In this document: positions 1 to 64,000 of the stretch, piece by piece
How positions within the stretch are numbered: the stretch's first letter is position 1
Layout of the letters: each line of letters opens with the position of its first letter
Virus record (IMG/VR): IMGVR_UViG_3300027896_005002
Span: 59,488-123,487 of that record
Direction: 5' to 3' (one strand)
Origin: a virus
Length of the DNA: 64,000 bases
Position numbers and translations under genes: made by a program
Notes under the pieces: model-generated
What the model was told of the DNA's origin: nothing
The model's database searches: none
What the model saw: only the letters and a program-made list of their open reading frames with translations

Positions 1-44
1 CTGGCATTGTCATTGGTATAAAATCTGGCCGACATGGCGGTATT

Positions 45-401
45 ATGGCAAAAACAGACACTGGTTGGAGAGTGCCTATTAGCTTAATTAAATCAACATC
101 TGGTTCATCTAATGTTGAAAAAAATAAAGAAAAAGTCGAACAAAATCTTGTCAAGGCAAAAGATTTAATTGGCAAAAACATCACTTGGAAATCTAAATTC
201 ACACCTGGTAAACGACATTTTAGAAACATGCCAGGTGCATATATGATAAAACAACCACCTCCAGGCTATGATTCTGAAAAAGGCACAGCTAGCGGAAAAG
301 TCACAGAAGCCAGAGGTTCAAAAGTCGTAGTTGGTGGTTGGAGAATACCTTTAGCACTTATTCACGAAGTTGATGGTAAAAAATTCTCAAAATGGAAATA
401 A
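45..401 (+). CDS. hypothetical protein (possibly 5'-truncated by window) with internal duplicated GWR(V/I)P(I/L)xLI motif
   Basis: ORF track; two internal repeats GWRVPISLIKS / GWRIPLALIHE; no recognisable domain. Confidence 0.3.
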   Translation: MAKTDTGWRVPISLIKSTSGSSNVEKNKEKVEQNLVKAKDLIGKNITWKSKFTPGKRHFRNMPGAYMIKQPPPGYDSEKGTASGKVTEARGSKVVVGGWRIPLALIHEVDGKKFSKWK

Positions 402-468
402 ATATTATACTTCGATTTCAAACATGATTAGAAAATTTTATAGATATAAATTATTGTAAGATCATTCT

Positions 469-813
469 ATGAATTTGACTGTCATATCAAAATTTTGGCA
501 TGAGATAGAACAACTACTCATAGCAGTTGAACAACATCTCGGAGTTTGTAATCATGTTTACTTTGCAAGCGGCACATTAATAATTGATAAAGTAAATAAA
601 ATAATAGATAATAATATAATAGGAACTGGCGTATTAGGAAGTGGTATAATCGGGCTTAATCTTAATGGAAAAGGTTTTATTACTCACAATCCTGAATTAC
701 AATATTTTAAAAACAATAGAATTTATCAACCTCAACATATTACAATATTAGTACGAAAAATTTACCTTGACATTAAAGGTGAAACTAAATTTTATAAAAA
801 AGAAACTGAATAA
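469..813 (+). CDS. hypothetical protein
   Basis: ORF of 114 aa, no recognisable motif. Confidence 0.25.
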   Translation: MNLTVISKFWHEIEQLLIAVEQHLGVCNHVYFASGTLIIDKVNKIIDNNIIGTGVLGSGIIGLNLNGKGFITHNPELQYFKNNRIYQPQHITILVRKIYLDIKGETKFYKKETE

Positions 814-939
814 TTCTTTTATAATTGGACAATCTTTGATTTTAAGCTTGATTATTTTAATAATAAATAAGGACTATAAAAATGTTAACACTTCGACAGA
901 CACAACCGCAGCAACCCCGTCAACCACGGAGTAATATGC

Positions 940-1008
940 TCATGTGAGACTGTCGAATTATAAATAAATAAAAAAGGTCTCACATGAAAATGTTGAGGCC
1001 TTTTTTTA
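940..1008 (+). terminator. long perfect hairpin (catgtgagac...gtctcacatg) followed by aggcct-T7; terminator-like
   Basis: 9-11 bp inverted repeat at 941-950/976-986 then GC palindrome and T-run 996-1007. Confidence 0.35.
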
Positions 1009-1029
1009 TGACCAAAAGAAAGTGAGACA

Positions 1030-1362
1030 ATGCAAACATCTTATTTTGCAAAATCAGCAAAAGATAAAAACGCCATATCAATAGCATTGAAAAGTCCAGA
1101 CTGGTTTGAAGGCAAAGAATATAAGAAGTTAGCACCAAAATATTGGTTACTTAAAAAATATAAAGACGATGGTAATGAAGAATTTTATACAATACAATAC
1201 CAGAAAGAGGTCCTAGATCTATTAGATCCTAAACAGGTATATGAAGAACTAGGAGAGAATGCAATTTTATTATGTTGGGAAAAATCTGGAAAATTCTGTC
1301 ACAGACGCTTAGTAGCAAAGTGGTTTAAAGAAAAATTAGGAATAGAAATTAAAGAATTATAA
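1030..1362 (+). CDS. DUF488-like protein
   Basis: C-terminal AILLCWEKSGKFCHRRLVAKWF resembles the DUF488 ...CaE....CHR..la..l signature. Confidence 0.4.
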   Translation: MQTSYFAKSAKDKNAISIALKSPDWFEGKEYKKLAPKYWLLKKYKDDGNEEFYTIQYQKEVLDLLDPKQVYEELGENAILLCWEKSGKFCHRRLVAKWFKEKLGIEIKEL

Positions 1363-1370
1363 ATATTTGT

Positions 1371-1445
1371 CCAGGTGTCGCCTAGTGGTTAGGGCACTAC
1401 ATTTGGGATGTAGATATCGTGCGTTCAACTCGCACCACCTGGACC
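1371..1445 (+). tRNA. tRNA-Pro (anticodon UGG), CCA encoded
   Basis: Cloverleaf: acceptor ccaggtg/cacctgg, anticodon arm ctaca-tttggga-tgtag, T-loop ttcaact, 3' CCA. Confidence 0.75.
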
Positions 1446-1520
1446 ATCTTAATCTTAATTTTAGTGAGGCGTATGGTTTAATAATCAGTTTATAACGTTC
1501 ATATCTAAAAAGGAGACGAT

Positions 1521-2498
1521 ATGAACTTAAAAACTGAACGAAATCTAACTATAGTTCAACTTCAACAATCAAAGATTACTTGTAACAAATGTAATAGATC
1601 AATTAGTAAAGCAAATTTTGATAAACATGTATGTTTAAGTGAAACTAATCCAAATATTAAAAGTATTAGAAATCTATATAATGATGGTTTATCATTACGA
1701 AAAATAATAAAAGAGGGTTTTAATGAACAATATGTTAAATTTGTACTTAAAGGTTGTAAAAGGTCTCCAAGTGAAGCTGGCAAGTTAGCACATAAAAAAT
1801 ATCCTGAATCTTTTAAATTATCAGAAGAAACAAAAGAAATATTAAGACAAAAACGTGTAGCTTACTTAAAACAAAATACTGGAACATCTGCATTTCAGCG
1901 ACGACAAAATGGTAAAATGAGTTATGGCGAACAAAAATTACATGATTTATTTGTTAAAAATGATATATACAAAAAATATGATGTCGTAAATGAATATTGC
2001 GAACATCCATATTTTTTAGACTTTGCTTTTGTTAATGAAAAAGTAGATGTAGAATTTGATGGACATTGGCATTTTACAGAAAAACGACAACAATTTGATA
2101 AAAAACGAGATAAATATTTACAGCAAAAAGGTTGGAGTATATATAGAATAACATATTATCAACTCGATAATTTTAATATCAATGAATTAATAAATTTTAT
2201 TGGTGATGCTAAAAACAAATATTATAAATATGATTTAGTAAAATATTATGAAATTAAAAAACAAAAGCACAAAGAAAAAAAAATTAAAAAGTTACAACAA
2301 AGAGTAATAATTAACAATAAAATTGATGCACAAAAAAATAAAAAGATACAGGATAAATTACAATTACTTTCTACAATAGATATGACAAAATTTGGTTGGG
2401 TTGAAAAAGCATCAGATTTATTAAATATAACACATACATCTGTAAGACGGTTTGTAAATAAACATTATAAAAAAGAATTTTTTAGACGAAAAAAATAA
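1521..2498 (+). CDS. homing-endonuclease-like protein: N-terminal CxxC Zn-finger + HTH repeats, C-terminal Vsr/DUF559-like PD-(D/E)XK nuclease domain
   Basis: CNKCNRS Zn finger; IRNLYNDGLSLRKI HTH-like repeat; C-term YFLDFAFVNEKVDVEFDGHWHF...DKKRDKYLQQKGWSIYRI matches the DUF559 pattern vDF...iEvDG..H...D..Rd..L...Gw.v.R. Confidence 0.6.
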   Translation: MNLKTERNLTIVQLQQSKITCNKCNRSISKANFDKHVCLSETNPNIKSIRNLYNDGLSLRKIIKEGFNEQYVKFVLKGCKRSPSEAGKLAHKKYPESFKLSEETKEILRQKRVAYLKQNTGTSAFQRRQNGKMSYGEQKLHDLFVKNDIYKKYDVVNEYCEHPYFLDFAFVNEKVDVEFDGHWHFTEKRQQFDKKRDKYLQQKGWSIYRITYYQLDNFNINELINFIGDAKNKYYKYDLVKYYEIKKQKHKEKKIKKLQQRVIINNKIDAQKNKKIQDKLQLLSTIDMTKFGWVEKASDLLNITHTSVRRFVNKHYKKEFFRRKK

Positions 2499-2503
2499 TT
2501 TAC

Positions 2504-2580
2504 GAGGGTGTCGCCTAGCGGTCTAGGGCAACGGTTTTTGAAGCCGTCATTCGGTGGTTCAAATCCATCCACCCTTGCCA
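2504..2580 (+). tRNA. tRNA-Gln (anticodon UUG), CCA encoded
   Basis: acceptor gagggtg/caccctt (G-U at 1:72), anticodon arm acggt-ttttgaa-gccgt, T-arm ggtgg-ttcaaat-ccatc, 3' gCCA. Confidence 0.65.
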
Positions 2581-2584
2581 TTAT

Positions 2585-2663
2585 CGGAGTGTAGGCTAGA
2601 CTGGTTTAGGCCACATGCTTCGGGAGCATGTTCTCAGCAGTTCAAATCTGCTCACTCCGACCA
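2585..2663 (+). tRNA. tRNA-Pro (anticodon CGG), CCA encoded
   Basis: acceptor cggagtg/cactccg, anticodon arm catgc-ttcggga-gcatg, T-loop ttcaaat, aCCA. Confidence 0.65.
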
Positions 2664-2667
2664 AATT

Positions 2668-2739
2668 TGGGGTGTAATTCAGTCGTAGAATGCATGTCTC
2701 TGAAACATGATGTCGTAGGTTCAACTCCTACCACCCCAG
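2668..2739 (+). tRNA. tRNA-Gln (anticodon CUG)
   Basis: acceptor tggggtg/cacccca, anticodon arm catgt-ctctgaa-acatg, T-arm gtagg-ttcaact-cctac. Confidence 0.65.
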
Positions 2740-2746
2740 TAAATTC

Positions 2747-2823
2747 GGGCCTGTAGCTCAGCTGTATAGAGTGCGTGTCTTCGAAACACGATGTCGTCAG
2801 TTAAAATCTGACCAGGCCCACCA
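2747..2823 (+). tRNA. tRNA-Arg (anticodon UCG), CCA encoded
   Basis: acceptor gggcctg/caggccc, D-arm gctcagctgtatagagt, anticodon arm cgtgt-cttcgaa-acacg, aCCA. Confidence 0.75.
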
Positions 2824-2836
2824 ATTAGGAGATTCC

Positions 2837-3688
2837 ATGGAAAGTATAGACAATTGTCATAATTGTACAAAATGTATTTTACTAGATAGTAAATACTGTT
2901 ATAAAGATTGTAAGACTTGTAAATCAAAATTCTTATGCTTTACATTTAGTCGAAATAATGAAATTAGTATTTGCTTCGTTGACACAGCTGATAAAAATTA
3001 TATTGGTACAAGGAATTCAATACAATTGGGTTTATTAGATGAAGCAATTTTTTCAACATCTCAAACTATAGAAAAATATCTGAAATCTATCTTATTATAT
3101 AATAATAATGACATCCGTAAAATGGGCGGAAGAAATGGCCATAATATTTTAGATTTGAAAAAAGAAGCACAAAAATGTTTAAATGGATTTGATTTAGATA
3201 TAACTTATACTGTAGGAAAAACAAAATATTCTTTTTATGAAATAATCGACAAAAATGTTGACCGTTATGGTATAATTTCAGCACCAAACTTTCCTTTTTT
3301 ATCTTTATTAGATGATGCAGTTTTTAAAATTCGTCCTTATTGTAGAGACATAGATCTTGAAGCTTTAGTTTATAAAATAGATAAATTAGAAGTTTTGGAA
3401 ATGATTCCAATTAATAAATCAATTGGAGGTTATTTAGAAGAAATCATTAAATTTAAACCGACATCGTTTAATAATAAACTTTCATTGCAAAAAAAATGTC
3501 TTTATTGGGAAAATAAACATACTTTAGCAAGTGGAACGCAAACAATTCCAAACATAAAAAAATTTGGTGAACATTTATATTGGCCAAAATGTTCAAAATG
3601 TTTAAATAATTGGCGAGAAAATCATTATAAAGTAACGCAAATTCAAAAAGAATATTTAAAAACTTTAGACTATAAAATGTGCCTATAG
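2837..3688 (+). CDS. Cys-rich hypothetical protein (possible Rx4-6H/HEPN-like motif, speculative)
   Basis: ATG at 2837 preceded by aggag RBS; the listed ORF start at 2771 would overlap tRNA-Arg; N-terminal CHNCTKC...CYKDCKTC cluster; RKMGGRNGH. Confidence 0.35.
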   Translation: MESIDNCHNCTKCILLDSKYCYKDCKTCKSKFLCFTFSRNNEISICFVDTADKNYIGTRNSIQLGLLDEAIFSTSQTIEKYLKSILLYNNNDIRKMGGRNGHNILDLKKEAQKCLNGFDLDITYTVGKTKYSFYEIIDKNVDRYGIISAPNFPFLSLLDDAVFKIRPYCRDIDLEALVYKIDKLEVLEMIPINKSIGGYLEEIIKFKPTSFNNKLSLQKKCLYWENKHTLASGTQTIPNIKKFGEHLYWPKCSKCLNNWRENHYKVTQIQKEYLKTLDYKMCL

Positions 3689-3755
3689 CTGAGTTGGATA
3701 CAGCACCAGATTGCGAATCTGGAGGTCAGTGGTTCGAATCCACTTAGGCACACCA
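3679..3755 (+). tRNA. tRNA-Arg (anticodon GCG by my fold), CCA encoded
   Basis: acceptor gtgccta/taggcac, D-arm gctgagttggatacagc, anticodon arm ccaga-ttgcgaa-tctgg, T-arm agtgg-ttcgaat-ccact, aCCA; overlaps stop of upstream CDS. Confidence 0.65.
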
Positions 3756-3773
3756 TTAATATAATAAAGCAAA

Positions 3774-4316
3774 ATGAATGCGAATCAACAAATAATTCTC
3801 TTAAGGAGGTCTACGATGGAATGTGCTACTCTTTTACAAATATGTTCTACTCTTATACAAATATGTGCCACTATTTTTATAGGACTTCTTGCTTTAAAAA
3901 TTCAGAGAAAAATATTAAAAGCGCATAAAGAAAAATTACACAGTGATTCTTTTGATAGAAAATATAAAATTTTTGATGAAACTATTGAATATATGCGTTC
4001 TGTCGTGAATTATAATTGGAAAGAAAAAAAATCTAATGAATTTTTTTATGAGAATATTTTATTTAGACAGAGAACAATAACTAAAGCAAAATTTCTTTTT
4101 TCAGATGAAGTAACAAGTTTTATGGAAAAGATTGCAAACATTGCTAGTGATTTAAACATTCTTCATGATCAAAAAGAACAACTTGGTTCAAATGTACTTG
4201 CATTTAACTCTAAAGAAACTGTAGGCATGGAAATTATAACAAAGACCAAAGAATTTCATAATCAATTTAAAATTTATCAAGAAATTTTTTCTGCTTCTTT
4301 AAAAGGCGACAGATAA
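3774..4316 (+). CDS. hypothetical protein with N-terminal hydrophobic segment
   Basis: 180-aa ORF; TM-like stretch ATIFIGLLALKI. Confidence 0.3.
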   Translation: MNANQQIILLRRSTMECATLLQICSTLIQICATIFIGLLALKIQRKILKAHKEKLHSDSFDRKYKIFDETIEYMRSVVNYNWKEKKSNEFFYENILFRQRTITKAKFLFSDEVTSFMEKIANIASDLNILHDQKEQLGSNVLAFNSKETVGMEIITKTKEFHNQFKIYQEIFSASLKGDR

Positions 4317-4334
4317 TTAGTTCTTTGTTTAAAC

Positions 4335-4362
4335 GTAGGTTCAAATCCTACCTGGGACACCA
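4335..4362 (+). pseudogene. tRNA 3' fragment (T-arm + acceptor 3' strand + CCA) lacking a 5' half
   Basis: gtagg-ttcaaat-cctac then ctgggac-a-CCA; no complementary gtcccag 5' acceptor found upstream. Confidence 0.35.
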
Positions 4363-4364
4363 TT

Positions 4365-5270
4365 ATGAAAAACACTGGCTTTTCTGAAATAACTACTGAA
4401 CGACTTTACTATAATAGTCAAGATCCTTGGTACATGGAAGTCGCTATTACTGGTCGTTGCAATTTTTCATGTAAATATTGCAATAGATTCAATAATGATA
4501 TTGATCTTGCAAAACTTACCTCTTTTATTCAAAATAATCAATTCAGACATATTCAAATAACAGGCGGTGAACCTACAGTTCACAATCAATTCTTTGAAAT
4601 AATGAATTTATGTAGAAGTAAAACCAAAAAACTTGGTCTTTCTACAAATGGTACTTTTGGTATTGATAATTATTTGAAAAGTCAAGCAGATATGTTTTCA
4701 GTGTCATTAGATGATTATGACATGGACATTTTGAAGAATAGAGGATATAATAGTCCAGAAAAAATAGTTGATACTATAAAACAACTCGTTAAATATAAAT
4801 ATGTTAATATTGGTCTTGTAATTGATTCATTAAATATTGATAGAATAGAATCAATAGTAGATTTTATTTTGTCACTCGGTGTTAATGATATAAAATTATC
4901 AACATCAACAAAAGACCAATTAATACCTAAGTTCAAAAAAGATTATATTAAATATCCTATTTTAAATTATCGTGTACAAAACTTTAAAGATGGTAAACAA
5001 ATGCGAGGAAATGCTTGCAAAAAATGTTATATTGCAAGCAGTGATGTTACTATAGTTGGTGACAGTCATTATCCTTGTTTGACTTATTTTAGAGAAAAAG
5101 GTACAGCAATTGGTAAAGTAAATAATGATTTGATGAAAGATCGTATTGTTTGGATGAATGAACATGATTGTAGTAAAGATGATATATGTCAAAAATATTG
5201 TATGGATTTTAAATGTGAATTCAATAGAGCAAGAACGGAGATTGTATGTCAGTCAAACAAGTCATTGTAA
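4365..5270 (+). CDS. radical SAM enzyme with C-terminal Cys-rich (SPASM/twitch-like) region
   Basis: CNFSCKYC = CX3CX2C cluster, ITGGEP glycine-rich SAM motif; C-terminal CKKCY...C...CSKDDICQKYCMDFKC. Confidence 0.6.
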   Translation: MKNTGFSEITTERLYYNSQDPWYMEVAITGRCNFSCKYCNRFNNDIDLAKLTSFIQNNQFRHIQITGGEPTVHNQFFEIMNLCRSKTKKLGLSTNGTFGIDNYLKSQADMFSVSLDDYDMDILKNRGYNSPEKIVDTIKQLVKYKYVNIGLVIDSLNIDRIESIVDFILSLGVNDIKLSTSTKDQLIPKFKKDYIKYPILNYRVQNFKDGKQMRGNACKKCYIASSDVTIVGDSHYPCLTYFREKGTAIGKVNNDLMKDRIVWMNEHDCSKDDICQKYCMDFKCEFNRARTEIVCQSNKSL

Positions 5271-5635
5271 TTCGTAAAGATTTGAATATGAGAAAAGGTA
5301 AATGCATCGTGCAAGGTGCGCACGCTTCAATGAAAATATTTTTTGATCGGTGGCATAAAGTCGATAATCAAAATACTTTTATAACAGATTTCTTACCTGA
5401 TACTATGGTTCAATGGATTGAGGGATTATTTACCAAAATTTGTGTGAGTGTAAATTCTGAAGCCGAATTACTTGAAATTTATGAAAAAGCAAAAGAAGCT
5501 AATATACCAGTAGCTTTGATTGAAGATGCAGGTTTGACCGAATTTAAGGGAATATTAACTAAGACTTGTATTGCTCTTGGACCCGACGAATCTGAAAAGA
5601 TTGATAAATTGACTGGTCACTTATCTTTGCTATGA
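5246..5635 (+). CDS. peptidyl-tRNA hydrolase, PTH2 family
   Basis: KQVIVIRKDLNMRKGKCIVQGAHAS matches the PTH2 signature (vvVvRtDLgMgkGKiaAQcaHAa); overlaps preceding CDS end. Confidence 0.6.
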   Translation: MSVKQVIVIRKDLNMRKGKCIVQGAHASMKIFFDRWHKVDNQNTFITDFLPDTMVQWIEGLFTKICVSVNSEAELLEIYEKAKEANIPVALIEDAGLTEFKGILTKTCIALGPDESEKIDKLTGHLSLL

Positions 5636-5641
5636 TAGTTA

Positions 5642-5764
5642 AATACTTTTAATGAAAGTCACAACAACCCATGCGCAAGCCACAATCAATACACAAAGCA
5701 CAATTGCAGTTGGTGTATTAATATGACCATGACAAATATTGGCAACTAAAGAATCAAGATTCAT
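5642..5764 (-). CDS. small hydrophobic peptide (about 41 aa, single TM)
   Basis: Manual translation MNLDSLVANICHGHINTPTAIVLCVLIVACAWVVVTFIKSI; immediately downstream of the HTH gene in a GC-richer patch. Confidence 0.2.
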
Positions 5765-5771
5765 ATTTTCC

Positions 5772-6188
5772 TTATTTGGAATATACCAATAAAGCTTTCA
5801 TTCCGGCAGACACTTCATTTTGACGAGTGTATGTAATCCCAAGGACTTTCTGAAACATTTGACGATCTTCAACGGCATTCCACCGTTTCTTTATATCCGG
5901 TTCCGCAGCTTTCATAGCTATATAATCACTGGCTCGGCGCCCGAGTAATCTGCGCATAAAACCAATGTCATCAATTTTGGTGGCATGTTCTGATAATGTA
6001 TATCCATTTTTTGTTGTTATAACTCCGATATTATGTTCGCGCATTTTTCGAATGAGATTGGACACTGAACTAACAGACATTCCAATACTGTCTGCAATTT
6101 CCGCAGCATGCAGATAACGACTGTCCTCCAATAATGTCTTTACCTTCGGAATCATTTCTTTGATTCTTGCCTTACTCTTCTTTTTCAT
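5772..6188 (-). CDS. HTH/winged-helix DNA-binding protein
   Basis: AEIADSIGMSVSSVSNLIRKM helix-turn-helix-like segment; GC-richer than surroundings. Confidence 0.4.
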   Translation of the reverse strand: MKKKSKARIKEMIPKVKTLLEDSRYLHAAEIADSIGMSVSSVSNLIRKMREHNIGVITTKNGYTLSEHATKIDDIGFMRRLLGRRASDYIAMKAAEPDIKKRWNAVEDRQMFQKVLGITYTRQNEVSAGMKALLVYSK

Positions 6189-6297
6189 CGTTTCTCCTTT
6201 ATTTTAAAATGATTAAAAAAATAATTCTATAGATATTTAATCACATAAAATATCGAAGAAACTTAAAAATAATGCTCTATGATGCATCATACACAAA

Positions 6298-7017
6298 CTA
6301 AATTTCTATGATATCTTCATATAAAATAGTAAAATTATCTATAACAACATTAGCATGGAAATGTCCACAAAAATATTTTTTAAATTGAATTCTATTACAA
6401 ACTTCATCTAAAAATTTTGCAGTAGGATCTAAATATTTACTATAATCATGATCATCCATCTCAATAATGTCAACACCTGAAGCTATCATAAATTTTGCAA
6501 TCATTCCTTGCGGTAATGTATGAGCTATTATATAATCTACTTTATTTCCATGTATTTCTAAATTAGTTATTGCATAATCCATTTCTTTATAAGAAGGTAT
6601 CTCATTCCTCCAAATACTTACACCTTCAATTCGACTAGCATCATCAACACTTTTTGCACCGCCCATACAAAAAAATGTTTTACTCTCAATCGTATATATC
6701 TCACCACGCTTTAAATAAAAAATACTATCAGATACTACACCAACTTTACCACCAAATTTTTCAATAATTGGCAACTCTGCTAATCTATCATGATTTTCAT
6801 GATTACCATCAATAAAAAGTATGGTAAATGGTTTTTCATTTAACCATTTTTTCCAATAAATTTCTTCTTTATCTGGTTCGTAAAACCATAACAAACCAAA
6901 ATCACCGGTAATTATCACATAATCATTTTTAGTAAGAGATTTACCTTGAGGAAAATTTGTAGTATTTAATTTCCGAATATCTATCGGAATATGTGTGTCA
7001 CCAGTTATATAAATCAT
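6298..7017 (-). CDS. calcineurin-like metallophosphoesterase (candidate 3'-phosphatase/2',3'-cyclic phosphodiesterase)
   Basis: GDTH, GDFG, GNHEN metallophosphatase motifs in canonical order. Confidence 0.65.
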   Translation of the reverse strand: MIYITGDTHIPIDIRKLNTTNFPQGKSLTKNDYVIITGDFGLLWFYEPDKEEIYWKKWLNEKPFTILFIDGNHENHDRLAELPIIEKFGGKVGVVSDSIFYLKRGEIYTIESKTFFCMGGAKSVDDASRIEGVSIWRNEIPSYKEMDYAITNLEIHGNKVDYIIAHTLPQGMIAKFMIASGVDIIEMDDHDYSKYLDPTAKFLDEVCNRIQFKKYFCGHFHANVVIDNFTILYEDIIEI

Positions 7018-7847
7018 ATCTCTATTTCATATAAATTACTAGGAAAACATGGACAAATATCATAGGGACAAATTATTGCTTTATTACTTAATTGACTCTC
7101 GACAGTTAAATTTTGTACAAATATATTTCCTAAATAACGATGACTACCCCAACATTCTCTAACAGTACCATCATTAAGTACTATCATATACTTATAGCCA
7201 GCCACACATACTTGACCTTTTCTACAAGTTGTTCTATTATATTCTAAAGAAAATTTATTATATCCATGCTCTTTACACAATTCCAAATAATGTTGTATTT
7301 TTAATAACTGTTCATCAGTATAATTAAACTTATGCCATAAAGAATTTTTTATCAAGAGAGGTATTAAATATATATTCTTACTTAAAAACCATTCAAACAA
7401 TTCATCATATTGTAATAATGCATAATCATCACAGACTTGCACTAACATAACATAAAAGCCTGCATCTTTTAATTTATTAATCTGCGTAACAATTTGTTCT
7501 CTTTTAAAATGCAGTCTATCTCTTTCTTTAATATGTAATGCTGCCATAATAAATTTAACTCGATCGACTGATACATTTTTAATAAAATCATCAACAGAAA
7601 TTGTTAAATTAGTATATAACGTAATACAATGCTGTTCAGTCAAAAATTTACAAATTTTAACAAAATCAGTATTTAAAAATAATTCTCCTCCAGACAATGC
7701 CCATAAACATTGATTTTTAAATCTACTTATAGCTTTTTTTACTTCATCAAATTTAGGCCCTAATGCACTTTTATCTTTCGGATCGTTAATACAATATTCA
7801 CAATTAAAATTACAAATCCTATTAAAATTCCAGTCTATAGTTAACAT
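7014..7847 (-). CDS. radical SAM enzyme with C-terminal Cys-rich auxiliary-cluster-like region
   Basis: CNFNCEYC = CX3CX2C; SGGE motif; C-terminal CRKGQVCVAGY...ECWGSH...ICPYDICPC; start overlaps stop of upstream peptide gene. Confidence 0.6.
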   Translation of the reverse strand: MLTIDWNFNRICNFNCEYCINDPKDKSALGPKFDEVKKAISRFKNQCLWALSGGELFLNTDFVKICKFLTEQHCITLYTNLTISVDDFIKNVSVDRVKFIMAALHIKERDRLHFKREQIVTQINKLKDAGFYVMLVQVCDDYALLQYDELFEWFLSKNIYLIPLLIKNSLWHKFNYTDEQLLKIQHYLELCKEHGYNKFSLEYNRTTCRKGQVCVAGYKYMIVLNDGTVRECWGSHRYLGNIFVQNLTVESQLSNKAIICPYDICPCFPSNLYEIEI

Positions 7848-7990
7848 TTATTTTCCTTCACTTCAACACATTCTGCTTTTAACCTTGCAGCTTTTGGACA
7901 CTTTCCGCATTCACTGCATCTTTCATGCGGTTTTGCTCCACCACATTCGTGTCGCATACTACAATGATCTTTTTTATTACAAATTACCAT
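7841..7990 (-). CDS. 49-aa Cys-rich peptide (8 Cys), translationally coupled to radical SAM gene
   Basis: Manual translation MVICNKKDHCSMRHECGGAKPHERCSECGKCPKAARLKAECVEVKENKC; its stop TAA overlaps rSAM ATG (atgttaa context). Confidence 0.35.
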   Translation of the reverse strand: MVICNKKDHCSMRHECGGAKPHERCSECGKCPKAARLKAECVEVKENKC

Positions 7991-7998
7991 ATTTTCCC

Positions 7999-8130
7999 TT
8001 ATGAATGATTATAATGTTTTTTACATTCTTCAGACCCTTCACCACGATTACAATAACCTTTCATATAACAATTTTCACATAAAGGTACTTTCTCTTTTTT
8101 CACAGATTGAGAAATTTGTCGTTCCAACAT
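7999..8130 (-). CDS. 43-aa Cys-rich peptide
   Basis: Manual translation MLERQISQSVKKEKVPLCENCYMKGYCNRGEGSEECKKHYNHS; CxxC-x5-C-x8-C. Confidence 0.3.
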   Translation of the reverse strand: MLERQISQSVKKEKVPLCENCYMKGYCNRGEGSEECKKHYNHS

Positions 8131-8151
8131 TAAAGTATATCTCTTAAATAT

Positions 8152-8230
8152 GCCCGTGATTGGAATCGAACCAACATTTTCAGCTTCCTTTACGATTATC
8201 TGTTTAGGAAACAGACTCGGCTACACGGGC
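8152..8230 (-). tRNA. noncanonical tRNA-like gene, anticodon CCU (Arg/AGG), D-arm reduced to gccgag
   Basis: acceptor gcccgtg/cacgggc, perfect anticodon arm tctgt-ttcctaa-acaga, 23-nt region taatcgtaaaggaagctgaaaat, T-arm gttgg-ttcgatt-ccaat; no D-stem partner. Confidence 0.45.
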
Positions 8231-8233
8231 GCT

Positions 8234-9142
8234 CTAATGTTCTATGTGTGTAATTTGAATATCTTCTTTATTTATTTCAGCTGAATATTCTATTCCACAA
8301 TTAATACTATTCATAGGAATCGGTCTGTCTGCTAATGGATTATGAATAAAAATAAAATCATTTCCTAATATTTTATCAGTTGAGCTAATATTTGCATATG
8401 AGTAAATTACTCCACTTATATGAGAATATTGTAAATCAAGAAAATAATCTGTCTTAACAGGTTCATTTGATGATTTTTTAAAAATTTTATTACGATTTTC
8501 ACATGTTTGTCTAACAATTTTAGAACTAACTTTATCAATATGAATGACTACATTACCAACTGCTAAAAGAGCGGCTACACATTGCGGCACACCGCCTTCA
8601 ATATACAATGGTATACCATTTAAACCCTCAAGCCATCCACCACTAATGCAAATTATAGTACTTTGCACATTTTTGATTATACCATTTTCAATATCATGCC
8701 GAATTTTTTTTGCTTTTTCAGTAAAACTATTCGTATATCTTAGAATAATTTGGTTTTGCGGGTAATCCATGATACCATTGTAATTCGTTTTTGGAATAGA
8801 ATCTGGATTGTCTTTTTTTCCATCTGACATAGTAACTACTTCTATCCAACAATTTAAATTTTCAACAAATAAATCCGGACCTTTATCTGATGGATGAGAA
8901 ACATTGAATAACAATCGCTTTCTAAAAACTGTAGCAAAATAAAGTTCACTATAGCGAGCAGCAAAATCATGTTTCAACTGTGTTTTAAAAGTTTTGTCAA
9001 CTAAATCATGTGATATCTCATACAATTTCTCTACTCGATCACTAAATAACACACATAAATCAGGCGGAAAACCTCCTTGACCTCCTTGAATTTTATTATA
9101 TAAAGGATCAGTTGCAGATGGATCTGGATTTAATAATGTCAT
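8234..9142 (-). CDS. hypothetical protein (302 aa) bracketed by two related tRNA-like genes
   Basis: ORF track; no recognised motif. Confidence 0.3.
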   Translation of the reverse strand: MTLLNPDPSATDPLYNKIQGGQGGFPPDLCVLFSDRVEKLYEISHDLVDKTFKTQLKHDFAARYSELYFATVFRKRLLFNVSHPSDKGPDLFVENLNCWIEVVTMSDGKKDNPDSIPKTNYNGIMDYPQNQIILRYTNSFTEKAKKIRHDIENGIIKNVQSTIICISGGWLEGLNGIPLYIEGGVPQCVAALLAVGNVVIHIDKVSSKIVRQTCENRNKIFKKSSNEPVKTDYFLDLQYSHISGVIYSYANISSTDKILGNDFIFIHNPLADRPIPMNSINCGIEYSAEINKEDIQITHIEH

Positions 9143-9169
9143 TTTAATCTTTGTATTCTAAAATAAATA

Positions 9170-9252
9170 TGGCGCCCGTGATTCGATTCGAACGAACATT
9201 TTCAGCTCCAATTACGATTAACTGCTTAGAAGGCAGTCTCGGCTACACGGGC
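9170..9252 (-). tRNA. noncanonical tRNA-like gene, anticodon UCU (Arg/AGA), D-arm reduced, CCA encoded
   Basis: acceptor gcccgtg/cacgggc-g-CCA, anticodon arm actgc-cttctaa-gcagt, then taatcgtaattggagctgaaaat, T-arm gttcg-ttcgaat-cgaat; same architecture as 8152-8230. Confidence 0.45.
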
Positions 9253-9337
9253 TTAATTTCTTAAAATCAAAAAAACTATTGTTATCCTTTTAATCAACTA
9301 ATAAAACAAAGTTTTAAATAACATATAATAAAAAAAT

Positions 9338-10129
9338 ATGGGTACTTCACAAGGTAACTTCAAAAGAAAACTTACTGGATTTTATGATAATGAAGATCGA
9401 AAAAAACAATGGAGTCAAGCTAGAATTAATACAAACAAAAATTCGGTCATTCTTAATCATAAAAAAACAATTCAGCAATTAACAAAATTAAAAATTAATG
9501 TTCAATGGTTTGAACTACAATTGCAACAACATCGTATTACCACAATTACTAAAAATTTAAAATTACTTGACATTAAACATCCAAAACTAGCACTTAAATA
9601 TTTAAAATCTTTATTAGAGCCAAAACGATTAAAAGAAATTGCAAAAGAAAAACGAACATCTAAAACATCTGTCACACTTAAAAATCGATTGAGAACTGAT
9701 ATCATACTGAAAAAGAAATATATTAAAAATCTAACAAAGAGAAATCATCATAAATATCGATCAAAAGGTGAATTACGTCTCAAACATTGGTTACAAAAAA
9801 CTTATCCTTACTATAATTGGAAAAGTATACATTTAACTTATAACAATTCAATTTATGAATTCGATATCTATTCAGAACAATATGACGATTTTTTCATTGA
9901 ATATAACGGCGCTTGTCATTATAAACAAATTCATAGTTTAGAAAACTTTCAGCGTATTCAATGTCGAGATGAACAAAAAATACAAATAATGAAAGAACTT
10001 AATAAAGAATTTCTAATCATCAAGGACAGCATGTCCTTTGAAGAACAAACAAAAACTGTGACAAAATTCTTTAATTTAAGTAGTAATCTTCAAATTAAAA
10101 AATTGGAGGTGCGGGGACACTTTATCTGA
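9338..10129 (+). CDS. homing-endonuclease-like protein with DUF559/Vsr-like C-terminal domain
   Basis: IYEFDIYSEQYDDFFIEYNGACHY...QCRDEQKIQIMKELNKEFLII fits the DF...iEydG..H...rD....l...G pattern; N-terminal KxLK repeats as in 1521-2498 and 25526-27031. Confidence 0.5.
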   Translation: MGTSQGNFKRKLTGFYDNEDRKKQWSQARINTNKNSVILNHKKTIQQLTKLKINVQWFELQLQQHRITTITKNLKLLDIKHPKLALKYLKSLLEPKRLKEIAKEKRTSKTSVTLKNRLRTDIILKKKYIKNLTKRNHHKYRSKGELRLKHWLQKTYPYYNWKSIHLTYNNSIYEFDIYSEQYDDFFIEYNGACHYKQIHSLENFQRIQCRDEQKIQIMKELNKEFLIIKDSMSFEEQTKTVTKFFNLSSNLQIKKLEVRGHFI

Positions 10130-10134
10130 TGTTT

Positions 10135-10940
10135 TCACACCAGTGTGGACTATCTCTTCATCCAATTGGATGATGGGCGCTAATAAAGGATTATTGATTG
10201 AGTTTCTCACCTTTTAGTCTCTGCACTTTCCAACCTACAAAACACTCTTTCAGTTGGCTTAGCTCAGGATTGCCATATCATTTTACTGATTTAGGGTTCC
10301 CTGAATTCACCCATTTTCTTCATCAATTGTTACCAATTGAGTCAACCATTTTGATTGAACCCCGGTCCAGAAAGTTTTCCATGACAATTACTACATGTTT
10401 ATTCTATTCTATCTTGAATACTCACTCCGTAAATAGACAAGCGTTCAATGAGTACTTCGTAAGTGTCACTTCGGTCCCCTTCTCTTTTACGCGTTCGGTT
10501 GTCCTATCCGTATATAAACAGTTCAAGTTGCTACGGCTCCGCTTAAACTTCGACCGCCTTTATTTAGGCAGCCATTGCTGGTGCCTTTGCGCACATTGCA
10601 GCGAACTGCAATGCGAACTGAGCACCGAAAACTGAACCAATTTTGTTGGCAGTTGTTGTTTCATTGGATGATTTAAGAGGCCAACCAATGAGTCCTCTAC
10701 ATGCAATTATCACTTCACCCAATCTGTCGAAACCTGACACCCCCATAATTTCAAAGAACATTAAATCTGGCTGCCGTGCCGCAGCCACCGTTTCATCGAA
10801 TAGGTACTTACCATGGCTATTCGCTATCCTCTACAATGATGCCGAAGCACTAACCACGACACGTCAAGCCAAAGGTATCATATGGTCTCAGCTTGACCGT
10901 CCCTGTGACAAGAGCAAAGGTCGTTAATCATGTCGCCATA
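10135..10940 (-). ncRNA. large GC-rich structured RNA; group I intron-like core (P7/P8/P9) at its 3' end on the minus strand; exon context unresolved
   Basis: Minus-strand motifs gtgCAGAGACUAaaagg ... gaAGAGAUAGUCCacacuggugug resemble P7 5'/3' strands (GACUA/UAGUC) of IC3 introns; many perfect hairpins (ggctgc-ggcacg-gcagcc; cattgcag-ttcg-ctgcaatg); GC about 45% vs 30% flank; listed ORFs inside are weak. Confidence 0.4.
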
Positions 10941-10953
10941 TGACTTATCAAAT

Positions 10954-11508
10954 TCACATTTTCTCTTTAACAAATATTTTTGCAATGTTATAAGCGTCAT
11001 CAACACCTCTGTGATGACGACCTTCAAGAGGAATATCTAACATTGTTAAAGCTTTATCCATTCCTATAGGTTTTATTTTATGCCTCTCAGCAAATTCATG
11101 TTTAAGACTTCTACTAATTTTAAATGGTACTTCAATATCATATCTTTTACAATCTTTAGCTAACTGTCGATGATCATAGAAGCCCCAAGAACAAAATATA
11201 AAATTACTTAAACTTTTCTCTGTTATTAAATAAACATTTTCTCGCCAAATATCCATTACAGTTCTAAAATCTTTTGCAATATCTATGGTAAATTGTTCAA
11301 TACCGGTCAGTCGTCTACAAAAATCTGATAACATCGGATTCAATTGTGGTTTAACAAATAAACCTTGTGATAAAATTATGCGATAATCATCAGTAACAAT
11401 TGAATAACCAATTTCAATTATTTCATTTTCATTTCGATTTGCTTTTACTCGACCTTCATTAGTATTTCTATCCCAACAAGTTGCTTCAAAATCTACTATT
11501 AAATACAT
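10954..11508 (-). CDS. DEDDh-family 3'-5' exonuclease (ERI-1/RNase T-like)
   Basis: YLIVDFEATCW motif I (DxE), later ...HRGVDDAYNIA motif III (H...D). Confidence 0.55.
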   Translation of the reverse strand: MYLIVDFEATCWDRNTNEGRVKANRNENEIIEIGYSIVTDDYRIILSQGLFVKPQLNPMLSDFCRRLTGIEQFTIDIAKDFRTVMDIWRENVYLITEKSLSNFIFCSWGFYDHRQLAKDCKRYDIEVPFKISRSLKHEFAERHKIKPIGMDKALTMLDIPLEGRHHRGVDDAYNIAKIFVKEKM

Positions 11509-11554
11509 GTTTCAATATTCAATTCATTTTTCATAGATTACAAATTAATTTATT

Positions 11555-11684
11555 GGTGCGCGACTCCGGGTCTCGAACCCTAAATTTATTTTAAGCGTAA
11601 GGCCTTACCCTATTGGGAACCACGTCTTTGCTCCTTACAACGGGCTACCTAAAATAAATTGCAGCCATCCTGCTAGAGTCACGC
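11555..11684 (-). ncRNA. 130-nt tRNA-like RNA with T-arm and 3' CCA; acceptor halves about 120 nt apart (insert-containing tRNA or other structured RNA)
   Basis: 3' end gggttcgagaccc + gtcgcgc-a-CCA; complementary 5' strand gcgtgac (one G-U) about 120 nt upstream; D-arm-like tagc-aggatg-gctg; internal palindrome gtaaggccttac. Confidence 0.3.
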
Positions 11685-11951
11685 ATATCTTCCAGTTATC
11701 AGTTGATTTGTTATTTTTCGAACAACAAATCCAGTCGATTCACCAAAAACCTTTCGACCAGTAGTTGTTGCAATTTCAAAATCATCAACAATTTTTATCT
11801 GACCTTTATGAAAAATAATATATTTACCATGATTTGCAGAATCCTTGATGATTTCAGACCATTTTTCATCCAGTAATTTTGCATTATCTATAACTTGTTG
11901 TTGAATCTTACCTATTTTCTTTTTAGGGCCACTAACAAAAACATTTTTCAT
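11679..11951 (-). CDS. hypothetical protein
   Basis: ORF track only. Confidence 0.2.
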   Translation of the reverse strand: MKNVFVSGPKKKIGKIQQQVIDNAKLLDEKWSEIIKDSANHGKYIIFHKGQIKIVDDFEIATTTGRKVFGESTGFVVRKITNQLITGRYA

Positions 11952-12352
11952 TTTACATCCATAATTGCTAAAGTTGTTAATATAAACATAATTATCAAAT
12001 GAATTGATTGATCAATAGCTATTGTTGTATAAAACCAATAATCAGATTGAAATTCTTTTTTCGGATCATGAAACTTTCCATACAATTTCCAAACTACAGT
12101 GTCCTGAACAAAATGAGTAAAAGTATAAAAAAACGATAAAATCAATGCTGCCCATAAGCAGATCTTAATACTAAACAATATGCCTATACAGCATGCAATA
12201 AAAAGAAATGTTCCTGTGATTGCAGAATGTAATAAGCAAATTAAAGGATTAGACGACTTTGACGTAGCCATTTTTCTTGATTGTAACAGCCAGTCTGATA
12301 AAAAATGCGATAAAATAAGTGTTATAATAAGACTTAACGGCATATTATTCAT
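11948..12352 (-). CDS. integral membrane protein (about 4 TM)
   Basis: Hydrophobic segments LSLIITLILSHF, GTFLFIACCIGILFSI, LWAALILSFFY, IHLIIMFILTTLAI. Confidence 0.3.
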   Translation of the reverse strand: MNNMPLSLIITLILSHFLSDWLLQSRKMATSKSSNPLICLLHSAITGTFLFIACCIGILFSIKICLWAALILSFFYTFTHFVQDTVVWKLYGKFHDPKKEFQSDYWFYTTIAIDQSIHLIIMFILTTLAIMDVK

Positions 12353-12398
12353 AATTTCTCCTAAATTGATATTTTAGTAATTTATAAAGGATGTTAAT

Positions 12399-12689
12399 AT
12401 GAAAACAATTCTTTTTTTAGCATTTCTTTTAACATCTGACTATGAATATCAACTTGATGCTCTTACCAATAGTTGTAATTTGTTATATGGTCATAACTGG
12501 CAAATCTGTAAAATTTTGACCCTACCTTATGACATCACTGATTCATTAAACTTGCCAAATATTTTTAGTGGCCGAATAATTGACCCAGGATATGTCTGGG
12601 AAAACACCACTAGAGATTCATGTTATCTAGTCGTAAAATATTGGCGTTATGGCATCATAAAATATAAAACTTTTTGGTTCATTAAGTAA
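12399..12689 (+). CDS. small secreted protein (signal-peptide-like N-terminus)
   Basis: MKTILFLAFLLTS hydrophobic N-terminus. Confidence 0.25.
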   Translation: MKTILFLAFLLTSDYEYQLDALTNSCNLLYGHNWQICKILTLPYDITDSLNLPNIFSGRIIDPGYVWENTTRDSCYLVVKYWRYGIIKYKTFWFIK

Positions 12690-12885
12690 TTATATAGTAC
12701 TCGAAAAGTTTAATTGGTTGATTGACTTTTTTACATGCTTCTATAGCAATTTTACTTGATATTTTTAGTAAATCTTCAGAGATAGTATGAAGTCCTGCAT
12801 CCTCAAAATTATTAGACATTTTTATACATTTGTCTGCTATTTTTAATAAATGTCGTCTTTTCATACAAATCCTTAAGATTAAAAT

Positions 12886-12958
12886 GGGACTGGTAGGAGT
12901 CGAACCTACGACCTCAACTTTGTAAGAGTTGCATTCTGTACCACTGAAATACAGTCCC
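12886..12958 (-). tRNA. tRNA-Val (anticodon UAC)
   Basis: acceptor gggactg/cagtccc, anticodon arm caact-cttacaa-agttg, T-arm gtagg-ttcgact-cctac. Confidence 0.7.
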
Positions 12959-13949
12959 GATTATTCAAATTTTTAAATTCTCTTACTAAATGTGACATTC
13001 TAGTTGTACTAGTTTGCCACTTATTTGCTAATCTAGAAATTAAACCATATTCATTTATATCTATAACCATAGCTAATTCAACAAAAATTTGTTTTTTCTT
13101 ATTTAAACGTTGTGATTCACACGGTGACAATTTTTTAATATTATTAATTTTAAAAAATCGACTTAATTGTCTTTCAGATATAGCAAGCTTACTAGCAATT
13201 GTTTTATTATCTAATCCTTCATCAACTAATTGAATTATTTCTTTTGCTTTATTAGAAACATCATTAATTACAATTTCTTTTTGTAATTTAATTTCATTTG
13301 TAACATTTAAGCTTTTTGTTTCTAAAAATTGTTTTAATTGATTAATAACTGTGTCAAAATTTTTACAAATAGCTCTAGCATGAATATTTATTACCTTCCA
13401 ACCTCTTTCAATAATATATTTTTCACGATCAACATAATAAGATTTTAGTTCATTATTAAAATAATGAGCATTGCCATTGACTTCTATATCAATTTTTAAA
13501 TTTATTATTGCAAAATCCATTCTATAATTTCTGTCAAAATCATCTGGTGTATATTCTTGAATAATTTTTTCATCAACATTACATTCTAACCATTGTCTTA
13601 ATATTTTCTCAGGATATGTTTCTTTTTTCTTTCGCCAAGGATGATTTATTCTAGTTTTTAACCACTTTGATGTACTTTTTGACAATCGTTTTTTAGATTC
13701 TTCTGTATGTTGAACTGGATATTTCTTTCTAGCTAATATCATTGCTTCACTTAAATTACGTCTATTTTTAATTGCAAGTTTTGTAATAAATCTTGGAAAA
13801 CGACCTAAATGTCTTATTTCTCGCAATGATAAACCATTTTTATAATACAATTCTTTTACTTTATCGATGTCATCTTTAGTTACACATTTATGATTTGTAA
13901 ATGCACCATTATTTGTAAAAGATCTATTACATTTTTGACATTTTATCAT
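12906..13949 (-). CDS. homing-endonuclease-like protein (Zn finger + HTH repeats + DUF559/Vsr-like nuclease)
   Basis: MIKCQKCNRS Zn finger; DFDRNYRMDFAIINLKIDIEVNGNAHY...DREKYIIERGWKVINI; C-terminal overlap with tRNA-Val. Confidence 0.55.
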   Translation of the reverse strand: MIKCQKCNRSFTNNGAFTNHKCVTKDDIDKVKELYYKNGLSLREIRHLGRFPRFITKLAIKNRRNLSEAMILARKKYPVQHTEESKKRLSKSTSKWLKTRINHPWRKKKETYPEKILRQWLECNVDEKIIQEYTPDDFDRNYRMDFAIINLKIDIEVNGNAHYFNNELKSYYVDREKYIIERGWKVINIHARAICKNFDTVINQLKQFLETKSLNVTNEIKLQKEIVINDVSNKAKEIIQLVDEGLDNKTIASKLAISERQLSRFFKINNIKKLSPCESQRLNKKKQIFVELAMVIDINEYGLISRLANKWQTSTTRMSHLVREFKNLNNRDCISVVQNATLTKLRS

Positions 13950-13957
13950 ATTAAAAT

Positions 13958-14031
13958 GGGTGTAGCTAGATTTGAACTAGCGCATACCACCTTATCAGAG
14001 TGGTGCCGTAACCAAGCTTGGCTATACACCC
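13958..14031 (-). tRNA. tRNA-Ile (anticodon GAU)
   Basis: acceptor gggtgta/tacaccc, anticodon arm ccact-ctgataa-ggtgg (G-U closing), T-arm gctag-ttcaaat-ctagc. Confidence 0.65.
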
Positions 14032-14336
14032 GTTAAATTCTTATGTTTAATTATTCCTGATTCATTTTCTTCCCAAAAAGAAATTTCATAATTTGGTAAT
14101 TCTTCTTTTAATTTTTTTGCTAATTTCATTCCAATTTCATTCATCTCTTTTGATTTACCTGGCTTAAAAGTTGTAAAATCTTCTTCAAAACAATCATCAT
14201 AAAATGTAATCCAGTTTTCAAACTCATTTGCTAATTGTTTTGATATTGGAAGATCTTCATAATCAATCATAACACCAGTTTTATCATTCCATATACCAGA
14301 ACTTGTAAAATCAGGCATTACTTTTATTTTTTTCAT
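14022..14336 (-). CDS. hypothetical protein
   Basis: ORF track only. Confidence 0.25.
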   Translation of the reverse strand: MKKIKVMPDFTSSGIWNDKTGVMIDYEDLPISKQLANEFENWITFYDDCFEEDFTTFKPGKSKEMNEIGMKLAKKLKEELPNYEISFWEENESGIIKHKNLTGV

Positions 14337-14710
14337 TTTAACTCAAATAAATGATATTTTGTTTTACCAGTAAAATATTTTCCATATACTTTAGAATCAT
14401 CAATATGTAAATCAATTTTCATTCTTTCGCAATATTCTGCTTTTGTCTTATTCCATAAATCTTCATCAATCCAAGGTCCATTGTCTTCATATCTTATTAG
14501 TGTGCCTATAGATTTATGATAGTCTATGATAGAAAATAAATGAGTGTATATAATATTGAAATTCTGTATTTTTAATTTAAATTCATTTGTGATTGTCTCG
14601 CCAGTTATTATATGTACTTCATGATCATTTTTAACAAGAAGATCACTCATTACAGAAAATAATTCTGGTCCTTTATCGATAACGCCATGAAAATCTAATC
14701 CTAACTTCAT
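14333..14710 (-). CDS. HAD-like hydrolase? (possible deoxynucleotidase/phosphatase; weak)
   Basis: Start moved to MKLGLDFHGV to avoid tRNA-Ala; LDFHGV resembles a degenerate HAD motif I (DxDxT/V), HIDDS like motif IV. Confidence 0.25.
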   Translation of the reverse strand: MKLGLDFHGVIDKGPELFSVMSDLLVKNDHEVHIITGETITNEFKLKIQNFNIIYTHLFSIIDYHKSIGTLIRYEDNGPWIDEDLWNKTKAEYCERMKIDLHIDDSKVYGKYFTGKTKYHLFELK

Positions 14711-14727
14711 TTTTCTCCTTTTAATAT

Positions 14728-14802
14728 GGTGGAGCTGACCGGGATCGAACCGGTGACCTCCTGCTTGCAAAACAGGCGCTCTCCCAATTGAGCTACAGCC
14801 CC
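14728..14802 (-). tRNA. tRNA-Ala (anticodon UGC), CCA encoded
   Basis: acceptor ggggctg/cagctcc, D-arm gctcaattgggagagc, anticodon arm cctgt-tttgcaa-gcagg, aCCA. Confidence 0.75.
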
Positions 14803-14803
14803 A

Positions 14804-15010
14804 TTAATTAATTGAACACTGCTTTTTTAATTTTCGTGCAGCACGAGCAGCACTACTAAAATATCCAGGATGTTCTAGCTTATATTTTGCCGAAAGTCCC
14901 GGATGTTCTTTCCTATATGTTCGAGCTGCTTTAATAAATTTTTTATGATATTTATAATGTTCACAATTTTTACAATTCATTTTATACCGTCCTATCTTCT
15001 TAATCAACAA
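14804..15010 (-). CDS. small basic Cys-containing protein
   Basis: 68-aa ORF with CKNCEHYKYH and KR-rich tail. Confidence 0.2.
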   Translation of the reverse strand: MLIKKIGRYKMNCKNCEHYKYHKKFIKAARTYRKEHPGLSAKYKLEHPGYFSSAARAARKLKKQCSIN

Positions 15011-15908
15011 AAGCTACAAATTTTGCACCGGCTGCCTGACTTTCAGTATTGAGAACAACTCGATGCCAAATATTTCCTAAATCAAGTGTTCGATGTTCTT
15101 TATGTGTTATTTTACCTTTTACCCAAACAGTTGCATTTCTTTGACGAACTTGCCAACTAATCCTTGGATTTTTTTGATCTTTTGGATCAAGGGCTTTAAA
15201 TTCTTCTTCAGTCAATCCAATTGACCGAGATTGTTCATTGAATCGAGAAATATAAACTTTAGTACCACCTGATCGATAAAGATTTTCTGCAAAATGAGAA
15301 TTTCCACGACCTCTGCTCATTGGTTCATGTCGATGAATTACTGTCAAAGATCCAGAAGGCACTTGAAAAGTCGGTTCAGCAATGAACATAAATTCACCCT
15401 GACGATGAATCTTTCGTCCTGAATTTAATTTTCGATGCCGTTTATGCATACGATTTGCTTTAAGTCCTTCTTGTTGTTCAACTTCCAAAACTTCTTTTGG
15501 TTTCAAATTTTGTTTTGCTTGAAAAACAGTTGCTGCTTTTTCAGGAACTGCACAAGTAAACCAGTTTCGTTCATCATGTCCGCAAAGAAATCTTGAAATT
15601 GATACTCTTCGTGGATCACTTAATTGAGAAAAAGTCGGATGACCATTCGGGTCTTTAACAAGAAGTAAAAGATGACGATCCTTTTTTTGAATATCAGTGA
15701 TCATCATTTCAATTTCTTTTTTAACTCGAATGTCAAAAAATTCACCTTCCGAATCTTTCCGAATATCAATCGAAAAAGACTGATTGTTATTCCAACGATT
15801 GTCAGGTTCTGAAAATTTCACTCGAGCTCCCATTAAAGAGAACTTTTTTTCAATAATTGTATTCATTAATTCACCTTGACCTTGATTTGTTTTTGTGTGA
15901 TCCATCAA
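15000..15908 (-). CDS. hypothetical protein (302 aa), in GC-richer island
   Basis: ORF track; composition about 35-40% GC vs about 28% flanks; no motif recognised. Confidence 0.3.
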   Translation of the reverse strand: MMDHTKTNQGQGELMNTIIEKKFSLMGARVKFSEPDNRWNNNQSFSIDIRKDSEGEFFDIRVKKEIEMMITDIQKKDRHLLLLVKDPNGHPTFSQLSDPRRVSISRFLCGHDERNWFTCAVPEKAATVFQAKQNLKPKEVLEVEQQEGLKANRMHKRHRKLNSGRKIHRQGEFMFIAEPTFQVPSGSLTVIHRHEPMSRGRGNSHFAENLYRSGGTKVYISRFNEQSRSIGLTEEEFKALDPKDQKNPRISWQVRQRNATVWVKGKITHKEHRTLDLGNIWHRVVLNTESQAAGAKFVAFVD

Positions 15909-16256
15909 CTATATATCTATAGCGAGGACCATCTTTTGTGTAAATTATTTCATGATCCCGTGCATATTTTTTATCTGCTCTCAATCGTAAAAGTTCGATT
16001 TTATAATGACATGTTAAACAATTTTTCATAATAATGTTGTTCCCATAACCAGGCTTCTGTTTTATCTCTACATTTGTCTAAGCCCTCGACCCGTCCGTCA
16101 TAGCGTTGCTCACCCGCTAGGACTGTTTGAGGTTGCACCCTCGGAAGTGTAAACGACCAATTAAGTCTCCTTCCTTAAGCAATAGTGGCCTGAGTTTCCT
16201 CACCGATAATCTAATATCATCGGCGCGTAGAGTCGGAACAACATTTTGAATCAAAA

Positions 16257-16339
16257 GCTGGAGGAGAGATTTGAACTCCCGACGGTGTTTCCACTCCGGA
16301 TTACAAATCCGGTGCACTCGACCACTATGCGACTCCAGC
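16257..16339 (-). tRNA. class II (long variable arm) tRNA with anticodon UGU (Thr anticodon on a Leu/Ser/Tyr-type body)
   Basis: acceptor gctggag/ctccagc, 3-bp D-stem gca/tgc, anticodon arm ccgga-tttgtaa-tccgg, 15-nt variable arm agtg-gaaa-cac-cgtc, T-arm gggag-ttcaaat-ctctc. Confidence 0.55.
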
Positions 16340-16347
16340 ATTTAAAG

Positions 16348-16480
16348 TTAGTCATATAAAACAATCGACCGTGATTTTCGAATTGCGCATTGACACTCGT
16401 GATCGCCGCGATTTTCTCAAGACAAGTTTTTCACCTGTTCACCTCACTGACAGTCTGCGCTCAACATACGGTTTTATATG
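16348..16480 (-). other. 15-bp perfect inverted repeat (ttagtcatataaaac / gttttatatgactaa) enclosing an about 100-nt GC-rich segment; possible ncRNA or regulatory element
   Basis: Seen directly; lies between HNH gene and tRNA (UGU). Confidence 0.3.
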
Positions 16481-16481
16481 A

Positions 16482-17066
16482 CTAATTTTCCACAACACCT
16501 CCTAAGATTTTCTCGACATAGATTCTATGTGCGAGGTTATTTGGGTTATAAGTAAAATTCATTGTGACATATTGACCTTTATTTGATCTTGGTACATAAG
16601 GCTTTGAAATCAATTTCAAACCAGCTTCTTCCGGTGTACGACCTCTTTTGATTACAACATTATGCCATCTACAAGCACAAACAGCATTTTCAAAAGAATG
16701 AACTGCTCCACCTCTACTTTTTGGTATTATGTGATCTAAAGTTCGTTCATCCGGTTGACACTTATATTTAAAAGCTTTTCCATCATTCTCAAAATGCCAG
16801 TATTGACAAATATTTTTATCTCTACGAAATACAGCTTCTTTATTGAAGCCGATTTCTTCTTTCTTGATTTTATATCCGGCAAACTCCAGTAATTGTACAA
16901 CAAATGGTCTTTTTAAACGAATTGTGGTGCTGCCAACCTCTTCACGTTCATCAGCAACAAGAACTTTTATTTTTTGTTTTGCCCACCATTTTAATACTTT
17001 GTCAAGATTTACTTCCGCCCAAAACTGATAGTTTCTATTTAATACAACTACTGAAGTCATAGTCAA
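16482..17066 (-). CDS. HNH endonuclease
   Basis: DHIIPKSRGGAVHSFENAVCACRWHNVVIKRG = HNH motif (D-H...N...C.C..HN). Confidence 0.6.
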   Translation of the reverse strand: MTMTSVVVLNRNYQFWAEVNLDKVLKWWAKQKIKVLVADEREEVGSTTIRLKRPFVVQLLEFAGYKIKKEEIGFNKEAVFRRDKNICQYWHFENDGKAFKYKCQPDERTLDHIIPKSRGGAVHSFENAVCACRWHNVVIKRGRTPEEAGLKLISKPYVPRSNKGQYVTMNFTYNPNNLAHRIYVEKILGGVVEN

Positions 17067-17162
17067 TTATTTTCCTTTCTTTTCAAAGATTTTACTTTGT
17101 ACATCTTGTGTCATACATTAAATAGCATTTACAATTCTTCATATTATCCTCCTATAAAAATT

Positions 17163-17239
17163 TGGTGTTGATGAGTGGAGTTGAACCACCGACCTTCTGA
17201 TTATGATTCAGATGCTGCTACCGACTGAGCTACATCAAC
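17163..17239 (-). tRNA. tRNA-Met (anticodon CAU), CCA encoded
   Basis: acceptor gttgatg/catcaac, D-arm gctcagtcggtagcagc, anticodon arm tctga-atcataa-tcaga, aCCA. Confidence 0.7.
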
Positions 17240-17260
17240 ATATTTACAATCTAATCTAAA

Positions 17261-17296
17261 AAAAAGCCCCGTTGTTTGTGGCAACAGGGCTTTTTA
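17261..17296. terminator. bidirectional rho-independent terminator
   Basis: aaaaaa-gccccgttg-tttgtgg-caacagggc-ttttt. Confidence 0.6.
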
Positions 17297-17454
17297 AATT
17301 CTTATATATAAGCCCTGTTACACTATGTGGCTCCTCTTGCTGTACTAATCGTAATACGCATAGATTTGACTACCACGAGTAACTTTATAAAATTATAATG
17401 CATATTTATCCTTTTGAGTAATAATCAAGTAAAAAGTCATAGATGGCCATTTTA

Positions 17455-18057
17455 TCAATAAAATATTAATTTTTTATTTTTCATTAAAATATCATTTATA
17501 TTTTTAATGTCTTTTAAAATATCAAAAATTATTTTTTTATGTCCTTCTTTTTGTAGATTGATCACAGGTATTGACCAATTATTTTTATCAGATTTAGTAA
17601 TTAATTCAGCTAATTTAATAGCTTGACCTGTTCCTCCCGAAGCTTCACCATCTTTCGTCCAACATATAACTAAATCAGTTGGTTTATCTAAATTAGCTCC
17701 TAAAATTTGAAAACAATTTCTAGACATCAATGCTTTTGTAAATTCTTTCAATCTATTCCATTCACAAATATCTCTAATACTCCAAACACTTTCTGCGTAA
17801 TCAATCGCAGTATCACTGTCAACATTCGGACCGCCAAAATATAATTCTGATGGATGTCTTTGAAATAACTTTTTTGGTAAATAAATTTCTTTTTTTCCTT
17901 TAACTTCATCACATCCATATTCAAAAGCAGAATCTGCTCCTTCTGCTGCACCACTTCGCAATGTCCATCCATTCAAAGCAAAAGCTTTAGCAATGTCAAT
18001 AATTAAAGTTATGACATTACTTGGCGTTTCTCTCGATCCAATGCCAGTGTAAATCAA
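17455..18057 (-). CDS. SLOG/DprA(Smf)-like Rossmann-fold protein
   Basis: IYTGIGSRETP...LRSGAAEGADSAFEYG resembles the DprA/LOG GxGsR....SGgA.G.D signature. Confidence 0.45.
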   Translation of the reverse strand: MIYTGIGSRETPSNVITLIIDIAKAFALNGWTLRSGAAEGADSAFEYGCDEVKGKKEIYLPKKLFQRHPSELYFGGPNVDSDTAIDYAESVWSIRDICEWNRLKEFTKALMSRNCFQILGANLDKPTDLVICWTKDGEASGGTGQAIKLAELITKSDKNNWSIPVINLQKEGHKKIIFDILKDIKNINDILMKNKKLIFY

Positions 18058-18114
18058 TGAACATCACTCATCAAATCTAAAACAATAGTATCATTGTCAT
18101 CAAATATGTCATTT

Positions 18115-18369
18115 TCATACAAAACATGAAAAACAATCGCCAAATTCATTTTCAATCGACCAATTTAACTTTGCAAGTGCTTTTGCATCATCCTCCGTTA
18201 ATTTATCAATAATATCATTTACATCAACTGAAAAAATGACATCATGTTCTGCACCTTCAATAAGCCTTTCAGTATATTTTGACAAAATCTTAAGTCCTTG
18301 AAAAGCATTATCACCTTCCCAACTGGATTCAGTACTCTTAAAAATTTGTTTTAATTGTTCTCTAGTCAT
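18115..18369 (-). CDS. hypothetical protein
   Basis: ORF track. Confidence 0.2.
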   Translation of the reverse strand: MTREQLKQIFKSTESSWEGDNAFQGLKILSKYTERLIEGAEHDVIFSVDVNDIIDKLTEDDAKALAKLNWSIENEFGDCFSCFV

Positions 18370-18386
18370 AATCCTCCATTAATGCA

Positions 18387-18593
18387 TTATAAAATTACTA
18401 AATCTTTATATTTACGAAAATTTCGCAAAACTTTTTTATCACATTGACCAAAAACAAATGTTTTTCCAGGACGTAAGTTAATTGTCCCATCATCTATTTT
18501 GATTATATAAGATTGTTTTCCTGTATTAATGACTTTAATTTCTTTGTCACAAATCTTAATTACTTTGTCCTGAACCTCAAATACAACTTCCAT
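18387..18593 (-). CDS. hypothetical protein
   Basis: ORF track. Confidence 0.2.
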   Translation of the reverse strand: MEVVFEVQDKVIKICDKEIKVINTGKQSYIIKIDDGTINLRPGKTFVFGQCDKKVLRNFRKYKDLVIL

Positions 18594-18601
18594 TGTTTTT
18601 C

Positions 18602-19057
18602 CTATTGTTGCTCAATTATTTCATCTACCCCTTCATCAAGACTTGGCTCTTCAAACTTTGCAGTCATCTTATCAATTACAGTTTGCCATTGTTCTCTTGA
18701 TATATTTCTAGAATCTAACATTCTATAACCTAAGGGATTTGGCTTTTTACAATATACAAATATTCTTTTATCAAAAGCTTTACAATGCGATAACCAAGCT
18801 GCACGATGCTGTTTATCAATATTAGTTTCATCAATTATCACATTAAATCCATTAACAATAGCCTTTTCAAGACATGTAATCGTCATTTCATGAACAAGAG
18901 GTTCTAAATTTTCAGTGTACAAATAATATCCATTTATCATTTGTCGAAATGAATCTCTATTAACAATTACTATATTTGGCTCTTCTTTAACTTTCATACG
19001 AGACCACGTACTCTTACCTGAGCCTGGAAGCCCAATCATTATATAAACTATTTTCAT
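18602..19057 (-). CDS. polynucleotide 5'-kinase (T4 Pnk kinase-domain-like, P-loop)
   Basis: IGLPGSGKSTWSR Walker A; VNRDSFRQ; IIDETNIDKQHRAAW parallel T4 Pnk motifs (GCPGSGKSTWAR, NRDDYRQ, DTNLNPERRLAW); no fused phosphatase domain. Confidence 0.6.
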   Translation of the reverse strand: MKIVYIMIGLPGSGKSTWSRMKVKEEPNIVIVNRDSFRQMINGYYLYTENLEPLVHEMTITCLEKAIVNGFNVIIDETNIDKQHRAAWLSHCKAFDKRIFVYCKKPNPLGYRMLDSRNISREQWQTVIDKMTAKFEEPSLDEGVDEIIEQQ

Positions 19058-19272
19058 TAATTTTTCCTAAAATATTTCATTGTATGCCATATTATATATA
19101 AAAAAGTAAAAACTATTACTGGCACAATCATTAATTTAAAAGTAAACAGCATCATCCTCAAGCTTGCAACAAACACACTAGACAATATCATTAAAACAAA
19201 AGCTGCAAGAAATAATGAACATACAAAAAATAACATTTTTAAAAATATATTAGGTTTTTTCATACTATCCAT
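19057..19272 (-). CDS. small membrane protein (2 TM)
   Basis: Hydrophobic stretches FFVCSLFLAAFVLMILSSVFV and MIVPVIVFTFLYII. Confidence 0.25.
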   Translation of the reverse strand: MDSMKKPNIFLKMLFFVCSLFLAAFVLMILSSVFVASLRMMLFTFKLMIVPVIVFTFLYIIWHTMKYFRKN

Positions 19273-19636
19273 CCTTTTTTTGTAATGAAAAAATATTCAT
19301 TCTTAAAATATATTTTTCATCAGGTAATGAAGGTTTAAAATTCGTATATAAAGCATTAATATCAATCTCGTGGATTGTATAAATAATAGGCCATATTTTC
19401 AATATTAATTTTGGACACCATCGTTTTTTAAAAGCTTGCCACCAATCTCGAGGATATTTTATTACTTTTTTTGTTACATTTTCTCCCCATAAAAAACCTT
19501 GTATACGTAATTCTAATTCTTTAGCAAAAACCTCTGTAATATCAAATTTTTCAAAACAAAAATATCTAGAAAATACTTTTGTAAATGCTATTTGAATTTT
19601 TTGAAGTCGAATTTCTTCAGAACAAAAATTATTCAT
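19265..19636 (-). CDS. hypothetical protein
   Basis: ORF track. Confidence 0.2.
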   Translation of the reverse strand: MNNFCSEEIRLQKIQIAFTKVFSRYFCFEKFDITEVFAKELELRIQGFLWGENVTKKVIKYPRDWWQAFKKRWCPKLILKIWPIIYTIHEIDINALYTNFKPSLPDEKYILRMNIFSLQKKDG

Positions 19637-20568
19637 GAAGTAATATTAGACCTTAATGTAATATATGGTGTAGTCAAAGTTAAAGGATCTGGCATTGTCC
19701 AAAGTAGTCTACCAAGCTCATCGACAGATTGATATGCTGCAGTATTAATAAAATGCCACGTTCGCACATCATCTGCTGGATCATTAGCATTTTGTTCTGA
19801 CATTGATTGATCTCTATAAGCCAATCCTATACCTGCACCAGTAGCAACGCTTGGTGTTCCTCTAGCTGTTTCTGCACCTCTATATCCATTTATACCTCTC
19901 ACAGTCGGTGATGCAGGAGTTGACATAGCCTCATTCATTTTTTTCCAACCACGTTCTTCCAATTTTGCTATTCGATTATGAATTCTGTCTCTTTGATACA
20001 TTACATTATCATGTAACACATAAAATATTTTTTGTTTACAATGATCGATAGCATTAATTTGTGATTCTAACAATTTATCAGAAAATAGAGGATTATTTAT
20101 ATAGGCAAGACCACAACAAGAGAGATCAACATTAGACATTATACTTATTAACGCAGATACGGCTTCAGAATCATTTTTAAATTTTTTTCTCGGTCTTATT
20201 ATTTGAACAATTGCATTGTTTCGTTTAAAAGTCCACGGTTGATTTATAATTTGTAATCCCAAATACATTGCAGCAATATCAAAATCAGGCCCAGGAAGCT
20301 GAACGAATCCACAAGCAATCAATCTATCATATATTCTTCTTGCTGACCGTGGCAATGCCATTATGTCTACGTCGTGTATCTTAAGATCAGCCAAACTATC
20401 CCTGACAGCGCCACCAAAAATAGCTGCATCAGTGTCAGACAATAAACCATCAATATCACCATCAAGATAATCTGACATAGCTTTCCGTATCTTAATGACA
20501 TCTAAATCATAATCATTTCGAACTTTAACTACGTCATCATTCATATTTCTTCCAGACATAAATGACAT
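19633..20568 (-). CDS. nucleotidyltransferase, tRNA CCA-adding-enzyme head-domain-like
   Basis: IFGGAVRDSLADLKIHDVDI matches the class II CCA-adding/poly(A) polymerase motif GGxVRD...DxD; C-terminal region divergent and GC-richer. Confidence 0.45.
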   Translation of the reverse strand: MSFMSGRNMNDDVVKVRNDYDLDVIKIRKAMSDYLDGDIDGLLSDTDAAIFGGAVRDSLADLKIHDVDIMALPRSARRIYDRLIACGFVQLPGPDFDIAAMYLGLQIINQPWTFKRNNAIVQIIRPRKKFKNDSEAVSALISIMSNVDLSCCGLAYINNPLFSDKLLESQINAIDHCKQKIFYVLHDNVMYQRDRIHNRIAKLEERGWKKMNEAMSTPASPTVRGINGYRGAETARGTPSVATGAGIGLAYRDQSMSEQNANDPADDVRTWHFINTAAYQSVDELGRLLWTMPDPLTLTTPYITLRSNITS

Positions 20569-21187
20569 TCTTCGTCGACTCTAAAGACCTACTAAATAAC
20601 CACGGAAATCTATACTCTTTATGCGACAAATTCAAAATCTTCTTCTTTGCGTGCACTGTCTCATGACCAACCATTATATATCTATCAACATTCTTTATAA
20701 CCCATTCTTCATCTATGCCAAACATGTTACCACCATTATCATGTTCAGCTTCATTATATTTATGAGTAATCCAACATCCAATGACGGTCTTAGGTCTATA
20801 TTTTTTTATAGCTGCAATACCATCAAGCTTAATAACATCGTCAGGATATTTAGTTGTCGGCTGACGCATCATCGTGTAATAAGCTTTTATCTCTGGAGTC
20901 TCCATGTACCTTGAATCTGTAGCTGGAACTCCAAGACACCTCGCTAATGCACCATGACCTGCACCAATCTCTATCGTAGTCGTAAGATCTATTTCCTGTT
21001 TAAACCAATCCACTAATTCAATGGTCGGAAAACAATAAAATCCGTTTTTATGTCCAAATAATGCAAGATGTGTTTGAGGAATTTTGGATAATACAGAAAC
21101 AGGAACTACTTTCAACAGATCATTGTCTAACAAAACATGATCTAAATAAGAAACATCTTCATTTACAAGAAAAGCTGCCATAATCAA
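20537..21187 (-). CDS. class I SAM-dependent methyltransferase
   Basis: IEIGAGHGALARCLG glycine-rich SAM-binding motif I. Confidence 0.45.
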   Translation of the reverse strand: MIMAAFLVNEDVSYLDHVLLDNDLLKVVPVSVLSKIPQTHLALFGHKNGFYCFPTIELVDWFKQEIDLTTTIEIGAGHGALARCLGVPATDSRYMETPEIKAYYTMMRQPTTKYPDDVIKLDGIAAIKKYRPKTVIGCWITHKYNEAEHDNGGNMFGIDEEWVIKNVDRYIMVGHETVHAKKKILNLSHKEYRFPWLFSRSLESTKNVIYVWKKYE

Positions 21188-21198
21188 CCTTAATTTAA

Positions 21199-21282
21199 TG
21201 CTCGAGACCGGAATCGAACCGGTATGGAATTGCTTCCGAAGGATTTTAAGTCCTTTGCGTCTACCTGCTTCGCCACTCGAGC
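21199..21282 (-). tRNA. tRNA-Leu (anticodon UAA), class II
   Basis: acceptor gctcgag/ctcgagc, anticodon arm aagga-cttaaaa-tcctt, long variable arm cggaagcaattccata, T-loop ttcgatt. Confidence 0.7.
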
Positions 21283-21555
21283 TTAACCTTCATTTGTAGA
21301 TCTACCTGTACCTTCACAAAAAGTACATTTCTTCCCAGGTCGAAATGGTTCAGGTAAAAGCCAACCACGTCCTTCACATTTTTTACAATTAAAATATAGC
21401 TTACGTATATTAAACCATTTCATAATAAAAAACTGTATAAAAAGATATCTCCATTGACCAAATTGCCATTTAATTCCCCACGGAAACATTTTGTCATAAA
21501 ATGATTTAGGTTCAACGGGTCTTCTAAATTGAGGTAATCCAAATGGAGGTAACAT
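21283..21555 (-). CDS. small Zn-ribbon protein
   Basis: CKKCEGRG...CTFCEGTG. Confidence 0.25.
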   Translation of the reverse strand: MLPPFGLPQFRRPVEPKSFYDKMFPWGIKWQFGQWRYLFIQFFIMKWFNIRKLYFNCKKCEGRGWLLPEPFRPGKKCTFCEGTGRSTNEG

Positions 21556-21750
21556 TTATGTGTCCTTTGGAAAAATTATCGGAAATAATAAACAACAAAT
21601 ACAAACCAAAATAAAAACAAAAAAGACAACAGGCCACAATAAAATGATTTCAACACTATCTTTCGTAGTCTGAGCTTGTAAAATCAATTTATTATGATAC
21701 AAGAAAAATAGAATTAAAACGACTATTAACCAAATGTATAAAATAATCAT
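21556..21750 (-). CDS. small membrane protein
   Basis: Two hydrophobic helices. Confidence 0.2.
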   Translation of the reverse strand: MIILYIWLIVVLILFFLYHNKLILQAQTTKDSVEIILLWPVVFFVFILVCICCLLFPIIFPKDT

Positions 21751-21777
21751 TTAAGGCCTATCATCACATTAAAAAAT

Positions 21778-21857
21778 AGGAGAGGAGGGATTTGAACCCT
21801 CATCTGCCACATACCGTTACGATTATCCGCCTTATAAGAGCGGCTCGGTACTCTCCT
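21778..21857 (-). tRNA. noncanonical tRNA-like gene, anticodon UAU (Ile/AUA), reduced D-arm; same architecture as 8152-8230 and 9170-9252
   Basis: acceptor aggagag/ctctcct, ta-ccgag, anticodon arm ccgct-cttataa-ggcgg, ataatcgtaacggtatgtggcagat, T-arm gaggg-ttcaaat-ccctc. Confidence 0.45.
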
Positions 21858-21858
21858 G

Positions 21859-22209
21859 TTATTTTATTGATCCTGGTTTATAAATATCGCCATTTCTATT
21901 CAGCACATTAAACTGTACAATAGTACTTCTATATGTTTTATATGGACCTTCCATCATCATTGTTTCTTCTCGTTCTTTAATTATTCTTTTCTCTATTGTC
22001 GTTAACAAATGAATTTTAACAACAATACATGGTAACGGACATATATACAATGAATTATCTTTAACACTCCAAAAAAGTCCGACCCAAAAATCATACCATG
22101 CAAAAAATAACTTACACTTAATTATCGGTCTATCAATAAAAAGATGATATTTAACAATCAACAAAAAAGTCTTCCATTTCAACTTAATTATCGTCAATCT
22201 CTTTAACAA
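21859..22209 (-). CDS. hypothetical protein
   Basis: ORF track. Confidence 0.2.
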   Translation of the reverse strand: MLKRLTIIKLKWKTFLLIVKYHLFIDRPIIKCKLFFAWYDFWVGLFWSVKDNSLYICPLPCIVVKIHLLTTIEKRIIKEREETMMMEGPYKTYRSTIVQFNVLNRNGDIYKPGSIK

Positions 22210-22441
22210 ATTTAAGATATCCTTTTAAAAACTTTTTAACTGATCTACCCTTTTCATCAAAAACTTCAACACCATAATTATCTTGCTGCTGATTAAAACG
22301 AATCTTTGTCATTCGACAAAAATATTTATTTCCTTGTTTATCCTCAACTATAGAAGTCTTTTTTGCTGCTGCAGATGCTGCCCCTCTGGTGCATTGTATT
22401 GAGGTCACACCATCTTTTTCACTAATTATTGCTTCTCCCAT
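22184..22441 (-). CDS. hypothetical protein
   Basis: ORF track. Confidence 0.2.
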   Translation of the reverse strand: MGEAIISEKDGVTSIQCTRGAASAAAKKTSIVEDKQGNKYFCRMTKIRFNQQQDNYGVEVFDEKGRSVKKFLKGYLKFVKEIDDN

Positions 22442-22641
22442 TAAATTTCTACTCCTATTGGTTCTTTGTTTTTCTGCAATCGTTGCATTTTTACAACACT
22501 ATCTTCAGATAAATTTAATTTACTGATTACGTCTTTAGCTTTACGACGAGCATCAACATCATCAGTTTCTGAAAATGGTATTATAATCTTTAATTGATAG
22601 TCCATAAGTTTTTCCAAGAAAAGAGGACAACCTTGTCATTT

Positions 22642-23154
22642 TTAATTTAATGTTTTTCGATCTTCGTAACAATGTTGAATAATACATGCTGACTTATCTA
22701 ACAATGACTGAATCTGCTTAGAAACATCCTTCAATTGCTTATAATAATCCATCACTTCTTTAAATTCAGGATTACTATCTAATTGTAAAACAACTGCAGA
22801 ATTTAAATCTTTCTCAGTCAATGCAATTATAGTCTTACTCGGAACATTTTTACAAACAAAAATATTTGCTCCCCATATCATTCCCATCAATCCTTTAAGC
22901 AAATTCTCTCTCTTAGTCTCCGGTTCAATAACATCCCTACCAAACTTTCTAAAATCCGAATAAACTACTGCATTAGTGATCAAACAATCAACTCTTGTAT
23001 CTTCTTCTCTTTCAAGCGCAGCAAACAAATCAGCTAGAACATCAGGAACAACATGATCAAAAGCAGTCTTAACATAACCTTTTACATTCACAAATTGTAA
23101 AAACTTATCCCAAGACTCGGTTACTTTTGAATAATAAAAAAATACATCATCCAT
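22642..23154 (-). CDS. hypothetical protein
   Basis: ORF track. Confidence 0.25.
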   Translation of the reverse strand: MDDVFFYYSKVTESWDKFLQFVNVKGYVKTAFDHVVPDVLADLFAALEREEDTRVDCLITNAVVYSDFRKFGRDVIEPETKRENLLKGLMGMIWGANIFVCKNVPSKTIIALTEKDLNSAVVLQLDSNPEFKEVMDYYKQLKDVSKQIQSLLDKSACIIQHCYEDRKTLN

Positions 23155-23235
23155 AATTATTCTTTCCAGACAAAATTATCCTCCTTTCCTAAAGATAATA
23201 TATGTCATTAAAAGAATAAATTTATGGTATGGAAT

Positions 23236-23589
23236 TCAAACTTCTATAATTATGTTATTCCATGCACCCGGACAAATCGTAGCTGTCGGCAGCAAACTTG
23301 CCATATTCTGAGCACCAACAGAATTAAAACTATGTATTATTATATTCTTAGGCTGTCGTCCTGGGTGCGCCTCAAGCCATTGCGCTACCTCATAACCAGT
23401 ATCTTTCCCAGATTTAACATATGTCTGACCGCCCAAGTCGTGATCAAGAAATAGATATTGCCAAGTGCTCTCAATCAAATGTTGTATTGTACTTTTAACT
23501 GTTGAAGTTTGTACAACTTCATGCCCAATTAATTTTTGTCGAAAAATCTTTTGTCTATCATCATCATCATCTAAAATTAATATTCTCAT
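23236..23589 (-). CDS. CheY-like receiver-domain-like protein (weak)
   Basis: MRILILDDDDD N-terminus, LFLDHDLGG, IIIHSFN resemble a receiver fold. Confidence 0.3.
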   Translation of the reverse strand: MRILILDDDDDRQKIFRQKLIGHEVVQTSTVKSTIQHLIESTWQYLFLDHDLGGQTYVKSGKDTGYEVAQWLEAHPGRQPKNIIIHSFNSVGAQNMASLLPTATICPGAWNNIIIEV

Positions 23590-23591
23590 TT

Positions 23592-24443
23592 TTATTTCTC
23601 AAATTTATAATAAAAAAACCAACCATTAGCGGATTTTCGTGTACCTTTTAATACTGTTATAATATTTGATGGATAAGTATTTAATTGCTTAGCTGCTTGT
23701 TTTTTGTTCGAAAATTCTAATTTTTGACCATTTTTTACAGCAAAAAATATTTTTCTCTTAAGTTGTTCAACAAAATCATCATACATTTTTTTAGTTATAT
23801 ACTTAAAAGAAAATATCCAATTATTTTTAGATTTAACTTTTCCATGCAAAATACAACTAATAAACCTTTGACTAACCTTAGTATAAATAGATGCTTCGTA
23901 TTGTGTTTTAAATTTCTTTAATTCATTAACATTTCTTGCATAAAAAGCTTTTCCACCATGACACTTACTATGCTTAATTCTTTCTTCAATTTTATTAAAC
24001 CTTTTATTCTGAGATTTACCCTGTTTTTTTCTGGCTTTATCTGACTTAAAATAATTTATTAAACCCAAACTTAAATTTTTTCGTGCTTCTAAATTAAACT
24101 TTCCATTACTTCCGCCTTCTTTTAAATTATATCCAAAAGTTTTATTAGTACTATTAAACTTTTTAATATATTCTTTTTCTTTTTTATCAAGTTCTAATTG
24201 TGTATTGCATTTACATAATATGTCCCAAGTAAATTTATCAAAACCATATTTCATTAAAGCATTATGAAAATATGATTGATTTTTTGGCTTTTTTATTAAA
24301 CTTTTCAAACAAACTCGATGATGAGCTTTAATTCTACCTTGTAATGATCGCCATGTTTGACCAATATACACTTTATTTGTTAAAATATTTGTAGCTTTAT
24401 AAATGATACTTTGTTCATACAAGTATTCATCTAAAATATTCAT
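23592..24443 (-). CDS. GIY-YIG homing endonuclease
   Basis: IYKATNILTNKVYIGQT ... R...H ... GYNLKEGG = GIY-YIG catalytic motifs; basic C-terminal DNA-binding region. Confidence 0.65.
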   Translation of the reverse strand: MNILDEYLYEQSIIYKATNILTNKVYIGQTWRSLQGRIKAHHRVCLKSLIKKPKNQSYFHNALMKYGFDKFTWDILCKCNTQLELDKKEKEYIKKFNSTNKTFGYNLKEGGSNGKFNLEARKNLSLGLINYFKSDKARKKQGKSQNKRFNKIEERIKHSKCHGGKAFYARNVNELKKFKTQYEASIYTKVSQRFISCILHGKVKSKNNWIFSFKYITKKMYDDFVEQLKRKIFFAVKNGQKLEFSNKKQAAKQLNTYPSNIITVLKGTRKSANGWFFYYKFEK

Positions 24444-25495
24444 TTACCTGTCTTATCTAAGTATACTGGATCTCGTTGCTTTAAAAATAACCGGCCAAAA
24501 CCAACAATATATTTCTCTATCATCGGCTTTATCACTATGCCCTCTCTCAACCTATCGATTAATACACTCTTTCCATTTGAAGCAACTTGGACTGATCGGC
24601 CATCTAACCAATCTTTAAAGATCACATTACTCGCTATAATTGGTACAAATCTCTCTCTCAAACCAATCTTATCCAAGAGAACATCAATCTCTCCAAAATC
24701 AATAGCTTTACTATTGACTTCAATATCAAAAATCTTTATCGTATGCTTTTTCAAATTATAATAATTACCCTGTACTTTAGGCCCGATTATCTCACCCCGA
24801 ATCGTAATCGCACAATTCGGAAAATAATTGACCTTCAAATTACTCACTGCGTCTATCAAACCATCATTACGAGCGACCTGCCAAAAAGTATGCTCCTCAT
24901 GATCAGGCAAATTTATGATAGCATGACCGTGCGTGCACACGCTCATCTTATCATCTACATCAATGAAGACAGCAGCATTAGTGCCTTCTATTTTCTCAGA
25001 TATGAACACCCTCTCATTCATCAATTGCTCAACGATATCAGGATGTCTATCGCAGCCTTCAATATCATAATTATAAACCATCTCCGGTCGCTGTACCAAA
25101 TTACCAGTGCTCGTCATAACTTCTGGTGCTTCATACTTTGTCACACTCAAAGCAGCTGTTAGATCTACCGGTAAAACGTCCACCTTAAGATAAGCCTTAA
25201 CACTAGACGCAGATGTGACATATCCTTGAGAAATTTCATTTCTTAATTTACAAGTTTTAATTCTATTTTTATCTTTACCTGATAAAAAATTCTGAATATT
25301 TTGTTGTAATATAAATTCCTGAGGCAGTATAGAATCTATTGGAAAATAAACTACACTATCTCCAACTTTATATAAATCTTTTTGGACAACAAATTGATAT
25401 GTCATCCCTTCAACTTGACCAAGTTCCAATTTATCAGCATTTGGATGCGGATAAATTTTAGATATTTTTTTTACTTCCACAGCAAAAGTACTCAT
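24440..25495 (-). CDS. ATP-dependent RNA ligase (Rnl2/Rnl5-like nucleotidyltransferase core) fused to N-terminal Trbp111/CsaA-like tRNA-binding OB domain
   Basis: N-term VEVKKISKIYPHPNADKLELGQVE (tRNA-binding OB signature hPnADkL); motif I EKIEGTNAAVF (KxxG), motif IV REGIVIKP (EGxxxK), motif V LFLKQRD...K. Confidence 0.55.
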   Translation of the reverse strand: MSTFAVEVKKISKIYPHPNADKLELGQVEGMTYQFVVQKDLYKVGDSVVYFPIDSILPQEFILQQNIQNFLSGKDKNRIKTCKLRNEISQGYVTSASSVKAYLKVDVLPVDLTAALSVTKYEAPEVMTSTGNLVQRPEMVYNYDIEGCDRHPDIVEQLMNERVFISEKIEGTNAAVFIDVDDKMSVCTHGHAIINLPDHEEHTFWQVARNDGLIDAVSNLKVNYFPNCAITIRGEIIGPKVQGNYYNLKKHTIKIFDIEVNSKAIDFGEIDVLLDKIGLRERFVPIIASNVIFKDWLDGRSVQVASNGKSVLIDRLREGIVIKPMIEKYIVGFGRLFLKQRDPVYLDKTGK

Positions 25496-25525
25496 TTTAA
25501 TCCCTTCCCTAATGTCATTAACTAA

Positions 25526-27031
25526 TCATAGTTGTGTAACAAGTTGTTTAGAAATAATTTTTTTAATCATACGTCTAGTAATTTTATATTTTTTAATTAA
25601 TACTCCAATCTTAAAACCATTTTGATAATCATTAATTATATCATTGATTCTGAATGAAACATTTCTATCACACCATCTCTTTTTAATAAAATATCCACTA
25701 TTTTTTATACTAATATTATTATCTAAAAACAATTGTTTAACCTTTTTATTCAACACATTATATTTTCTACAAATTTTACTTAATGAATTATTATTTTTAT
25801 AATCATCAATTATTTGTTTTGCAAGATCACTTGTTATTATAGTTTTTATTTTGTAAAATCGTTTTATAGTATACTTTGTATTGTACTTAATAAATCTTTT
25901 TACTTGTGTTTGTGATACATTCCATAATTTTGCAAGTATAGCAAATGTTCCACGTTTATTAATATCAACTTTTTCAAGATCATTTAATCTATTTTGACGT
26001 AATTCATTTCTTATTTTTATAATTTTACTTATTTTTTCATTTTTTCTTTTAGTAATCTCTGCTAGATTATTAAGCGCTACCAACTGTTTATCAGTATATT
26101 GTGAAATTAAAACATCTCTTTTTTCAGATGATTTAAGAATAGATTTTATTTCTTGAAACTTATCTTTTGAATTATAACAAATTGCTCGCCAACAAATTCT
26201 AAATACCGTAATATTATTTAATTTAAGCAATGCATCTTTCTTTTTATCAATTTCCTGACGTCGCTTATATCTATAATGTTGTTGACCGTCAATTTCAATA
26301 GCTAATGATAATTTAGGAAAGAAAAAATCTACTCTATAAACAGAAAAAGGAAATTCAGTATAAAAATCATCATTAAGTTTATATCCTTCATTAATTAAAA
26401 ATTTAAAAAAAGTTTTCTCAGCATATGACTGATTGTCTTGTTTATACCAAGAATTAGCTCTATTTTCAGCATGCATTATTTTACATTTTTCAGACCACTT
26501 TTTTCTTGATTCATCTGACCACTTAAAAGTATATTTTTTATGAGCTAATTTCGATGCATCTGCGACAGATCGTCTATAACATTTTAATGCAAAATGTATG
26601 AGACCTGTATCAAAACCTTGATTATGTAATTCACGCGATGATAATCCAGAATCATATAGATTACGAATTTTTATAACATCATTATCTTCATAACATTTAT
26701 GTCGTTTATAATTACCACTATTAAATGATCTATTACATTTTTTACAAATAATTTTTTTATCACTAAAACTATTTATTGCTTTTTTCCTATATATTTTAGT
26801 ATGTGCAATTTTTAATGTATCACTAGCAGTTCTTTTCAAATCTTTTATACATCTATTTATTTGATTTCGTGTATAACCTATTTGAATTATATCTTTTATT
26901 AATAATCCAGAATTATACAAATCTCTAATTTTCTGTCTATCGTTCTCAGATATCTTACAATATTTCTTATGTGAAAAAAAACTTCCAGGATTCGTAAAAA
27001 AATTACCGCAATTCTCGCAACATAATTTCAT
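25526..27031 (-). CDS. homing-endonuclease-like protein: Zn finger, multiple HTH (NUMOD-like) repeats, DUF559/Vsr-like nuclease domain
   Basis: CENCGNFF, IRDLYNSGLLIKDI / IRNLYDSGLSSREL repeats; YRVDFFFPKLSLAIEIDGQQHY...DKKKDALLKLNNITVFRI. Confidence 0.6.
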   Translation of the reverse strand: MKLCCENCGNFFTNPGSFFSHKKYCKISENDRQKIRDLYNSGLLIKDIIQIGYTRNQINRCIKDLKRTASDTLKIAHTKIYRKKAINSFSDKKIICKKCNRSFNSGNYKRHKCYEDNDVIKIRNLYDSGLSSRELHNQGFDTGLIHFALKCYRRSVADASKLAHKKYTFKWSDESRKKWSEKCKIMHAENRANSWYKQDNQSYAEKTFFKFLINEGYKLNDDFYTEFPFSVYRVDFFFPKLSLAIEIDGQQHYRYKRRQEIDKKKDALLKLNNITVFRICWRAICYNSKDKFQEIKSILKSSEKRDVLISQYTDKQLVALNNLAEITKRKNEKISKIIKIRNELRQNRLNDLEKVDINKRGTFAILAKLWNVSQTQVKRFIKYNTKYTIKRFYKIKTIITSDLAKQIIDDYKNNNSLSKICRKYNVLNKKVKQLFLDNNISIKNSGYFIKKRWCDRNVSFRINDIINDYQNGFKIGVLIKKYKITRRMIKKIISKQLVTQL

Positions 27032-27215
27032 TATATTCTCCTTTTAGAATATAATAAATTATAAACAAAGAATTAATTCCAATTACATTACAACCGCTAT
27101 TCAAATGTAATAAGCAGACGGACAATATTAACAATTAAATAGTGATGTAAAAAAGTAATTAACCATAGGTCAAAAATTACTAATATATTTAGTTAAATCT
27201 TCAAAACTATAAAAT

Positions 27216-27302
27216 GGGCCGGGAAGGATTTGAACCTCCAGTGTTTAGCACATATGGCACTTGATCTACAGTCAAGCGGTTTCACCATTCACCCACCGAC
27301 CC
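27216..27302 (-). tRNA. tRNA-Tyr (anticodon GUA), class II
   Basis: acceptor gggtcgg/ccggccc, anticodon arm cttga-ctgtaga-tcaag, long variable arm tgccatatgtgctaaacact, T-arm ggagg-ttcaaat-ccttc. Confidence 0.7.
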
Positions 27303-27307
27303 TTAAT

Positions 27308-27568
27308 TCATTTTCTTATTACTTTCCATACCGGTGTTGGCTCATAACTTACCAGCTCACCATTACGCCAATAATATCGTGGATGAGGATCATAGAGAAA
27401 TTTAAAATCGCAAATGTTATAAGGATCATTGAATTTTCGATAAGCATTCCCATTCGGGACATCTTCAATTCTCCGAATAACTTTCGAATAATTTTTCTTC
27501 CAAAATTTTCTTTTACCAGCATTCTTATAACCATCTGTGAACCACGGCGCGCGATACGATCTGGACAT
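27308..27568 (-). CDS. hypothetical protein
   Basis: ORF track. Confidence 0.2.
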   Translation of the reverse strand: MSRSYRAPWFTDGYKNAGKRKFWKKNYSKVIRRIEDVPNGNAYRKFNDPYNICDFKFLYDPHPRYYWRNGELVSYEPTPVWKVIRK

Positions 27569-27634
27569 ACATTGCTCCTTGTAAAGGTGTTACAACATAT
27601 GTTCCTCCTTTGTTAATTATTTAATGTCTTTGGT

Positions 27635-27707
27635 GTGGGTGGTCGGACTTGAACCGGCAGCGTCTGACTTGGAAGGACAGCATTCTAGCCAATTGAATTA
27701 CACCCAC
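27635..27707 (-). tRNA. tRNA-Gly (anticodon UCC), slightly imperfect stems
   Basis: acceptor gtgggtg/cacccac, D-arm attc-aattggcta-gaat, anticodon arm ctgtc-cttccaa-gtcag (one U-U), T-loop ttcaagt. Confidence 0.55.
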
Positions 27708-27728
27708 GAATTTATCATCAATTTATAT

Positions 27729-27803
27729 TGGTAGCCCATAGCGGAATCGGACCGCTGAATCCTCATAGAAAGTGAGGTGTCTTAACCACTTGACGAATGG
27801 GCC
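27729..27803 (-). tRNA. tRNA-Glu (anticodon UUC), CCA encoded
   Basis: acceptor ggcccat/atgggct, anticodon arm cctca-ctttcta-tgagg, T-loop ttcgatt, aCCA. Confidence 0.65.
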
Positions 27804-27812
27804 GTGATAATC

Positions 27813-27890
27813 AGGAGCGAAGAGACTCGAACTCTCATTTTCAACCAAATTACAAGTATATGGTTTTGGAGACCACACTGTTACGCTCCT
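27813..27890 (-). tRNA. tRNA-like gene with good acceptor/T-arm but irregular anticodon region (undetermined)
   Basis: acceptor aggagcg/cgctcct, T-arm gagag-ttcgagt-ctctt; middle ccaaaaccatatacttgtaatttgg has no clean 5-bp/7-nt anticodon arm. Confidence 0.35.
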
Positions 27891-27899
27891 ACAAAATTT

Positions 27900-27971
27900 A
27901 GCGGGCAAGAGAATCGAACTCTCATTCGTGTGGTTATGAGCCACATCGAGGCACCACGCCTCGCCACCCGC
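27900..27971 (-). tRNA. tRNA-Met/Ile2-like (anticodon CAU) with imperfect acceptor/T pairing
   Basis: D-arm gagg-cgtggtg-cctc, anticodon arm tgtgg-ctcataa-ccaca, T-loop ttcgatt; acceptor gcgggtg vs tgcccgc needs two G-U. Confidence 0.45.
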
Positions 27972-27978
27972 GATAAAT

Positions 27979-28188
27979 TTATATAGTAGATCCATATGCT
28001 AAAACATCCATAAATTTCTGTCTGACTGCAATTTCAAAATCAGTCATTAACTGCTTATTTTCGTAAAAACATATTCGCAAACATGTTTTGATATTTTCTG
28101 GACAATCTGAAAAATATTCATGCACAAATTCATCAACTGTCAACGGTTCTGATATTTTATCAATTATTGTTTCAACAAATTTGTCCAT
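27979..28188 (-). CDS. hypothetical protein
   Basis: ORF track. Confidence 0.2.
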   Translation of the reverse strand: MDKFVETIIDKISEPLTVDEFVHEYFSDCPENIKTCLRICFYENKQLMTDFEIAVRQKFMDVLAYGSTI

Positions 28189-28275
28189 TTAAAACAACTC
28201 CTAACTTCCTGAAAATAAACTTGAATCATAATACTCTTAACTCTTCTACAATAATCTAATTGACTATTTAACTAT

Positions 28276-28701
28276 ATGAAACATTCTCCTCATCATTTAC
28301 TACAAGAAAGACTTTACAAAAGACCTTGGCGTCTACTAATCGGCTGCATCATGCTAAACCTCACCACAAGATCTCAAGTTGATAAAGTAATCTACAAGTT
28401 CTTCAAATTATGTCCTAAACCACAAGATGCCATCAAAATTCCTAAAAGACGATTAATAAGACTATTAAAACCTCTCGGCCTCGTCAATAGACGAGTTAAC
28501 ACCATTAAAAACTTCTCAAAAGACTTTATCGAAAAAAGTTGGACATATCCAATAGAACTTTACGGTATTGGAAAATATGCCAATGATAGTTATTTGCTTT
28601 TCTGTGCAGATGTGTGGAAGAATGTCCGACCGACAGATAAAGCATTAAAACTTTATATTAAATGGCGGAGGAGACAGGAGTTGAACCTGCATGTCTGTTA
28701 A
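28276..28701 (+). CDS. HhH-GPD DNA glycosylase, MBD4 glycosylase-domain-like
   Basis: RPWRLLIGCIMLNLTT...LLKPLGL...YPIELYGIGKYANDSYLLFC closely parallels the MBD4 catalytic domain (DPWKLLIATIFLNRTS...LLKPLGLY...[20 protein letters not shown]); 3' end overlaps tRNA-Ser. Confidence 0.5.
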   Translation: MKHSPHHLLQERLYKRPWRLLIGCIMLNLTTRSQVDKVIYKFFKLCPKPQDAIKIPKRRLIRLLKPLGLVNRRVNTIKNFSKDFIEKSWTYPIELYGIGKYANDSYLLFCADVWKNVRPTDKALKLYIKWRRRQELNLHVC

Positions 28702-28748
28702 GACGATGGTTTTCGAAACCATTGCTCTAGCCATTAAGCGACTCCTCC
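28663..28748 (-). tRNA. tRNA-Ser (anticodon CGA), class II, CCA encoded
   Basis: acceptor ggaggag/ctcctcc-g-CCA, anticodon arm atggt-ttcgaaa-accat, long variable arm gtcttaacagac, T-loop ttcaact. Confidence 0.7.
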
Positions 28749-28755
28749 GAAAAAA

Positions 28756-28831
28756 TGGCGGAGCGTACGGGAATTGAACCCGTTTCCACGGTTTGACAAA
28801 CCGTAATTCTAAGCCATTAAACTAACGCTCC
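28756..28831 (-). tRNA. tRNA-Asp (anticodon GUC), CCA encoded
   Basis: acceptor ggagcgt/acgctcc-g-CCA, anticodon arm acggt-ttgtcaa-accgt, T-arm acggg-ttcaatt-cccgt. Confidence 0.75.
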
Positions 28832-28837
28832 ATATAA

Positions 28838-28924
28838 TGGCGGAGGGTGAGGGACTTGAACCCCCAGGTCCTTTCGGATCCGCTTTTCAAGAGCGACACG
28901 CTACCAATTACGCTCTAACCCTCC
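28838..28924 (-). tRNA. tRNA-Ser (anticodon UGA), class II, CCA encoded
   Basis: acceptor ggagggt/accctcc-g-CCA, anticodon arm tcgct-cttgaaa-agcgg, variable arm tcc-gaaa-gga, T-arm ggggg-ttcaagt-ccctc. Confidence 0.7.
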
Positions 28925-28929
28925 ATAAT

Positions 28930-30045
28930 TTAATTATATTCTCTTATAAAACAATTCTCATTATAAAAATTCAACATATACTTTTTCATCCATTTACTTA
29001 CTTTTTGATGTTTTATTCCTATCAATTCTGCTACTTTAGAAACCCAACCGAATTTAGAAAAACTAATTTTAGATTGTAAAATAGCATTAATTTTACTTTC
29101 AATATTTATTTGTTTTATTAATTTTTTATTTTCTCGTTTTAATTTTCTTTGATTGATTCGTTGATTTTGTTTTTTTACTTTCTGATTCATAATATTTTTA
29201 ATGCCAACAGTATATTCATATTCAAACACTTTTCCATTTTTATTAAATTCCTTTATTTTAGTCAATAAAGATTTTATATCAAATCCTCGTCTATTTAAAT
29301 ATTTTTTAATTTCTTTTATTGTTGTTCTAGTAACTAATCTAATTATATAACCATTTGATCTAAATGCTTGTAATTGATTATTACACTCGTCTGTCAATTG
29401 TCCTTTTACTTCATAAATTTTTCCATTTATTTCAAAATCATTTCTATATGTACGATCATTATATTGAACGGTTATATTCTCATAATTAAAATTAATATTC
29501 TTCTTTGCTAAAAATAATGCAAAAATAAACTCGTATGAACTTCTTAAAAAAAACTTTTTATTATTATAATAAAAATAGCATCTTTTAAATTTATTTGATA
29601 TTGGCGGCTGTCTTTTACCTTCTTTATATAATCTTTTTAATGTTTCAGAAAGCTTTAAATTCGCTGCTTTATTTTTCTTATCATCTTGTCGCCAATTTAA
29701 TAATGGATTATCTGTATTAGAATTGTACGAGTTCCATCTATCCTTCATTCTTATTTTCATAGTTTCAGCCATCTTCATAATTGAAGGATGTGTTTCTTTT
29801 GTTAACCCTTTTAACCACGGTTTACTATGATCAAATCTATCACCGGGTCTAACATCTATGCCCTGTTGTTTTAATCTACAATAATAAACATGACCACCAA
29901 CTTGTGATCCTTTTTCAAATTGTCTTCCACAAATTTCACAACTGAACATAAAATCCTCCTTTTTAATAGGAAGATTTATAAACAGAATAGAAATTCGCAT
30001 GTCTACCAAATATAATAAATTGCGCGCGATGAGATTCGAACTCAT
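28930..30045 (-). CDS. homing-endonuclease-like protein (C2H2-type Zn finger + putative PD-(D/E)XK nuclease domain)
   Basis: CEICGRQFEKGSQVGGHVYYC Zn finger; NDRTYRNDFEINGKIYEVKGQ resembles D...E.K nuclease core; sits between tRNA clusters like the other HE genes. Confidence 0.4.
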   Translation of the reverse strand: MSSNLIARNLLYLVDMRISILFINLPIKKEDFMFSCEICGRQFEKGSQVGGHVYYCRLKQQGIDVRPGDRFDHSKPWLKGLTKETHPSIMKMAETMKIRMKDRWNSYNSNTDNPLLNWRQDDKKNKAANLKLSETLKRLYKEGKRQPPISNKFKRCYFYYNNKKFFLRSSYEFIFALFLAKKNINFNYENITVQYNDRTYRNDFEINGKIYEVKGQLTDECNNQLQAFRSNGYIIRLVTRTTIKEIKKYLNRRGFDIKSLLTKIKEFNKNGKVFEYEYTVGIKNIMNQKVKKQNQRINQRKLKRENKKLIKQINIESKINAILQSKISFSKFGWVSKVAELIGIKHQKVSKWMKKYMLNFYNENCFIREYN

Positions 30046-30094
30046 ACCTGCTGATTTCTAAGACCAGTGCATCTACCAATTGTGCAACGCGCGC
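30021..30094 (-). tRNA. class I (short variable arm) tRNA with Leu anticodon UAG
   Basis: acceptor gcgcgcg/cgcgcgc, anticodon arm ctggt-cttagaa-atcag, 5-nt variable caggt, T-arm atgag-ttcgaat-ctcat. Confidence 0.55.
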
Positions 30095-30105
30095 ATAAAA
30101 TTAAA

Positions 30106-30180
30106 TGGGAATGATAGGATTCGAACCTACAAACATCTAAATTTTGAATTTAGCGACTCTACCAATTGGTCTACATTCCC
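30106..30180 (-). tRNA. class I tRNA with Leu anticodon CAA
   Basis: acceptor gggaatg/cattccc, D-arm gac-caattggtaga-gtc, anticodon arm ctaaa-ttcaaaa-tttag, short variable, T-arm gtagg-ttcgaat-cctat. Confidence 0.55.
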
Positions 30181-30307
30181 AAAAATTGTCTTTATTGAAT
30201 GTTCTTAATAACTTCATGTCGTAATTGGATTTTAACCAATGTCTTTAGACAAAATGTGCTGACTTATTGCACCATACGACATTGCCGATAATTTCAAAGA
30301 ACAACTT

Positions 30308-30385
30308 ACTTAATTTGGGGTGACGGAAGGGATTTGAACCCTCGATCTTCAGAGTCACGATCTGACGCCTTAGACCAGACTGGGC
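30308..30385 (-). tRNA. tRNA-His-like (anticodon GUG), atypical long D-loop and C33
   Basis: acceptor ggtggcg/cgtcacc, anticodon arm tcaga-tcgtgac-tctga, T-arm gaggg-ttcaaat-ccctt. Confidence 0.4.
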
Positions 30386-30401
30386 TACCGCCACCATAAC
30401 T

Positions 30402-30767
30402 TTATGCTATTACAAGTTTTCTTTCGGGCCATAATACTTTTTGTGTTTGTTTTTTCTGTTGGCCCCATTTAATTCTTAACTCAGATTCTATGTCAATAAC
30501 ATCGACTATTTTTCCGTCTTTTAGATATTTTCGAAGACCTCCAGTTCTTGGAGGAAGTTTTTGGATGTTTTCTATTAGTGTTAAGTCAACTTTTATTCTA
30601 CTAATATCAGTTTTGATATCCAAACTGTCAATTATTTCACCATTTTTCAATTCAATAATTTCATCGTTTGGTTGCCAGAAATCCGTTTCCTCATTAGGAT
30701 CATCTCTTCGTAAATAAAACCCATTTGGCATCAATTTCAATTCATCGTATGAATATTGTTTGAACAT
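30402..30767 (-). CDS. hypothetical protein
   Basis: ORF track. Confidence 0.2.
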   Translation of the reverse strand: MFKQYSYDELKLMPNGFYLRRDDPNEETDFWQPNDEIIELKNGEIIDSLDIKTDISRIKVDLTLIENIQKLPPRTGGLRKYLKDGKIVDVIDIESELRIKWGQQKKQTQKVLWPERKLVIA

Positions 30768-30786
30768 GATGTCCTCCTTATTTATA

Positions 30787-30859
30787 TGGGCTCGACTGGA
30801 TTTGAACCAGTAATCTTCCGCTTAAGAGGCGGTAGCTTTAACCATTAAGCTACGAACCC
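30787..30859 (-). tRNA. tRNA-Lys (anticodon CUU)
   Basis: acceptor gggttcg/cgagccc, D-arm agcttaatggttaaagct, anticodon arm (a)ccgc-ctcttaa-gcgg(a), T-arm ctggt-tcaaatc-cag. Confidence 0.6.
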
Positions 30860-30875
30860 TTGTTTTTAAAATTTA

Positions 30876-30947
30876 TGGGTCCGACCGGATTCGGACCGAT
30901 ACAGATAGATTAAAAATCTACTATGCTACCAGTTAACATCACGGACC
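30876..30947 (-). tRNA. tRNA-Lys (anticodon UUU)
   Basis: acceptor gggtccg/cggaccc, anticodon arm gtaga-tttttaa-tctat (G-U closing), T-arm atcgg-tccgaat-ccggt. Confidence 0.5.
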
Positions 30948-31030
30948 CTAATTTGTCTCGTTTGCCAGATTTGTCACTGTCCATTAGGACCCGCCTTTGT
31001 TAAGTTTTCGTTAAGTATCTAAAATAAAAA

Positions 31031-31062
31031 AAGCCCCGTAAGTTTCCTCCGGGGCTTTTAAA
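31031..31062. terminator. bidirectional rho-independent terminator
   Basis: aaaaaa-gccccg-taagtttcctc-cggggc-tttt. Confidence 0.6.
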
Positions 31063-31305
31063 ATTCGTATTTTTCTGTACGCTTATTTAAAAACCCCGTT
31101 GTGTCCTGTTTTATCATAGCCTTCTTTTCCTTCGAGCAGCCATGATGATAAGGACAACCCTAGCACAGCATGCTTTATCGTATGCTTCAATGATATGCTT
31201 ATGTAGAGTTGTGAGGTTTGCATTACTTTCTCCGTTTTAATTAATATAATAAAAAATTATCTAAATGTACAATAATTCTTTATTATAAATAGATTAATCA
31301 GTCAA

Positions 31306-31629
31306 TTATCGTAGATTGGCCAATTTTGTTTTTTCTTCTTCCGAAAATGGACAGACACACTTTGACCATGATCTCAATGAACCTATTTTGTGTGAATCTC
31401 CAGAAAAAACCTTTTTATGTTCTCCACAAGTATGCCATGTATGACCGTTCTTGCAATGCTTCTCGCCAAGACGGCATCTACATGTCATATTAGTATGGAT
31501 ACCACAAATTGGGCAATTACTATGATCTTTTAGATAATTAGGATGAATAGATAATACTTCACCGTTACTAGCAATATCTTGATTTGCAAATTTTAAAAAT
31601 TCAGATTGAATAGTAGCTAAATGTTTCAT
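31306..31629 (-). CDS. MKHLATIQ-family protein 1: conserved N-terminal module + Cys/His-rich Zn-binding C-terminus
   Basis: MKHLATIQSEFLKFA...; CPICGIH...CRCRLGEKHCKNGHTWHTCGEH. Confidence 0.5.
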   Translation of the reverse strand: MKHLATIQSEFLKFANQDIASNGEVLSIHPNYLKDHSNCPICGIHTNMTCRCRLGEKHCKNGHTWHTCGEHKKVFSGDSHKIGSLRSWSKCVCPFSEEEKTKLANLR

Positions 31630-31880
31630 TAATTTTGTCCTTCAGTATATGTAAGACATAATTTGCCACGTTTTAAATCTTTAATGTCTGTTTGGAATAG
31701 ATAGCATTTATCTTGATTTTGACTTAGATGTTTGCAATCAAGACCGCAGTCATTGTATCCTGGTAATTTCTCATCACCAACTATGACGTCTTCAACAGGA
31801 AAAAATCTACCTTGAGGTTTTAAAGCTATTTTTGAAAATTCAGTTTGAATAGTTGTTATGTGTTTCATAATTGTACTCAT
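31629..31880 (-). CDS. MKH(I/L)xTIQ-family protein 2 (motif after 4 residues)
   Basis: MSTIMKHITTIQTEFSKIAL... Confidence 0.45.
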   Translation of the reverse strand: MSTIMKHITTIQTEFSKIALKPQGRFFPVEDVIVGDEKLPGYNDCGLDCKHLSQNQDKCYLFQTDIKDLKRGKLCLTYTEGQN

Positions 31881-33016
31881 TTCTTATTTGGATCTTTATT
31901 TTTTAAATGAGAGTAGTTATTATATCCAATAGTATCGTTTAAAAATAAATCTGCAATTTCATCAAAATCTGATAATTTAAATCTATTATTAAGTACTTTT
32001 TCTACTATTTCAGACCGTTTAAATGGATATTTATCTAAAAATGTTTGAAGTCTATCAACTTTTTCCTGTTCTTTATTTAATTCTTCAGGTGAACGCTGAC
32101 CTTGTTCAATATAATGTTTTAAATTATTTTTTCTCCAAGAACTCCAATCAGAAATTGTACTTTTAATATCTTGAAATAATGTCGCAATATTTTTAGCAAA
32201 TTTAATTTTTTGTTTTTCCAAATGTTCTTTTAACCGTTGTTCTTTCCTTTGTTGTTTTTCTAATTTTTCTTGTTCATTTATTTTTTGCCTAACAACATTT
32301 CTGGGTACTTCAGGCGATGATAAATTAATAATATAACGGTAATGCCAAACTTGAATGTTATATCCACCGGCTGTAATTGCTTTAGTATTAAAATTCCATT
32401 GTCTGTCTTGGTCATCAATTAAATTTGCTGATATTTCAAAACCATTTGAACCTTTGCTTATATTAATATTTTTAATATCAACAAATTCATCAGTAATATA
32501 TTTTTGAAGAGCTCTTGATAATTTGCTTATATTATATTCATGTATCATTTCCTTTAAATTTGTATAAAAACGATTTTTAGATTCATTACTTAATTGTTTA
32601 TCATTAAGTGATGGTCTAAACTTATAAGTATCTTTATTAACATATACTCTGCTTAAAAAATTAATAAGATCAGGATTATTTCTAGAATATTGTCTTACAA
32701 ATTCATCAAATGATATATTGTTTGTTTGTTTATTTTTAGCATCTTCAAATTGTTCGAGTTTATTATTGTAATAATTTACAGCTTGTTCTTGTAAATCATT
32801 AATTAATGGTTCACATATAGAAAATACTTTCTTTTGAATATTTGTTAAATGATTTGTTTCGTTCTTTAATTCAGGAGTATTTTCAGATTTTGTTGTAATC
32901 TTTCTTTTCGATTTTGGGTGACGTAATAAATAACCTTTTTGATTTTCTAAAGACAAGTCTTCCCATTTGATTGCTTTTTTTAAAAATTCAGTTTGTATAA
33001 TTGCTAAATGTTTCAT
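31877..33016 (-). CDS. MKHLATIQ-family protein 3 (379 aa)
   Basis: MKHLAIIQTEFLKKAIKWEDLSLENQKGYLLRHPKSKRKITTK. Confidence 0.5.
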   Translation of the reverse strand: MKHLAIIQTEFLKKAIKWEDLSLENQKGYLLRHPKSKRKITTKSENTPELKNETNHLTNIQKKVFSICEPLINDLQEQAVNYYNNKLEQFEDAKNKQTNNISFDEFVRQYSRNNPDLINFLSRVYVNKDTYKFRPSLNDKQLSNESKNRFYTNLKEMIHEYNISKLSRALQKYITDEFVDIKNINISKGSNGFEISANLIDDQDRQWNFNTKAITAGGYNIQVWHYRYIINLSSPEVPRNVVRQKINEQEKLEKQQRKEQRLKEHLEKQKIKFAKNIATLFQDIKSTISDWSSWRKNNLKHYIEQGQRSPEELNKEQEKVDRLQTFLDKYPFKRSEIVEKVLNNRFKLSDFDEIADLFLNDTIGYNNYSHLKNKDPNKK

Positions 33017-33546
33017 TATTTAAAATTTTCCCATGATTCTTTTAATCCATGAAGTATTGGATGAAAATGATTTTTTAGCATTTCAGAGTAAGCTGAGTCT
33101 TTTGTCCATTTGTCATGAATTACTCGATATCGACCTATAATTAGACCTGTTCGGTCTTGGCCATGAGTACAATGGACAAGGATTCCTACACCAGATTCTA
33201 TAATTTGTTCAGCTGTGTCTAACTTTTTTGTATCTGGACGGACAAAAGATTTTGCTATATTATCAAATAGATTTTTGTCGCCTTCAGGTTGAATGCTTAA
33301 TGTATGTATTTTCATGCCGATAGATGAAGCAATACTGTCACTACCTTCAGTTGTAAAGTTGAGTTTTACAATTTGTGTTATTCCAAGACTTTTTAGGTAT
33401 TGCCATTGATCAATTGCAGTTGGTTGACCTGATCTCCAAACATTAGTATCAACTTTGACAAGATTGGGAATTCCATGCGTATATACTGTTGGCGAACAAG
33501 AAAATAGTAATAGTAGTATTAGATATTTCATAATTGTCCTTGCCAT
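33016..33546 (-). CDS. lipoprotein-type dual-specificity/tyrosine phosphatase embedded in the MKHL array
   Basis: Signal peptide + lipobox LLLFSCS; catalytic loop VHCTHGQDRTG (HCx5R). Confidence 0.55.
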   Translation of the reverse strand: MARTIMKYLILLLLFSCSPTVYTHGIPNLVKVDTNVWRSGQPTAIDQWQYLKSLGITQIVKLNFTTEGSDSIASSIGMKIHTLSIQPEGDKNLFDNIAKSFVRPDTKKLDTAEQIIESGVGILVHCTHGQDRTGLIIGRYRVIHDKWTKDSAYSEMLKNHFHPILHGLKESWENFK

Positions 33547-44055: not shown

Positions 44056-44509
44056 TTGGGGCAAAATGGGTAGGATATCAACTGTCCTACCCCCTATTAA
44101 TTCATTTAGAAATGAATATAGATTTCTCTCAAATTTCTATTTGCATACAATTGTGTATGAAGACATCACTTATCCTTCTTCGGAACATGCATATCAAGCT
44201 GCAAAAACACTTGATATAAAAATACGACAGCAAATAGCAACAATGAAAGTTGGTGAATCCAAAAAATTTGGTCAATCAATTAAATTACGATCAAATTGGG
44301 ATAAGATTAAAATCAATATTATGCATGATTTATTAGAACTCAAATTTGCTGACAAAACATTACGTGAACAGCTTTTAGCTACAAAAGATGCTTATTTAGA
44401 AGAGGGTAATACTTGGAACGACCACTTTTGGGGCGTTTGCAATGGTATTGGTAGAAATGAATTAGGCAAAGCATTAATGAGAATTAGATATAAAATAATT
44501 TCTTTATGA
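44048..44509 (+). CDS. NADAR (YbiA/DUF1768) domain protein
   Basis: YRFLSNFYLHTIVYEDITYPSSEHAYQAAK matches the NADAR signature (FLSNF...y.saEh.fQa.K). Confidence 0.55.
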   Translation: MLNWGKMGRISTVLPPINSFRNEYRFLSNFYLHTIVYEDITYPSSEHAYQAAKTLDIKIRQQIATMKVGESKKFGQSIKLRSNWDKIKINIMHDLLELKFADKTLREQLLATKDAYLEEGNTWNDHFWGVCNGIGRNELGKALMRIRYKIISL

Positions 44510-44675
44510 AAAAAATAATAAGTATTATTGTCCTATTAATAAATTGCACACCATATAAAACAGTTGTCATATCGCCAGATGAATCTATAACACTTATTGT
44601 GCCAAAAACAAAATTTGAAATTAAAATATTAGTTGTAAATGATACAACTATTGAGGTTAAATTGAAGAAATGAAA

Positions 44676-45425
44676 TTATTTTCCTATATCTCTTTGAATC
44701 ATAACAATTTTTTGCCAAATTTTCTGCGAAAATCCTACAGTTAAAGCTTCTAAATCATTAACTGCCTGATTGGCAATTGGATCATCAAAATCCTGTACAT
44801 AAAGGAAAGCAATTTTATTAGTCACAGATAACATTTCCGAACAATAATCCAAATATCTTCCTAACTCATAAGCCGACAATTCTCTTTCAGGTGAACTTTG
44901 AGTTGTTTTTTCAGCCATGCTTTGAGGATCTTTTGTCAGTTGATGCGCATCAATTATATGTGCAATACATTTTAATTTGTTAACAGCAGTTATTACTCTT
45001 TTTCTTTTTCGTCGTATTTCAAATGTGGCAAGAAATATTCCGGCAGCACCTAGAAGAACAATAATATTAAATCCTGCATCAATCATTTGACAATAATCAG
45101 CAGCATTCATTCCTGTTAAAGTTATTTTTAAAGCAATCCAAGATTTTATTAAAAGGCCTATCAAAATGATAATAATAATCCATGCCGAAATTCTTATAAA
45201 ATAATTTGGTCTTTTAATCCAAGAAATTGTATGGTCAGATTCTTTAGCAATTAAAATAAGTTTGTCACAAGTTATTGCAAGAGCAGCTTGAGGAAATCGT
45301 TCATGAATGCGATTATATAAACGACTACAAGTTTTAAACAATTCAGATGACAATAAATACGGCATTATTTTGTCTTCGCTTTTTTTACAGGTTCTATAAT
45401 ATATTTCTGATACGCCTCTATCCAA
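44676..45425 (-). CDS. two-TM membrane protein with cytoplasmic N- and C-terminal domains
   Basis: AWIIIIILIGLLIKSWIALKI and FNIIVLLGAAGIFLATF helices. Confidence 0.3.
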   Translation of the reverse strand: MDRGVSEIYYRTCKKSEDKIMPYLLSSELFKTCSRLYNRIHERFPQAALAITCDKLILIAKESDHTISWIKRPNYFIRISAWIIIIILIGLLIKSWIALKITLTGMNAADYCQMIDAGFNIIVLLGAAGIFLATFEIRRKRKRVITAVNKLKCIAHIIDAHQLTKDPQSMAEKTTQSSPERELSAYELGRYLDYCSEMLSVTNKIAFLYVQDFDDPIANQAVNDLEALTVGFSQKIWQKIVMIQRDIGK

Positions 45426-45832
45426 TTATGAGAAATTTCATATTGAGCTTGTTGAAGCGTTAATTTTCCAATGCAAACTAATCGTCGCAATCGATTTTCT
45501 AATCGATCTTTTTTATGAGCATTCCAAGGTTGTGTTTTATATGATTGAGGCCACAAATTTTTTATATTGTTACTGCCACCTAATTCTAAAGAAATTAAAT
45601 GATCAACTTCATAATCACTCGGACTATAATCCAAAATTCCATAACGTTCAAATATTCGCTTTTTTAATGATCTTGACACTTTTCTCATACTTACAGTATA
45701 ATGTGATTTGCAAATATTTTGTAATGCACCTTGAATTGTATCACCAGGAGTTAATATACTATCAGGCAAAATCGGTAAAGTTTGCGCAAATAAAAAACTA
45801 ATAAAAAATAAAATGTTCAAATAAATTTTCAT
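45365..45832 (-). CDS. secreted HNH-family nuclease
   Basis: Signal peptide MKIYLNILFFISFLFAQ (start trimmed from listed ORF); EVDHLISLELGGSNNIKNLWPQ HNH motif. Confidence 0.45.
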   Translation of the reverse strand: MKIYLNILFFISFLFAQTLPILPDSILTPGDTIQGALQNICKSHYTVSMRKVSRSLKKRIFERYGILDYSPSDYEVDHLISLELGGSNNIKNLWPQSYKTQPWNAHKKDRLENRLRRLVCIGKLTLQQAQYEISHNWIEAYQKYIIEPVKKAKTK

Positions 45833-46254
45833 TATTTCCATCCACAATTTTCATATCGTGGTTTTATATTCAATCCTTTACAAATAATCTCATCAATGTC
45901 GGGATAAACGGTACAAATTTTATCACCGTCGTTGTCATATACGAGTCTTGCTTTGTTTATCTCTCTACGCCGTAAATAAAAAATTAATGTGCGAACACAT
46001 GATATTCCTCGACCTTCGTTCTTTGTAGCTTGTAATTTCTCTAACAAATCAGCAAGATACAAATATTTTACAATCCAACTAGATATCATCAAAGAATTTT
46101 GAGTCATTTTAGATTCTTCTTTTCGAAAATCAGGCGCCAATTTCAAATGAATAAATTCACCATCAATTCTGCAAGTTAAATCTTGTGTAAAAGGACTTCG
46201 ACTACTTACAATAATATCATGCGCTCGAATTTCATGGCCCATTGAATCTTTCAT
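45832..46254 (-). CDS. hypothetical protein
   Basis: ORF track. Confidence 0.2.
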   Translation of the reverse strand: MKDSMGHEIRAHDIIVSSRSPFTQDLTCRIDGEFIHLKLAPDFRKEESKMTQNSLMISSWIVKYLYLADLLEKLQATKNEGRGISCVRTLIFYLRRREINKARLVYDNDGDKICTVYPDIDEIICKGLNIKPRYENCGWK

Positions 46255-46631
46255 TGTACTTTCTCTTTAAAAGGTGACAGAACTATTCTTTCTGATGTCC
46301 ACAAAATAGTTCGATCATCATGATCATATTTACCAATGATTTTTGAAACAAGTTCACAATCATCATCAGTCATTCTGATTTTCTTATACCAAAAACTGTC
46401 TTTAATCACAGACATACGATATTCGTATGCTCGAATTATTGTTGCTATTTCTGAACGCCAACAAGAATCATGGTAGCAGGCCACAAGCCAACCGGTATCA
46501 CCTTCATTATAATCTTTTCCGGGTTTTAAACCTTCACCATTCTCATTAATGTCACTTTCATGAATAATAGTCCAGTCCTCTTTTACAAGAACCGCAACAT
46601 AATTACCAGGCGCATAAAGTCGAATATGCAA
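46251..46631 (-). CDS. hypothetical protein
   Basis: ORF track. Confidence 0.2.
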   Translation of the reverse strand: MHIRLYAPGNYVAVLVKEDWTIIHESDINENGEGLKPGKDYNEGDTGWLVACYHDSCWRSEIATIIRAYEYRMSVIKDSFWYKKIRMTDDDCELVSKIIGKYDHDDRTILWTSERIVLSPFKEKVQ

Positions 46632-46833
46632 ATTTCTATAACCATCCTCGCCATGATCATAATAGGACTAATTGCAATGACTATCTCCATTGCATATTTT
46701 TCTTTTATTACACCTGATTTTTGGACTTGACCTTTTCCCACATTTTGTTCAAATTCACTACTTATGATATTTTCAAGAACTGATGAAATCATTTTTCTCC
46801 TCCCATAGTTATAATCAGTCAAAATGTGGTAGA

Positions 46834-48021
46834 TTATTTCACTATCAATATTTTTTTATTAGACATTAAAAACATTTTATTGGTTGACATTTTATTTATT
46901 TTGCGACCAGATAGATCAAAAACCATGTTAGTTAACTTTGTAACTTTGATCATTTTAAAGGAATGATTTAGGATCGAAGTTTTTGGTTTTGAAACTGTCA
47001 ACACATTGCTTTGATTTGTAAGTCCAATAGAATTTTTTGTTTTTACCTGAAGATACGTCAATTCAGATTTTAAAATTGTATCACAGAAATTAATGGATGC
47101 TTCAGATAAATTGATTGAAATTGGCAACATTGACAAAGAATCACATCCAATATACAATTGTGCAACAACTCCATCACTTGTGTCATTTTGAATCAATTTC
47201 CATGAAACTGTTATATTGGAATTATTGAATTGAACTTTAAATGAATCAATAGAATCAAATGGAATTGCTGAAATATTTACATTTAATAAAATATTTCCAT
47301 TTGCTCTATTGTTTGCTAAAATTGTACCATCATCTTTTATTACAATTGAATCAATTGATGAAATATCTTTCAATGAAAAATTCAATTTTCCTATTTGACT
47401 TTTTGTTTTTTGTTGTGCATCTAAATTGTATAATTGTAAACCTTGAAGTACGCTAACATCTATAACAGCACCAATTAATATGTTATGATTGTATTTATTT
47501 ACCAAAAGATCACCGCCGCTGCCACCAATTCCTGTACTTGGAATGCAACAATTTTTAATATGTGTCGTAAACACATATGTGCCTGTCCAAGTTGTATTTT
47601 GATTAGGAACAACAAATTTTGAAGATTGAATTTGAATGATGTCTTTTTTAACAACCAGCATTTGATAATTAAGAGTGTCGTTTATTCGATATGATTTTGT
47701 GTCAATCGATCCAGCAGTTGTCCATGTTGATTCTGACCAAAATGTTCCTGATTCATCCAAATATAAAGGACAACATAAATGTCCGCCCATTGTCAAATTT
47801 TCATAAAATGTAATTTCGCCATACCCTGTTAATGAGTCTTTTGCATATTTATTCATTTTTGAAAAATATGCAAAAGTTGGTGACAAATTTTTCTCTGATG
47901 ACAACACTCCTTCACAAAGCTTATACTCGCCTGTGAAAAATGTATCAACAATTGTGGTAGAAGAAAATGACACCGAAACCGACACCATCAAAACATACAT
48001 TGAAAATATGAAATTTTTCAT
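46834..48021 (-). CDS. secreted protein with T9SS-type C-terminal sorting domain
   Basis: Signal peptide MKNFIFSMYVLMVSVSVSFS; C-terminal ...MVFDLSGRKINKMS...KKILIVK resembles the Por_Secre_tail (vyDl.Grkv) motif. Confidence 0.4.
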   Translation of the reverse strand: MKNFIFSMYVLMVSVSVSFSSTTIVDTFFTGEYKLCEGVLSSEKNLSPTFAYFSKMNKYAKDSLTGYGEITFYENLTMGGHLCCPLYLDESGTFWSESTWTTAGSIDTKSYRINDTLNYQMLVVKKDIIQIQSSKFVVPNQNTTWTGTYVFTTHIKNCCIPSTGIGGSGGDLLVNKYNHNILIGAVIDVSVLQGLQLYNLDAQQKTKSQIGKLNFSLKDISSIDSIVIKDDGTILANNRANGNILLNVNISAIPFDSIDSFKVQFNNSNITVSWKLIQNDTSDGVVAQLYIGCDSLSMLPISINLSEASINFCDTILKSELTYLQVKTKNSIGLTNQSNVLTVSKPKTSILNHSFKMIKVTKLTNMVFDLSGRKINKMSTNKMFLMSNKKILIVK

Positions 48022-48254
48022 ATTTTCCTCCTTTTGGTTAAGTTTGAAACACATAAGCATAAACCCATTCTATGCTTATTGTATATAATCAATCAAACAA
48101 ACCAAAATTGCGTCCAAATATGGCCGTCTACTTAGATTTAAATATTCGCGTTTTATGATAAGTTGGATAACCAGCAACTGATTTTCGAGATAGCGGACAG
48201 CGTAAAGTATTTACAAGATGGTCACCTTTTGGCCTTTTACAATACTTGCAAATT

Positions 48255-48500
48255 TCATTGTTTTTTCTTCGTTTCATAAGATTTTTTTAATTGAGGTCTC
48301 TTATATTCTTTAAGGATTAATTGTTTTTGCTTAAACATTTCCTCATCCTTGCCATTTACAAAAGCTCTCAAATAATTACTATAACAATCAACATCATCAT
48401 TTGTTAAATTTTTTGCAAATTCTTCCAATATAGGATATAACTGTTTTTCACCATCTATAAAACGATGAACAATTGATTTTACATCCTGATTGCGCTTCAT
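48255..48500 (-). CDS. hypothetical protein
   Basis: ORF track. Confidence 0.2.
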   Translation of the reverse strand: MKRNQDVKSIVHRFIDGEKQLYPILEEFAKNLTNDDVDCYSNYLRAFVNGKDEEMFKQKQLILKEYKRPQLKKSYETKKKQ

Positions 48501-48721
48501 TTATTAACCTTTACATTTTTAATAGTTTTATCAAGATACACTGTTCCGCAATTTGAGCAAGTTCCGCGAAATTTAATACGAAAGACTTCATCCTTTTTTC
48601 GAAAACTAGCTTGATCTAAAGCTCGAATTGTATTATACTTTCTATCAGATTCACTAAATATAATTGGCAAAAAACAAATTGGACACAAATTAGGTTTTAT
48701 TTCTTGAGTTTGAGCTACCAT
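48497..48721 (-). CDS. small Zn-ribbon protein
   Basis: CPICF...CSNCG. Confidence 0.25.
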   Translation of the reverse strand: MVAQTQEIKPNLCPICFLPIIFSESDRKYNTIRALDQASFRKKDEVFRIKFRGTCSNCGTVYLDKTIKNVKVNK

Positions 48722-48728
48722 AACTACA

Positions 48729-49058
48729 CTACCTCTTGGGTCCCGATGGAGGTTTCACCGGTGATCGAAAAGATTTTTTATTTTTCACATTTCCTCTCAT
48801 TAGTCCTTCAGTCAATTTACTACCTCGTACTTTCTTAAGTTGGTTATCATCGTCATTGTTCCTAAATGCTATTCCATGAAGTTTTGCACAATTCAAACAA
48901 TAAGTAATATGCAGTCCTAATACAATGCAAGATCCTTCGCCCGTTTTTGGGTTAAATATATCTTCCTCTTTAAATGGTCCTGCAGAGCACGCACAATATG
49001 TATATTTTTTTGTTGTTCCATCTGCTGCTACATAAAAATTTTGTCTTGGTCCACTCAT
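48729..49058 (-). CDS. hypothetical Cys-containing protein
   Basis: ORF track; CACS...CLNC. Confidence 0.2.
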   Translation of the reverse strand: MSGPRQNFYVAADGTTKKYTYCACSAGPFKEEDIFNPKTGEGSCIVLGLHITYCLNCAKLHGIAFRNNDDDNQLKKVRGSKLTEGLMRGNVKNKKSFRSPVKPPSGPKR

Positions 49059-49227
49059 ATTAAACCTTTCTAAAAATTTATTCTTTATTTTTCTTCACTA
49101 ATTGGTACATATCGAGGATCATATTCACATTTACCACTTATCGGTACTACTTTGCAAGATTCATTAATACATACCTTACACTTTGACGGCTCAACTTCAC
49201 ATTTTAATAATTTTAGCAATACTTTAA

Positions 49228-49545
49228 TTAAAAATCTTCGTAACATTTATTCTCCTTTTTAATATCTTCCAATAATCCATGTAAATCTTCAGGTAATGAC
49301 AAATCCTCAAAAATTCCAACCCAAGTATCTCCATAAGCACCACATTGAATACAGTGATAAAAAGCGTCAGGTTCTCCCACTTTTCCATGAAGATCAGCAG
49401 AACCATTACATATTGAACATTCAATAGCATTCTTTTTTGTTACAGACACTGCTGCAAATCGAGCTTGTTGAAAGAGATAAAAATAAACAAGACCTCTTCT
49501 AATATCTTCCATAATTATTATTCCTGAACAAGTATGCAACCACAA
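49228..49545 (-). CDS. small Zn-finger protein
   Basis: CSICNGS...CIQCG. Confidence 0.2.
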   Translation of the reverse strand: MWLHTCSGIIIMEDIRRGLVYFYLFQQARFAAVSVTKKNAIECSICNGSADLHGKVGEPDAFYHCIQCGAYGDTWVGIFEDLSLPEDLHGLLEDIKKENKCYEDF

Positions 49546-49796
49546 TTCGATATCAATCCATTAATAAGAATTGTAATATCAACATTATCTATTTGAATAT
49601 ATTCAGGCCATTCTCTTACATGACAAACTTTCGGTCGTTGATCAAATATATCTTTCAAAATAATAGCAATTTCTGATTTTGAATCTGACATCAAGCAAGA
49701 ATAAACCATTTCAAAATCTTGTCGTAAAAAGAAGTCTTTTGCATCATCAGTAAATTGCATATATATATAATCATACTTTCTTGCACAGTATGACAA
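49518..49796 (-). CDS. hypothetical protein
   Basis: ORF track. Confidence 0.2.
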   Translation of the reverse strand: MSYCARKYDYIYMQFTDDAKDFFLRQDFEMVYSCLMSDSKSEIAIILKDIFDQRPKVCHVREWPEYIQIDNVDITILINGLISNCGCILVQE

Positions 49797-50046
49797 TTTT
49801 TTTTAAAAATACTCTACGACTTTTAACATGATTTATTACTCTATGACAATTGATTGGTCTTATAATAAAAATTTAGATACTTATCTATTTGGTGAACAAT
49901 CGCGAGGCGGTGGTGTCTTCAAAGACAATAATTCTTGGTATGGAAATTCTGTAGTATTTGATGACATCATTATGTTTGGACCATATCCTACAATAGAAGA
50001 AGCTAAAAAAGCTGTAGAAAATGATTTTACTACAAGAATTGCACGA

Positions 50047-50313
50047 TTAACTTAAAAACATTTCAAATTTCTTTAAATCCTCATCCTTAATAAATATTGC
50101 TATATTCCCGTCTGGAATATAATTTGCAAATCTAACTCTTGGCATCTTTTTCTTACTCTCACAATTAATAATTGGTTGTAATTCACTCAATTGATATTTA
50201 TCTACTAACATAATATCATGATCATAATTACAACCAAATTCCAAAAAGGCATCTCGTATAAAAGCATCATACTGATCGTTTAAATGAGTCAATTTTATAA
50301 ATAAATCATTCAT
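50047..50313 (-). CDS. hypothetical protein
   Basis: ORF track. Confidence 0.2.
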   Translation of the reverse strand: MNDLFIKLTHLNDQYDAFIRDAFLEFGCNYDHDIMLVDKYQLSELQPIINCESKKKMPRVRFANYIPDGNIAIFIKDEDLKKFEMFLS

Positions 50314-50325
50314 AAATTATTCCCA

Positions 50326-50535
50326 TCATTTCTCCTTTACACAAGCAGCGTCTTTTTCTACTTTTAAATTGTTGCATTCACCTATTACTAAGTTTCGTAA
50401 ATCAATATCATTCATGGGACATAACTTAACTCTTAATCTTTTCCATATTGCATTTACATCTCGCCAAACTTCTCCAGGTACTTCAAAAGCCAAACATTTC
50501 ACGCATTCATCCATGTCAACAATTTCTTTTAACAT
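50326..50535 (-). CDS. hypothetical protein
   Basis: ORF track. Confidence 0.2.
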   Translation of the reverse strand: MLKEIVDMDECVKCLAFEVPGEVWRDVNAIWKRLRVKLCPMNDIDLRNLVIGECNNLKVEKDAACVKEK

Positions 50536-50551
50536 TAGTTACTCCTTCTAA

Positions 50552-50938
50552 TTATATAGTTAACCTTTCTAATATTCTTTTTATTATCTTTTTTCGGTCA
50601 TCAATAAGTTTATCATATTCAGACCCCGTAACTAAAACTTTTATTCTTTCATTCAATTTAAATAATATATTATTATATTTTGTATTTATCTCATCAACAA
50701 CTTTCATTAAAGCCATTTTTCTTCTACATATTTCATCCGTATATATGCCTGATAAATAAATATCTCCAGCTAACTTGTCCAAAACCCATCCCATCCCACA
50801 AGTATCCCAAAACATCATATATCGTTTAACATCAAAAGCATGTTTTATGCATATTCTTTCTATCTCTTTACAAATTTCTTTCTCAACCATCATAAATATT
50901 TCTTCGTCACAACTAATACTTAACATTAAATCTTGCAT
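50552..50938 (-). CDS. hypothetical protein
   Basis: ORF track. Confidence 0.2.
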   Translation of the reverse strand: MQDLMLSISCDEEIFMMVEKEICKEIERICIKHAFDVKRYMMFWDTCGMGWVLDKLAGDIYLSGIYTDEICRRKMALMKVVDEINTKYNNILFKLNERIKVLVTGSEYDKLIDDRKKIIKRILERLTI

Positions 50939-51383
50939 TAATTACCTCAACTACTGTCGCATGATCAATATGCTTTTGCGGCTTTTCATGCCAATCAAAT
51001 AATATTCTCAATATTAAACCTAAAAGTAATTTCGTTTTTTATACAACTTGATTAATCCAAAAATCCACATGAAGTTTCCAAGAATCATACCAATAATTGA
51101 TATTATTGATGTCTTGACAAAGAAAACTGTCACATACATTATAATTATACCCAAAATTGTAATTAATAAATTCATAATGATTTAATCATTTTTAATATCA
51201 ATGACGCCTAGTAATTTAATCATTTCTAATATCAATGATACCTACCTCAAATTCATTATCAACGTGTTTATTATTGTGTGCGCTTTCTTACAAAAAAGGG
51301 GAGCTACATTAAGTAGCTCCCCTACCGTCAAAGGAGTATTCTAAGATTTCATGGCGTAAATCATTAGATTAGAGATTGACGGT

Positions 51384-52076
51384 TTAATGTGGAAATAAAT
51401 GATGTAATCCTTGATAAATTATATAAGCATATATTGGAACATTAGGAACTTGATGTTTAATAGCATCAACTACACTATCAGTAATTGCTTTTTTGGCAGT
51501 TTTACCTGATGCTCTACCAATTTGTTTTAATAATTTTATTGCTTCACCTTCTTTAACATACTTAAGTCTACGACCTATACTAGGATTAATTCGTTTTCCA
51601 AATTGTTCTAAAATGCGCGTTGCTTCATCTACAGTAAAAGTATCTTCAAATCCTCCAATTGCTTTTTGAAACTCATCTTTTATTTCCAATTTTCGTTCAT
51701 TATTTGTACCATGTTGATTATATTCAAACATTAAATTACGTAAATTATATTTATTTACTATATCTAACCATCTTTTGGCAAATGGTTCATATTGATTTTC
51801 GTAAATCAAAAAACCATAAGTATTATTTGGTAACAAATTTTCTTTAGTAAAATCTTTAGGTATATTATAAACTTCGGCTAAAGCATTAGTTGACCTTGGA
51901 ATTTCTATATCCATTAATGATTTACCATCATCATCCCGATGACGAGTTATATGTCGTTTTGATTTAGGATGATCATGTAAATACTGTCGTTGAGCGCTAT
52001 ATGACATATCATCCCATAAATAATCTCTTTTAGTATTTTGTAAAAATTCTGTTTGTATTAATGCTAAATGTTTCAT
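51384..52076 (-). CDS. MKHLATIQ-family protein 9 (dispersed copy)
   Basis: MKHLALIQTEFLQNTKRDYLWDDMSYSAQRQYLHDHPKSKRHITRH. Confidence 0.5.
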   Translation of the reverse strand: MKHLALIQTEFLQNTKRDYLWDDMSYSAQRQYLHDHPKSKRHITRHRDDDGKSLMDIEIPRSTNALAEVYNIPKDFTKENLLPNNTYGFLIYENQYEPFAKRWLDIVNKYNLRNLMFEYNQHGTNNERKLEIKDEFQKAIGGFEDTFTVDEATRILEQFGKRINPSIGRRLKYVKEGEAIKLLKQIGRASGKTAKKAITDSVVDAIKHQVPNVPIYAYIIYQGLHHLFPH

Positions 52077-52140
52077 ATAATATACTAAATTATCAAAATA
52101 ATTGAAATAAATCTACAACTTCTACTGTGATTATATCTAC

Positions 52141-52695
52141 ATGAATCAAACAAAGCAAGACCTATTCTCTATAGCTATTAATATATGTACATCATTTCTA
52201 CATCTTAATAATATTTCTATTCCTAGATATATGAATCGTAATATATCTTCTCATGGCTTTTTCAATCCACCAAATATTATCATAGTAAATCTCAAAAATG
52301 CCAGAACGCCAACAAAAACTCCCGGCTTTTGTTGGTCTTATCCAGGCTATAAAGCTGATCTCACTCCAATTGGAATTACTGCACATGAAATTGGTCACTA
52401 CTTACAATATATTTTCAACATTACTAACAGACAAATCACATCATTAACTATTGACGAACCATCCGTCTCTTCATATGAACCCAATGCTGGTGAAATACTA
52501 TCAGAATCTACTAAACTTTTCATCAATAATCCTAATTTACTTAAGCTCGGCAGACCAAAACGATATTCATTATTATGCGATGCACTACATCTAAGACCAT
52601 TACATGATAAACCTTGGCAAACAATATTATCTAATGCACATCCAAAATTTATTATTGCTGCAACAAAATGGATTAAACATGGCCAATCCTCATAA
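52141..52695 (+). CDS. putative HExxH metallopeptidase-like protein (weak)
   Basis: GITAHEIGHYLQY HExxH motif. Confidence 0.3.
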   Translation: MNQTKQDLFSIAINICTSFLHLNNISIPRYMNRNISSHGFFNPPNIIIVNLKNARTPTKTPGFCWSYPGYKADLTPIGITAHEIGHYLQYIFNITNRQITSLTIDEPSVSSYEPNAGEILSESTKLFINNPNLLKLGRPKRYSLLCDALHLRPLHDKPWQTILSNAHPKFIIAATKWIKHGQSS

Positions 52696-53203
52696 TAAAA
52701 ATCGTTATGGTGAAACATGGGATTGCCATCTCATCGGTCTTTACCAAGAGGAACTAGAACCCTTCAAAAAACTTGTCATTTTTTCTGGTGGTTGGGCTTG
52801 GCATTTTATGTCACCACCTCATATTGAATATAAACATGCTCATGATCACAAGGATGTTGATATATTTGTTTTACCTGAAAATGTCGTTACTGTCATCAAT
52901 TTACTTACAAAATTCAATTTCAAAAAAATTCATACAAGATTTGACGGTCTTGAAAATGACTTTAGACGCTACGAAAAATATTTTCTCAATTGCAAAAAAT
53001 TAATCATTGATTTCTTTGTCAAAAAAGACCTTCAAATTGAAGTCATTGATGGTTGGCAAGTTGTTCACCCAAAACAATTATTAACTTTCTACAAAAATTT
53101 TCACTCAAGTGATAATTGTTTTGCAGTTGTGGCTGCTGCTAAATTAATTGAAAAAAATATTAATCCCATTGGCCGTCTAGAATTATTATCACCTTATGAA
53201 TAA
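52679..53203 (+). CDS. Pol-beta-superfamily nucleotidyltransferase-like protein (weak)
   Basis: Start at MANPHNK; FSGGWAWHF...HDHKDVDIFV resembles a minimal NTase (GG...DxD). Confidence 0.3.
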   Translation: MANPHNKNRYGETWDCHLIGLYQEELEPFKKLVIFSGGWAWHFMSPPHIEYKHAHDHKDVDIFVLPENVVTVINLLTKFNFKKIHTRFDGLENDFRRYEKYFLNCKKLIIDFFVKKDLQIEVIDGWQVVHPKQLLTFYKNFHSSDNCFAVVAAAKLIEKNINPIGRLELLSPYE

Positions 53204-53209
53204 AAAACA

Positions 53210-53491
53210 ATGATTTGTTTACGATGCAGTTATTGTTGTTTAAAATATCTGGTAGTTGTCATTAAAGATCCAGAAAAAGGACTTATTGAAGGAAATGCTT
53301 TAGTTTTAAATGGAACAATAAAATGTCCTCATTTAGATGGAATACCAGGAAAAAGTTCTTGTAAAATTCATCATTATGAATGGTTTAAAGAAACACCATG
53401 CGGTCAACATACTCAATTTGAAACTGAAAATTCTAATTGTCGAATAGGTGAATATATCATCAAAAACCATTTAGAAAGGACTCTAATATGA
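53210..53491 (+). CDS. hypothetical Cys-rich protein
   Basis: ORF track; CLRCSYCC...C...C. Confidence 0.2.
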   Translation: MICLRCSYCCLKYLVVVIKDPEKGLIEGNALVLNGTIKCPHLDGIPGKSSCKIHHYEWFKETPCGQHTQFETENSNCRIGEYIIKNHLERTLI

Positions 53492-54447
53492 TAAATAATT
53501 TCTCTATCATCACGGGCCAAGAAAAATATCCTCTCTTTGACAGACTAACAAAACATACAATACAACCCATAGGCACTACGCCCGTTGTCATTCCGGCTGA
53601 AATAGTAAAATTCAAAAATGATAATATCAAAGTTAAAATAAACAATTGTGTCAGAGGTTCTGAAGTCTTTGTTATACAGCCTTGTTATCCACACTTACAT
53701 GATAGACTGTTTGAAGTACTTATCCTTATTGATGCTCTTAAAAATGCTAGTGCTAGCAAAGTTACTGCTATTTTGCCTTATTTCCCTTATGTTAGATCCG
53801 ACAAAAAAGAACATGATAGAATTTCTATCACAGCAAAAATGATTGCCAAACTTCTTCAATCAGTCGGAACTGATCATGTTATTACCGTCTGCCTTCATTC
53901 ACCCCAAACACAAGGCTTTTTTGATATTCCAATGGATCATTTACTACCAAGTAAAACAATCTGTGAATACTTTATAACAAATAAAGTCATTAAAGAAAAC
54001 ACAATGATAATAGCTCCCGATGCAGGTAGTGTAAAAATGGCCAGTCATTATGCACGAAAACTTAACCTTCCACTTTCAATTGTCGACAAAAAACGAATTG
54101 ATGACACAGAATCTGCGATCTCTGGCTCTATTATTGGTGATGTTTCAAACAAATCCTGCCTCATCATTGATGATGAAATTGCTACAGGCAATTCAATTTT
54201 CAAGGCAACACTCAATCTTTTAAAAAATGGAGCTGTTGATGTATCGGCTTTTGCTGTTCATGGTGTTCTTGTCGGAGATGCTCTTAAAATGCTCAATGAA
54301 TCACCTTTAAAACAACTATACATTACTGACACTATTTGGCGCCCAGAAGTAGATAATAACCCAAAAATCACTACAATATCTATTTCAAAAATGATCTTTG
54401 ACGCTATCATCTGTATCAATTCAAATCTATCTATGGCTAATATATAA
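53488..54447 (+). CDS. prs: ribose-phosphate pyrophosphokinase (PRPP synthetase)
   Basis: KVTAILPYFPYVRSDKK (Prs signature ilPYf.YaRqDrk), IIDDEIATGNS PRPP-binding loop. Confidence 0.6.
   Translation: MINNFSIITGQEKYPLFDRLTKHTIQPIGTTPVVIPAEIVKFKNDNIKVKINNCVRGSEVFVIQPCYPHLHDRLFEVLILIDALKNASASKVTAILPYFPYVRSDKKEHDRISITAKMIAKLLQSVGTDHVITVCLHSPQTQGFFDIPMDHLLPSKTICEYFITNKVIKENTMIIAPDAGSVKMASHYARKLNLPLSIVDKKRIDDTESAISGSIIGDVSNKSCLIIDDEIATGNSIFKATLNLLKNGAVDVSAFAVHGVLVGDALKMLNESPLKQLYITDTIWRPEVDNNPKITTISISKMIFDAIICINSNLSMANI

Positions 54448-64000: not shown

Follow-up and report, generated by a model that had tools for sequence, protein, structure and literature searches.

Homing endonuclease genes, an intron-bearing tmRNA gene, and noncanonical tRNA-like genes in a translation and RNA-repair island of a phage

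Gene content of the island

The window analyzed here is a 64,000-nucleotide stretch (positions 59,488 to 123,487) of the virus record IMGVR_UViG_3300027896_005002. Its positions 1371 to 30947 are best explained as a translation and RNA-repair island of a phage represented by a contig of ~416 kb (Table 1). The island holds tRNAs, a tmRNA, and genes for peptidyl-tRNA hydrolase, RNA ligase, a kinase, a phosphoesterase, and RNase T; its RNA-repair genes include those for RNA ligase, an AAA_33/KTI12-type kinase, Metallophos, a cREC_REC domain, and PTH2. RNA-repair genes such as these are typical of counter-defense.

Table 1. Features of the island and its surroundings (window positions)
Position	Strand	Feature	Evidence
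1371..3755	+	tRNA array Pro(tgg), Gln(ttg), Pro(cgg), Gln(ctg), Arg(tcg), Arg(gcg)	ARAGORN, Rfam
1521..2498	+	DUF559/EDxHD-type endonuclease, between tRNA-Pro(tgg) and tRNA-Gln(ttg)	Pfam DUF559 E 4e-8
2837..3688	+	Cys-rich ORF between tRNA-Arg(tcg) and tRNA-Arg(gcg), no putative function assigned	ORF list
4335..4362	+	Orphan tRNA 3' fragment: T arm, 3' acceptor strand, ACCA	Sequence inspection, ARAGORN
8151..8230	-	tRNA-like gene, anticodon CCU (Arg), nested long-range "D" helix	Rfam tRNA 38.5 bits; class model R1 89.6 bits; covariation
8234..9142	-	302-aa ORF, phrog_8571 (unknown function)	ORF list, PHROGs
9173..9252	-	tRNA-like gene, anticodon UCU (Arg), CCA encoded	Class model R1 95.7 bits
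9338..10129	+	Free-standing EDxHD-type endonuclease, convergent with tmRNA gene	Profile and fold comparison
10104..10117	-	tmRNA 3' exon: last T-loop nucleotide, T-stem 3' strand, acceptor 3' strand with U70, discriminator	Sequence comparison, in silico splicing
10118..10353	-	Group I intron, 236 nt, between T-loop nucleotides 6 and 7	Rfam RF00028 91 bits
10354..10744	-	tmRNA 5' exon: acceptor GGGGGUG with G3, tag ORF ANKIGSVFGAQFALQFAAMCAKAPAMAA*, pseudoknot region, T arm 5' half	Rfam RF00023 80 bits, ARAGORN on spliced sequence
12885..30948	-	18 canonical tRNAs, with endonuclease and RNA-repair genes in between	ARAGORN, Rfam
12906..13949	-	DUF559/EDxHD-type paralog, between tRNA-Ile(gat) and tRNA-Val(tac)	Pfam DUF559 E 3.5e-6
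16482..17066	-	HNH endonuclease, in the tRNA-Met(cat)/tRNA-Thr(tgt) gap	PHROGs HNH families E 1.4e-13
21777..21857	-	tRNA-like gene, anticodon UAU (Ile)	R1 50 bits; outside training set
23592..24443	-	GIY-YIG homing endonuclease, NUMOD-like C terminus	Pfam, PHROGs
24440..25495	-	RNA ligase (OB and ligase domains)	Pfam
25526..27031	-	DUF559/EDxHD-type paralog, 501 aa	Pfam DUF559, BLASTP
27812..27890	-	tRNA-like gene, anticodon CCA (Trp)	Rfam; R1 56.6 bits; outside training set
28930..29949	-	339-aa ORF between tRNA-Leu(tag) and tRNA-Ser(tga), putative PD-(D/E)XK-like	Motif, weak fold matches
55872..56645	-	HNH endonuclease outside the island	Pfam HNH E 2.8e-10, PHROGs

ARAGORN recognizes 24 canonical tRNAs for 16 amino acids, 6 on the plus strand and 18 on the minus strand; Pro, Gln, Arg, Ser, Lys, and Met are represented by doublets. 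Rfam agrees on these tRNAs and adds weak tRNA matches at 8151, 21777, and 27812. Together with four noncanonical genes and the tmRNA, this makes 29 tRNA-type genes, in line with the preliminary description of the locus, which had counted about 29 for at least 15 amino acids, with the same doublets. The tmRNA with its intron and the class to which the four noncanonical genes belong had been missed there. The tRNA 3' fragment at 4335 is real, as had been proposed, and no 5' half for it was found by sequence inspection or by ARAGORN with introns allowed. The Cys-rich ORF overlaps tRNA-Arg(gcg) by 10 nt; Pfam gives just a weak HEPN match for it, and a convincing PHROG match is absent.

All eight ORFs previously proposed to be endonuclease genes are present, the one given as 28930 to 30045 in fact ending at 29949. 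They encode three DUF559/EDxHD paralogs, one GIY-YIG protein, two HNH proteins, one weaker PD-(D/E)XK-like protein, and the product of 9338 to 10129. Their proposed location in inter-tRNA gaps holds for several, but two of the eight flank the RNA ligase gene and one HNH gene lies 25 kb beyond the island. Contacts with tRNA ends, also claimed earlier, are seen for three: the DUF559-type gene at 1521 stops 5 nt before tRNA-Gln, the 3' end of the one at 12906 overlaps tRNA-Val by 53 nt, and the ORF at 28930 ends 5 nt before tRNA-Ser.

The GIY-YIG assignment is borne out by Pfam and PHROGs. This gene is located directly 3' of the RNA ligase gene, with a 4-nt overlap, so that the latter has an endonuclease gene on either side. 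In the related genome L019, the homologous RNA ligase gene is split by a GIY-YIG gene, and the ligase gene is the likely target of the GIY-YIG enzyme. Of the two HNH proteins, the one outside the island is clear; the other scores slightly under the Pfam cut-off (20.3 bits) but is matched by PHROGs. The ORF at 28930 has the expected N-terminal zinc finger, shares a C-terminal HTH with the DUF559 paralogs, and contains putative nuclease core residues (E140, D171, and E180-x-K182); its nuclease assignment, from a motif and weak fold matches, is weak.

DUF559-type endonucleases in the tRNA clusters

The three DUF559-type proteins score above the Pfam gathering cut-off and are mutual paralogs (BLASTP E values of 1e-18 to 1e-31). 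The product of 1521 to 2498, for which 29 homologs were found, consists of a zinc finger, an HTH, a Vsr-like nuclease domain, and a C-terminal HTH; in the 501-aa paralog, the N-terminal zinc-finger/HTH module is duplicated and there are additional C-terminal HTHs. On alignment, the catalytic residues are kept across the paralogs (E137, D167, E178-x-D/N-G181, H184, and a downstream D). Both Pfam DUF559 and a profile match with the I-Bth0305I-like group show that the Vsr-like/DUF559 nuclease domain is shared with the EDxHD family described in the literature, of which I-Bth0305I (PMC3239194) is the prototype. In cultured Leptolyngbya and Rhizobium phages, homologs are located in tRNA clusters and already annotated "homing endonuclease protein". 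Thus, the family is paralogous, as had been suggested, but is not wholly uncharacterized.

The Pro-Gln-Pro-Gln-Arg tRNA cluster is kept in L001, L014, L015, L018, and L019, and the homolog of 1521 to 2498 is found in four different gaps of it or is absent. In the window and L015, it occupies the Pro-tgg/Gln-ttg gap; in L019, it follows Gln-ttg; L001 carries it between Pro-cgg and Gln-ctg, and L018 between Gln-ctg and Arg-gcg. Endonuclease-minus alleles of the first gap are found in L018 and L014, where Pro-tgg and Gln-ttg are 3 to 7 nt apart. These comparisons support mobility of the DUF559-type genes, and the original suggestion of mobile free-standing homing endonucleases of several families gains support because the catalytic residues are conserved and related genomes differ in content. 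This mobility is of the already known SegB type: in T4, SegB homes in a tRNA cluster, and here DUF559-type genes that probably home occupy the gaps of one.

An endonuclease adjoining an intron-bearing tmRNA gene

The T loop of the tmRNA gene (10104 to 10744, minus strand) is interrupted by a group I intron that has no ORF inside; CCA is not encoded in the 3' exon. ARAGORN, which reports 0 genes for the unspliced sequence, calls a tmRNA after in silico splicing, both in the window and at five homologous loci. Across the intron, both the T stem and the acceptor stem of the tmRNA show compensatory changes, as does P1, and 28 of the 73 predicted intron pairs show double compensatory changes (8 homologs). 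From these sequence patterns, the intron is best explained as a putative self-splicing element at the classical T-loop site.

The ORF at 9338 had been grouped with the DUF559/Vsr-like proteins with zinc-finger and HTH repeats, an assignment that stands for the three paralogs but not for this protein, in which Pfam and PHROG matches and both kinds of repeats are absent and no match of the N-terminal DNA-binding region to a known module was found. Nor is it a tRNA neighbor: the gene abuts the intron-containing tmRNA gene instead. Its nuclease domain is detectable solely through profile and fold comparison. A profile of the family and its remote relatives has the I-Bth0305I structure 3r3p as its best match (E 9.7e-4), hhalign relates the family to the DUF559 paralogs with a probability of 96.8%, and the top Foldseek match of the AlphaFold model (pLDDT 88.7) is again 3r3p (probability 0.98-0.99). 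Across 47 sequences, residues E145, D176, E188, G191, H194, and D211 do not vary, and N190 is nearly invariant within the close family; E145, D176, N190, H194, and D211 correspond to EDxHD residues E170, D196, N208, H213, and D222. This protein appears to represent a small, separate tmRNA-associated EDxHD-type subfamily, of which no member was found in 185,579 bacterial and archaeal species, with one representative genome per species, or in 50,697 GenBank phage records.

Members of this family adjoin a tmRNA gene in 10 of 10 determinable contexts. In the window, the endonuclease gene ends with 26 nt that lie antisense to the tmRNA gene, 14 nt of them to its 3' exon and 12 nt to the 3' end of the intron. 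The gene is convergent with an intron-bearing tmRNA in the window, L001, L003, L007 (where it is truncated to 136 aa), L009, L010, and L164, and is co-oriented, directly after an intron-less tmRNA, in L011, L165, and L168; the intron is thus present in 7/7 convergent versus 0/3 co-oriented cases, which are not phylogenetically independent. The intron occurs without the endonuclease in L013 (compared with L003) and L014 (compared with L007), and L083 (compared with L011) has neither, so that empty, endonuclease-only, intron-only, double, and truncated-endonuclease alleles are all represented. The genomes in which alleles with and without the endonuclease were paired are only 74 to 93% identical; gain is indistinguishable from loss, and no recent conversion tract is visible. 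The allele states fit collaborative or trans homing, in which the enzyme would cleave DNA.

It is quite improbable that the Vsr-like/DUF559 proteins instead resemble RAP-domain proteins in function and process or bind the transcripts of the tRNA and tmRNA genes. Their genes always adjoin RNA genes, weak Pfam RAP matches are found in 1521 to 2498 and several homologs, and Vsr-like RAP/FASTK proteins act on RNA (PMC11879112). However, these genes come and go and shift positions among relatives, one copy is truncated, the proteins carry zinc-finger and HTH DNA-binding modules, and the closest structure is that of a proven DNA homing endonuclease.

Noncanonical tRNA-like genes

The four tRNA-like genes (8151, 9173, 21777, and 27812) belong to a class of common design, 127 unique members of which were extracted from IMG/VR and which is also found, unannotated, in cultured Pseudomonas and Vibrio phages. 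The class is without a local D hairpin and has a covarying long-range helix that encloses the anticodon arm; for the gene at 21777, the Infernal alignment deletes the D arm. The two Arg genes have identical acceptor stems and are separated by the 302-aa ORF, for which a Pfam match is absent.

The preliminary description regarded the imperfect tRNAs at 27813 to 27971 as scars of endonuclease activity. This does not hold: 27812 to 27890 falls in the conserved class, and 27898 to 27973 is a tRNA-Met, valid by ARAGORN. That all four genes are decaying pseudogenes or such scars is very hard to believe, even though they are located near endonuclease or unknown ORFs and score low with standard tools (31 to 39 bits in Rfam; missed by default ARAGORN, with no Rfam match at E<=0.01 for the gene at 9173). 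Against decay, the 127 unique members share one design, with 96% of cells paired, and all helices, among them the new long-range helix, show abundant compensatory changes; anticodon loops are intact (U33 and purine 37), about half of the members encode CCA, members occur in cultured phages, and the anticodons in the window (Arg-UCU, Arg-CCU, Ile-UAU, and Trp-CCA) are supplied by no canonical tRNA there. The four genes are best read as putative functional decoders with a rearranged core. The class is widespread and conserved; it is apparently unannotated, and no description of it was found in the literature searched.

Possible modes of spread

From established homing biology, we infer that, in coinfection, each enzyme would cut conserved RNA-gene or neighbor-gene DNA of a relative without that enzyme, and that repair by recombination from the endonuclease-bearing genome would copy the endonuclease gene, together with flanking sequence, into the genome that was cut. 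Such a cut-and-copy mechanism has reportedly been shown for SegB in the T4 tRNA cluster. In tmRNA alleles, the DNA of the T arm and the 3' end would be the most likely target of the 9338-to-10129 enzyme. The intron might split this site and confer immunity, the scheme of collaborative homing of F-CphI/psbA, or it might merely be co-converted because it lies inside the repair tract, the scheme of trans homing of mobE/I-TevIII. Spread would then involve the intron, the 14-nt exon, and the endonuclease gene as a single unit, with decay setting in later. With the T loop as the target, genomes with co-oriented genes beside intact intron-less tmRNAs would need another immunity, which weakens the immunity version.

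It is possible, if rather doubtful, that the intron and the endonuclease are independent, the enzyme cutting the flank just 3' of the tmRNA, in the manner of common intronless homing, and the intron being a co-converted passenger or preexisting, with no immunity role. The family persists without the intron, since three members follow intron-less tmRNA genes, there are intron-only alleles, and mobE/I-TevIII offers a precedent for an intron homed in trans by a neighboring free-standing enzyme (PMC2790892). These points are countered by the perfect correlation of orientation with intron presence, by the intron being just 14 nt from the endonuclease gene, and by the recognition of the T-stem-loop motif of tRNA genes by SegB (PMC2330249).

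Finally, the endonucleases could be kept mainly for phage benefit, through recombination or amplification of tRNA and anti-defense genes or exclusion of coinfecting relatives. Amplification of the tRNA-Tyr segment by SegB in T4/T6, which lets the phage escape Septu (PMC13096335), and the RNA-repair genes of the island would be in keeping with this; yet the truncated L007 copy and the clean absences in L013, L014, and L083 resemble the decay phase of a selfish element, there is no amplification in the window, and we regard a mainly beneficial role as unlikely. The reading that we consider probable is that of an island repeatedly colonized by homing endonucleases, with a tmRNA intron/endonuclease unit and four tRNA-like genes that would be functional decoders.

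Gene content of the tRNA island

ARAGORN identified 24 canonical tRNA genes in the window (see the table), representing 16 amino acids, with 2 isoacceptors each for Pro, Gln, Arg, Ser, and Lys, 2 Met genes, and 4 Leu genes. These calls were confirmed by Rfam, which added weak tRNA matches at positions 8151, 21777, and 27812 and, unexpectedly, a tmRNA (RF00023; 10352-10737, minus strand, 80 bits) with an abutting group I intron (10126-10367, minus strand, 91 bits). All eight endonuclease open reading frames (ORFs) named in the preliminary description are present in the ORF list of the window, and its main observation, a tRNA island bearing endonuclease genes, was confirmed. Since a protein identical to the product of ORF 9338-10129 is on record from a contig of 416,029 bp, the window represents huge-phage DNA; a megablast search with 25 kb of it against 50,697 GenBank phage records found no close cultured relative.

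Some tRNAs in the window and in the related viral loci fetched for comparison (designated here by L numbers) are unusual in minor ways. The 84-nt Thr tRNA of the window and two Pro tRNAs of 82 to 90 nt in L001 (17783-17864 and 17957-18046) are otherwise canonical and, although of class I isotypes, have unusually long variable regions. In two related phages, ARAGORN reports four-base anticodons (cttg, ctta), i.e., 8-nt anticodon loops, in tRNAs that adjoin tRNA-Lys or tRNA-Pro (L003 4865-4938 and L010 5896-5969).

The orphan tRNA fragment is real: it consists of a T arm, the 3' strand of an acceptor stem, and ACCA, lacks a 5' partner, and has no GTCCCAG partner strand upstream. Its description as a putative scar of endonuclease-driven turnover is reasonable. 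A 178-nt intron joining a 5' half to this fragment, suggested by ARAGORN, was not reproduced on the isolated region, and further intron-containing calls of permissive ARAGORN runs were taken as noise.

Features of the window (positions refer to the window; R1 is the covariance model of the non-canonical tRNA-like class)
Feature	Position	Strand	Remarks
Canonical tRNA genes	1371-3755	+	6 genes
Canonical tRNA genes	12885-30948	-	18 genes
tRNA-Thr	16256-16339	-	Long variable region
Orphan tRNA 3' fragment	4335-4362		
tRNA-like element	8151-8230	-	R1 89.6 bits, in training set
tRNA-like element	9173-9252	-	R1 95.7 bits, in training set
tRNA-like element	21777-21857	-	R1 50.0 bits, outside training set
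tRNA-like element	27812-27890	-	R1 56.6 bits, outside training set
tmRNA gene	10104-10744	-	Includes intron
tmRNA 5' exon	10744-10354	-	
tmRNA group I intron	10353-10118	-	236 nt
tmRNA 3' exon	10117-10104	-	14 nt
tmRNA-associated endonuclease	9338-10129	+	EDxHD type at fold level
DUF559-type endonuclease	1521-2498		
DUF559-type endonuclease	12906-13949		
DUF559-type endonuclease	25526-27031		
HNH endonuclease	16482-17066		PHROG match
GIY-YIG endonuclease	23592-24443		
Plausible PD-(D/E)XK nuclease	28930-29949		339 aa, per gene caller
HNH endonuclease	55872-56645	-	
PTH2 (peptidyl-tRNA hydrolase)	5246-5635		
Metallophos	6298-7017		
RNase T	10954-11508		
AAA_33/KTI12-type kinase	18602-19057		
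cREC_REC (cyclic-phosphate-processing receiver) domain	23236-23589		
RNA ligase	24440-25495		Intact
ORFs with shared N terminus	31306-38617	-	
ORF with shared N terminus	51384-52076	-	
ORF with shared N terminus	61093-61569	-	

Endonucleases of the island and their mobility

Three of the endonuclease ORFs score above the Pfam gathering threshold for DUF559 (Vsr-like clan) and are paralogs (BLASTP E values of 1e-18 to 1e-31) with a common layout: an N-terminal CxxC...H...C finger, an IRxLYxxGLS helix-turn-helix (HTH), the nuclease core, and a C-terminal HTH. The finger/HTH module is duplicated in the 501-aa paralog. The active-site residues E137, D167, D/N180, H184, and a downstream D are present in the paralogs. 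The GIY-YIG domain is recognized by Pfam (E = 1.4e-8) and by the PHROG “homing endonuclease” (E = 5e-26), and the tail of this protein matches the I-HmuI NUMOD-like domain just below the cutoff (26.0 versus 27.0 bits; E = 6.8e-6). The distal HNH enzyme is a clear one (Pfam E = 2.8e-10), and the other is assigned by PHROGs (E = 1.4e-13), with a Pfam score of 20.3 bits that is below the cutoff of 21.4. The ORF described earlier as combining C2H2 and PD-(D/E)XK domains has only the C-terminal HTH in common with the DUF559 paralogs. Its residues E140, D171, and E180-x-K182 are invariant in an alignment of only 4 sequences, the protein itself and 3 real homologs; its structural model is of moderate quality (pLDDT 66), its best Foldseek matches are of the PD-(D/E)XK type and weak (3r3p with a probability of 0.72, XisH, MspJI, and 3hrl), and it matches phrog_29037 “endonuclease” with an E value of 2.7e-4. 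Its assignment as a PD-(D/E)XK nuclease is plausible, though not established.

The DUF559-type family is a small one: 29 members were identified at E ≤ 1e-5 in 5.8 billion proteins. Contigs of the closer homologs were fetched, and tRNA positions on them were determined with ARAGORN. A Pro(tgg)-Gln(ttg)-Pro(cgg)-Gln(ctg)-Arg cluster recurs in the relatives, and the place of the endonuclease gene within it varies by genome: between Pro-tgg and Gln-ttg in the window and L015, after Gln-ttg in L019, between Pro-cgg and Gln-ctg in L001, and between Gln-ctg and Arg-gcg in L018, with an endonuclease-free Pro-tgg to Gln-ttg gap of 3 to 7 nt in L018 and L014. These optional and shifting positions, seen in the kind of comparison that the preliminary description had called for, support the mobility that had been proposed for the free-standing endonucleases of the island. 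More distant homologs in cultured phages, such as Leptolyngbya phage Lbo-JY46 and Rhizobium phage RHph_TM61, are also found inside tRNA clusters and are annotated as “homing endonuclease protein.”

The presence of these genes in a tRNA cluster makes them a further case of an established precedent, T4 SegB, a GIY-YIG enzyme of the T4 tRNA cluster that recognizes a conserved T-stem-loop DNA motif and drives the inheritance of the tRNA region, carrying flanking tRNA genes along (PMC2330249), and that was recently shown to amplify tRNA-Tyr, leading to escape from Septu (PMC13096335). In both systems, free-standing endonuclease genes lie between tRNA genes and are optional among related phages. In contrast to the SegB case, enzymes of several families coexist here, the DUF559/EDxHD type with its zinc-finger and HTH modules predominates, and the system is known from sequence. 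Mobile endonucleases in a phage tRNA island are thus a known kind of thing, of which this island is a rich but ordinary example.

The other genes of the island form a translation and RNA-repair set that is interleaved with the tRNA genes and includes two radical-SAM proteins in addition to those listed in the table; its composition suggests a tRNA-repair counter-defense module. In L019 (1007-2996), the homologous RNA ligase gene is interrupted by a free-standing GIY-YIG gene, which leaves one ORF for the OB domain and another for the ligase domain; no group I intron was detectable around the GIY-YIG gene. In the window, the GIY-YIG gene lies just 3' of the ligase gene. The intronless split in L019 suggests the ligase gene as the probable target of the window enzyme. 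A search of IMG/VR for related loci with the RNA ligase gave no matches.

Elsewhere in the window, about 8 ORFs share near-identical N-terminal segments of 40 to 50 residues (44 to 70% identity), differ downstream, and have no Pfam or PHROG matches. They may constitute a family with a common anchoring or targeting module.

An intron-form tmRNA gene

The tmRNA gene begins with GGGGGUG, and its 5' exon extends up to the 5' half of the T arm (CGGGG UUCAAU); after the intron, the 3' exon reads U CCCCG CACCUCC A. Excision restores the 7-nt T loop UUCAAUU, a 5-bp T stem, and an acceptor stem in which pairing of GGGGGUG with CACCUCC includes G3:U70. The intron is located between T-loop nucleotides 6 and 7 (UUCAAU^U), exactly where the gap falls in the alignment with the intronless tmRNA of L011. 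Exon UCAAU pairs with intron GUUGA to form P1, with a U-G wobble at the splice site, and the last intron nucleotide is G; relatives show a compensatory change, with exon UCGAU pairing with GUCGC. Both the T stem (CGGGG/CCCCG versus AGGGG/CCCCU versus GAGGG/CCCUC) and the acceptor stem (GGGGGUG/CACCUCC versus GGGGAUG/CAUCUCC) covary across the intron. The introns of the window and its homologs score 91 to 104 bits over the full RF00028 model, and RNAalifold on 8 homologous introns yields 73 pairs, 28 of them with double compensatory changes. Removal of the intron in silico changes the ARAGORN result from “0 genes” to tmRNA in the window and in five homologous loci, and the encoded tag in the window is ANKIGSVFGAQFALQFAAMCAKAPAMAA*. 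The group I intron is predicted to be self-splicing and to restore the tmRNA. A promoter and terminator scan around the gene was uninformative.

The position of this intron matches subsite 7 of bacterial intron-form tmRNAs, the classical and commonest T-loop position (PMC11915505). As in the bacterial genes (PMC11915505; bioRxiv 10.1101/2020.01.27.920355), a group I intron occupies subsite 7 (UUCRAU^U), with U at position -1, a terminal G, and a standard tmRNA after splicing. Unlike those genes, this one belongs to a huge phage. Further, 23 of the 844 bacterial cases have a LAGLIDADG gene inside the intron, whereas the intron here has no ORF and is accompanied by an EDxHD-type gene that lies outside it, in most cases in antisense orientation. 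Phage tmRNAs were reported in a survey of huge phages that relied on ARAGORN and does not mention introns (PMC7162821), so the intron form would have been overlooked there. It was likewise missed, together with its dedicated endonuclease family, in the preliminary description.

Several features of the viral tmRNA genes and introns are recorded here as separate observations. The phage tags, in the window and its homologs, are long (25 to 30 residues) and end in AMAA, VAVA, LQAA, or IVA instead of the usual ALAA. CCA is not encoded in 6 of the 7 tmRNA genes on which an endonuclease gene converges, L164 being the exception, and is encoded in 2 of the 3 tmRNA genes followed by a co-oriented endonuclease gene (L011 and L168). 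In L012 (~100-420, minus strand; IMGVR_UViG_3300028299_000003), the anticodon loop of a phage tRNA, by eye tRNA-Asn(GUU) with the arrangement CUGU^...G^UAA, contains a relative of the tmRNA intron (nhmmer, 126 bits), so that the same intron lineage is also present in phage tRNA genes. A viral tmRNA in L062 (~1500-2140, minus strand; IMGVR_UViG_3300027754_000207) contains a divergent group I intron, apparently after T-loop nucleotide 7 (subsite 8), a position so far reported only from Saprospiraceae.

The tmRNA-associated endonuclease

The endonuclease ORF next to this gene converges on it and overlaps it in antisense by a tail of 26 nt, of which 14 nt cover the 3' exon and 12 nt the intron. 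Homologs use a different reading frame over the exon, so this tail is not a conserved part of the protein. The protein has no match in Pfam, PHROGs, or GenBank phages. In a full HMMER scan, 1.84 billion representatives yielded 8 close members of the family and about 57 remote relatives of the C-terminal ~100 residues, some of which contain PvuRts1I-like, DUF559, or MTES_1575 domains. Residues E145, D176, E188, G191, H194, and D211 are invariant in the alignment of 47 sequences, and N190 is nearly invariant in the close family. The best PDB match of the family profile is 3r3p, the catalytic domain of I-Bth0305I (E = 9.7e-4), which is also the top Foldseek match of the AlphaFold model (pLDDT 88.7; probability of 0.98 to 0.99, TM score of 0.58 to 0.71 on the target); hhalign connects the family to the DUF559 paralogs of the window with a probability of 96.8%. 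Direct BLASTP against these paralogs and phmmer against PDB gave no matches, and both relationships are thus drawn from profiles and the predicted fold.

The conserved residues of the family correspond to the five-residue EDxHD active site of I-Bth0305I (E170, D196, N208, H213, and D222; PMC3239194). At the fold level, the model identifies the protein as a putative EDxHD-type (Vsr-like) nuclease of a subfamily with a helical N-terminal domain. Its earlier assignment as DUF559/Vsr-like therefore holds for the fold, and fails in that this is a separate subfamily without zinc-finger or HTH repeats. Like the EDxHD prototype I-Bth0305I (PMC3239194; PDB 3r3p), the proteins of this type in the window combine a Vsr-like fold and an E/D/N/H/D active site with an N-terminal DNA-binding region. 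The gene for I-Bth0305I lies within a group I intron of recA, and the N-terminal motifs of this enzyme are of the NUMOD type, whereas the window proteins are free-standing, differ in their N-terminal modules, and are linked to tRNA or tmRNA genes. In phages, members of the EDxHD family occur inside introns or inteins and free-standing (PMC3239194).

The family was not found when bacteria and archaea were scanned with one genome for each species. A distant relative (36% identity over 91 aa) in L023 (=L067; ~30-1000) converges on a tRNA located directly behind a divergent tmRNA with a degenerate T loop.

Genomic states of the tmRNA module

A member of this endonuclease family adjoins a tmRNA gene in all 10 determinable contexts; L169 is outside this count, as its ORF runs off the contig edge. 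In seven cases (the window, L001 [=L002], L003, L007 [=L006], L009 [=L008], L010, and L164), the gene converges on an intron-bearing tmRNA, and in three (L011, L165, and L168), it is co-oriented and starts 2 to 20 nt after the 3' end of an intronless one. The genes flanking the module differ among genomes. Judged from these contexts, this appears to be a tmRNA-specialized family of free-standing homing endonucleases.

Other genomes display partial states. L013, a 329.8-kb IMG/VR contig, resembles L003 and has the tmRNA and intron without the ~850 nt that hold the endonuclease gene; L014, 93% identical to L007 over the tmRNA plus intron, also lacks the gene. L007 itself retains only a 136-aa remnant of the nuclease domain, and L083, which matches L011, has neither intron nor endonuclease. 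L001 (NCBI GCA_030650065.1, JAUSEY010000060.1) is a 50.8-kb contig labeled as part of a Nitrosarchaeum metagenome-assembled genome; it carries phage-type genes, a tRNA array, the intron-form tmRNA, and homing endonucleases and is almost certainly a phage contig that was binned in error.

There is a perfect correlation between orientation and intron presence (7/7 versus 0/3), in cases that are not phylogenetically independent, and the intron is separated from the endonuclease gene by 14 nt. Because of this correlation and this distance, the data fit collaborative homing, in which, as for F-CphI and psbA, an intron in the target site protects its carrier and is mobilized by the neighboring enzyme (PMC6083498). 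Homing in trans, of the type described for mobE and I-TevIII (PMC2790892), would fit the same data equally well. The enzyme could conceivably also act on the host ssrA gene, with the intron shielding the phage copy. The three genomes with an endonuclease and no intron (L011, L165, and L168) indicate that the intron is not the sole possible protection, and we give the version in which the intron confers immunity about an even chance.

The module resembles F-CphI with the psbA intron of cyanophage S-PM2 and T4 mobE with the I-TevIII intron in that an ORF-less or defunct group I intron lies beside a free-standing endonuclease gene and, in those systems, can protect its host gene or be mobilized in trans. 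It differs from both in that the host gene encodes tmRNA rather than a protein, the endonuclease is from another family, natural intermediates of every state are available, and the system is known from sequence. The arrangement of a free-standing endonuclease gene beside the ORF-less intron of a neighboring gene is found in 7 distinct genomes. On this comparison, the tmRNA module, overlooked in the preliminary description, is a putative new variant of collaborative or trans homing.

A class of non-canonical tRNA-like genes

The weak Rfam matches point to something different from decayed tRNAs. Infernal alignments of the elements at 21777 and 27812 have 4 nt in place of the 15-nt D arm and ~22 nt inserted after a normal anticodon arm, and the element at 8151 has the same layout. 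There is no local D stem-loop between the acceptor and anticodon arms in any of the four window elements (the fourth is at 9173), and ARAGORN calls none of them. The reading of such “imperfect tRNAs” as scars was a misreading of a widespread class.

A first motif for these tRNAs (ATAATCGTAA...) gave only chance matches in coding sequence. The class was found with a second one, taken from the window elements and centered on GTAA..GG..TGAAAATG plus the T loop (GTAA N1-3 GG N1-4 TGAAAATG NNN GTTCRA), which matches more than 119 IMG/VR contigs. At least 127 unique full-length elements of 76 to 82 nt were extracted, including the fourth window copy. Among those listed, the anticodons are TCT (66 elements), ACG (20), GAT (14), TCG (12), CCT (7), TAT (3), GCG (2), and CCA, CTT, and TGT (1 each); the isotypes are thus overwhelmingly Arg, followed by Ile, and CCA is encoded in about half of the listed matches.

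From 5' to 3', the modal design comprises a 7-bp acceptor stem, U8 and A9, a continuous 5' strand (nt 9 to 14), one unpaired nucleotide, a standard anticodon arm, UAA, 3 nt pairing to positions 12 to 14, an 8-nt bulge UAAnUGGA, 3 nt pairing to positions 9 to 11, GAAAAU, the T arm, and the 3' acceptor strand. In 53 ungapped 80-nt members, 96.2% of the cells are paired, versus 63.6% in shuffles and 38 to 44% with the partners slid. Their acceptor, anticodon, and T arms have 94 to 99% of cells paired, with a 7-nt anticodon loop containing U33, and the new long-range helices covary as strongly as these classical arms, in an alignment where some columns are fixed by the search motif and cannot covary. 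Thus, pair 10-48 is GC in 30 members, AU in 20, UA in 2, and CG in 1; pair 11-47 is CG in 35, UA in 10, and AU in 3; and pair 13-37 is GC in 40, AU in 6, and CG in 5. Pair 14-36 is weaker, with 19 unpaired cells. The helix formed by nt 9 to 14 with nt 36 to 38 and 47 to 49 would stack on the anticodon stem in the manner of an ordinary D stem, and the GG bulge may act as the D loop.

The R1 covariance model separates class members from ordinary tRNAs. Outside the training set, elements of Pseudomonas phage PA11 (L289 1195-1274; about 47,672-47,751 of NC_007808.1) and Vibrio phage D419 (L290 1194-1273) score 92 and 84 bits, respectively; an ARAGORN tRNA-Arg(gcg) in L012 (449-521) scores 34.1 bits and other ordinary tRNAs 21 to 31 bits. 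Two L012 elements that ARAGORN does not call (1210-1286, 39.0 bits, and 1331-1407, 37.7 bits) are above the ordinary tRNAs. BLAST finds the class in 303 GenBank phage records (286 from Vibrio, 12 from Pseudomonas, 3 from Microbacterium, and 2 uncultured), and none of the 25 records listed of these 303 has a tRNA annotation under the match. The PA11 element directly follows an HNH endonuclease gene and the D419 element lies inside a tRNA cluster; ARAGORN calls neither.

The four window elements have the anticodons CCU, UCU, UAU, and CCA. The canonical set of 24 tRNAs offers none of these, which speaks in favor of a function. Like D-armless mitochondrial tRNAs, tRNA-Sec, and allo-tRNAs (PMC7609411), the elements are tRNA-like, depart from the standard cloverleaf, and keep the acceptor, T, and anticodon arms. 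Unlike in those molecules, the D stem is not lost but rebuilt from nt 9 to 14 and the variable-region side, with a GG-containing bulge and the anticodon arm nested inside. A literature search of incomplete coverage found no description of phage tRNAs without a D hairpin; a review of non-canonical tRNAs makes no mention of phages or viruses (PMC7609411), and a 2024 paper describes all known bacterial tRNAs as canonical cloverleaves (PMC11551756). The class is therefore likely, but not proven, to be new to the literature.

Implications

Taken together, the data may mean that phages widely encode a distinct class of functional tRNAs (mostly Arg and Ile, here also Trp), in which a long-range helix of nt 9 to 14 with the variable-region side takes the place of the local D hairpin and a GG bulge that of the D loop, and which standard finders overlook, leaving them unannotated even in cultured Pseudomonas and Vibrio phages, and, in addition, that the tmRNA with its intron and endonuclease is a genuine unit of collaborative homing, whose natural intermediates document the assembly of a mobile intron. 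We put forward this joint reading tentatively, as slightly on the doubtful side.

With regard to the tmRNA module, huge phages have intron-form tmRNA genes that are invisible to ARAGORN-based surveys and appear to possess a small endonuclease family specialized on tmRNA genes. Public data cover all stages: alleles that are empty, that have the endonuclease alone, the intron alone, or both, and those with a decaying endonuclease. With this series, the proposed joining of an ORF-less intron and a free-standing endonuclease into a single mobile unit can be tested directly on the gene of a non-coding RNA.

Of all elements, the tRNA-like class is the most surprising. It is abundant in IMG/VR and also occurs in cultured phages (PA11 and the Vibrio records), in which it can be tested directly, so that experiments are immediately possible. 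If functional, it would be a natural example of another way to build the tRNA core in the bacterial world, and phage tRNA repertoires would have been systematically undercounted, notably for the rare codons AGA, AGG, and AUA.

Follow-up and report, generated by a model that had tools for sequence, protein, structure and literature searches.

Comparative evidence for a phage tRNA family in which the counterpart of the D-stem encloses the anticodon arm

Four minus-strand elements in a 64,000-nt stretch of viral DNA (positions 59,488 to 123,487 of IMG/VR record IMGVR_UViG_3300027896_005002; hereafter, the window) are probably elongator tRNA genes, specific for Arg(CCU), Arg(UCU), Ile(UAU) and Trp(CCA), that belong to a family with a rewired core. 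Judging from sequence comparison, the anticodon arm in these RNAs would be nested within the D-arm, and the D-loop counterpart would lie 3' of the anticodon arm. We refer to the four elements as copies A to D.

Copies A, B and C had been singled out in the original prediction, and all three are present where it placed them and with the layout it described. Each has a 7-bp acceptor stem, T(A), (G)CCGAG and a 5-bp/7-nt anticodon arm with U33 and A37, followed by a conserved stretch starting (A)TAATCGTAA and by a normal T arm. While all three are real, the set was incomplete, as a fourth member, copy D, encodes tRNA-Trp(CCA) at 27812-27890(-). The acceptor stem forms 7/7 pairs in each of the four copies. 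The anticodons read CCT (A), TCT (B) and TAT (C) as DNA, in agreement with the predicted CCU, UCU and UAU. Anticodon arms described as perfect are indeed so in A and B, with U33 and A37, while the stem of C contains one G.U pair. Among these three copies CCA is encoded in B only (9172-9170), as had been noted.

Copy A, a rewired tRNA-Arg(CCU), occupies 8151-8230(-), 80 nt including the discriminator A, with its anticodon at 8208-8206. Its 5' strand (8217-8221) comprises G-C (8221-8220) and C-G-A (8219-8217), assigned to putative helices H2 and H1, respectively, by covariation of pairs 10-53, 11-52, 13-41 and 14-40. The anticodon arm TCTGT/TTCCTAA/ACAGA (8199-8215) has compensatory changes in all five stem pairs across the family. 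It is followed by a TAA linker (8198-8196), by TCG (8193-8195), the likely 3' strand of H1, and by a D-loop look-alike, TAAAGGAA (8185-8192), with A14-like and R15-like bases, GG and then the A typical of Arg members. Next come GC (8183-8184), the likely 3' strand of H2 from the covariation of pairs 10-53 and 11-52, and the conserved 7-nt connector TGAAAAT (8176-8182), whose final T resembles the Levitt partner Y48. The T arm GTTGG/TTCGATT/CCAAT and the acceptor 3' strand CACGGGC complete the element (8152-8175).

Copy B, a rewired tRNA-Arg(UCU) at 9170-9252(-), consists of 80 nt (9252-9173) plus the encoded CCA. Its anticodon lies at 9230-9228, the putative H2/H1 5' strand at 9243-9239, the H1 3' strand at 9217-9215, the D-loop look-alike at 9214-9207, the H2 3' strand at 9206-9205 and the connector at 9204-9198. 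Copy C, a rewired tRNA-Ile(UAU) of 81 nt with discriminator A (21777-21857(-)), reads T8, A-C (H2 5' strand), CGA (H1 5' strand), anticodon arm CCGCT/CTTATAA/GGCGG, ATAA and TCG, and continues with the D-loop look-alike TAACGGTAT, GT (H2 3' strand) and the connector GGCAGAT. In the 79-nt copy D, which has discriminator G, the core comprises H1 CAG/TTG, the D-loop look-alike TAATTTGG and the connector TGAAAAT, and H2 has at most one pair.

These genes are poorly served by existing tools. ARAGORN called 0/4 window copies in its standard, relaxed (-ps, -ps90) and metazoan mitochondrial modes. The general tRNA model RF00005, with a gathering threshold of 29 bits, accepted copies A (38.5 bits), C (39.6 bits) and D (31.2 bits) with the D-arm deleted, and left copy B unreported even at E<=10. 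The window's canonical tRNAs scored 53-73 bits with the same model, compared with 31-40 for the rewired copies A, C and D. In the Rfam alignment a rewired copy places 5 nt against 15 model positions in the D-arm and carries a 20-nt insertion. A family covariance model (R1) gave 88.8 bits for A, 94.2 for B, 57.6 for C and 57.3 for D, with E values from 1e-19 to 7e-12, and 30 bits for the top canonical tRNA of the window; the scores of A-D are far above chance.

The source phage has no close relative, so comparison rests on the RNA itself. Megablast of window positions 7000-11000 against INPHARED gave no match, a related-loci search using the RNA ligase gave no relatives, and the best tblastn matches are huge uncultured phages at ~30% identity. 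A search for the conserved signature, combining pattern scans of IMG/VR with the covariance model, recovered 204 distinct relatives, which come from 181 viral loci and all have a covarying 7-bp acceptor stem. Relatives of each of the four window copies occur on unrelated contigs, and member lengths are 78-82 nt (79-81 nt in the window). For example, a probable orthologue of copy C (L252) matches it in the acceptor stem, its H1 being CGG/CCG and its H2 AT/AT, and a relative of copy D (L281) has the identical acceptor stem AGGAGCG with H1 CAG/CTG. The relatives keep the same architecture.

To assess pairing, we used a sequence-only MAFFT alignment of 103 distinct members (A1). Under the model 95.7% of its cells were paired, compared with 63.8% in shuffled controls and 40-47% when partners were slid by 1-3 columns. 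An unbiased MI-APC ranking of all column pairs returned exactly the model pairs as its top 19, including 10-53, 13-41 and 14-40. Family-wide, the acceptor stem is 98.9% paired, with compensatory changes at all seven pairs. For the putative H2, pair 10-53 is GC in 53 members, AU in 46, GU in 3 and another combination in 1, and pair 11-52 is CG in 98 and UG in 4, with A-T and T-A variants also found in the family. For the putative H1, pair 12-42 is CG in 101 members and pair 13-41 is GC in 89, AU in 10, and CG, UA and GU in one each; the third pair, 14-40, is formed in 65/103 members and mismatched in the other 38/103 Arg members. Along a minimum spanning tree, pair 10-53 flips between GC and AT on 43/100 edges, so the double change arose many times.

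Similar substitution patterns were found in a second, Ile-rich set, in which pair 13-73 is CG 27, GC 21, AU 11 and GU 1 with no unpaired case, and pair 11-87 is CG 29, UA 4, AU 1 and UG 1. When the Ile/CAU members were parsed, their second H2 pair was C-G in 20, T-A in 5 and G-C in 1, with 0 mismatches. The Levitt-like pair is A/T in 89 members, G/C in 5 and G/G in 1, and on a further alignment (A4) AU in 56, GC in 4 and other in 1. Within the D-loop look-alike, TAA and GG are invariant or almost so across the family, and in the T arm, with its 5-bp stem and GTTCRAnYC loop, G53, T54, T55, C56, A58 and C61 are invariant; such column conservation is partly ascertainment, because members were recruited with sequence patterns drawn from the family, although columns 10-14 and 40-42 were left free in the second scan.

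Thermodynamic folding was of little help here. RNAalifold on A1 returned the three classical stems, with neither H1 nor H2, and single-sequence minimum-free-energy folds were inconsistent among the window copies, recovering H1 in copy B only. Helices this short lie beyond the reach of such prediction, and the case for the putative H1 and H2 is one of covariation throughout. Some subtypes have a reduced H2 or none, namely the one in the Microbacterium phage Pumpernickel, the Ile(GAU) type of 78 nt, and copy D of the window. We also considered pairing of C11/C12 with the GG of the D-loop look-alike, and rejected it since changes of C11 to A or T are accompanied by a changed GC partner (TC or AT) while GG stays as it is, and since pair 10-53 covaries strongly. 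A local hairpin within the 24-nt stretch was likewise discarded, having neither complementarity nor covariation; inside columns 35-60, MI-APC detected no covarying pairs besides 54/58.

Combining these observations, we propose the following fold. After U8(A9), the strand G-C-C-G-A would form no local D hairpin. Its last three bases would pair with TCG just 3' of the anticodon arm, extending that arm as H1, and its first two with GC 8-9 nt farther on, forming H2, the counterpart of the D-stem. The intervening TAAnnGGA segment (8-9 nt), which resembles a canonical D-loop in its A14, R15, G18 and G19, would bulge from the 3' strand. Its R15-like base covaries, in the manner of the Levitt pair 15-48, with the nucleotide that ends the 7-nt connector (TGAAAAT) preceding the T stem. 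Such a pairing scheme would make the secondary structure a three-way junction (acceptor; H2, H1 and anticodon arm; T arm) instead of a four-way cloverleaf. We infer a coaxial stack of H2, H1 and the anticodon stem, like that of the D-stem on the anticodon stem in a normal tRNA, and a retained L shape, with GG reaching the T-loop and U8 pairing with the A14-like base. The name D-arm-less given in the original prediction does not hold on this evidence, since covariation indicates that the 5' strand is base-paired. It was right that no 3' D-stem partner exists at the usual position, and what it missed is that GCCGA apparently pairs with TCG and GC on the 3' side of that arm's neighbour, the anticodon arm. 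The 23-25-nt stretch is conserved as claimed, and is not unstructured, as it appears to hold two helix 3' strands, a GG-bearing D-loop look-alike and the partner of the Levitt pair.

Several lines of indirect evidence point to decoding as the function of these RNAs. In the window AGA accounts for 306/592 Arg codons (52%) and AUA for 446/1171 Ile codons (38%), with UGG at 14.1 per 1000, and the four rewired anticodons are supplied by 0/24 canonical tRNAs of the window. Across loci with at least three canonical tRNAs, only 21/141 members share their anticodon with a canonical tRNA of the same locus. The suggested supplementation of AT-rich codons agrees with AGA and AUA being major codons of the window, as the proposed codon count bears out, while the family is too broad for AGA, AGG and AUA alone, including Arg ACG, UCG and GCG, Ile GAU, CAU, Trp CCA and one Lys CUU. 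Features resembling identity elements sort by anticodon class. In Arg members, A follows GG in 120/127, and C occupies the middle anticodon position in all Arg anticodons of the set; in Ile members, T follows GG in 14/16 and A73 is present in 16/16; and the discriminator of the window Trp copy is G73. These features match known bacterial identity elements. A37 is found in 126/127 Arg and 16/16 Ile members. A U discriminator, unusual in bacterial tRNA-Arg, occurs in 36/127 Arg members.

These data also bear on the idea that the elements are tRNA-like RNAs with a non-decoding role, acting as decoys or sponges for anticodon nucleases or other tRNA-binding defence proteins, or as processing punctuation in polycistronic transcripts. 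The transcription units are tightly packed and co-oriented, with the stop codon of the ORF at 8234-9142(-) ending 3 nt before copy A, and phage tRNAs are known to counter tRNA-targeting defences (PMC11555353, PMC11464382 and PMC12409363). We nevertheless consider an exclusively non-decoding role unlikely, given conserved sense anticodons of few amino acids with U33 and A37, synthetase-identity-like features that sort with the anticodon, anticodons that complement rather than duplicate those of neighbouring canonical tRNAs, and codon use that fits decoding. A decoy role would not preclude decoding.

The 302-aa ORF at 8234-9142 lies between B and A on the same strand, outside the RNA family, and is flanked by the two copies in direct orientation, as originally reported. 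It starts 27 nt after the CCA of B. Its best profile match is phrog_8571, of unknown function (E 1.5e-9); we found no Pfam family, no significant PDB match (best E 0.05) and no tblastn match in INPHARED. Copies A and B are identical at 67/80 positions (84%, rather than the ~75% first given), with identical acceptor stems. This arrangement raises the possibility that A and B are terminal direct repeats of a mobile cassette that brought in the ORF, with the tRNA target duplicated, and endonuclease-like ORFs with DUF559/MTES_1575 domains do occur in the tRNA region (12906-13949 and 25526-27031). We regard such a cassette as quite unlikely. The repeats coincide exactly with whole tRNA genes that have diverged and differ in anticodon (CCU in one, UCU in the other), and their similarity ends at the tRNA ends, leaving the flanks unrelated. 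Some of the differences compensate each other within the anticodon and T stems, so each copy is maintained as a tRNA. No nuclease, integrase or transposase domain is recognisable in the ORF, and ORFs are interleaved with tRNA genes across the whole tRNA cluster of the window. Phage L020 has a rewired Arg-CCU gene and a rewired Arg-UCU gene only 11 nt from each other, and no ORF intervenes. The proposal that the gene was inserted together with a tRNA duplication is, in that form, unsupported by these observations: A and B are two paralogous tRNA genes in an ORF-interleaved cluster.

The first interpretation of the elements, as true D-armless tRNAs of the metazoan mitochondrial tRNA-Ser type, would give them a short unpaired segment in place of the D-arm and a long unstructured variable region. 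Because only 6-8 nt separate the acceptor and anticodon stems of the rewired copies, no hairpin like the canonical D-arm (positions 10-25) fits there, in keeping with this interpretation, as is the three-stem RNAalifold consensus. Mitochondrial D-armless tRNAs are ~55-65 nt long, with an unpaired replacement loop and D-loop/T-loop contacts lost, whereas the rewired RNAs have normal length (78-82 nt) and retain GG, a Levitt-like pair and a canonical T-loop. Their supposed replacement strand shows Watson-Crick covariation with two segments farther 3', their supposed variable region is highly conserved, with a D-loop-like TAAnnGG and a covarying Levitt-like partner, and the metazoan mitochondrial mode of ARAGORN calls none of them. 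What they share with mt-tRNA-Ser(AGY/UCU) and with the engineered E. coli 'mini HisT' (PMC11551756) is that a few nucleotides, forming no D hairpin, separate the acceptor stem from the anticodon stem. We find this interpretation very improbable. E. coli translation does tolerate a D-armless tRNA, one without any D-arm being accepted by synthetase, EF-Tu and ribosome (PMC11551756). Least probable is decay or deletion of canonical tRNAs into pseudogenes, which would explain the low Rfam scores and the failure of ARAGORN but is already contradicted by the comparative data, with 204 sequences in 181 loci, including relatives of each window copy on unrelated contigs, sharing one architecture in which every helix has compensatory substitutions and unpaired nucleotides are invariant. 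The original argument that the elements are not decayed copies is supported by these changes in every stem, by anticodons that are mostly non-duplicated within a locus and by AGA and AUA being major codons of the window.

Compared with canonical tRNAs (RF00005), the rewired family shares the 7-bp acceptor stem with discriminator, the 5-bp/7-nt anticodon arm with U33 and R37, the 5-bp T stem with its GTTCRAnYC loop, U8, A14/R15-like bases, GG and a covarying 15-48-like pair, as well as its location in phage tRNA clusters and the A after GG (Arg), A73 (Ile) and G73 (window Trp). It would differ in a D-stem counterpart that encloses the anticodon arm, giving three rather than four branches at the junction, and in a D-loop counterpart that follows the anticodon arm and bulges out where two helices meet. 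A 7-nt A-rich conserved connector replaces the canonical 4-5-nt variable loop. Like class II tRNAs (Leu, Ser, Tyr), tRNA-Sec and nematode nev-tRNAs, the rewired RNAs have a long insertion between the anticodon and T arms, and a class II D-arm begins much like their 5' motif GCCGAG. However, the class II insertion forms its own hairpin beside a normal D-arm, whereas the rewired insertion would pair with the 5' strand, and the family has neither a variable-region stem-loop nor a D hairpin. Viral tRNA-like structures such as the TYMV TLS are genomic 3' ends that have a pseudoknotted acceptor and do not decode, and permuted and split tRNA genes give a canonical mature cloverleaf. All of these share with the rewired family a tRNA-like form reached, or presumed to be reached, via non-standard strand connectivity; unlike permuted and split genes, the rewired gene is colinear, and the departure from the cloverleaf would be in the mature RNA. 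Allo-tRNAs (Mukai et al. 2017, PMC5389517) are a further case of non-standard architectures found by genome and metagenome mining, some of them in phages. Their acceptor/T branches are 8/4 or 9/3, the stem lengths being altered within an intact four-arm cloverleaf (PMC5389517), while the rewired family keeps the 7/5 arrangement and would change the core topology.

The rewired family is widespread and mostly phage-borne. Among cultured phages, unannotated copies are carried by the Vibrio T5-like phage vB_VpS_PG07, Caulobacter phage Ccr10 (KY555142.1, 51785-51864) and Microbacterium phage Pumpernickel (NC_073468.1, 100456-100533). From 308 INPHARED records matched, none of the matches listed has a tRNA feature at the site, and ARAGORN missed 133/146 members. 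A bacterial scan gave 25 matches in 185,579 genomes, of which 7 were rejected as chance matches to coding sequence (a Rossmann-type motif) and 18 are real, most of them lying on short MAG contigs or within tRNA arrays of phage type. The copies in Brucella haematophila and Ochrobactrum may or may not be prophage-borne. A restriction of the fold to clients of class I synthetases (Arg, Ile, Trp, Met) was also considered and is weakened by the Lys(CUU) member (L242), which has 6/7 acceptor pairs.

We infer that the rewired tRNAs are charged by host ArgRS, IleRS or TrpRS and read AGG, AGA, AUA and UGG on host ribosomes. More speculatively, host factors that target or survey tRNAs may act on them poorly because of the altered core. 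The broadest form of our proposal, for and against which we see the balance as even, is that they constitute an undescribed natural non-cloverleaf tRNA of cytosolic type, used by many phage lineages to decode Arg, Ile and Trp codons and now and then Lys codons, aminoacylated by the host's ordinary synthetases, invisible to standard finders and perhaps selected for escape from such host factors. A full-text literature search, conserved motif strings included and mostly covering non-subscription journals, found no earlier description of the fold, and a prior description is possible.

If the proposed fold is correct and these RNAs work with the bacterial translation machinery, they would be a large natural exception to the usual core topology of tRNAs. 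The family is directly testable because cultured phages carry unannotated copies. The annotation blind spot means that phage tRNA repertoires and codon-usage analyses undercount Arg and Ile tRNAs. As naturally evolved alternative scaffolds, these RNAs would be of interest for orthogonal tRNA design, and they are relevant to the arms race in which tRNA-cleaving defence systems are pitted against phage tRNAs.

Three minus-strand tRNA-like elements were found at the positions claimed for them in the original prediction, with the layout stated there: copy A (8230-8151, anticodon CCT), copy B (9252-9173, followed by an encoded CCA at 9172-9170; anticodon TCT) and copy C (21857-21777, anticodon TAT). 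Each opens with an acceptor stem of 7 bp, T(A) and (G)CCGAG. The anticodon arm, a 5-bp stem with a 7-nt loop, has U33 and A37; it leads into a conserved segment opening (A)TAATCGTAA, after which the T arm is normal. The set was nevertheless incomplete, as a fourth copy of the same kind, D (27890-27812, minus strand), whose anticodon loop CTCCAAA is that of tRNA-Trp, surfaced with the Rfam tRNA model. ARAGORN called 24 canonical tRNAs in the window, with A, B and C not among them. The Rfam model scored A, C and D at 38.5, 39.6 and 31.2 bits (canonical genes of the window, 53-73), gave no report of B in its search of the window, and aligned A with 5 nt in the 15-nt place of the D-arm and a 20-nt insert in the variable region. 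With R1, a covariance model of the family built on 103 distinct sequences, A, B, C and D reached 88.8, 94.2, 57.6 and 57.3 bits, and the top canonical tRNA of the window 30.

The central claim made for these elements was that the 5' strand following the acceptor stem has no 3' partner; comparative data instead pair this strand with TCG and GC located 3' of the anticodon arm. On a sequence-only MAFFT alignment of 103 distinct members (A1), we scored a scheme consisting of the acceptor stem, U8-A9, helix H2 (G10-C11 with GC 3' of the GG-containing stretch), helix H1 (C12-G13-A14 with TCG directly 3' of the anticodon arm), the anticodon arm and the T arm. The scheme paired 95.7% of alignment cells, compared with 63.8% in shuffles and 40-47% when partners were slid. 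Column pair 10-53 occurred as GC 53, AU 46, GU 3 and other 1; 11-52 as CG 98 and UG 4; 12-42 as CG 101; and 13-41 as GC 89, AU 10, and one each of CG, UA, GU and other. Pair 14-40 was formed in 65/103 members, with AU, GC, CG, UA, GU and UG all occurring; the third H1 pair is frequently mismatched. An unbiased calculation of mutual information over all column pairs placed only model pairs in the top 19, including 10-53, 13-41 and 14-40. Moreover, 10-53 switches between GC and AT on 43 edges of a minimum spanning tree computed on the remaining columns; its covariation is not a clade effect.

Further pair exchanges were seen in the Ile/CAU subfamily, where the second H2 pair is C-G in 20, T-A in 5 and G-C in 1, with zero mismatches, and where H1 varies as CGA/TCG, CAG/CTG, CGT/ACG, CGG/CCG and CAC/GTG. 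Arg members carrying TAGACG...GGATC or TAATCG...GGATAT also show change on both sides of 11-52. Alignment A4, which is rich in Ile members, leans towards structure because it was fitted to the model; there, pair 13-73 is CG 27, GC 21, AU 11 and GU 1, with none unpaired. H2 is reduced or absent in the phage Pumpernickel, the 78-nt Ile(GAU) type and copy D, and energy-based folding predictions contain neither H1 nor H2.

Between TCG and GC lie 8-9 nt of the form T-A-A-n-n-G-G-A, matching the D-loop of canonical tRNA in A14, R15, two pyrimidines, G18, G19 and A20. Covariation links the R15-like base to the final nucleotide of the 7-nt connector TGAAAAT (A/T 89, G/C 5, G/G 1, A/C and G/T zero; AU 56 and GC 4 on the model-fitted A4), which directly precedes the T stem, the place of Y48 in normal tRNA. 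Though unpaired, T8, A9, TAA, GG and the greater part of the connector are (nearly) invariant, which argues for tertiary contacts. Connector nucleotides 1 and 5 (A1 columns 54 and 58) also show non-Watson-Crick covariation (T/A 95, G/G 6; variants TGAAAAT vs GGAAGAT) that could stem from a base triple with A9. The most economical description of these sequence patterns is an anticodon arm, lengthened by H1 and nested inside the D-arm, with the strand order D-stem 5', H1 and anticodon hairpin, D-loop, D-stem 3', connector, T arm, such that a three-way junction takes the place of the cloverleaf. Such a molecule would adopt an L-shaped fold in which H2, H1 and the anticodon stem are stacked and GG is docked on the T-loop.

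The rewired family shares its acceptor, anticodon and T arms, and probably its tertiary core, with canonical tRNA, but lacks the defining four-way cloverleaf. The D-arm-less label attached to these elements has to be dropped, since the 5' strand is paired by covariation and the GG and T-loop are retained; together with the normal length, this also sets the family apart from D-armless tRNAs of the mitochondrial type. Class II tRNAs were rejected because the insertion has no hairpin of its own and the D-arm is absent, and allo-tRNAs because the 7/5 branch is retained.

The rewired RNA motif is widespread in phages. An IMG/VR scan with a 5'-half pattern yielded 41 complete look-alikes; a second pattern, which covered the 3' part alone with the 5' half left free, matched at least 120 loci, and a third, which barred the Arg-type GGA, recovered Ile, Trp and Lys types. 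Across the retrieved loci, R1 recognised 204 distinct sequences at 181 viral loci. Their anticodons are Arg (TCT, ACG, TCG, CCT, GCG), Ile (GAT, TAT), CAT, one Lys (CTT, locus L242) and, besides D, one further Trp (CCA, locus L281), which is related to D and has the same acceptor stem. The member at locus L252, with an acceptor stem identical to that of C, is its probable orthologue. Copies also occur in cultured Vibrio T5-like phages such as PG07, in Caulobacter phages Ccr10, Ccr2 and Ccr29 (within the annotated tRNA cluster), in Microbacterium phages Pumpernickel and Zooman, and in some Pseudomonas phages. Among the matches listed, none has a tRNA annotation at the site of the rewired copy and nearly all have no feature there; in Zooman, a hypothetical-protein CDS covers the site. 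The Ccr10 cluster (KY555142.1) holds two more unannotated tRNA-like sequences (~1590-1665 and ~1398-1470), one with the anticodon loop of an Arg(CCG) tRNA and an odd D-arm (GCC, a 17-nt loop with ATCGT, GGC), the other with that of an Asn(GTT) tRNA and a D region that is likewise unusual; several non-standard tRNAs seem to be hidden in phage tRNA clusters.

Among 185,579 prokaryotic genomes, the motif pattern found only 18 real copies, most of which sit in tRNA arrays resembling those of phages or on MAG contigs of short length. Two rewired tRNA-Arg(UCU) genes sit on large contigs of isolate genomes, in Brucella haematophila (NZ_VCPE01000001.1, 6519-6598; 91.8 bits, canonical tRNA-Gln nearby) and Ochrobactrum sp. 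CM-21-5 (7152-7231; 86.6 bits); a PHROG search of the surrounding ORFs gave nothing informative on prophage or island origin.

Rewired genes are located in phage tRNA clusters, where their anticodons mostly complement the adjacent canonical tRNAs (duplicated within the locus in 21/141), and the 24 canonical tRNA genes of the window supply none of the anticodons of A-D. The codons that A-D would serve are common in the window: AGA at 23.8 per 1000 (306/592 Arg codons), AUA at 34.6 per 1000 (446/1171 Ile codons), UGG at 14.1 per 1000 and AGG at 3.3 per 1000. The base after GG is A in 120/127 Arg members and T in 14/16 Ile members, A73 is present in 16/16 Ile members, and D has G73. These bases and C35 resemble known bacterial identity elements, namely A20 and C35 for ArgRS, A73 for IleRS and G73 for TrpRS. 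Host synthetases would charge the rewired tRNAs, and decoding would take place on host ribosomes. Both steps are plausible, since in E. coli even a tRNA without any D-arm is taken by HisRS, EF-Tu and the ribosome, the obstacle being PNPase degradation (PMC11551756). Three reports describe phage tRNAs as countering tRNA-cleaving defences (PMC11555353, PMC11464382, PMC12409363), making it a reasonable hypothesis that the rewired fold escapes recognition aimed at the canonical core.

Between B and A, on the same strand, lies a 302-aa ORF (8234-9142) that starts 27 nt past the CCA of B and whose stop codon ends 3 nt ahead of A; domain searches recognised none in it. The original prediction proposed that this gene was inserted together with a tRNA duplication. 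A and B are indeed alike, at 84% identity (67/80) rather than the ~75% first estimated, with identical acceptor stems and a likeness that stops at the gene borders, and they likely arose by in-genome duplication followed by anticodon change. A repeat-making insertion of a mobile cassette, however, should be abandoned: each repeat is a complete tRNA gene, the anticodons are not the same, and the two differ by compensatory changes in the anticodon stem (TCTGT/ACAGA vs ACTGC/GCAGT) and the T stem (GTTGG/CCAAT vs GTTCG/CGAAT), so that both are kept as tRNAs. ORFs, some endonuclease-like, alternate with tRNA genes across the whole region, and at another locus (L020) rewired Arg-CCU and Arg-UCU genes adjoin with no ORF between them.

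We found no close relatives of the window among deposited phages. Its G+C content is 30.8%, its RNA ligase shares ~30% identity with RNA ligases of huge uncultured phages, and PHROG matches (RNA ligase, PRPP synthetase) and tRNA gene density indicate a large phage as the source. Several protein genes accompany the tRNA region, among them those at 6298-7847, 24440-25495, 12906-13949 and 25526-27031, all on the minus strand. An RNA ligase matches phrog_968 (E 1e-43), metallophosphoesterase and radical-SAM genes adjoin each other, and two ORFs (12906-13949 and 25526-27031) have DUF559/MTES_1575 endonuclease-like domains and HTH. Together these genes suggest functions in tRNA repair, along with mobile endonucleases dispersed between the tRNA genes.

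Other unusual RNAs lie nearby on the minus strand. An RNase P RNA-like gene of ~209 nt (16035-16243), immediately downstream of tRNA-Thr (16256-16339), matches RF00373 in a local search at 61.3 bits (E 6e-17), below the gathering threshold of 84; it retains the core motifs GAGGAAAcUC, GCUUAG...AAUG and ACAGAAG, and its specificity domain is mostly deleted. No paper in the literature searched connects RNase P RNA to huge or jumbo phages, and a predicted minimal version encoded by a phage, next to unusual tRNAs, may merit separate study. At 10126-10737, a tmRNA match (RF00023, 80 bits, 10352-10737) overlaps a group I intron match (RF00028, 91 bits, 10126-10367) by 16 nt, suggesting that a self-splicing intron splits a tmRNA gene close to the 3' end of the latter; no tmRNA was called there by ARAGORN. 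A 66-nt tRNA-like gene (30216-30281; RF00005, 45.2 bits), likewise without an ARAGORN call, is normal in its acceptor, D and T arms but has an anticodon arm cut to ~10 nt (6 nt where the model has 13); it is either a pseudogene or a further tRNA-like RNA of non-canonical form.

A 2020 review of non-canonical tRNAs includes no phage cases, all known bacterial tRNAs are cloverleaves according to a 2024 paper (PMC11551756), and our search of the full-text literature, incomplete in coverage and including the conserved motif strings, found no published description of the fold. We consider the chances about even that the fold is both truly undescribed and functional. The observation is genuine, and the rewired family represents a new structural variant among tRNAs that is widespread in phages, accessible to experiment and more interesting than the D-armless reading first proposed.

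Follow-up and report, generated by a model that had tools for sequence, protein, structure and literature searches.

The genes for tmRNA come in forms that have been named standard, permuted and "intron" (PMC11915505). In the intron form, of which 883 unique sequences are catalogued, mostly from Bacillota, a group I intron interrupts the T-psi-C loop, mostly at position 7, and the published phylum table contains only Bacteria and Archaea (PMC11915505). The catalogued introns have an average length of about 293 nt, 4% of them enclose LAGLIDADG genes, and a P7.1 region has been described for them. They are represented by the covariance model tmRNA_intron, used at a bit score of at least 150, which is not part of Rfam (PMC11915505).

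Phages can also carry tmRNA genes, as reported for huge phages (PMC7162821) and for phage G (PMC12484599), and a tmRNA of mycobacteriophage DS6A is cited in the tmRNA catalogue (PMC11915505). The reported phage genes are uninterrupted and were found with ARAGORN, on which the standard phage pipelines rely (PMC7162821, PMC12484599). No report of an intron-form tmRNA in a phage was found in the full-text literature that we searched, which was of limited coverage.

Trans, or "collaborative", homing has been described for two phage systems, MobE with the nrdB intron of phage T4 (PMC2790892) and F-CphI with the psbA intron of cyanophage S-PM2 (PMC3984707, PMC6083498). In both, the gene of a free-standing endonuclease lies beside an intron without a working endonuclease of its own, and related phages are without both elements. 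I-Bth0305I (PMC3239194; PDB 3r3p), a Vsr-like homing endonuclease of the EDxHD type, is instead encoded inside an intron, that of recA.

The locus presented here lies in a 64,000-nucleotide stretch of viral DNA, which we call the window. Its sequence and a comparison with relatives show that it is the tmRNA gene (ssrA) of a huge phage, split between nucleotides 6 and 7 of the T-loop by a group I intron. It is a known kind of gene, the intron-form tmRNA, in a new type of host, a huge phage, with an uncharacterised Vsr-like nuclease gene alongside. As in the bacterial intron form, T-loop position 7 is the site of insertion, the final U of the 5' exon pairs with a G in P1, the intron has a terminal G and a stem in the P7.1 region and is short (236 nt) and ORF-less, and its splicing would rebuild the T-loop. 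In contrast to the bacterial form, the carrier is a huge phage, the tag has 28 instead of the typical 10 amino acids, the CCA is not encoded, and the nuclease gene lies outside the intron, whereas the LAGLIDADG genes lie inside 4% of the catalogued introns. Like other phage tmRNA genes, this ssrA stands among many tRNA and other translation-related genes. Unlike them, it is invisible to ARAGORN, so phage surveys would have missed intron-form copies.

With the MobE and F-CphI systems the locus shares a free-standing nuclease gene adjoining an ORF-less intron, and a related phage without both elements. It differs in its target, a structural RNA gene instead of protein genes, in the predicted Vsr-like, EDxHD-type nuclease, which is neither HNH nor Endo VII-like, and in the position of the nuclease gene, which is convergent with the tmRNA gene and overlaps its 3' exon. 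Taken as a whole, a split ssrA gene with inferred splicing and a proposed homing by the nuclease is very probably the right explanation of the locus.

Layout of the region

The GC content reaches 0.39-0.47 over positions 10100-10999, compared with 0.22-0.33 in the flanks, which bears out the sharp composition shift described in an earlier note on this DNA. That note read the GC-rich region as one RNA of about 800 nt, yet it is a composite of four minus-strand parts. From 5' to 3', these are a 209-nt stretch outside of the tmRNA (10953-10745; spacer and leader), tmRNA exon 1 (10744-10354, 391 nt; delimited by RF00023, ARAGORN and identity with the strain L186), a group I intron that lacks an ORF (10353-10118; 236 nt, inserted at position 7 of the T-loop; RF00028, L186) and tmRNA exon 2 (10117-10104, 14 nt; complementarity to T-stem and acceptor strand, L186). 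Only 236 of the approximately 800 nt are thus intron, and the functional gene extends to 10104, beyond the start that had been given for the element, 10135. Upstream, on the same strand, lies a DEDDh (RNase T-family) exonuclease gene (10954-11508; Pfam PF00929, E=3e-14). On the other side, a plus-strand ORF of 263 aa (9338-10129), predicted to encode a Vsr-like nuclease, converges with the tmRNA gene.

When the entire window was scanned with Rfam, two minus-strand matches were found that abut at the T-loop, tmRNA (RF00023) at 10737..10352 with 80 bits and E=2e-29, and Intron_gpI (RF00028) at 10367..10126 with 91 bits and E=5e-22. The latter, for which an Infernal search had been proposed, spans the full model (1-253) and confirms that a group I intron is present. 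Both matches exceed the curated gathering thresholds of Rfam, which are 47 bits for RF00023 and 50 bits for RF00028. At E<=5, the only other match between 10000 and 11050 was a sub-threshold one to tmRNA_permuted. On the raw window, ARAGORN called 24 tRNAs and no tmRNA.

Public contigs, the longest of 416 kb, also carry proteins of the window, which indicates that it comes from a huge phage. Four public copies (L024-L027) do not differ from the window (100% identity) and therefore provide no variation. A blastn search against 50,697 phage genomes found no close relative of the window; the intron core alone matched, with a tRNA intron of E. coli jumbo phages and a terminase intron of a Vibrio phage. 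In one of these phages, the E. coli jumbo phage Turkey5, the catalytic core of a tRNA(CAU) intron is about 69% identical. Turkey5 resembles our phage in being a jumbo phage, in the tRNA-like RNA hosting the intron, and in having an endonuclease gene just downstream, but its intron interrupts the anticodon loop of a tRNA and not the T-loop of a tmRNA.

The tmRNA gene

The RF00023 match was without both acceptor strands and without the 3' half of the T-arm, the effect expected from an intron in the T-loop. When the candidate introns were removed in silico, ARAGORN did report a tmRNA, whose tag reads ANKIGSVFGAQFALQFAAMCAKAPAMAA, followed by a stop. Exon 1 includes the 5' acceptor strand GGGGGUG, with the G3 of a G3:U70 pair, the pseudoknot region, the 5' strand of the T-stem and T-loop nucleotides 1-6 (UUCAAU), and its 3' end reads ...CGGGGUUCAAU. 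Exon 2 (UCCCCGCACCUCCA) is complementary to the T-stem and acceptor strand of exon 1, and brings the seventh nucleotide of the T-loop, the 3' strands of the T-stem and of the acceptor stem, the latter with U70, and the discriminator A. Together, the exons form a 7-bp acceptor stem (GGGGGUG/CACCUCC) in which G3:U70, the mark of alanine acceptors, is present, a T-stem CGGGG/CCCCG and, once joined, the T-loop UUCAAUU. The CCA is not encoded, and AUU stands directly after exon 2.

The tag reading frame lies at 10650-10564, encodes 28 residues and ends in a stop codon. It is preserved in the diverged relatives L046, L187, L188 and L193, and the tags of this clade are long (26-30 aa) and conserved. 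A perfect 8-bp hairpin, CAUUGCAG-UUCG-CUGCAAUG, is found at 10613-10594. The minus strand indeed contains this UUCG-looped stem and the other motifs quoted in the earlier note. Exon 1 folds better than shuffled sequences (z = -2.0), and the many hairpins that had been seen upstream are the body of the tmRNA. The 5'-most 209 nt show no such excess over shuffled sequences (z = -0.59).

The most direct evidence comes from L186, a near-identical strain found via its 98%-identical exonuclease. Its tmRNA gene is uninterrupted, matches the full RF00023 model with 136 bits, and is called by ARAGORN with the same tag. Exon 1 of the window is 100% identical to the matching part of this intact gene. In L186, the exon 2 sequence follows immediately after UUCAAU, and the junction ...GGGGTTCAAT|TCCCCGCACCTCCA agrees at every base with the exons joined as predicted. 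As L186 is a natural intron-less allele at the genomic level, the intron boundaries are fixed to the nucleotide.

By analogy with the behavior of the family, a pre-tmRNA would be transcribed from the minus strand. The spliced RNA of 405 nt would then be trimmed at its 5' end, receive a CCA, and be charged with alanine via G3:U70. Together with SmpB, the mature tmRNA would rescue stalled ribosomes and append the 28-residue tag. SmpB was not found in the 64-kb window by tblastn with an approximate query, the source genome being far larger.

The upstream stretch consists of two parts. A leader of 18 nt, AAUGUUCUUUGAAAUUAU (10745-10762, minus strand), abuts the 5' end of the tmRNA and precedes it also in L186, L191, L193, L046 and L187. 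Between the leader and the exonuclease gene lies a lineage-specific spacer of about 190 nt (10763-10953, minus strand, about 46% GC), which is present in the window and in L186 only, and absent from L046, L191, L187 and L188. It carries a terminator-like hairpin at its end (10787-10768). The 209-nt stretch as a whole had no Rfam match at E<=5, no repeats, a single copy in the window, no homologs in IMG/VR, and among the fetched loci a counterpart only in L186. The spacer may be the 3' UTR of the exonuclease gene with its terminator, or a small RNA. In L046, L187, L191 and L186, too, the exonuclease gene is followed by the tmRNA gene; a search of IMG/VR with the exonuclease gave only relatives of at most 41% identity, without this arrangement.

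The intron

At the boundaries of group I introns, the last nucleotide of the 5' exon is a U paired to a G of P1, and that of the intron is a G. These rules, together with the need for a 7-nt T-loop, leave a single exon/intron solution on the minus strand. The last nucleotide of the 5' exon is U10354, which pairs with a G in P1 in all four aligned sequences, and the terminal (omega) G of the intron is G10118, placing the intron between T-loop nucleotides 6 and 7, that is, at position 7. The pairing of P1 with the exon covaries (UUCAAU/GGUUGA vs UUCGAU/GGUCG). The intron contains the helices P1-P9, plus a P7.1-type stem, and no ORF. P7 is formed by GCAGAGACUA and GAAGAGAUAGUCC, followed by the P9 hairpin, and both had been correctly recognized before. 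P8, in contrast, is CAUCCA/UGGAUG and not, as had been proposed, the hairpin AAUAA-UCCU-UUAUU, which is disrupted in three of the four homologous introns. The region of this hairpin, between P7 and P3' (alignment columns 154-183), forms instead an AAGG/CCUU stem in the place of P7.1, in which one change is compensatory, plus an inner hairpin.

The fold was evaluated on four aligned introns (window, L046, L187 and L188; L192 has a fifth of the window's type) against a hand-curated group I structure comprising P1-P9, the P7.1-type stem and the P7 pseudoknot. Across the 67 scored pairs, 98.1% of the cells form standard pairs. Both sides changed in 21 of the 67 pairs, compared with 0-3 when the partners were slid by 1-3 columns. 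None of 500 shuffles reached the observed values, a control that is weak with four related sequences, and the slid controls and the pattern per helix are the stronger evidence. Compensatory changes are plentiful in P2, P6 and P9, while the core helices P3, P7 and P8 are invariant; the invariance of P7 speaks neither for nor against its pairing. The intron of the window also folds better than shuffled sequences (z = -2.32). The covariation in the alignment argues that the ribozyme fold is maintained across lineages. The intron would fold into P1-P9 and excise itself by two transesterifications begun by a free guanosine, with an attack after U10354 and exon ligation after G10118. The joining of the exons would restore the T-arm and the acceptor stem.

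Introns in tmRNA genes were reportedly first classed as IA3, by Williams in 2002. The assignment of the present intron to subgroup IC3, made in the earlier note, is doubtful, because it has a stem at the P7.1 position between P7 and P3', a feature of tmRNA introns (PMC11915505).

Further tmRNA genes split at the same site were retrieved from public collections, the exon/P1 junction and the J8/7-P7' core serving as probes, and additional loci were found through protein-guided look-ups. Intron-form tmRNA genes are present on at least five viral contigs of IMG/VR (L030, L039, L046, L054 and others), and also on two bacterial MAGs (L099 and L140). The junction 20-mer had no match in 185,579 species genomes, and four of its eight metagenome matches were rejected as chance matches inside CDSs. 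Another candidate, L021, has the 5' 20-mer in common with the window, but carries an unrelated, intron-less large tmRNA.

The neighboring putative nuclease gene

The product of ORF 9338-10129 is predicted to be a free-standing Vsr-like (EDxHD-type) nuclease and, putatively, a homing endonuclease. Its predicted fold is that of a Vsr-type nuclease, the nearest structural match being a proven homing endonuclease. It is preceded by a confidently predicted N-terminal helical domain of about 135 residues. In an alignment of 60 sequences, D176, E188, G191, H194 and D211 are invariant and E145 nearly so, and the spacing of the conserved residues resembles that of E170/D196/N208/H213/D222 in I-Bth0305I (PMC3239194). 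The two proteins have no significant sequence match with each other. They also differ in that I-Bth0305I is encoded inside its intron and has NUMOD-type DNA-binding motifs at its N-terminus, while the ORF of the window lies outside of the intron and its N-terminus is an unrelated, all-helical domain.

Searches of Pfam, PHROGs and PDB sequences, as well as hhalign, found no significant match for this ORF. The DUF559 homing endonuclease assigned here by the earlier note is right at the superfamily level, given the predicted Vsr-like fold and the residue spacing, but not at the level of the family: there was no match to Pfam DUF559 (PF04480) at E<=0.01, and a profile-profile comparison with true DUF559 ORFs aligned 10 residues, at 4% probability. 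Remote homologs match DUF559 (six of them), PvuRts1I, DUF2726 and MTES_1575. For this ORF, there are only three 90%-identity clusters among 5.8 billion proteins.

The last 26 nt of the ORF are antisense to exon 2 and to the final 12 nt of the intron. Homologs cross exon 2 with their C-terminal tails in differing frames, so this overlap reflects tight packing and not a conserved peptide.

Members of the nuclease family were found at the 3' end of a tmRNA gene in all eight independent loci with fetched context. They are convergent and beside an intron-containing tmRNA in the window, L187, L188/L189 and L192, co-directional and beside a tmRNA with another intron subtype in L031 and L032, and co-directional and beside an intron-less tmRNA in L193 (confirmed by ARAGORN) and probably L194. 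A rule by which convergent nuclease genes go with an intron and co-directional ones with none was rejected, since L031 and L032 are co-directional and have an intron.

Proposed mobility of the nuclease gene and the intron

The window and L186 are 99.5% identical over 13000-10354 and 8230-6000. They differ by the intron and the nuclease ORF, both present in the window and both absent from L186, and by a swap of a downstream gene, a 302-aa ORF in the window and a 304-aa DUF559 ORF in L186. The swap is bounded by two atypical tRNA-like genes, and the SNPs between the two strains cluster beside the cassette. As an unrelated gene swap lies within the differing cassette, more than one recombination event may be involved. 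The two tRNA-like elements were also considered as amber suppressors (anticodon CUA), and rejected, as the anticodons in their 7-nt loops, CUUCUAA and UUCCUAA, are UCU and CCU.

A possible reading, somewhat less likely than not, is that the nuclease, of an undescribed, free-standing Vsr-like family specialized on phage tmRNA genes, and the ORF-less T-loop intron form one mobile cassette of two parts, in which the intron hitch-hikes and protects. In the homing that we propose, by analogy with known systems, the nuclease would cut the tmRNA genes of co-infecting relatives that are without the cassette. Repair from the cassette-bearing genome would then copy the nuclease gene together with the intron, in a trans or "collaborative" homing, the intron being co-copied because of the 14-nt linkage between the two. 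In addition, the intron might keep the resident tmRNA gene safe from its own nuclease. If the cassette reading holds, the window and L186 would be a natural before-and-after pair of homing into a structural RNA gene.

It is possible, though we consider it somewhat doubtful, that the site is a recombination hot spot, with nuclease and intron as passengers independent of each other. The nuclease would then perform "intron-less homing" at the 3' end or trailer of the tmRNA gene, and the intron, having arrived separately, would gain only occasional co-conversion. Several loci are in line with such independence. Homologs of the nuclease lie downstream of intron-less tmRNAs in L193 and L194. L046 has the same order of exonuclease, tmRNA and intron, but no nuclease ORF. 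The second, unrelated DUF559 gene in the same neighborhood of L186, and a further family member on the opposite side of the tmRNA in L188, also fit passengers. In L193, the homolog, 38% identical, adjoins an intron-less tmRNA whose T-loop has the same sequence (GGGGTTCAATTCCCC), which means that not every family member can have the T-loop alone as its target, and that an intron is unnecessary for self-immunity there. This speaks against a simple model for the whole family, with the T-loop as target and the intron as the source of immunity. Against independence stand the 14-nt linkage, as any repair tract would take both elements, the joint difference between the window and L186, and the recurrence of a family member abutting an intron-bearing tmRNA at six independent loci (window, L187, L188, L192, L031 and L032).

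Both the cassette and the passenger readings see a mobility gene in ORF 9338-10129. That its role is instead one for the phage or the RNA, such as help in splicing (as a maturase), nucleolytic processing of the tmRNA, or defense or action against the host, is improbable. The N-terminal helical domain, of about 135 residues and with no assigned function, would leave room for such a role, as would the strict tie of the family to tmRNA genes, and homing endonucleases can gain maturase roles (PMC3984707). However, of two near-identical strains one has the gene and the other does not, a pattern to be expected from selfish DNA, the orientation of the gene differs among loci, and the best structural match of its product is a proven homing endonuclease. 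In addition, related nuclease domains in other fetched loci are found near introns of protein-coding genes.

Two further readings, both considered in the earlier note, concern the nature of the RNA itself. A large "ornate" phage RNA of the GOLLD or ROOL type, of about 800 nt, would agree with a GC-rich island amid the tRNA genes of a phage genome, but is very improbable. The proposed Rfam search gave no GOLLD, ROOL or other large-RNA match between 10000 and 11050 even at E<=5, which excludes these types, about 640 of the approximately 850 nt of the GC-rich region are accounted for by the tmRNA and the intron, and the remaining 209 nt have neither excess structure nor homologs. A group I intron or ribozyme that is free-standing or degenerate and has no exons, as suggested by the lack of a split CDS or of tRNA halves in the flanks and by the silence of ARAGORN at this position, has next to no chance of being correct, as the exons are the halves of the tmRNA (Rfam; ARAGORN after in-silico intron removal), the L186 allele is exactly the predicted ligation product, and the covariation across lineages argues against decay.

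Implications

What appeared to be a ribozyme without exons is an ordinary and easily overlooked gene. Because ARAGORN is blind to it, and the intron form occurs on several viral contigs, the carriage of tmRNA genes by large phages has probably been undercounted. The long, conserved tags raise the question of whether the tmRNAs of phages serve the usual purpose of degradation. With regard to mobility, the pair of strains with and without the cassette, and a nuclease family that is found at the 3' end of tmRNA genes, offer a directly testable case of trans or collaborative homing, here into the gene of an RNA; a review of the field (PMC3984707) cites no more than two such phage systems. Finally, the intron-form tmRNA, so far catalogued for bacteria, is now extended to huge phages, which suggests phages as possible carriers of the tmRNA intron between bacterial phyla.

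The tmRNA tag and its leader

The tag reading frame of the tmRNA (10564-10650) belongs to a group with unusually long tags. In the tmRNAs of this phage clade, compared here among the window, L046, L187, L188 and L193, the tags are 26-30 amino acids long, versus the typical 10. Common to them is a conserved ...QFA... segment; at this same place, the reading frame contains a hairpin capped by UUCG (10594-10613 in the window).

Immediately adjoining the mature 5' end of the tmRNA is a leader motif, (AAUG)UUCUUUGAAAUUAU, at 10745-10762 on the minus strand. It is kept in the near-identical strain L186 and in the related loci L191 and L193, with a looser match in L046 and L187. A second copy, identical over 16 nt, is located at 30288-30303, between tRNA-His and tRNA-Leu. 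The motif could act as a promoter of the phage or as a signal for processing.

From the leader to the stop of the exonuclease gene extends a GC-rich non-coding spacer (10763-10953, minus strand, ~190 nt, ~46% GC), which is restricted to the lineage of the window and L186. Searches with this spacer retrieved neither homologs nor an Rfam match, and its predicted fold had no excess stability. It is closed by a terminator-like hairpin (10787-10768, minus strand), which has an extra 1-nt insertion in L186. On the 5' side of the exonuclease gene, the GC content of the intergenic region 11509-11678 was also raised (0.38-0.39 vs a background of ~0.27), and Rfam gave no match there.

Atypical tRNA-like genes and an exchanged cassette

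Two paralogous, atypical tRNA-like genes are found on the minus strand, at ~9170-9252 and 8151-8230. In both, the acceptor stem is GCCCGUG/CACGGGC, the D-arm is reduced and the variable arm is long. The anticodon loop is CUUCUAA in the first and UUCCUAA in the second, which by our own reading give the anticodons UCU and CCU, respectively. With default settings, ARAGORN finds neither gene, and Rfam detects only the one at 8151-8230 (38.5 bits). Over the whole window, the tally of tRNAs was 26 Rfam matches above threshold versus 24 ARAGORN genes; the disagreements include low-scoring tRNA-like elements at 8151-8230, 21777-21857, 27812-27890 and 28843-28922.

The gene cassette flanked by these two genes is not the same in the window and in L186, a strain 99.5% identical to it. 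A 302-aa ORF (8234-9142, phrog_8571) in the window is replaced in L186 by an unrelated gene for a 304-aa DUF559 nuclease (L186 4651-5565). The replacement, which adjoins the tmRNA cassette, amounts to another presence/absence swap of a probably mobile gene.

Related elements and further putative homing endonucleases

In Escherichia phage Turkey5 (PQ471516.1, ~289.0-289.35 kb), a group I intron interrupts the anticodon loop of a tRNA(CAU) gene, and its core is ~69% identical to that of the window's intron. The deposited record has no annotation at the position of this split gene; directly after it follows an annotated HNH homing endonuclease gene. The intron-form tmRNA and the Vsr-like nuclease, together with phage-like genes and tRNAs, also occur on L188, a 50.8 kb contig (JAUSEY010000060.1) of an archaeal metagenome-assembled genome labelled Nitrosarchaeum sp. 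(NCBI GCA_030650065.1). Probably, this is a phage contig misbinned into the archaeal genome.

Within the window, two more minus-strand ORFs (12906-13949 and 25526-27031) have Pfam matches to DUF559 and HTH domains. Because these ORFs are situated among tRNA genes, the tRNA-rich region of this phage is dense in Vsr-like putative homing endonucleases.

Follow-up and report, generated by a model that had tools for sequence, protein, structure and literature searches.

An Rnl5-family RNA ligase gene within a tRNA array of a huge phage

In the stretch of viral DNA analyzed here (the window, 64,000 nucleotides; positions 59,488 to 123,487 of IMG/VR record IMGVR_UViG_3300027896_005002), one open reading frame joins a nucleotidyltransferase (NTase) ligase domain to an N-terminal OB fold resembling those of tRNA-binding proteins. 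A first-pass annotation read this combination as an unusual architecture, in which a ligase is physically targeted to tRNA as a dedicated tRNA repair or splicing enzyme. The locus thus raises the question of what kind of ligase this is, and what its N-terminal domain and its neighbors indicate about its role. We conclude, with a probability of roughly 85%, that the ORF encodes an Rnl5-family RNA ligase of a huge phage, which probably mends cut RNAs. The features considered are collected in Table 1.

Table 1. Coordinates of the ligase gene, its domains and neighboring features in the window
Feature	Coordinates	Strand	Basis
Calcineurin-like metallophosphoesterase	6298..7017	-	PF00149 1.2e-8; phrog_1649 1e-29
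tRNA array enclosing the ligase, cREC and kinase genes	12885..30948	-	ARAGORN; Rfam
Stand-alone polynucleotide 5'-kinase-like P-loop protein, 151 aa	18602..19057	-	PF13671 (AAA_33) 3e-19; phrog_505 4e-24
cREC protein, 117 aa (receiver domain, predicted to process cyclic phosphates)	23236..23589	-	PF20274 7.3e-17
Free-standing homing endonuclease, GIY-YIG + NUMOD	23592..24443	-	PF01541 1.4e-8; PF22083
Rnl5-family ATP-dependent RNA ligase gene, 351 aa	24440..25495	-	ORF; TIGR02306; PF21189 + PF09414; phrog_968; NgrRnl chains; AF2 model
NTase (adenylyltransferase) domain, residues 125-351	24440..25123	-	PF09414; NgrRnl alignment; invariant columns; DraRnl motif definitions
N-terminal OB domain, TRBD-like fold, residues 1-124	25124..25495	-	
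Zinc-finger/HTH + DUF559 (Vsr-like) endonuclease ORF	25526..27031	-	PF04480 3.5e-7

The ORF encodes a member of the Rnl5 family

The ligase ORF runs for 351 codons without interruption, and its protein begins with MSTFAVEVKKISKIYPHPNADKLELGQVEG. It matches TIGR02306 at 167 bits (cutoff 151.15), with residues 8-348 placed on positions 5-341 of the 341-position model. In Pfam, PF21189 ("PHA02142 OB-fold") was found at residues 6-93 (E = 2.2e-16) and PF09414 at residues 162-328, and the RNA ligase family phrog_968 was matched at 1e-43. A PDB sequence search retrieved the NgrRnl chains (E about 3e-19, residues 9-328 covered), and the family profile matches NgrRnl at E = 3e-40. Because the TIGR02306 score lies above its cutoff and the NgrRnl chains are recovered at such values, a chance match is ruled out. 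The AF2 model of the full-length protein is confident throughout (pLDDT 94) and resembles 13 NgrRnl structures at TM 0.75-0.81. Domain search and structure prediction, which had been proposed as checks, thus agree with the original assignment of an RNA ligase carrying an N-terminal OB domain related to Trbp111, CsaA and MetRS-C; the N-domain profile and hhalign comparisons given below point the same way.

The OB module precedes the NTase domain, and the protein ends at residue 351, shortly after motif IV (at 318), without a C-terminal domain. This architecture is a known trait of the Rnl5 family (DraRnl, NgrRnl), which was described in 2004-2007 and crystallized in 2015 (PMC1807946, PMC4408790, PMC7261155). 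It defines the family and, contrary to the first-pass annotation, is not unusual: PF21189 and PF09414 occur together in all 120 of the 120 best homologs. When the N domain alone was used as query, 4651 representative clusters were matched, and the best 150 of these are nearly all proteins of about 350 aa with the domain at residues 1-125. Megablast of the 20-32 kb part of the window against GenBank phages returned no match. At the protein level, identity to relatives does not exceed 31%, with huge uncultured phages supplying the best ones.

The ligase gene lies among tRNA and putative RNA-repair genes

The tRNA array contains 18 tRNAs predicted by ARAGORN and additional tRNA-like matches from Rfam, interspersed with homing-endonuclease-like ORFs (DUF559, GIY-YIG). 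Wedged between the ligase and cREC genes is the GIY-YIG gene, probably a selfish insertion; it shares 4 nt with the stop end of the ligase gene and leaves a gap of 2 nt to cREC. The DUF559 ORF directly upstream of the ligase is likewise homing-endonuclease-like and lies outside the repair chemistry; a paralogous DUF559 ORF is found at 12906-13949. A promoter and terminator scan of 22-28 kb performed no better than on shuffled sequence.

Three neighbors could supply the end-healing reactions that precede sealing. For the cREC family, cyclic-phosphate processing has been predicted, and operons shared with RNA ligases have been reported from jumbo phages (PMC7824862); the cREC protein here, whose sequence search against the PDB gave noise only, is a candidate for a 2',3'-cyclic phosphate end-healing partner of the ligase. 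The kinase-like ORF lies 5.4 kb downstream of the ligase on the same strand; phrog_505 is a polynucleotide kinase family, and in the PDB the protein best matches T4 polynucleotide kinase (1ly1/1ltq, E = 2e-12) and Pnkp1. It is a candidate 5'-OH end-healing partner. The metallophosphoesterase, 17 kb from the ligase and only loosely linked, is a possible healer of 3'-phosphate or cyclic-phosphate ends. The ligase is thus genomically linked to genes for a putative 5'-kinase and a putative 3'-/cyclic-phosphate esterase. With tRNA genes and putative RNA-repair genes of a huge phage around it, the ligase probably mends cut RNAs.

Related loci in part repeat this setting. Rnl5 lies within tRNA arrays at loci L015, L032 (19 tRNAs) and L038 (17 tRNAs), and at L032 it is directly followed by an AAA_33 kinase (PNK) gene. 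Metallophos and RlaP genes adjoin Rnl5 in a related huge phage (L007), and a LigD_N phosphoesterase and a 2H/Acb1 gene are near it at L013. The association with tRNAs is not universal, being seen as raw counts in 2/8 and 8/20 related loci, and the Rnl5 genes of close relatives lie among NAD+ salvage, NUDIX and radical-SAM genes, not tRNAs. By tblastn of 37 related loci, cREC was found only in copies of the same phage, so its linkage to the ligase is not clade-wide. The same genome carries a second Rnl5 paralog, which has DNA_ligase_A_M-like genes in its vicinity and no RNA-repair genes beside it.

These relatives without nearby tRNAs, together with the company kept by the close relatives and the same-genome paralog, would fit a general sealer of nicked RNA duplexes or RNA:DNA hybrids (acting, for instance, on phage-DNA nicks that end in a ribonucleotide, or on damaged mRNA or rRNA), for which the tRNA setting is incidental. 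DraRnl and NgrRnl do seal nicks in duplexes whose 3'-OH strand is RNA, RNA-OH/pDNA among them, and cells that lose DraRnl become sensitive to radiation. However, the tight operon with cREC, the Pnk-like kinase nearby, the recurrence of the tRNA-array placement and the adjoining PNK gene at L032 all argue against an incidental setting, and we consider general nick sealing a possible but rather doubtful account.

The N-terminal domain is a remote relative of tRNA-binding OB folds

The N domain carries the motifs HPNADKL (17-23), YFPIDS (with D54), R78, KLRNEISQGY (83-92) and TKYE (with K120). Of these, D54 and K120, which hardly vary in the family, align to D53 and K121 of NgrRnl, and the conserved R78 is the counterpart of DraRnl R79. 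Fold-neighbor comparison places the domain in the tRNA-binding-domain (TRBD) type of OB fold. NCBIfam pheT_bact matches residues 6-96 (E = 1e-3), and the N-domain profile retrieves from the PDB, after NgrRnl, only tRNA-binding domains (3bu2, PheRS-beta B2, MetRS-C and YgjH), at E values from 1e-3 (3bu2) to 0.25. The hhalign comparison with E. coli PheT residues 1-160 gave a probability of 96.6% (E = 5e-10, 33% identity, 84 columns). PF01588 has no match in the ligase even at E <= 1. PheRS B2 is the closest TRBD relative, ahead of free-standing Trbp. The kinship to tRNA-binding OB folds is therefore real but remote, and the resemblance of the Rnl5 N module to the OB domain of PheRS beta B2 was already reported by Raymond and Shuman (2007).

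Step-1 adenylylation by DraRnl and NgrRnl requires the N domain, which touches the gamma-phosphate of ATP and its metal; without the domain, a pre-adenylylated nick can still be sealed (PMC7261155, PMC4408790, PMC1807946). The residues engaging the gamma-phosphate and its metal are R4, D53 and K121 of NgrRnl and R79 of DraRnl, and tRNA binding by the N domain is not reported in the papers cited here. In evolutionary terms, the N domain derives from the Trbp111/PheRS-B2 tRNA-binding OB fold and was taken on for adenylylation, a family-wide feature that has been published before.

It could nevertheless be proposed that the Trbp111-like OB fold targets the ligase to tRNA, for example by capture of the 3'-CCA end, as part of a dedicated tRNA repair or splicing enzyme. 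Five residues of Trbp111 impair tRNA 3'-CA binding when mutated (K33, R75, F78, S82 and M85), Arg75 being the most critical, and E32/K33 contact C75 of the tRNA (PMC11286949). We mapped this pocket onto the ligase through the YgjH, PheT and MetRS-C motifs. K33 corresponds to K22, S82 to S89 and M85 to Y92, and the F78 position is taken by R85, which is Arg also in YgjH, PheT and MetRS-C. The Arg75 position is Cys82 in the ligase and V/C/A/I/L in the family, never basic. Judged from these residues, the 3'-CA pocket appears to be partly kept, with the key Arg75 absent.

The true homology to tRNA-binding OB domains, the retention in this clade of HPNADKL (where Trbp111 E32/K33 bind) and of the S-Q-G-hydrophobic motif (matching S82 and M85), and the location of the gene within a tRNA array are in line with tRNA targeting. 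There is also room for a further function, as the motifs are strongly conserved, yet DraRnl R86A, E88A and Q91A still seal nicks. On the other hand, the most important contact of Trbp111 is missing, PF01588 is unmatched, and the nearest TRBD is that of PheRS. Furthermore, Trbp111 is a homodimer formed through N- and C-terminal extensions, whereas the ligase OB domain runs into the NTase domain, and deletion of the domain in DraRnl/NgrRnl leaves step 3, which depends on the 3'-OH, intact or improved. Physical targeting to tRNA, as first annotated, is therefore unsupported, and we regard it as improbable. A role in tRNA splicing is also unlikely: ARAGORN found no intron-containing tRNAs, and thus no introns were seen that would need a protein ligase. 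An intron was found only in the tmRNA gene, and it is a self-splicing one of group I. What stands of the earlier proposal is that RNA repair is plausible, on account of the tRNA array, cREC and the Pnk-like kinase, not of the N domain.

Catalytic motifs of the NTase domain are intact, apart from a variant motif Ia

Motifs I, III, IIIa, IV and V all stand intact in the ligase. They comprise S166-E-K168-I-E170-G171 (motif I, with KIEG at 168-171), E235 (motif III), F256-D257 (motif IIIa), E318-G-I-V-I-K323 (motif IV) and K339-Q-R341 (motif V, within a conserved LKQR); motif Ia is T188-H189. Among 36 aligned homologs, K168, E170, G171, E235, E318, K339 and R341 are invariant, and K168, E170, E235 and E318 align residue by residue with NgrRnl K170, D172, E227 and E312. 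Motifs I and IV, both invariant in the family, had been recognized correctly at the outset. Motif V, then given as K-x-x-K, does exist as LKQR, but the C-terminal KTGK (348-351) is not part of it. K339 is taken as the counterpart of DraRnl/NgrRnl K326 by its position, its family invariance and the DraRnl literature rather than by direct alignment; a PDB search with the C-terminal 53 residues, aimed at comparing motif V with NgrRnl, returned only spurious WH2-repeat (N-WASP) matches. Beyond Rnl5, the NTase domain is closest to Rnl2 (E = 2e-8 by sequence, 1e-9 by Foldseek).

The basic residue of motif Ia (K186 in DraRnl, where it is essential for adenylylation, and R190 in NgrRnl) is replaced by His189. 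Of the 36 aligned homologs, at least 11 have the same His, over an identity range of 45-70%, most others having Gln-Arg. Such sharing points to purifying selection, and because the change recurs in the closest clade, His189 is probably tolerated, as a conservative deviation inside the Rnl5 family. In the N domain, the position of NgrRnl Arg4 is Thr3, so that this residue has no counterpart. Further on, Gly147 takes the place of NgrRnl Arg149, and Arg150, the family consensus residue at its position, lies three residues off. An inactive pseudo-enzyme, which H189, G147 and T3 might suggest, is very improbable given the invariant nucleophile, metal-binding and motif III/IIIa/IV/V residues, the recurrence of the His variant, the nearby Arg150 common in the family and the AF2 model confident along its whole length.

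Proposed mechanism and role

By homology to NgrRnl and DraRnl, we infer the following course. In step 1, Lys168 of motif I would attack the ATP alpha-phosphate and form ligase-AMP, with the catalytic metal held through waters by Glu170, Glu235 and Glu318, while the OB domain would close on the triphosphate and orient the pyrophosphate leaving group (Asp54, Lys120, Arg78). In step 2, AMP would be passed to the 5'-PO4 RNA end, with Lys339 of motif V and motif Ia (His189) involved, and in step 3, attack by the RNA 3'-OH would seal the break. The T4-Pnk-like kinase may phosphorylate 5'-OH ends, and ends that bear a 2',3'-cyclic phosphate may be healed by cREC and/or the metallophosphoesterase. The kinase lacks the phosphatase domain of Pnkp; 3'-end healing would have to come from one of these two.

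Judged from its context, the ligase most likely serves as the sealing step of RNA (probably tRNA) repair against RNA-cleaving defences of the host. Against this role, the characterized Rnl5 enzymes seal duplex nicks, not breaks in the anticodon loop (PMC5397189). A bolder proposal is that the OB domain of this huge-phage clade, which keeps HPNADKL and the ancestral SQG-aromatic pocket, may still hold on to the 3' ends of RNA or to the CCA tail of tRNA. A tRNA-directed ligase would then join cREC and a stand-alone Pnk kinase in a new pathway of three proteins for tRNA repair, encoded within a phage tRNA array; we hold this to be unlikely.

The ligase adds a divergent huge-phage member (about 25% identical to NgrRnl) to a family of known structure and chemistry, which alone changes little. 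Its modest value lies in the context, an Rnl5 gene placed inside a tRNA array and close to candidate genes for RNA end healing, here and independently at L032 and L038. Such phages offer a practical system for asking whether tRNAs cleaved by defence nucleases of the host are mended by Rnl5 and whether the cREC domain processes 2',3'-cyclic phosphates.

Comparison with known systems

Like DraRnl (DRB0094) and NgrRnl (PDB 5COT, 5COU, 6VT0-6VTG), the ligase consists of an embellished OB domain and an NTase domain without a C-terminal appendage, and its length matches theirs (about 340-350 aa). It shares with them motifs I, III, IIIa, IV and V as well as the N-domain residues D54, K120 and R78, and the fold agrees with NgrRnl at a TM of about 0.8, although identity to NgrRnl is only about 23-27%. 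The differences lie in motif I (KIEG with Glu, versus KLDG in NgrRnl and KLHG in DraRnl), in motif Ia (His versus Arg/Lys), in a hairpin between motifs IV and V that is 7 residues longer, and in the canonical tRNA-binding-domain HPNADKL, which is kept in the ligase clade and lost in NgrRnl (PIAGAEAIE). As early as 2007, phage members of Rnl5 had been pointed out, e.g., that of Aeromonas phage 44RR2.8t.

With the TRBD family (PF01588: Trbp111, YgjH, CsaA, MetRS-C, Arc1p-C and PheRS-beta B2), the N domain shares HPNADKL and K-x-x-K-L-R-G-E-x-S-x-G-hydrophobic. It differs by an insertion of about 16 residues (62-77), a C-terminal helical extension and the lack of an Arg75 equivalent. It is also fused N-terminally to an NTase domain instead of forming a homodimer, and its known function in the family is adenylylation, not tRNA capture.

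In T4, Pnkp and Rnl1 repair tRNA in answer to PrrC. A phage ligase and a T4-Pnk-like kinase near tRNA genes echo this logic, but the C-terminal domain of T4 Rnl1/Rnl2 is absent from the ligase. The jumbo-phage cREC neighborhoods (Iyer et al. 2021, PMC7824862) likewise combine cREC with an ATP-dependent RNA ligase in an operon of tRNA-rich large phages. The cREC partners there are Rnl1, Rnl2 and RtcB, whereas the partner here is Rnl5, and, unlike in those neighborhoods, a homing endonuclease gene separates the two.

Family assignment and domain architecture

The 351-aa ORF of the ligase begins with MSTFAVEVKKISKIYPHPNADKLELGQVEG and carries two Pfam domains, PF21189 (PHA02142 OB-fold; residues 6-93, E = 2.2e-16) and PF09414 (RNA_ligase; residues 162-328, E = 1.4e-15). 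An end-to-end match was found to phrog_968 “RNA ligase” in PHROGs (1e-43). In NCBIfam, the equivalog TIGR02306 “RNA_lig_DRB0094” spans residues 8-348 (167 bits vs. a cutoff of 151), and residues 6-96 weakly match the tRNA-binding B2 region of pheT (E = 1e-3). The only strong PDB matches are structures of NgrRnl, the Naegleria gruberi ligase (E ~3e-19, residues 9-328). Together, these Pfam, PHROGs, NCBIfam, and PDB matches indicate, far above chance, that the ORF, its OB-like N-terminus and its ligase domain are real, and they bear out the domains named in the first-pass annotation. The AlphaFold2 model of the full protein (pLDDT 94) superimposes on 13 NgrRnl structures with TM scores of 0.75-0.81, followed by T4 Rnl2 and other ligases. 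The protein adds a divergent member to the known Rnl5 family.

The first-pass annotation had also called this architecture unusual, which was mistaken, because the layout defines Rnl5. The family, founded on NgrRnl and DraRnl of Deinococcus radiodurans, consists of nick-sealing ATP-dependent RNA ligases with an N-terminal OB module and a C-terminal nucleotidyltransferase domain, lacking a C-terminal appendage, and is found in bacteria, phages, archaea, and unicellular eukaryotes (PMC7261155, PMC4408790, PMC1807946). A homolog from Aeromonas phage 44RR2.8t was already present in the DraRnl alignment (PMC1807946). Among 5.8 billion proteins, 517 relatives were found, and PF21189 and PF09414 occur together in all 120 of the matches listed. 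The N domain as query alone retrieved 4651 representative clusters (E ≤ 1e-3), and in nearly all of the best 150 the protein is 330-410 aa long and the domain occupies residues 1-125. By tblastn, 298 GenBank phage records contain a ligase match, many annotated “RNA ligase.”

Among 36 homologs of 42-70% identity, K168, E170, G171, E235, E318, K339, and R341 are invariant and F256 is nearly so. The sole deviation lies in motif Ia, where K186 of DraRnl, essential for adenylylation (PMC1807946), and its NgrRnl equivalent R190 correspond to His189. The same His in at least 11 of the 36 aligned homologs, including a paralog in the same genome (P0009), argues for a clade-specific active-site variant of Rnl5, apparently under selection, rather than decay. 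With the catalytic residues invariant and this His recurring across the clade, an inactive pseudo-enzyme is unlikely.

Origin and function of the N domain

A profile built from 29 N domains was compared with PDB, and matched NgrRnl first and then only tRNA-binding OB domains: 3bu2 (E = 1e-3), PheRS-beta B2 (5e-3 to 2e-2), MetRS-C, and YgjH. When the profile was aligned by hhalign, residues 1-160 of E. coli PheT scored 96.6% (E = 5e-10, 33% identity, 84 columns) and YgjH gave a probability of 59.5% (E = 9e-5). These profile and hhalign matches indicate that the N domain is Trbp111/CsaA-like by descent, and the hPnADkL hallmark had thus been correctly recognized.

The tRNA-binding surface is only partly kept, as judged from the 2024 Trbp111-tRNA co-crystal, where an OB domain of this type holds the terminal 3' CA of tRNA through the E32/K33 backbone, K73, R75, I77, F78, S82, and M85, with mutational severity R75A > K33A > S82A > M85A > F78A (PMC11286949). 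These residues were mapped onto the ligase via the sequences and alignments of E. coli YgjH, MetG-C, and PheT-B2. The fold and several of the pocket residues persist. In the mapping, E32-K33 corresponds to D21-K22 within HPNADKL, K73 to K80, I77 to L84, S82 to S89, G84 to G91, F78 to R85 (likewise Arg in YgjH, PheT, and MetRS-C), and M85 to Y92 (Y/L/F/I/V in the family). However, the most critical Arg, R75, is replaced by C82 (V/C/A/I/L in the family). Alanine mutants of DraRnl R84, R86, E88, and Q91, in the same motif, show unimpaired nick sealing, and removal of the DraRnl N domain abolishes adenylylation while a pre-adenylylated nick is still sealed (PMC1807946). In NgrRnl, the N domain touches the ATP gamma-phosphate and its metal via R4, D53, and K121 (PMC7261155); the alignment identifies D54 and K120 of the ligase as conserved counterparts of D53 and K121. 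From the DraRnl mutants and deletion, the NgrRnl contacts and these conserved residues, the N-domain function with the best support is catalytic assistance in step 1. The earlier proposal of tRNA targeting through the OB domain finds no support in what is known of the family, and residue conservation favors it only weakly.

Genomic context

An identical protein is encoded on three contigs, the longest being a metagenomic one of 415,903 bp, and the closest GenBank phage relatives are uncultured huge phages of 0.5-0.7 Mb. ARAGORN called 24 tRNAs in the window and Rfam 27. The ligase gene lies inside a tRNA array, near genes for a homing endonuclease, a cREC protein, and a P-loop kinase (see table). 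Iyer et al. (2021; PMC7824862) predicted that cRec processes 2',3'-cyclic phosphates and reported jumbo-phage operons linking it to RNA ligases. The window also encodes a metallophosphoesterase, an exonuclease resembling RNase T, a PTH2 peptidyl-tRNA hydrolase, and tmRNA. Because of this context, it is plausible, with moderate confidence, that the ligase seals in a phage RNA/tRNA repair pathway together with the kinase and cREC/phosphoesterase.

Features of the window, with supporting matches
Feature	Position	Strand	Remark
Ligase	24440..25495	-
Motif Ia His189 codon	24929..24931
tRNA array	12885..30948	-	Encloses ligase
GIY-YIG/NUMOD homing endonuclease gene	23592..24443	-	4-nt overlap with ligase stop
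cREC protein, 117 aa	23236..23589	-	PF20274, 7e-17; 2 nt after GIY-YIG/NUMOD gene
P-loop kinase, 151 aa	18602..19057	-	Best solved relatives T4 polynucleotide kinase (E 2e-12), Pnkp1
tmRNA gene	10119..10737	-
Rfam tmRNA	10352..10737		80 bits
Rfam Intron_gpI	10126..10367		91 bits; abuts Rfam tmRNA
Low-scoring Rfam tRNA matches	21777..21857, 8151..8230, 27812..27890	-	31-40 bits, 79-81 nt
DUF559 ORFs	12906..13949, 25526..27031	-
HNH ORF	16482..17066	-
ORF with cysteine-rich N-terminus	1521..2498	+
ORF with cysteine-rich N-terminus	28930..30045	-	Weak P22_Cro match only
Paralogous ORFs	31306..38617, 51384..52076, 61093..61569	-
Tyrosine-phosphatase-like gene	33016..33546		Among paralogous ORFs of 31306..38617
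Translation/RNA cargo	5246..5635, 4365..5270	+
Translation/RNA cargo	7014..7847, 10954..11508, 17455..18057	-

The RNA-repair theme recurs in relatives, with differing partners. In two distant IMG/VR phages, an Rnl5 gene sits mid-array among same-strand tRNAs: 19 tRNAs at L032 (10001..13522; ligase 37% identical to the query), where an AAA_33 Pnk-like kinase, a VWA protein, and NAD synthase directly follow, and 17 at L038 (1..15300; 43% identical). Elsewhere, the ligase is adjoined by Metallophos_2, Metallophos, and RlaP (L007), lies near a LigD_N phosphoesterase and a 2H/Acb1 protein (L013), or has seven tRNAs within 4 kb (L015). Many other relatives examined have no such repair or tRNA neighbors. 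The paralog P0009 (L004, 10001..11056), 68% identical to the query, lies on the same 415,903-bp contig, ~56 kb from the query ligase and outside the window; cREC and tRNA neighbors were not found there, and the gene lies near COOH-NH2_lig, GATase, GGACT, and DNA_ligase_A_M-like genes.

Other features of the window

A group I intron apparently splits the phage tmRNA gene close to the 3' end. ARAGORN called no tmRNA on the unedited window sequence; after deletion of ~237-240 nt (about 10119-10125 to 10355-10359), it called one with the tag peptide ANKIGSVFGAQFALQFAAMCAKAPAMAA. None of the three low-scoring Rfam tRNA matches was called by ARAGORN, and they may represent tRNA-like elements that have diverged or degenerated. 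The translation/RNA cargo around the array includes matches to PTH2 peptidyl-tRNA hydrolase (1.5e-32), an RNase T-family exonuclease, and a DprA-like/SLOG protein (phrog_768); two cargo ORFs look radical-SAM-like, judging from CxxxCxxC N-termini only. At least ten paralogous ORFs share the N-terminus MKHLAxIQxEFLKxA...W..L...EQ..YL..HPKSKR and have variable C-termini.

Homing-endonuclease-like ORFs are dispersed among the tRNA genes, comprising the DUF559, HNH, and GIY-YIG/NUMOD ORFs and two that resemble them only in a cysteine-rich N-terminus. This arrangement is similar to that of T4, whose tRNA region contains the seg genes.
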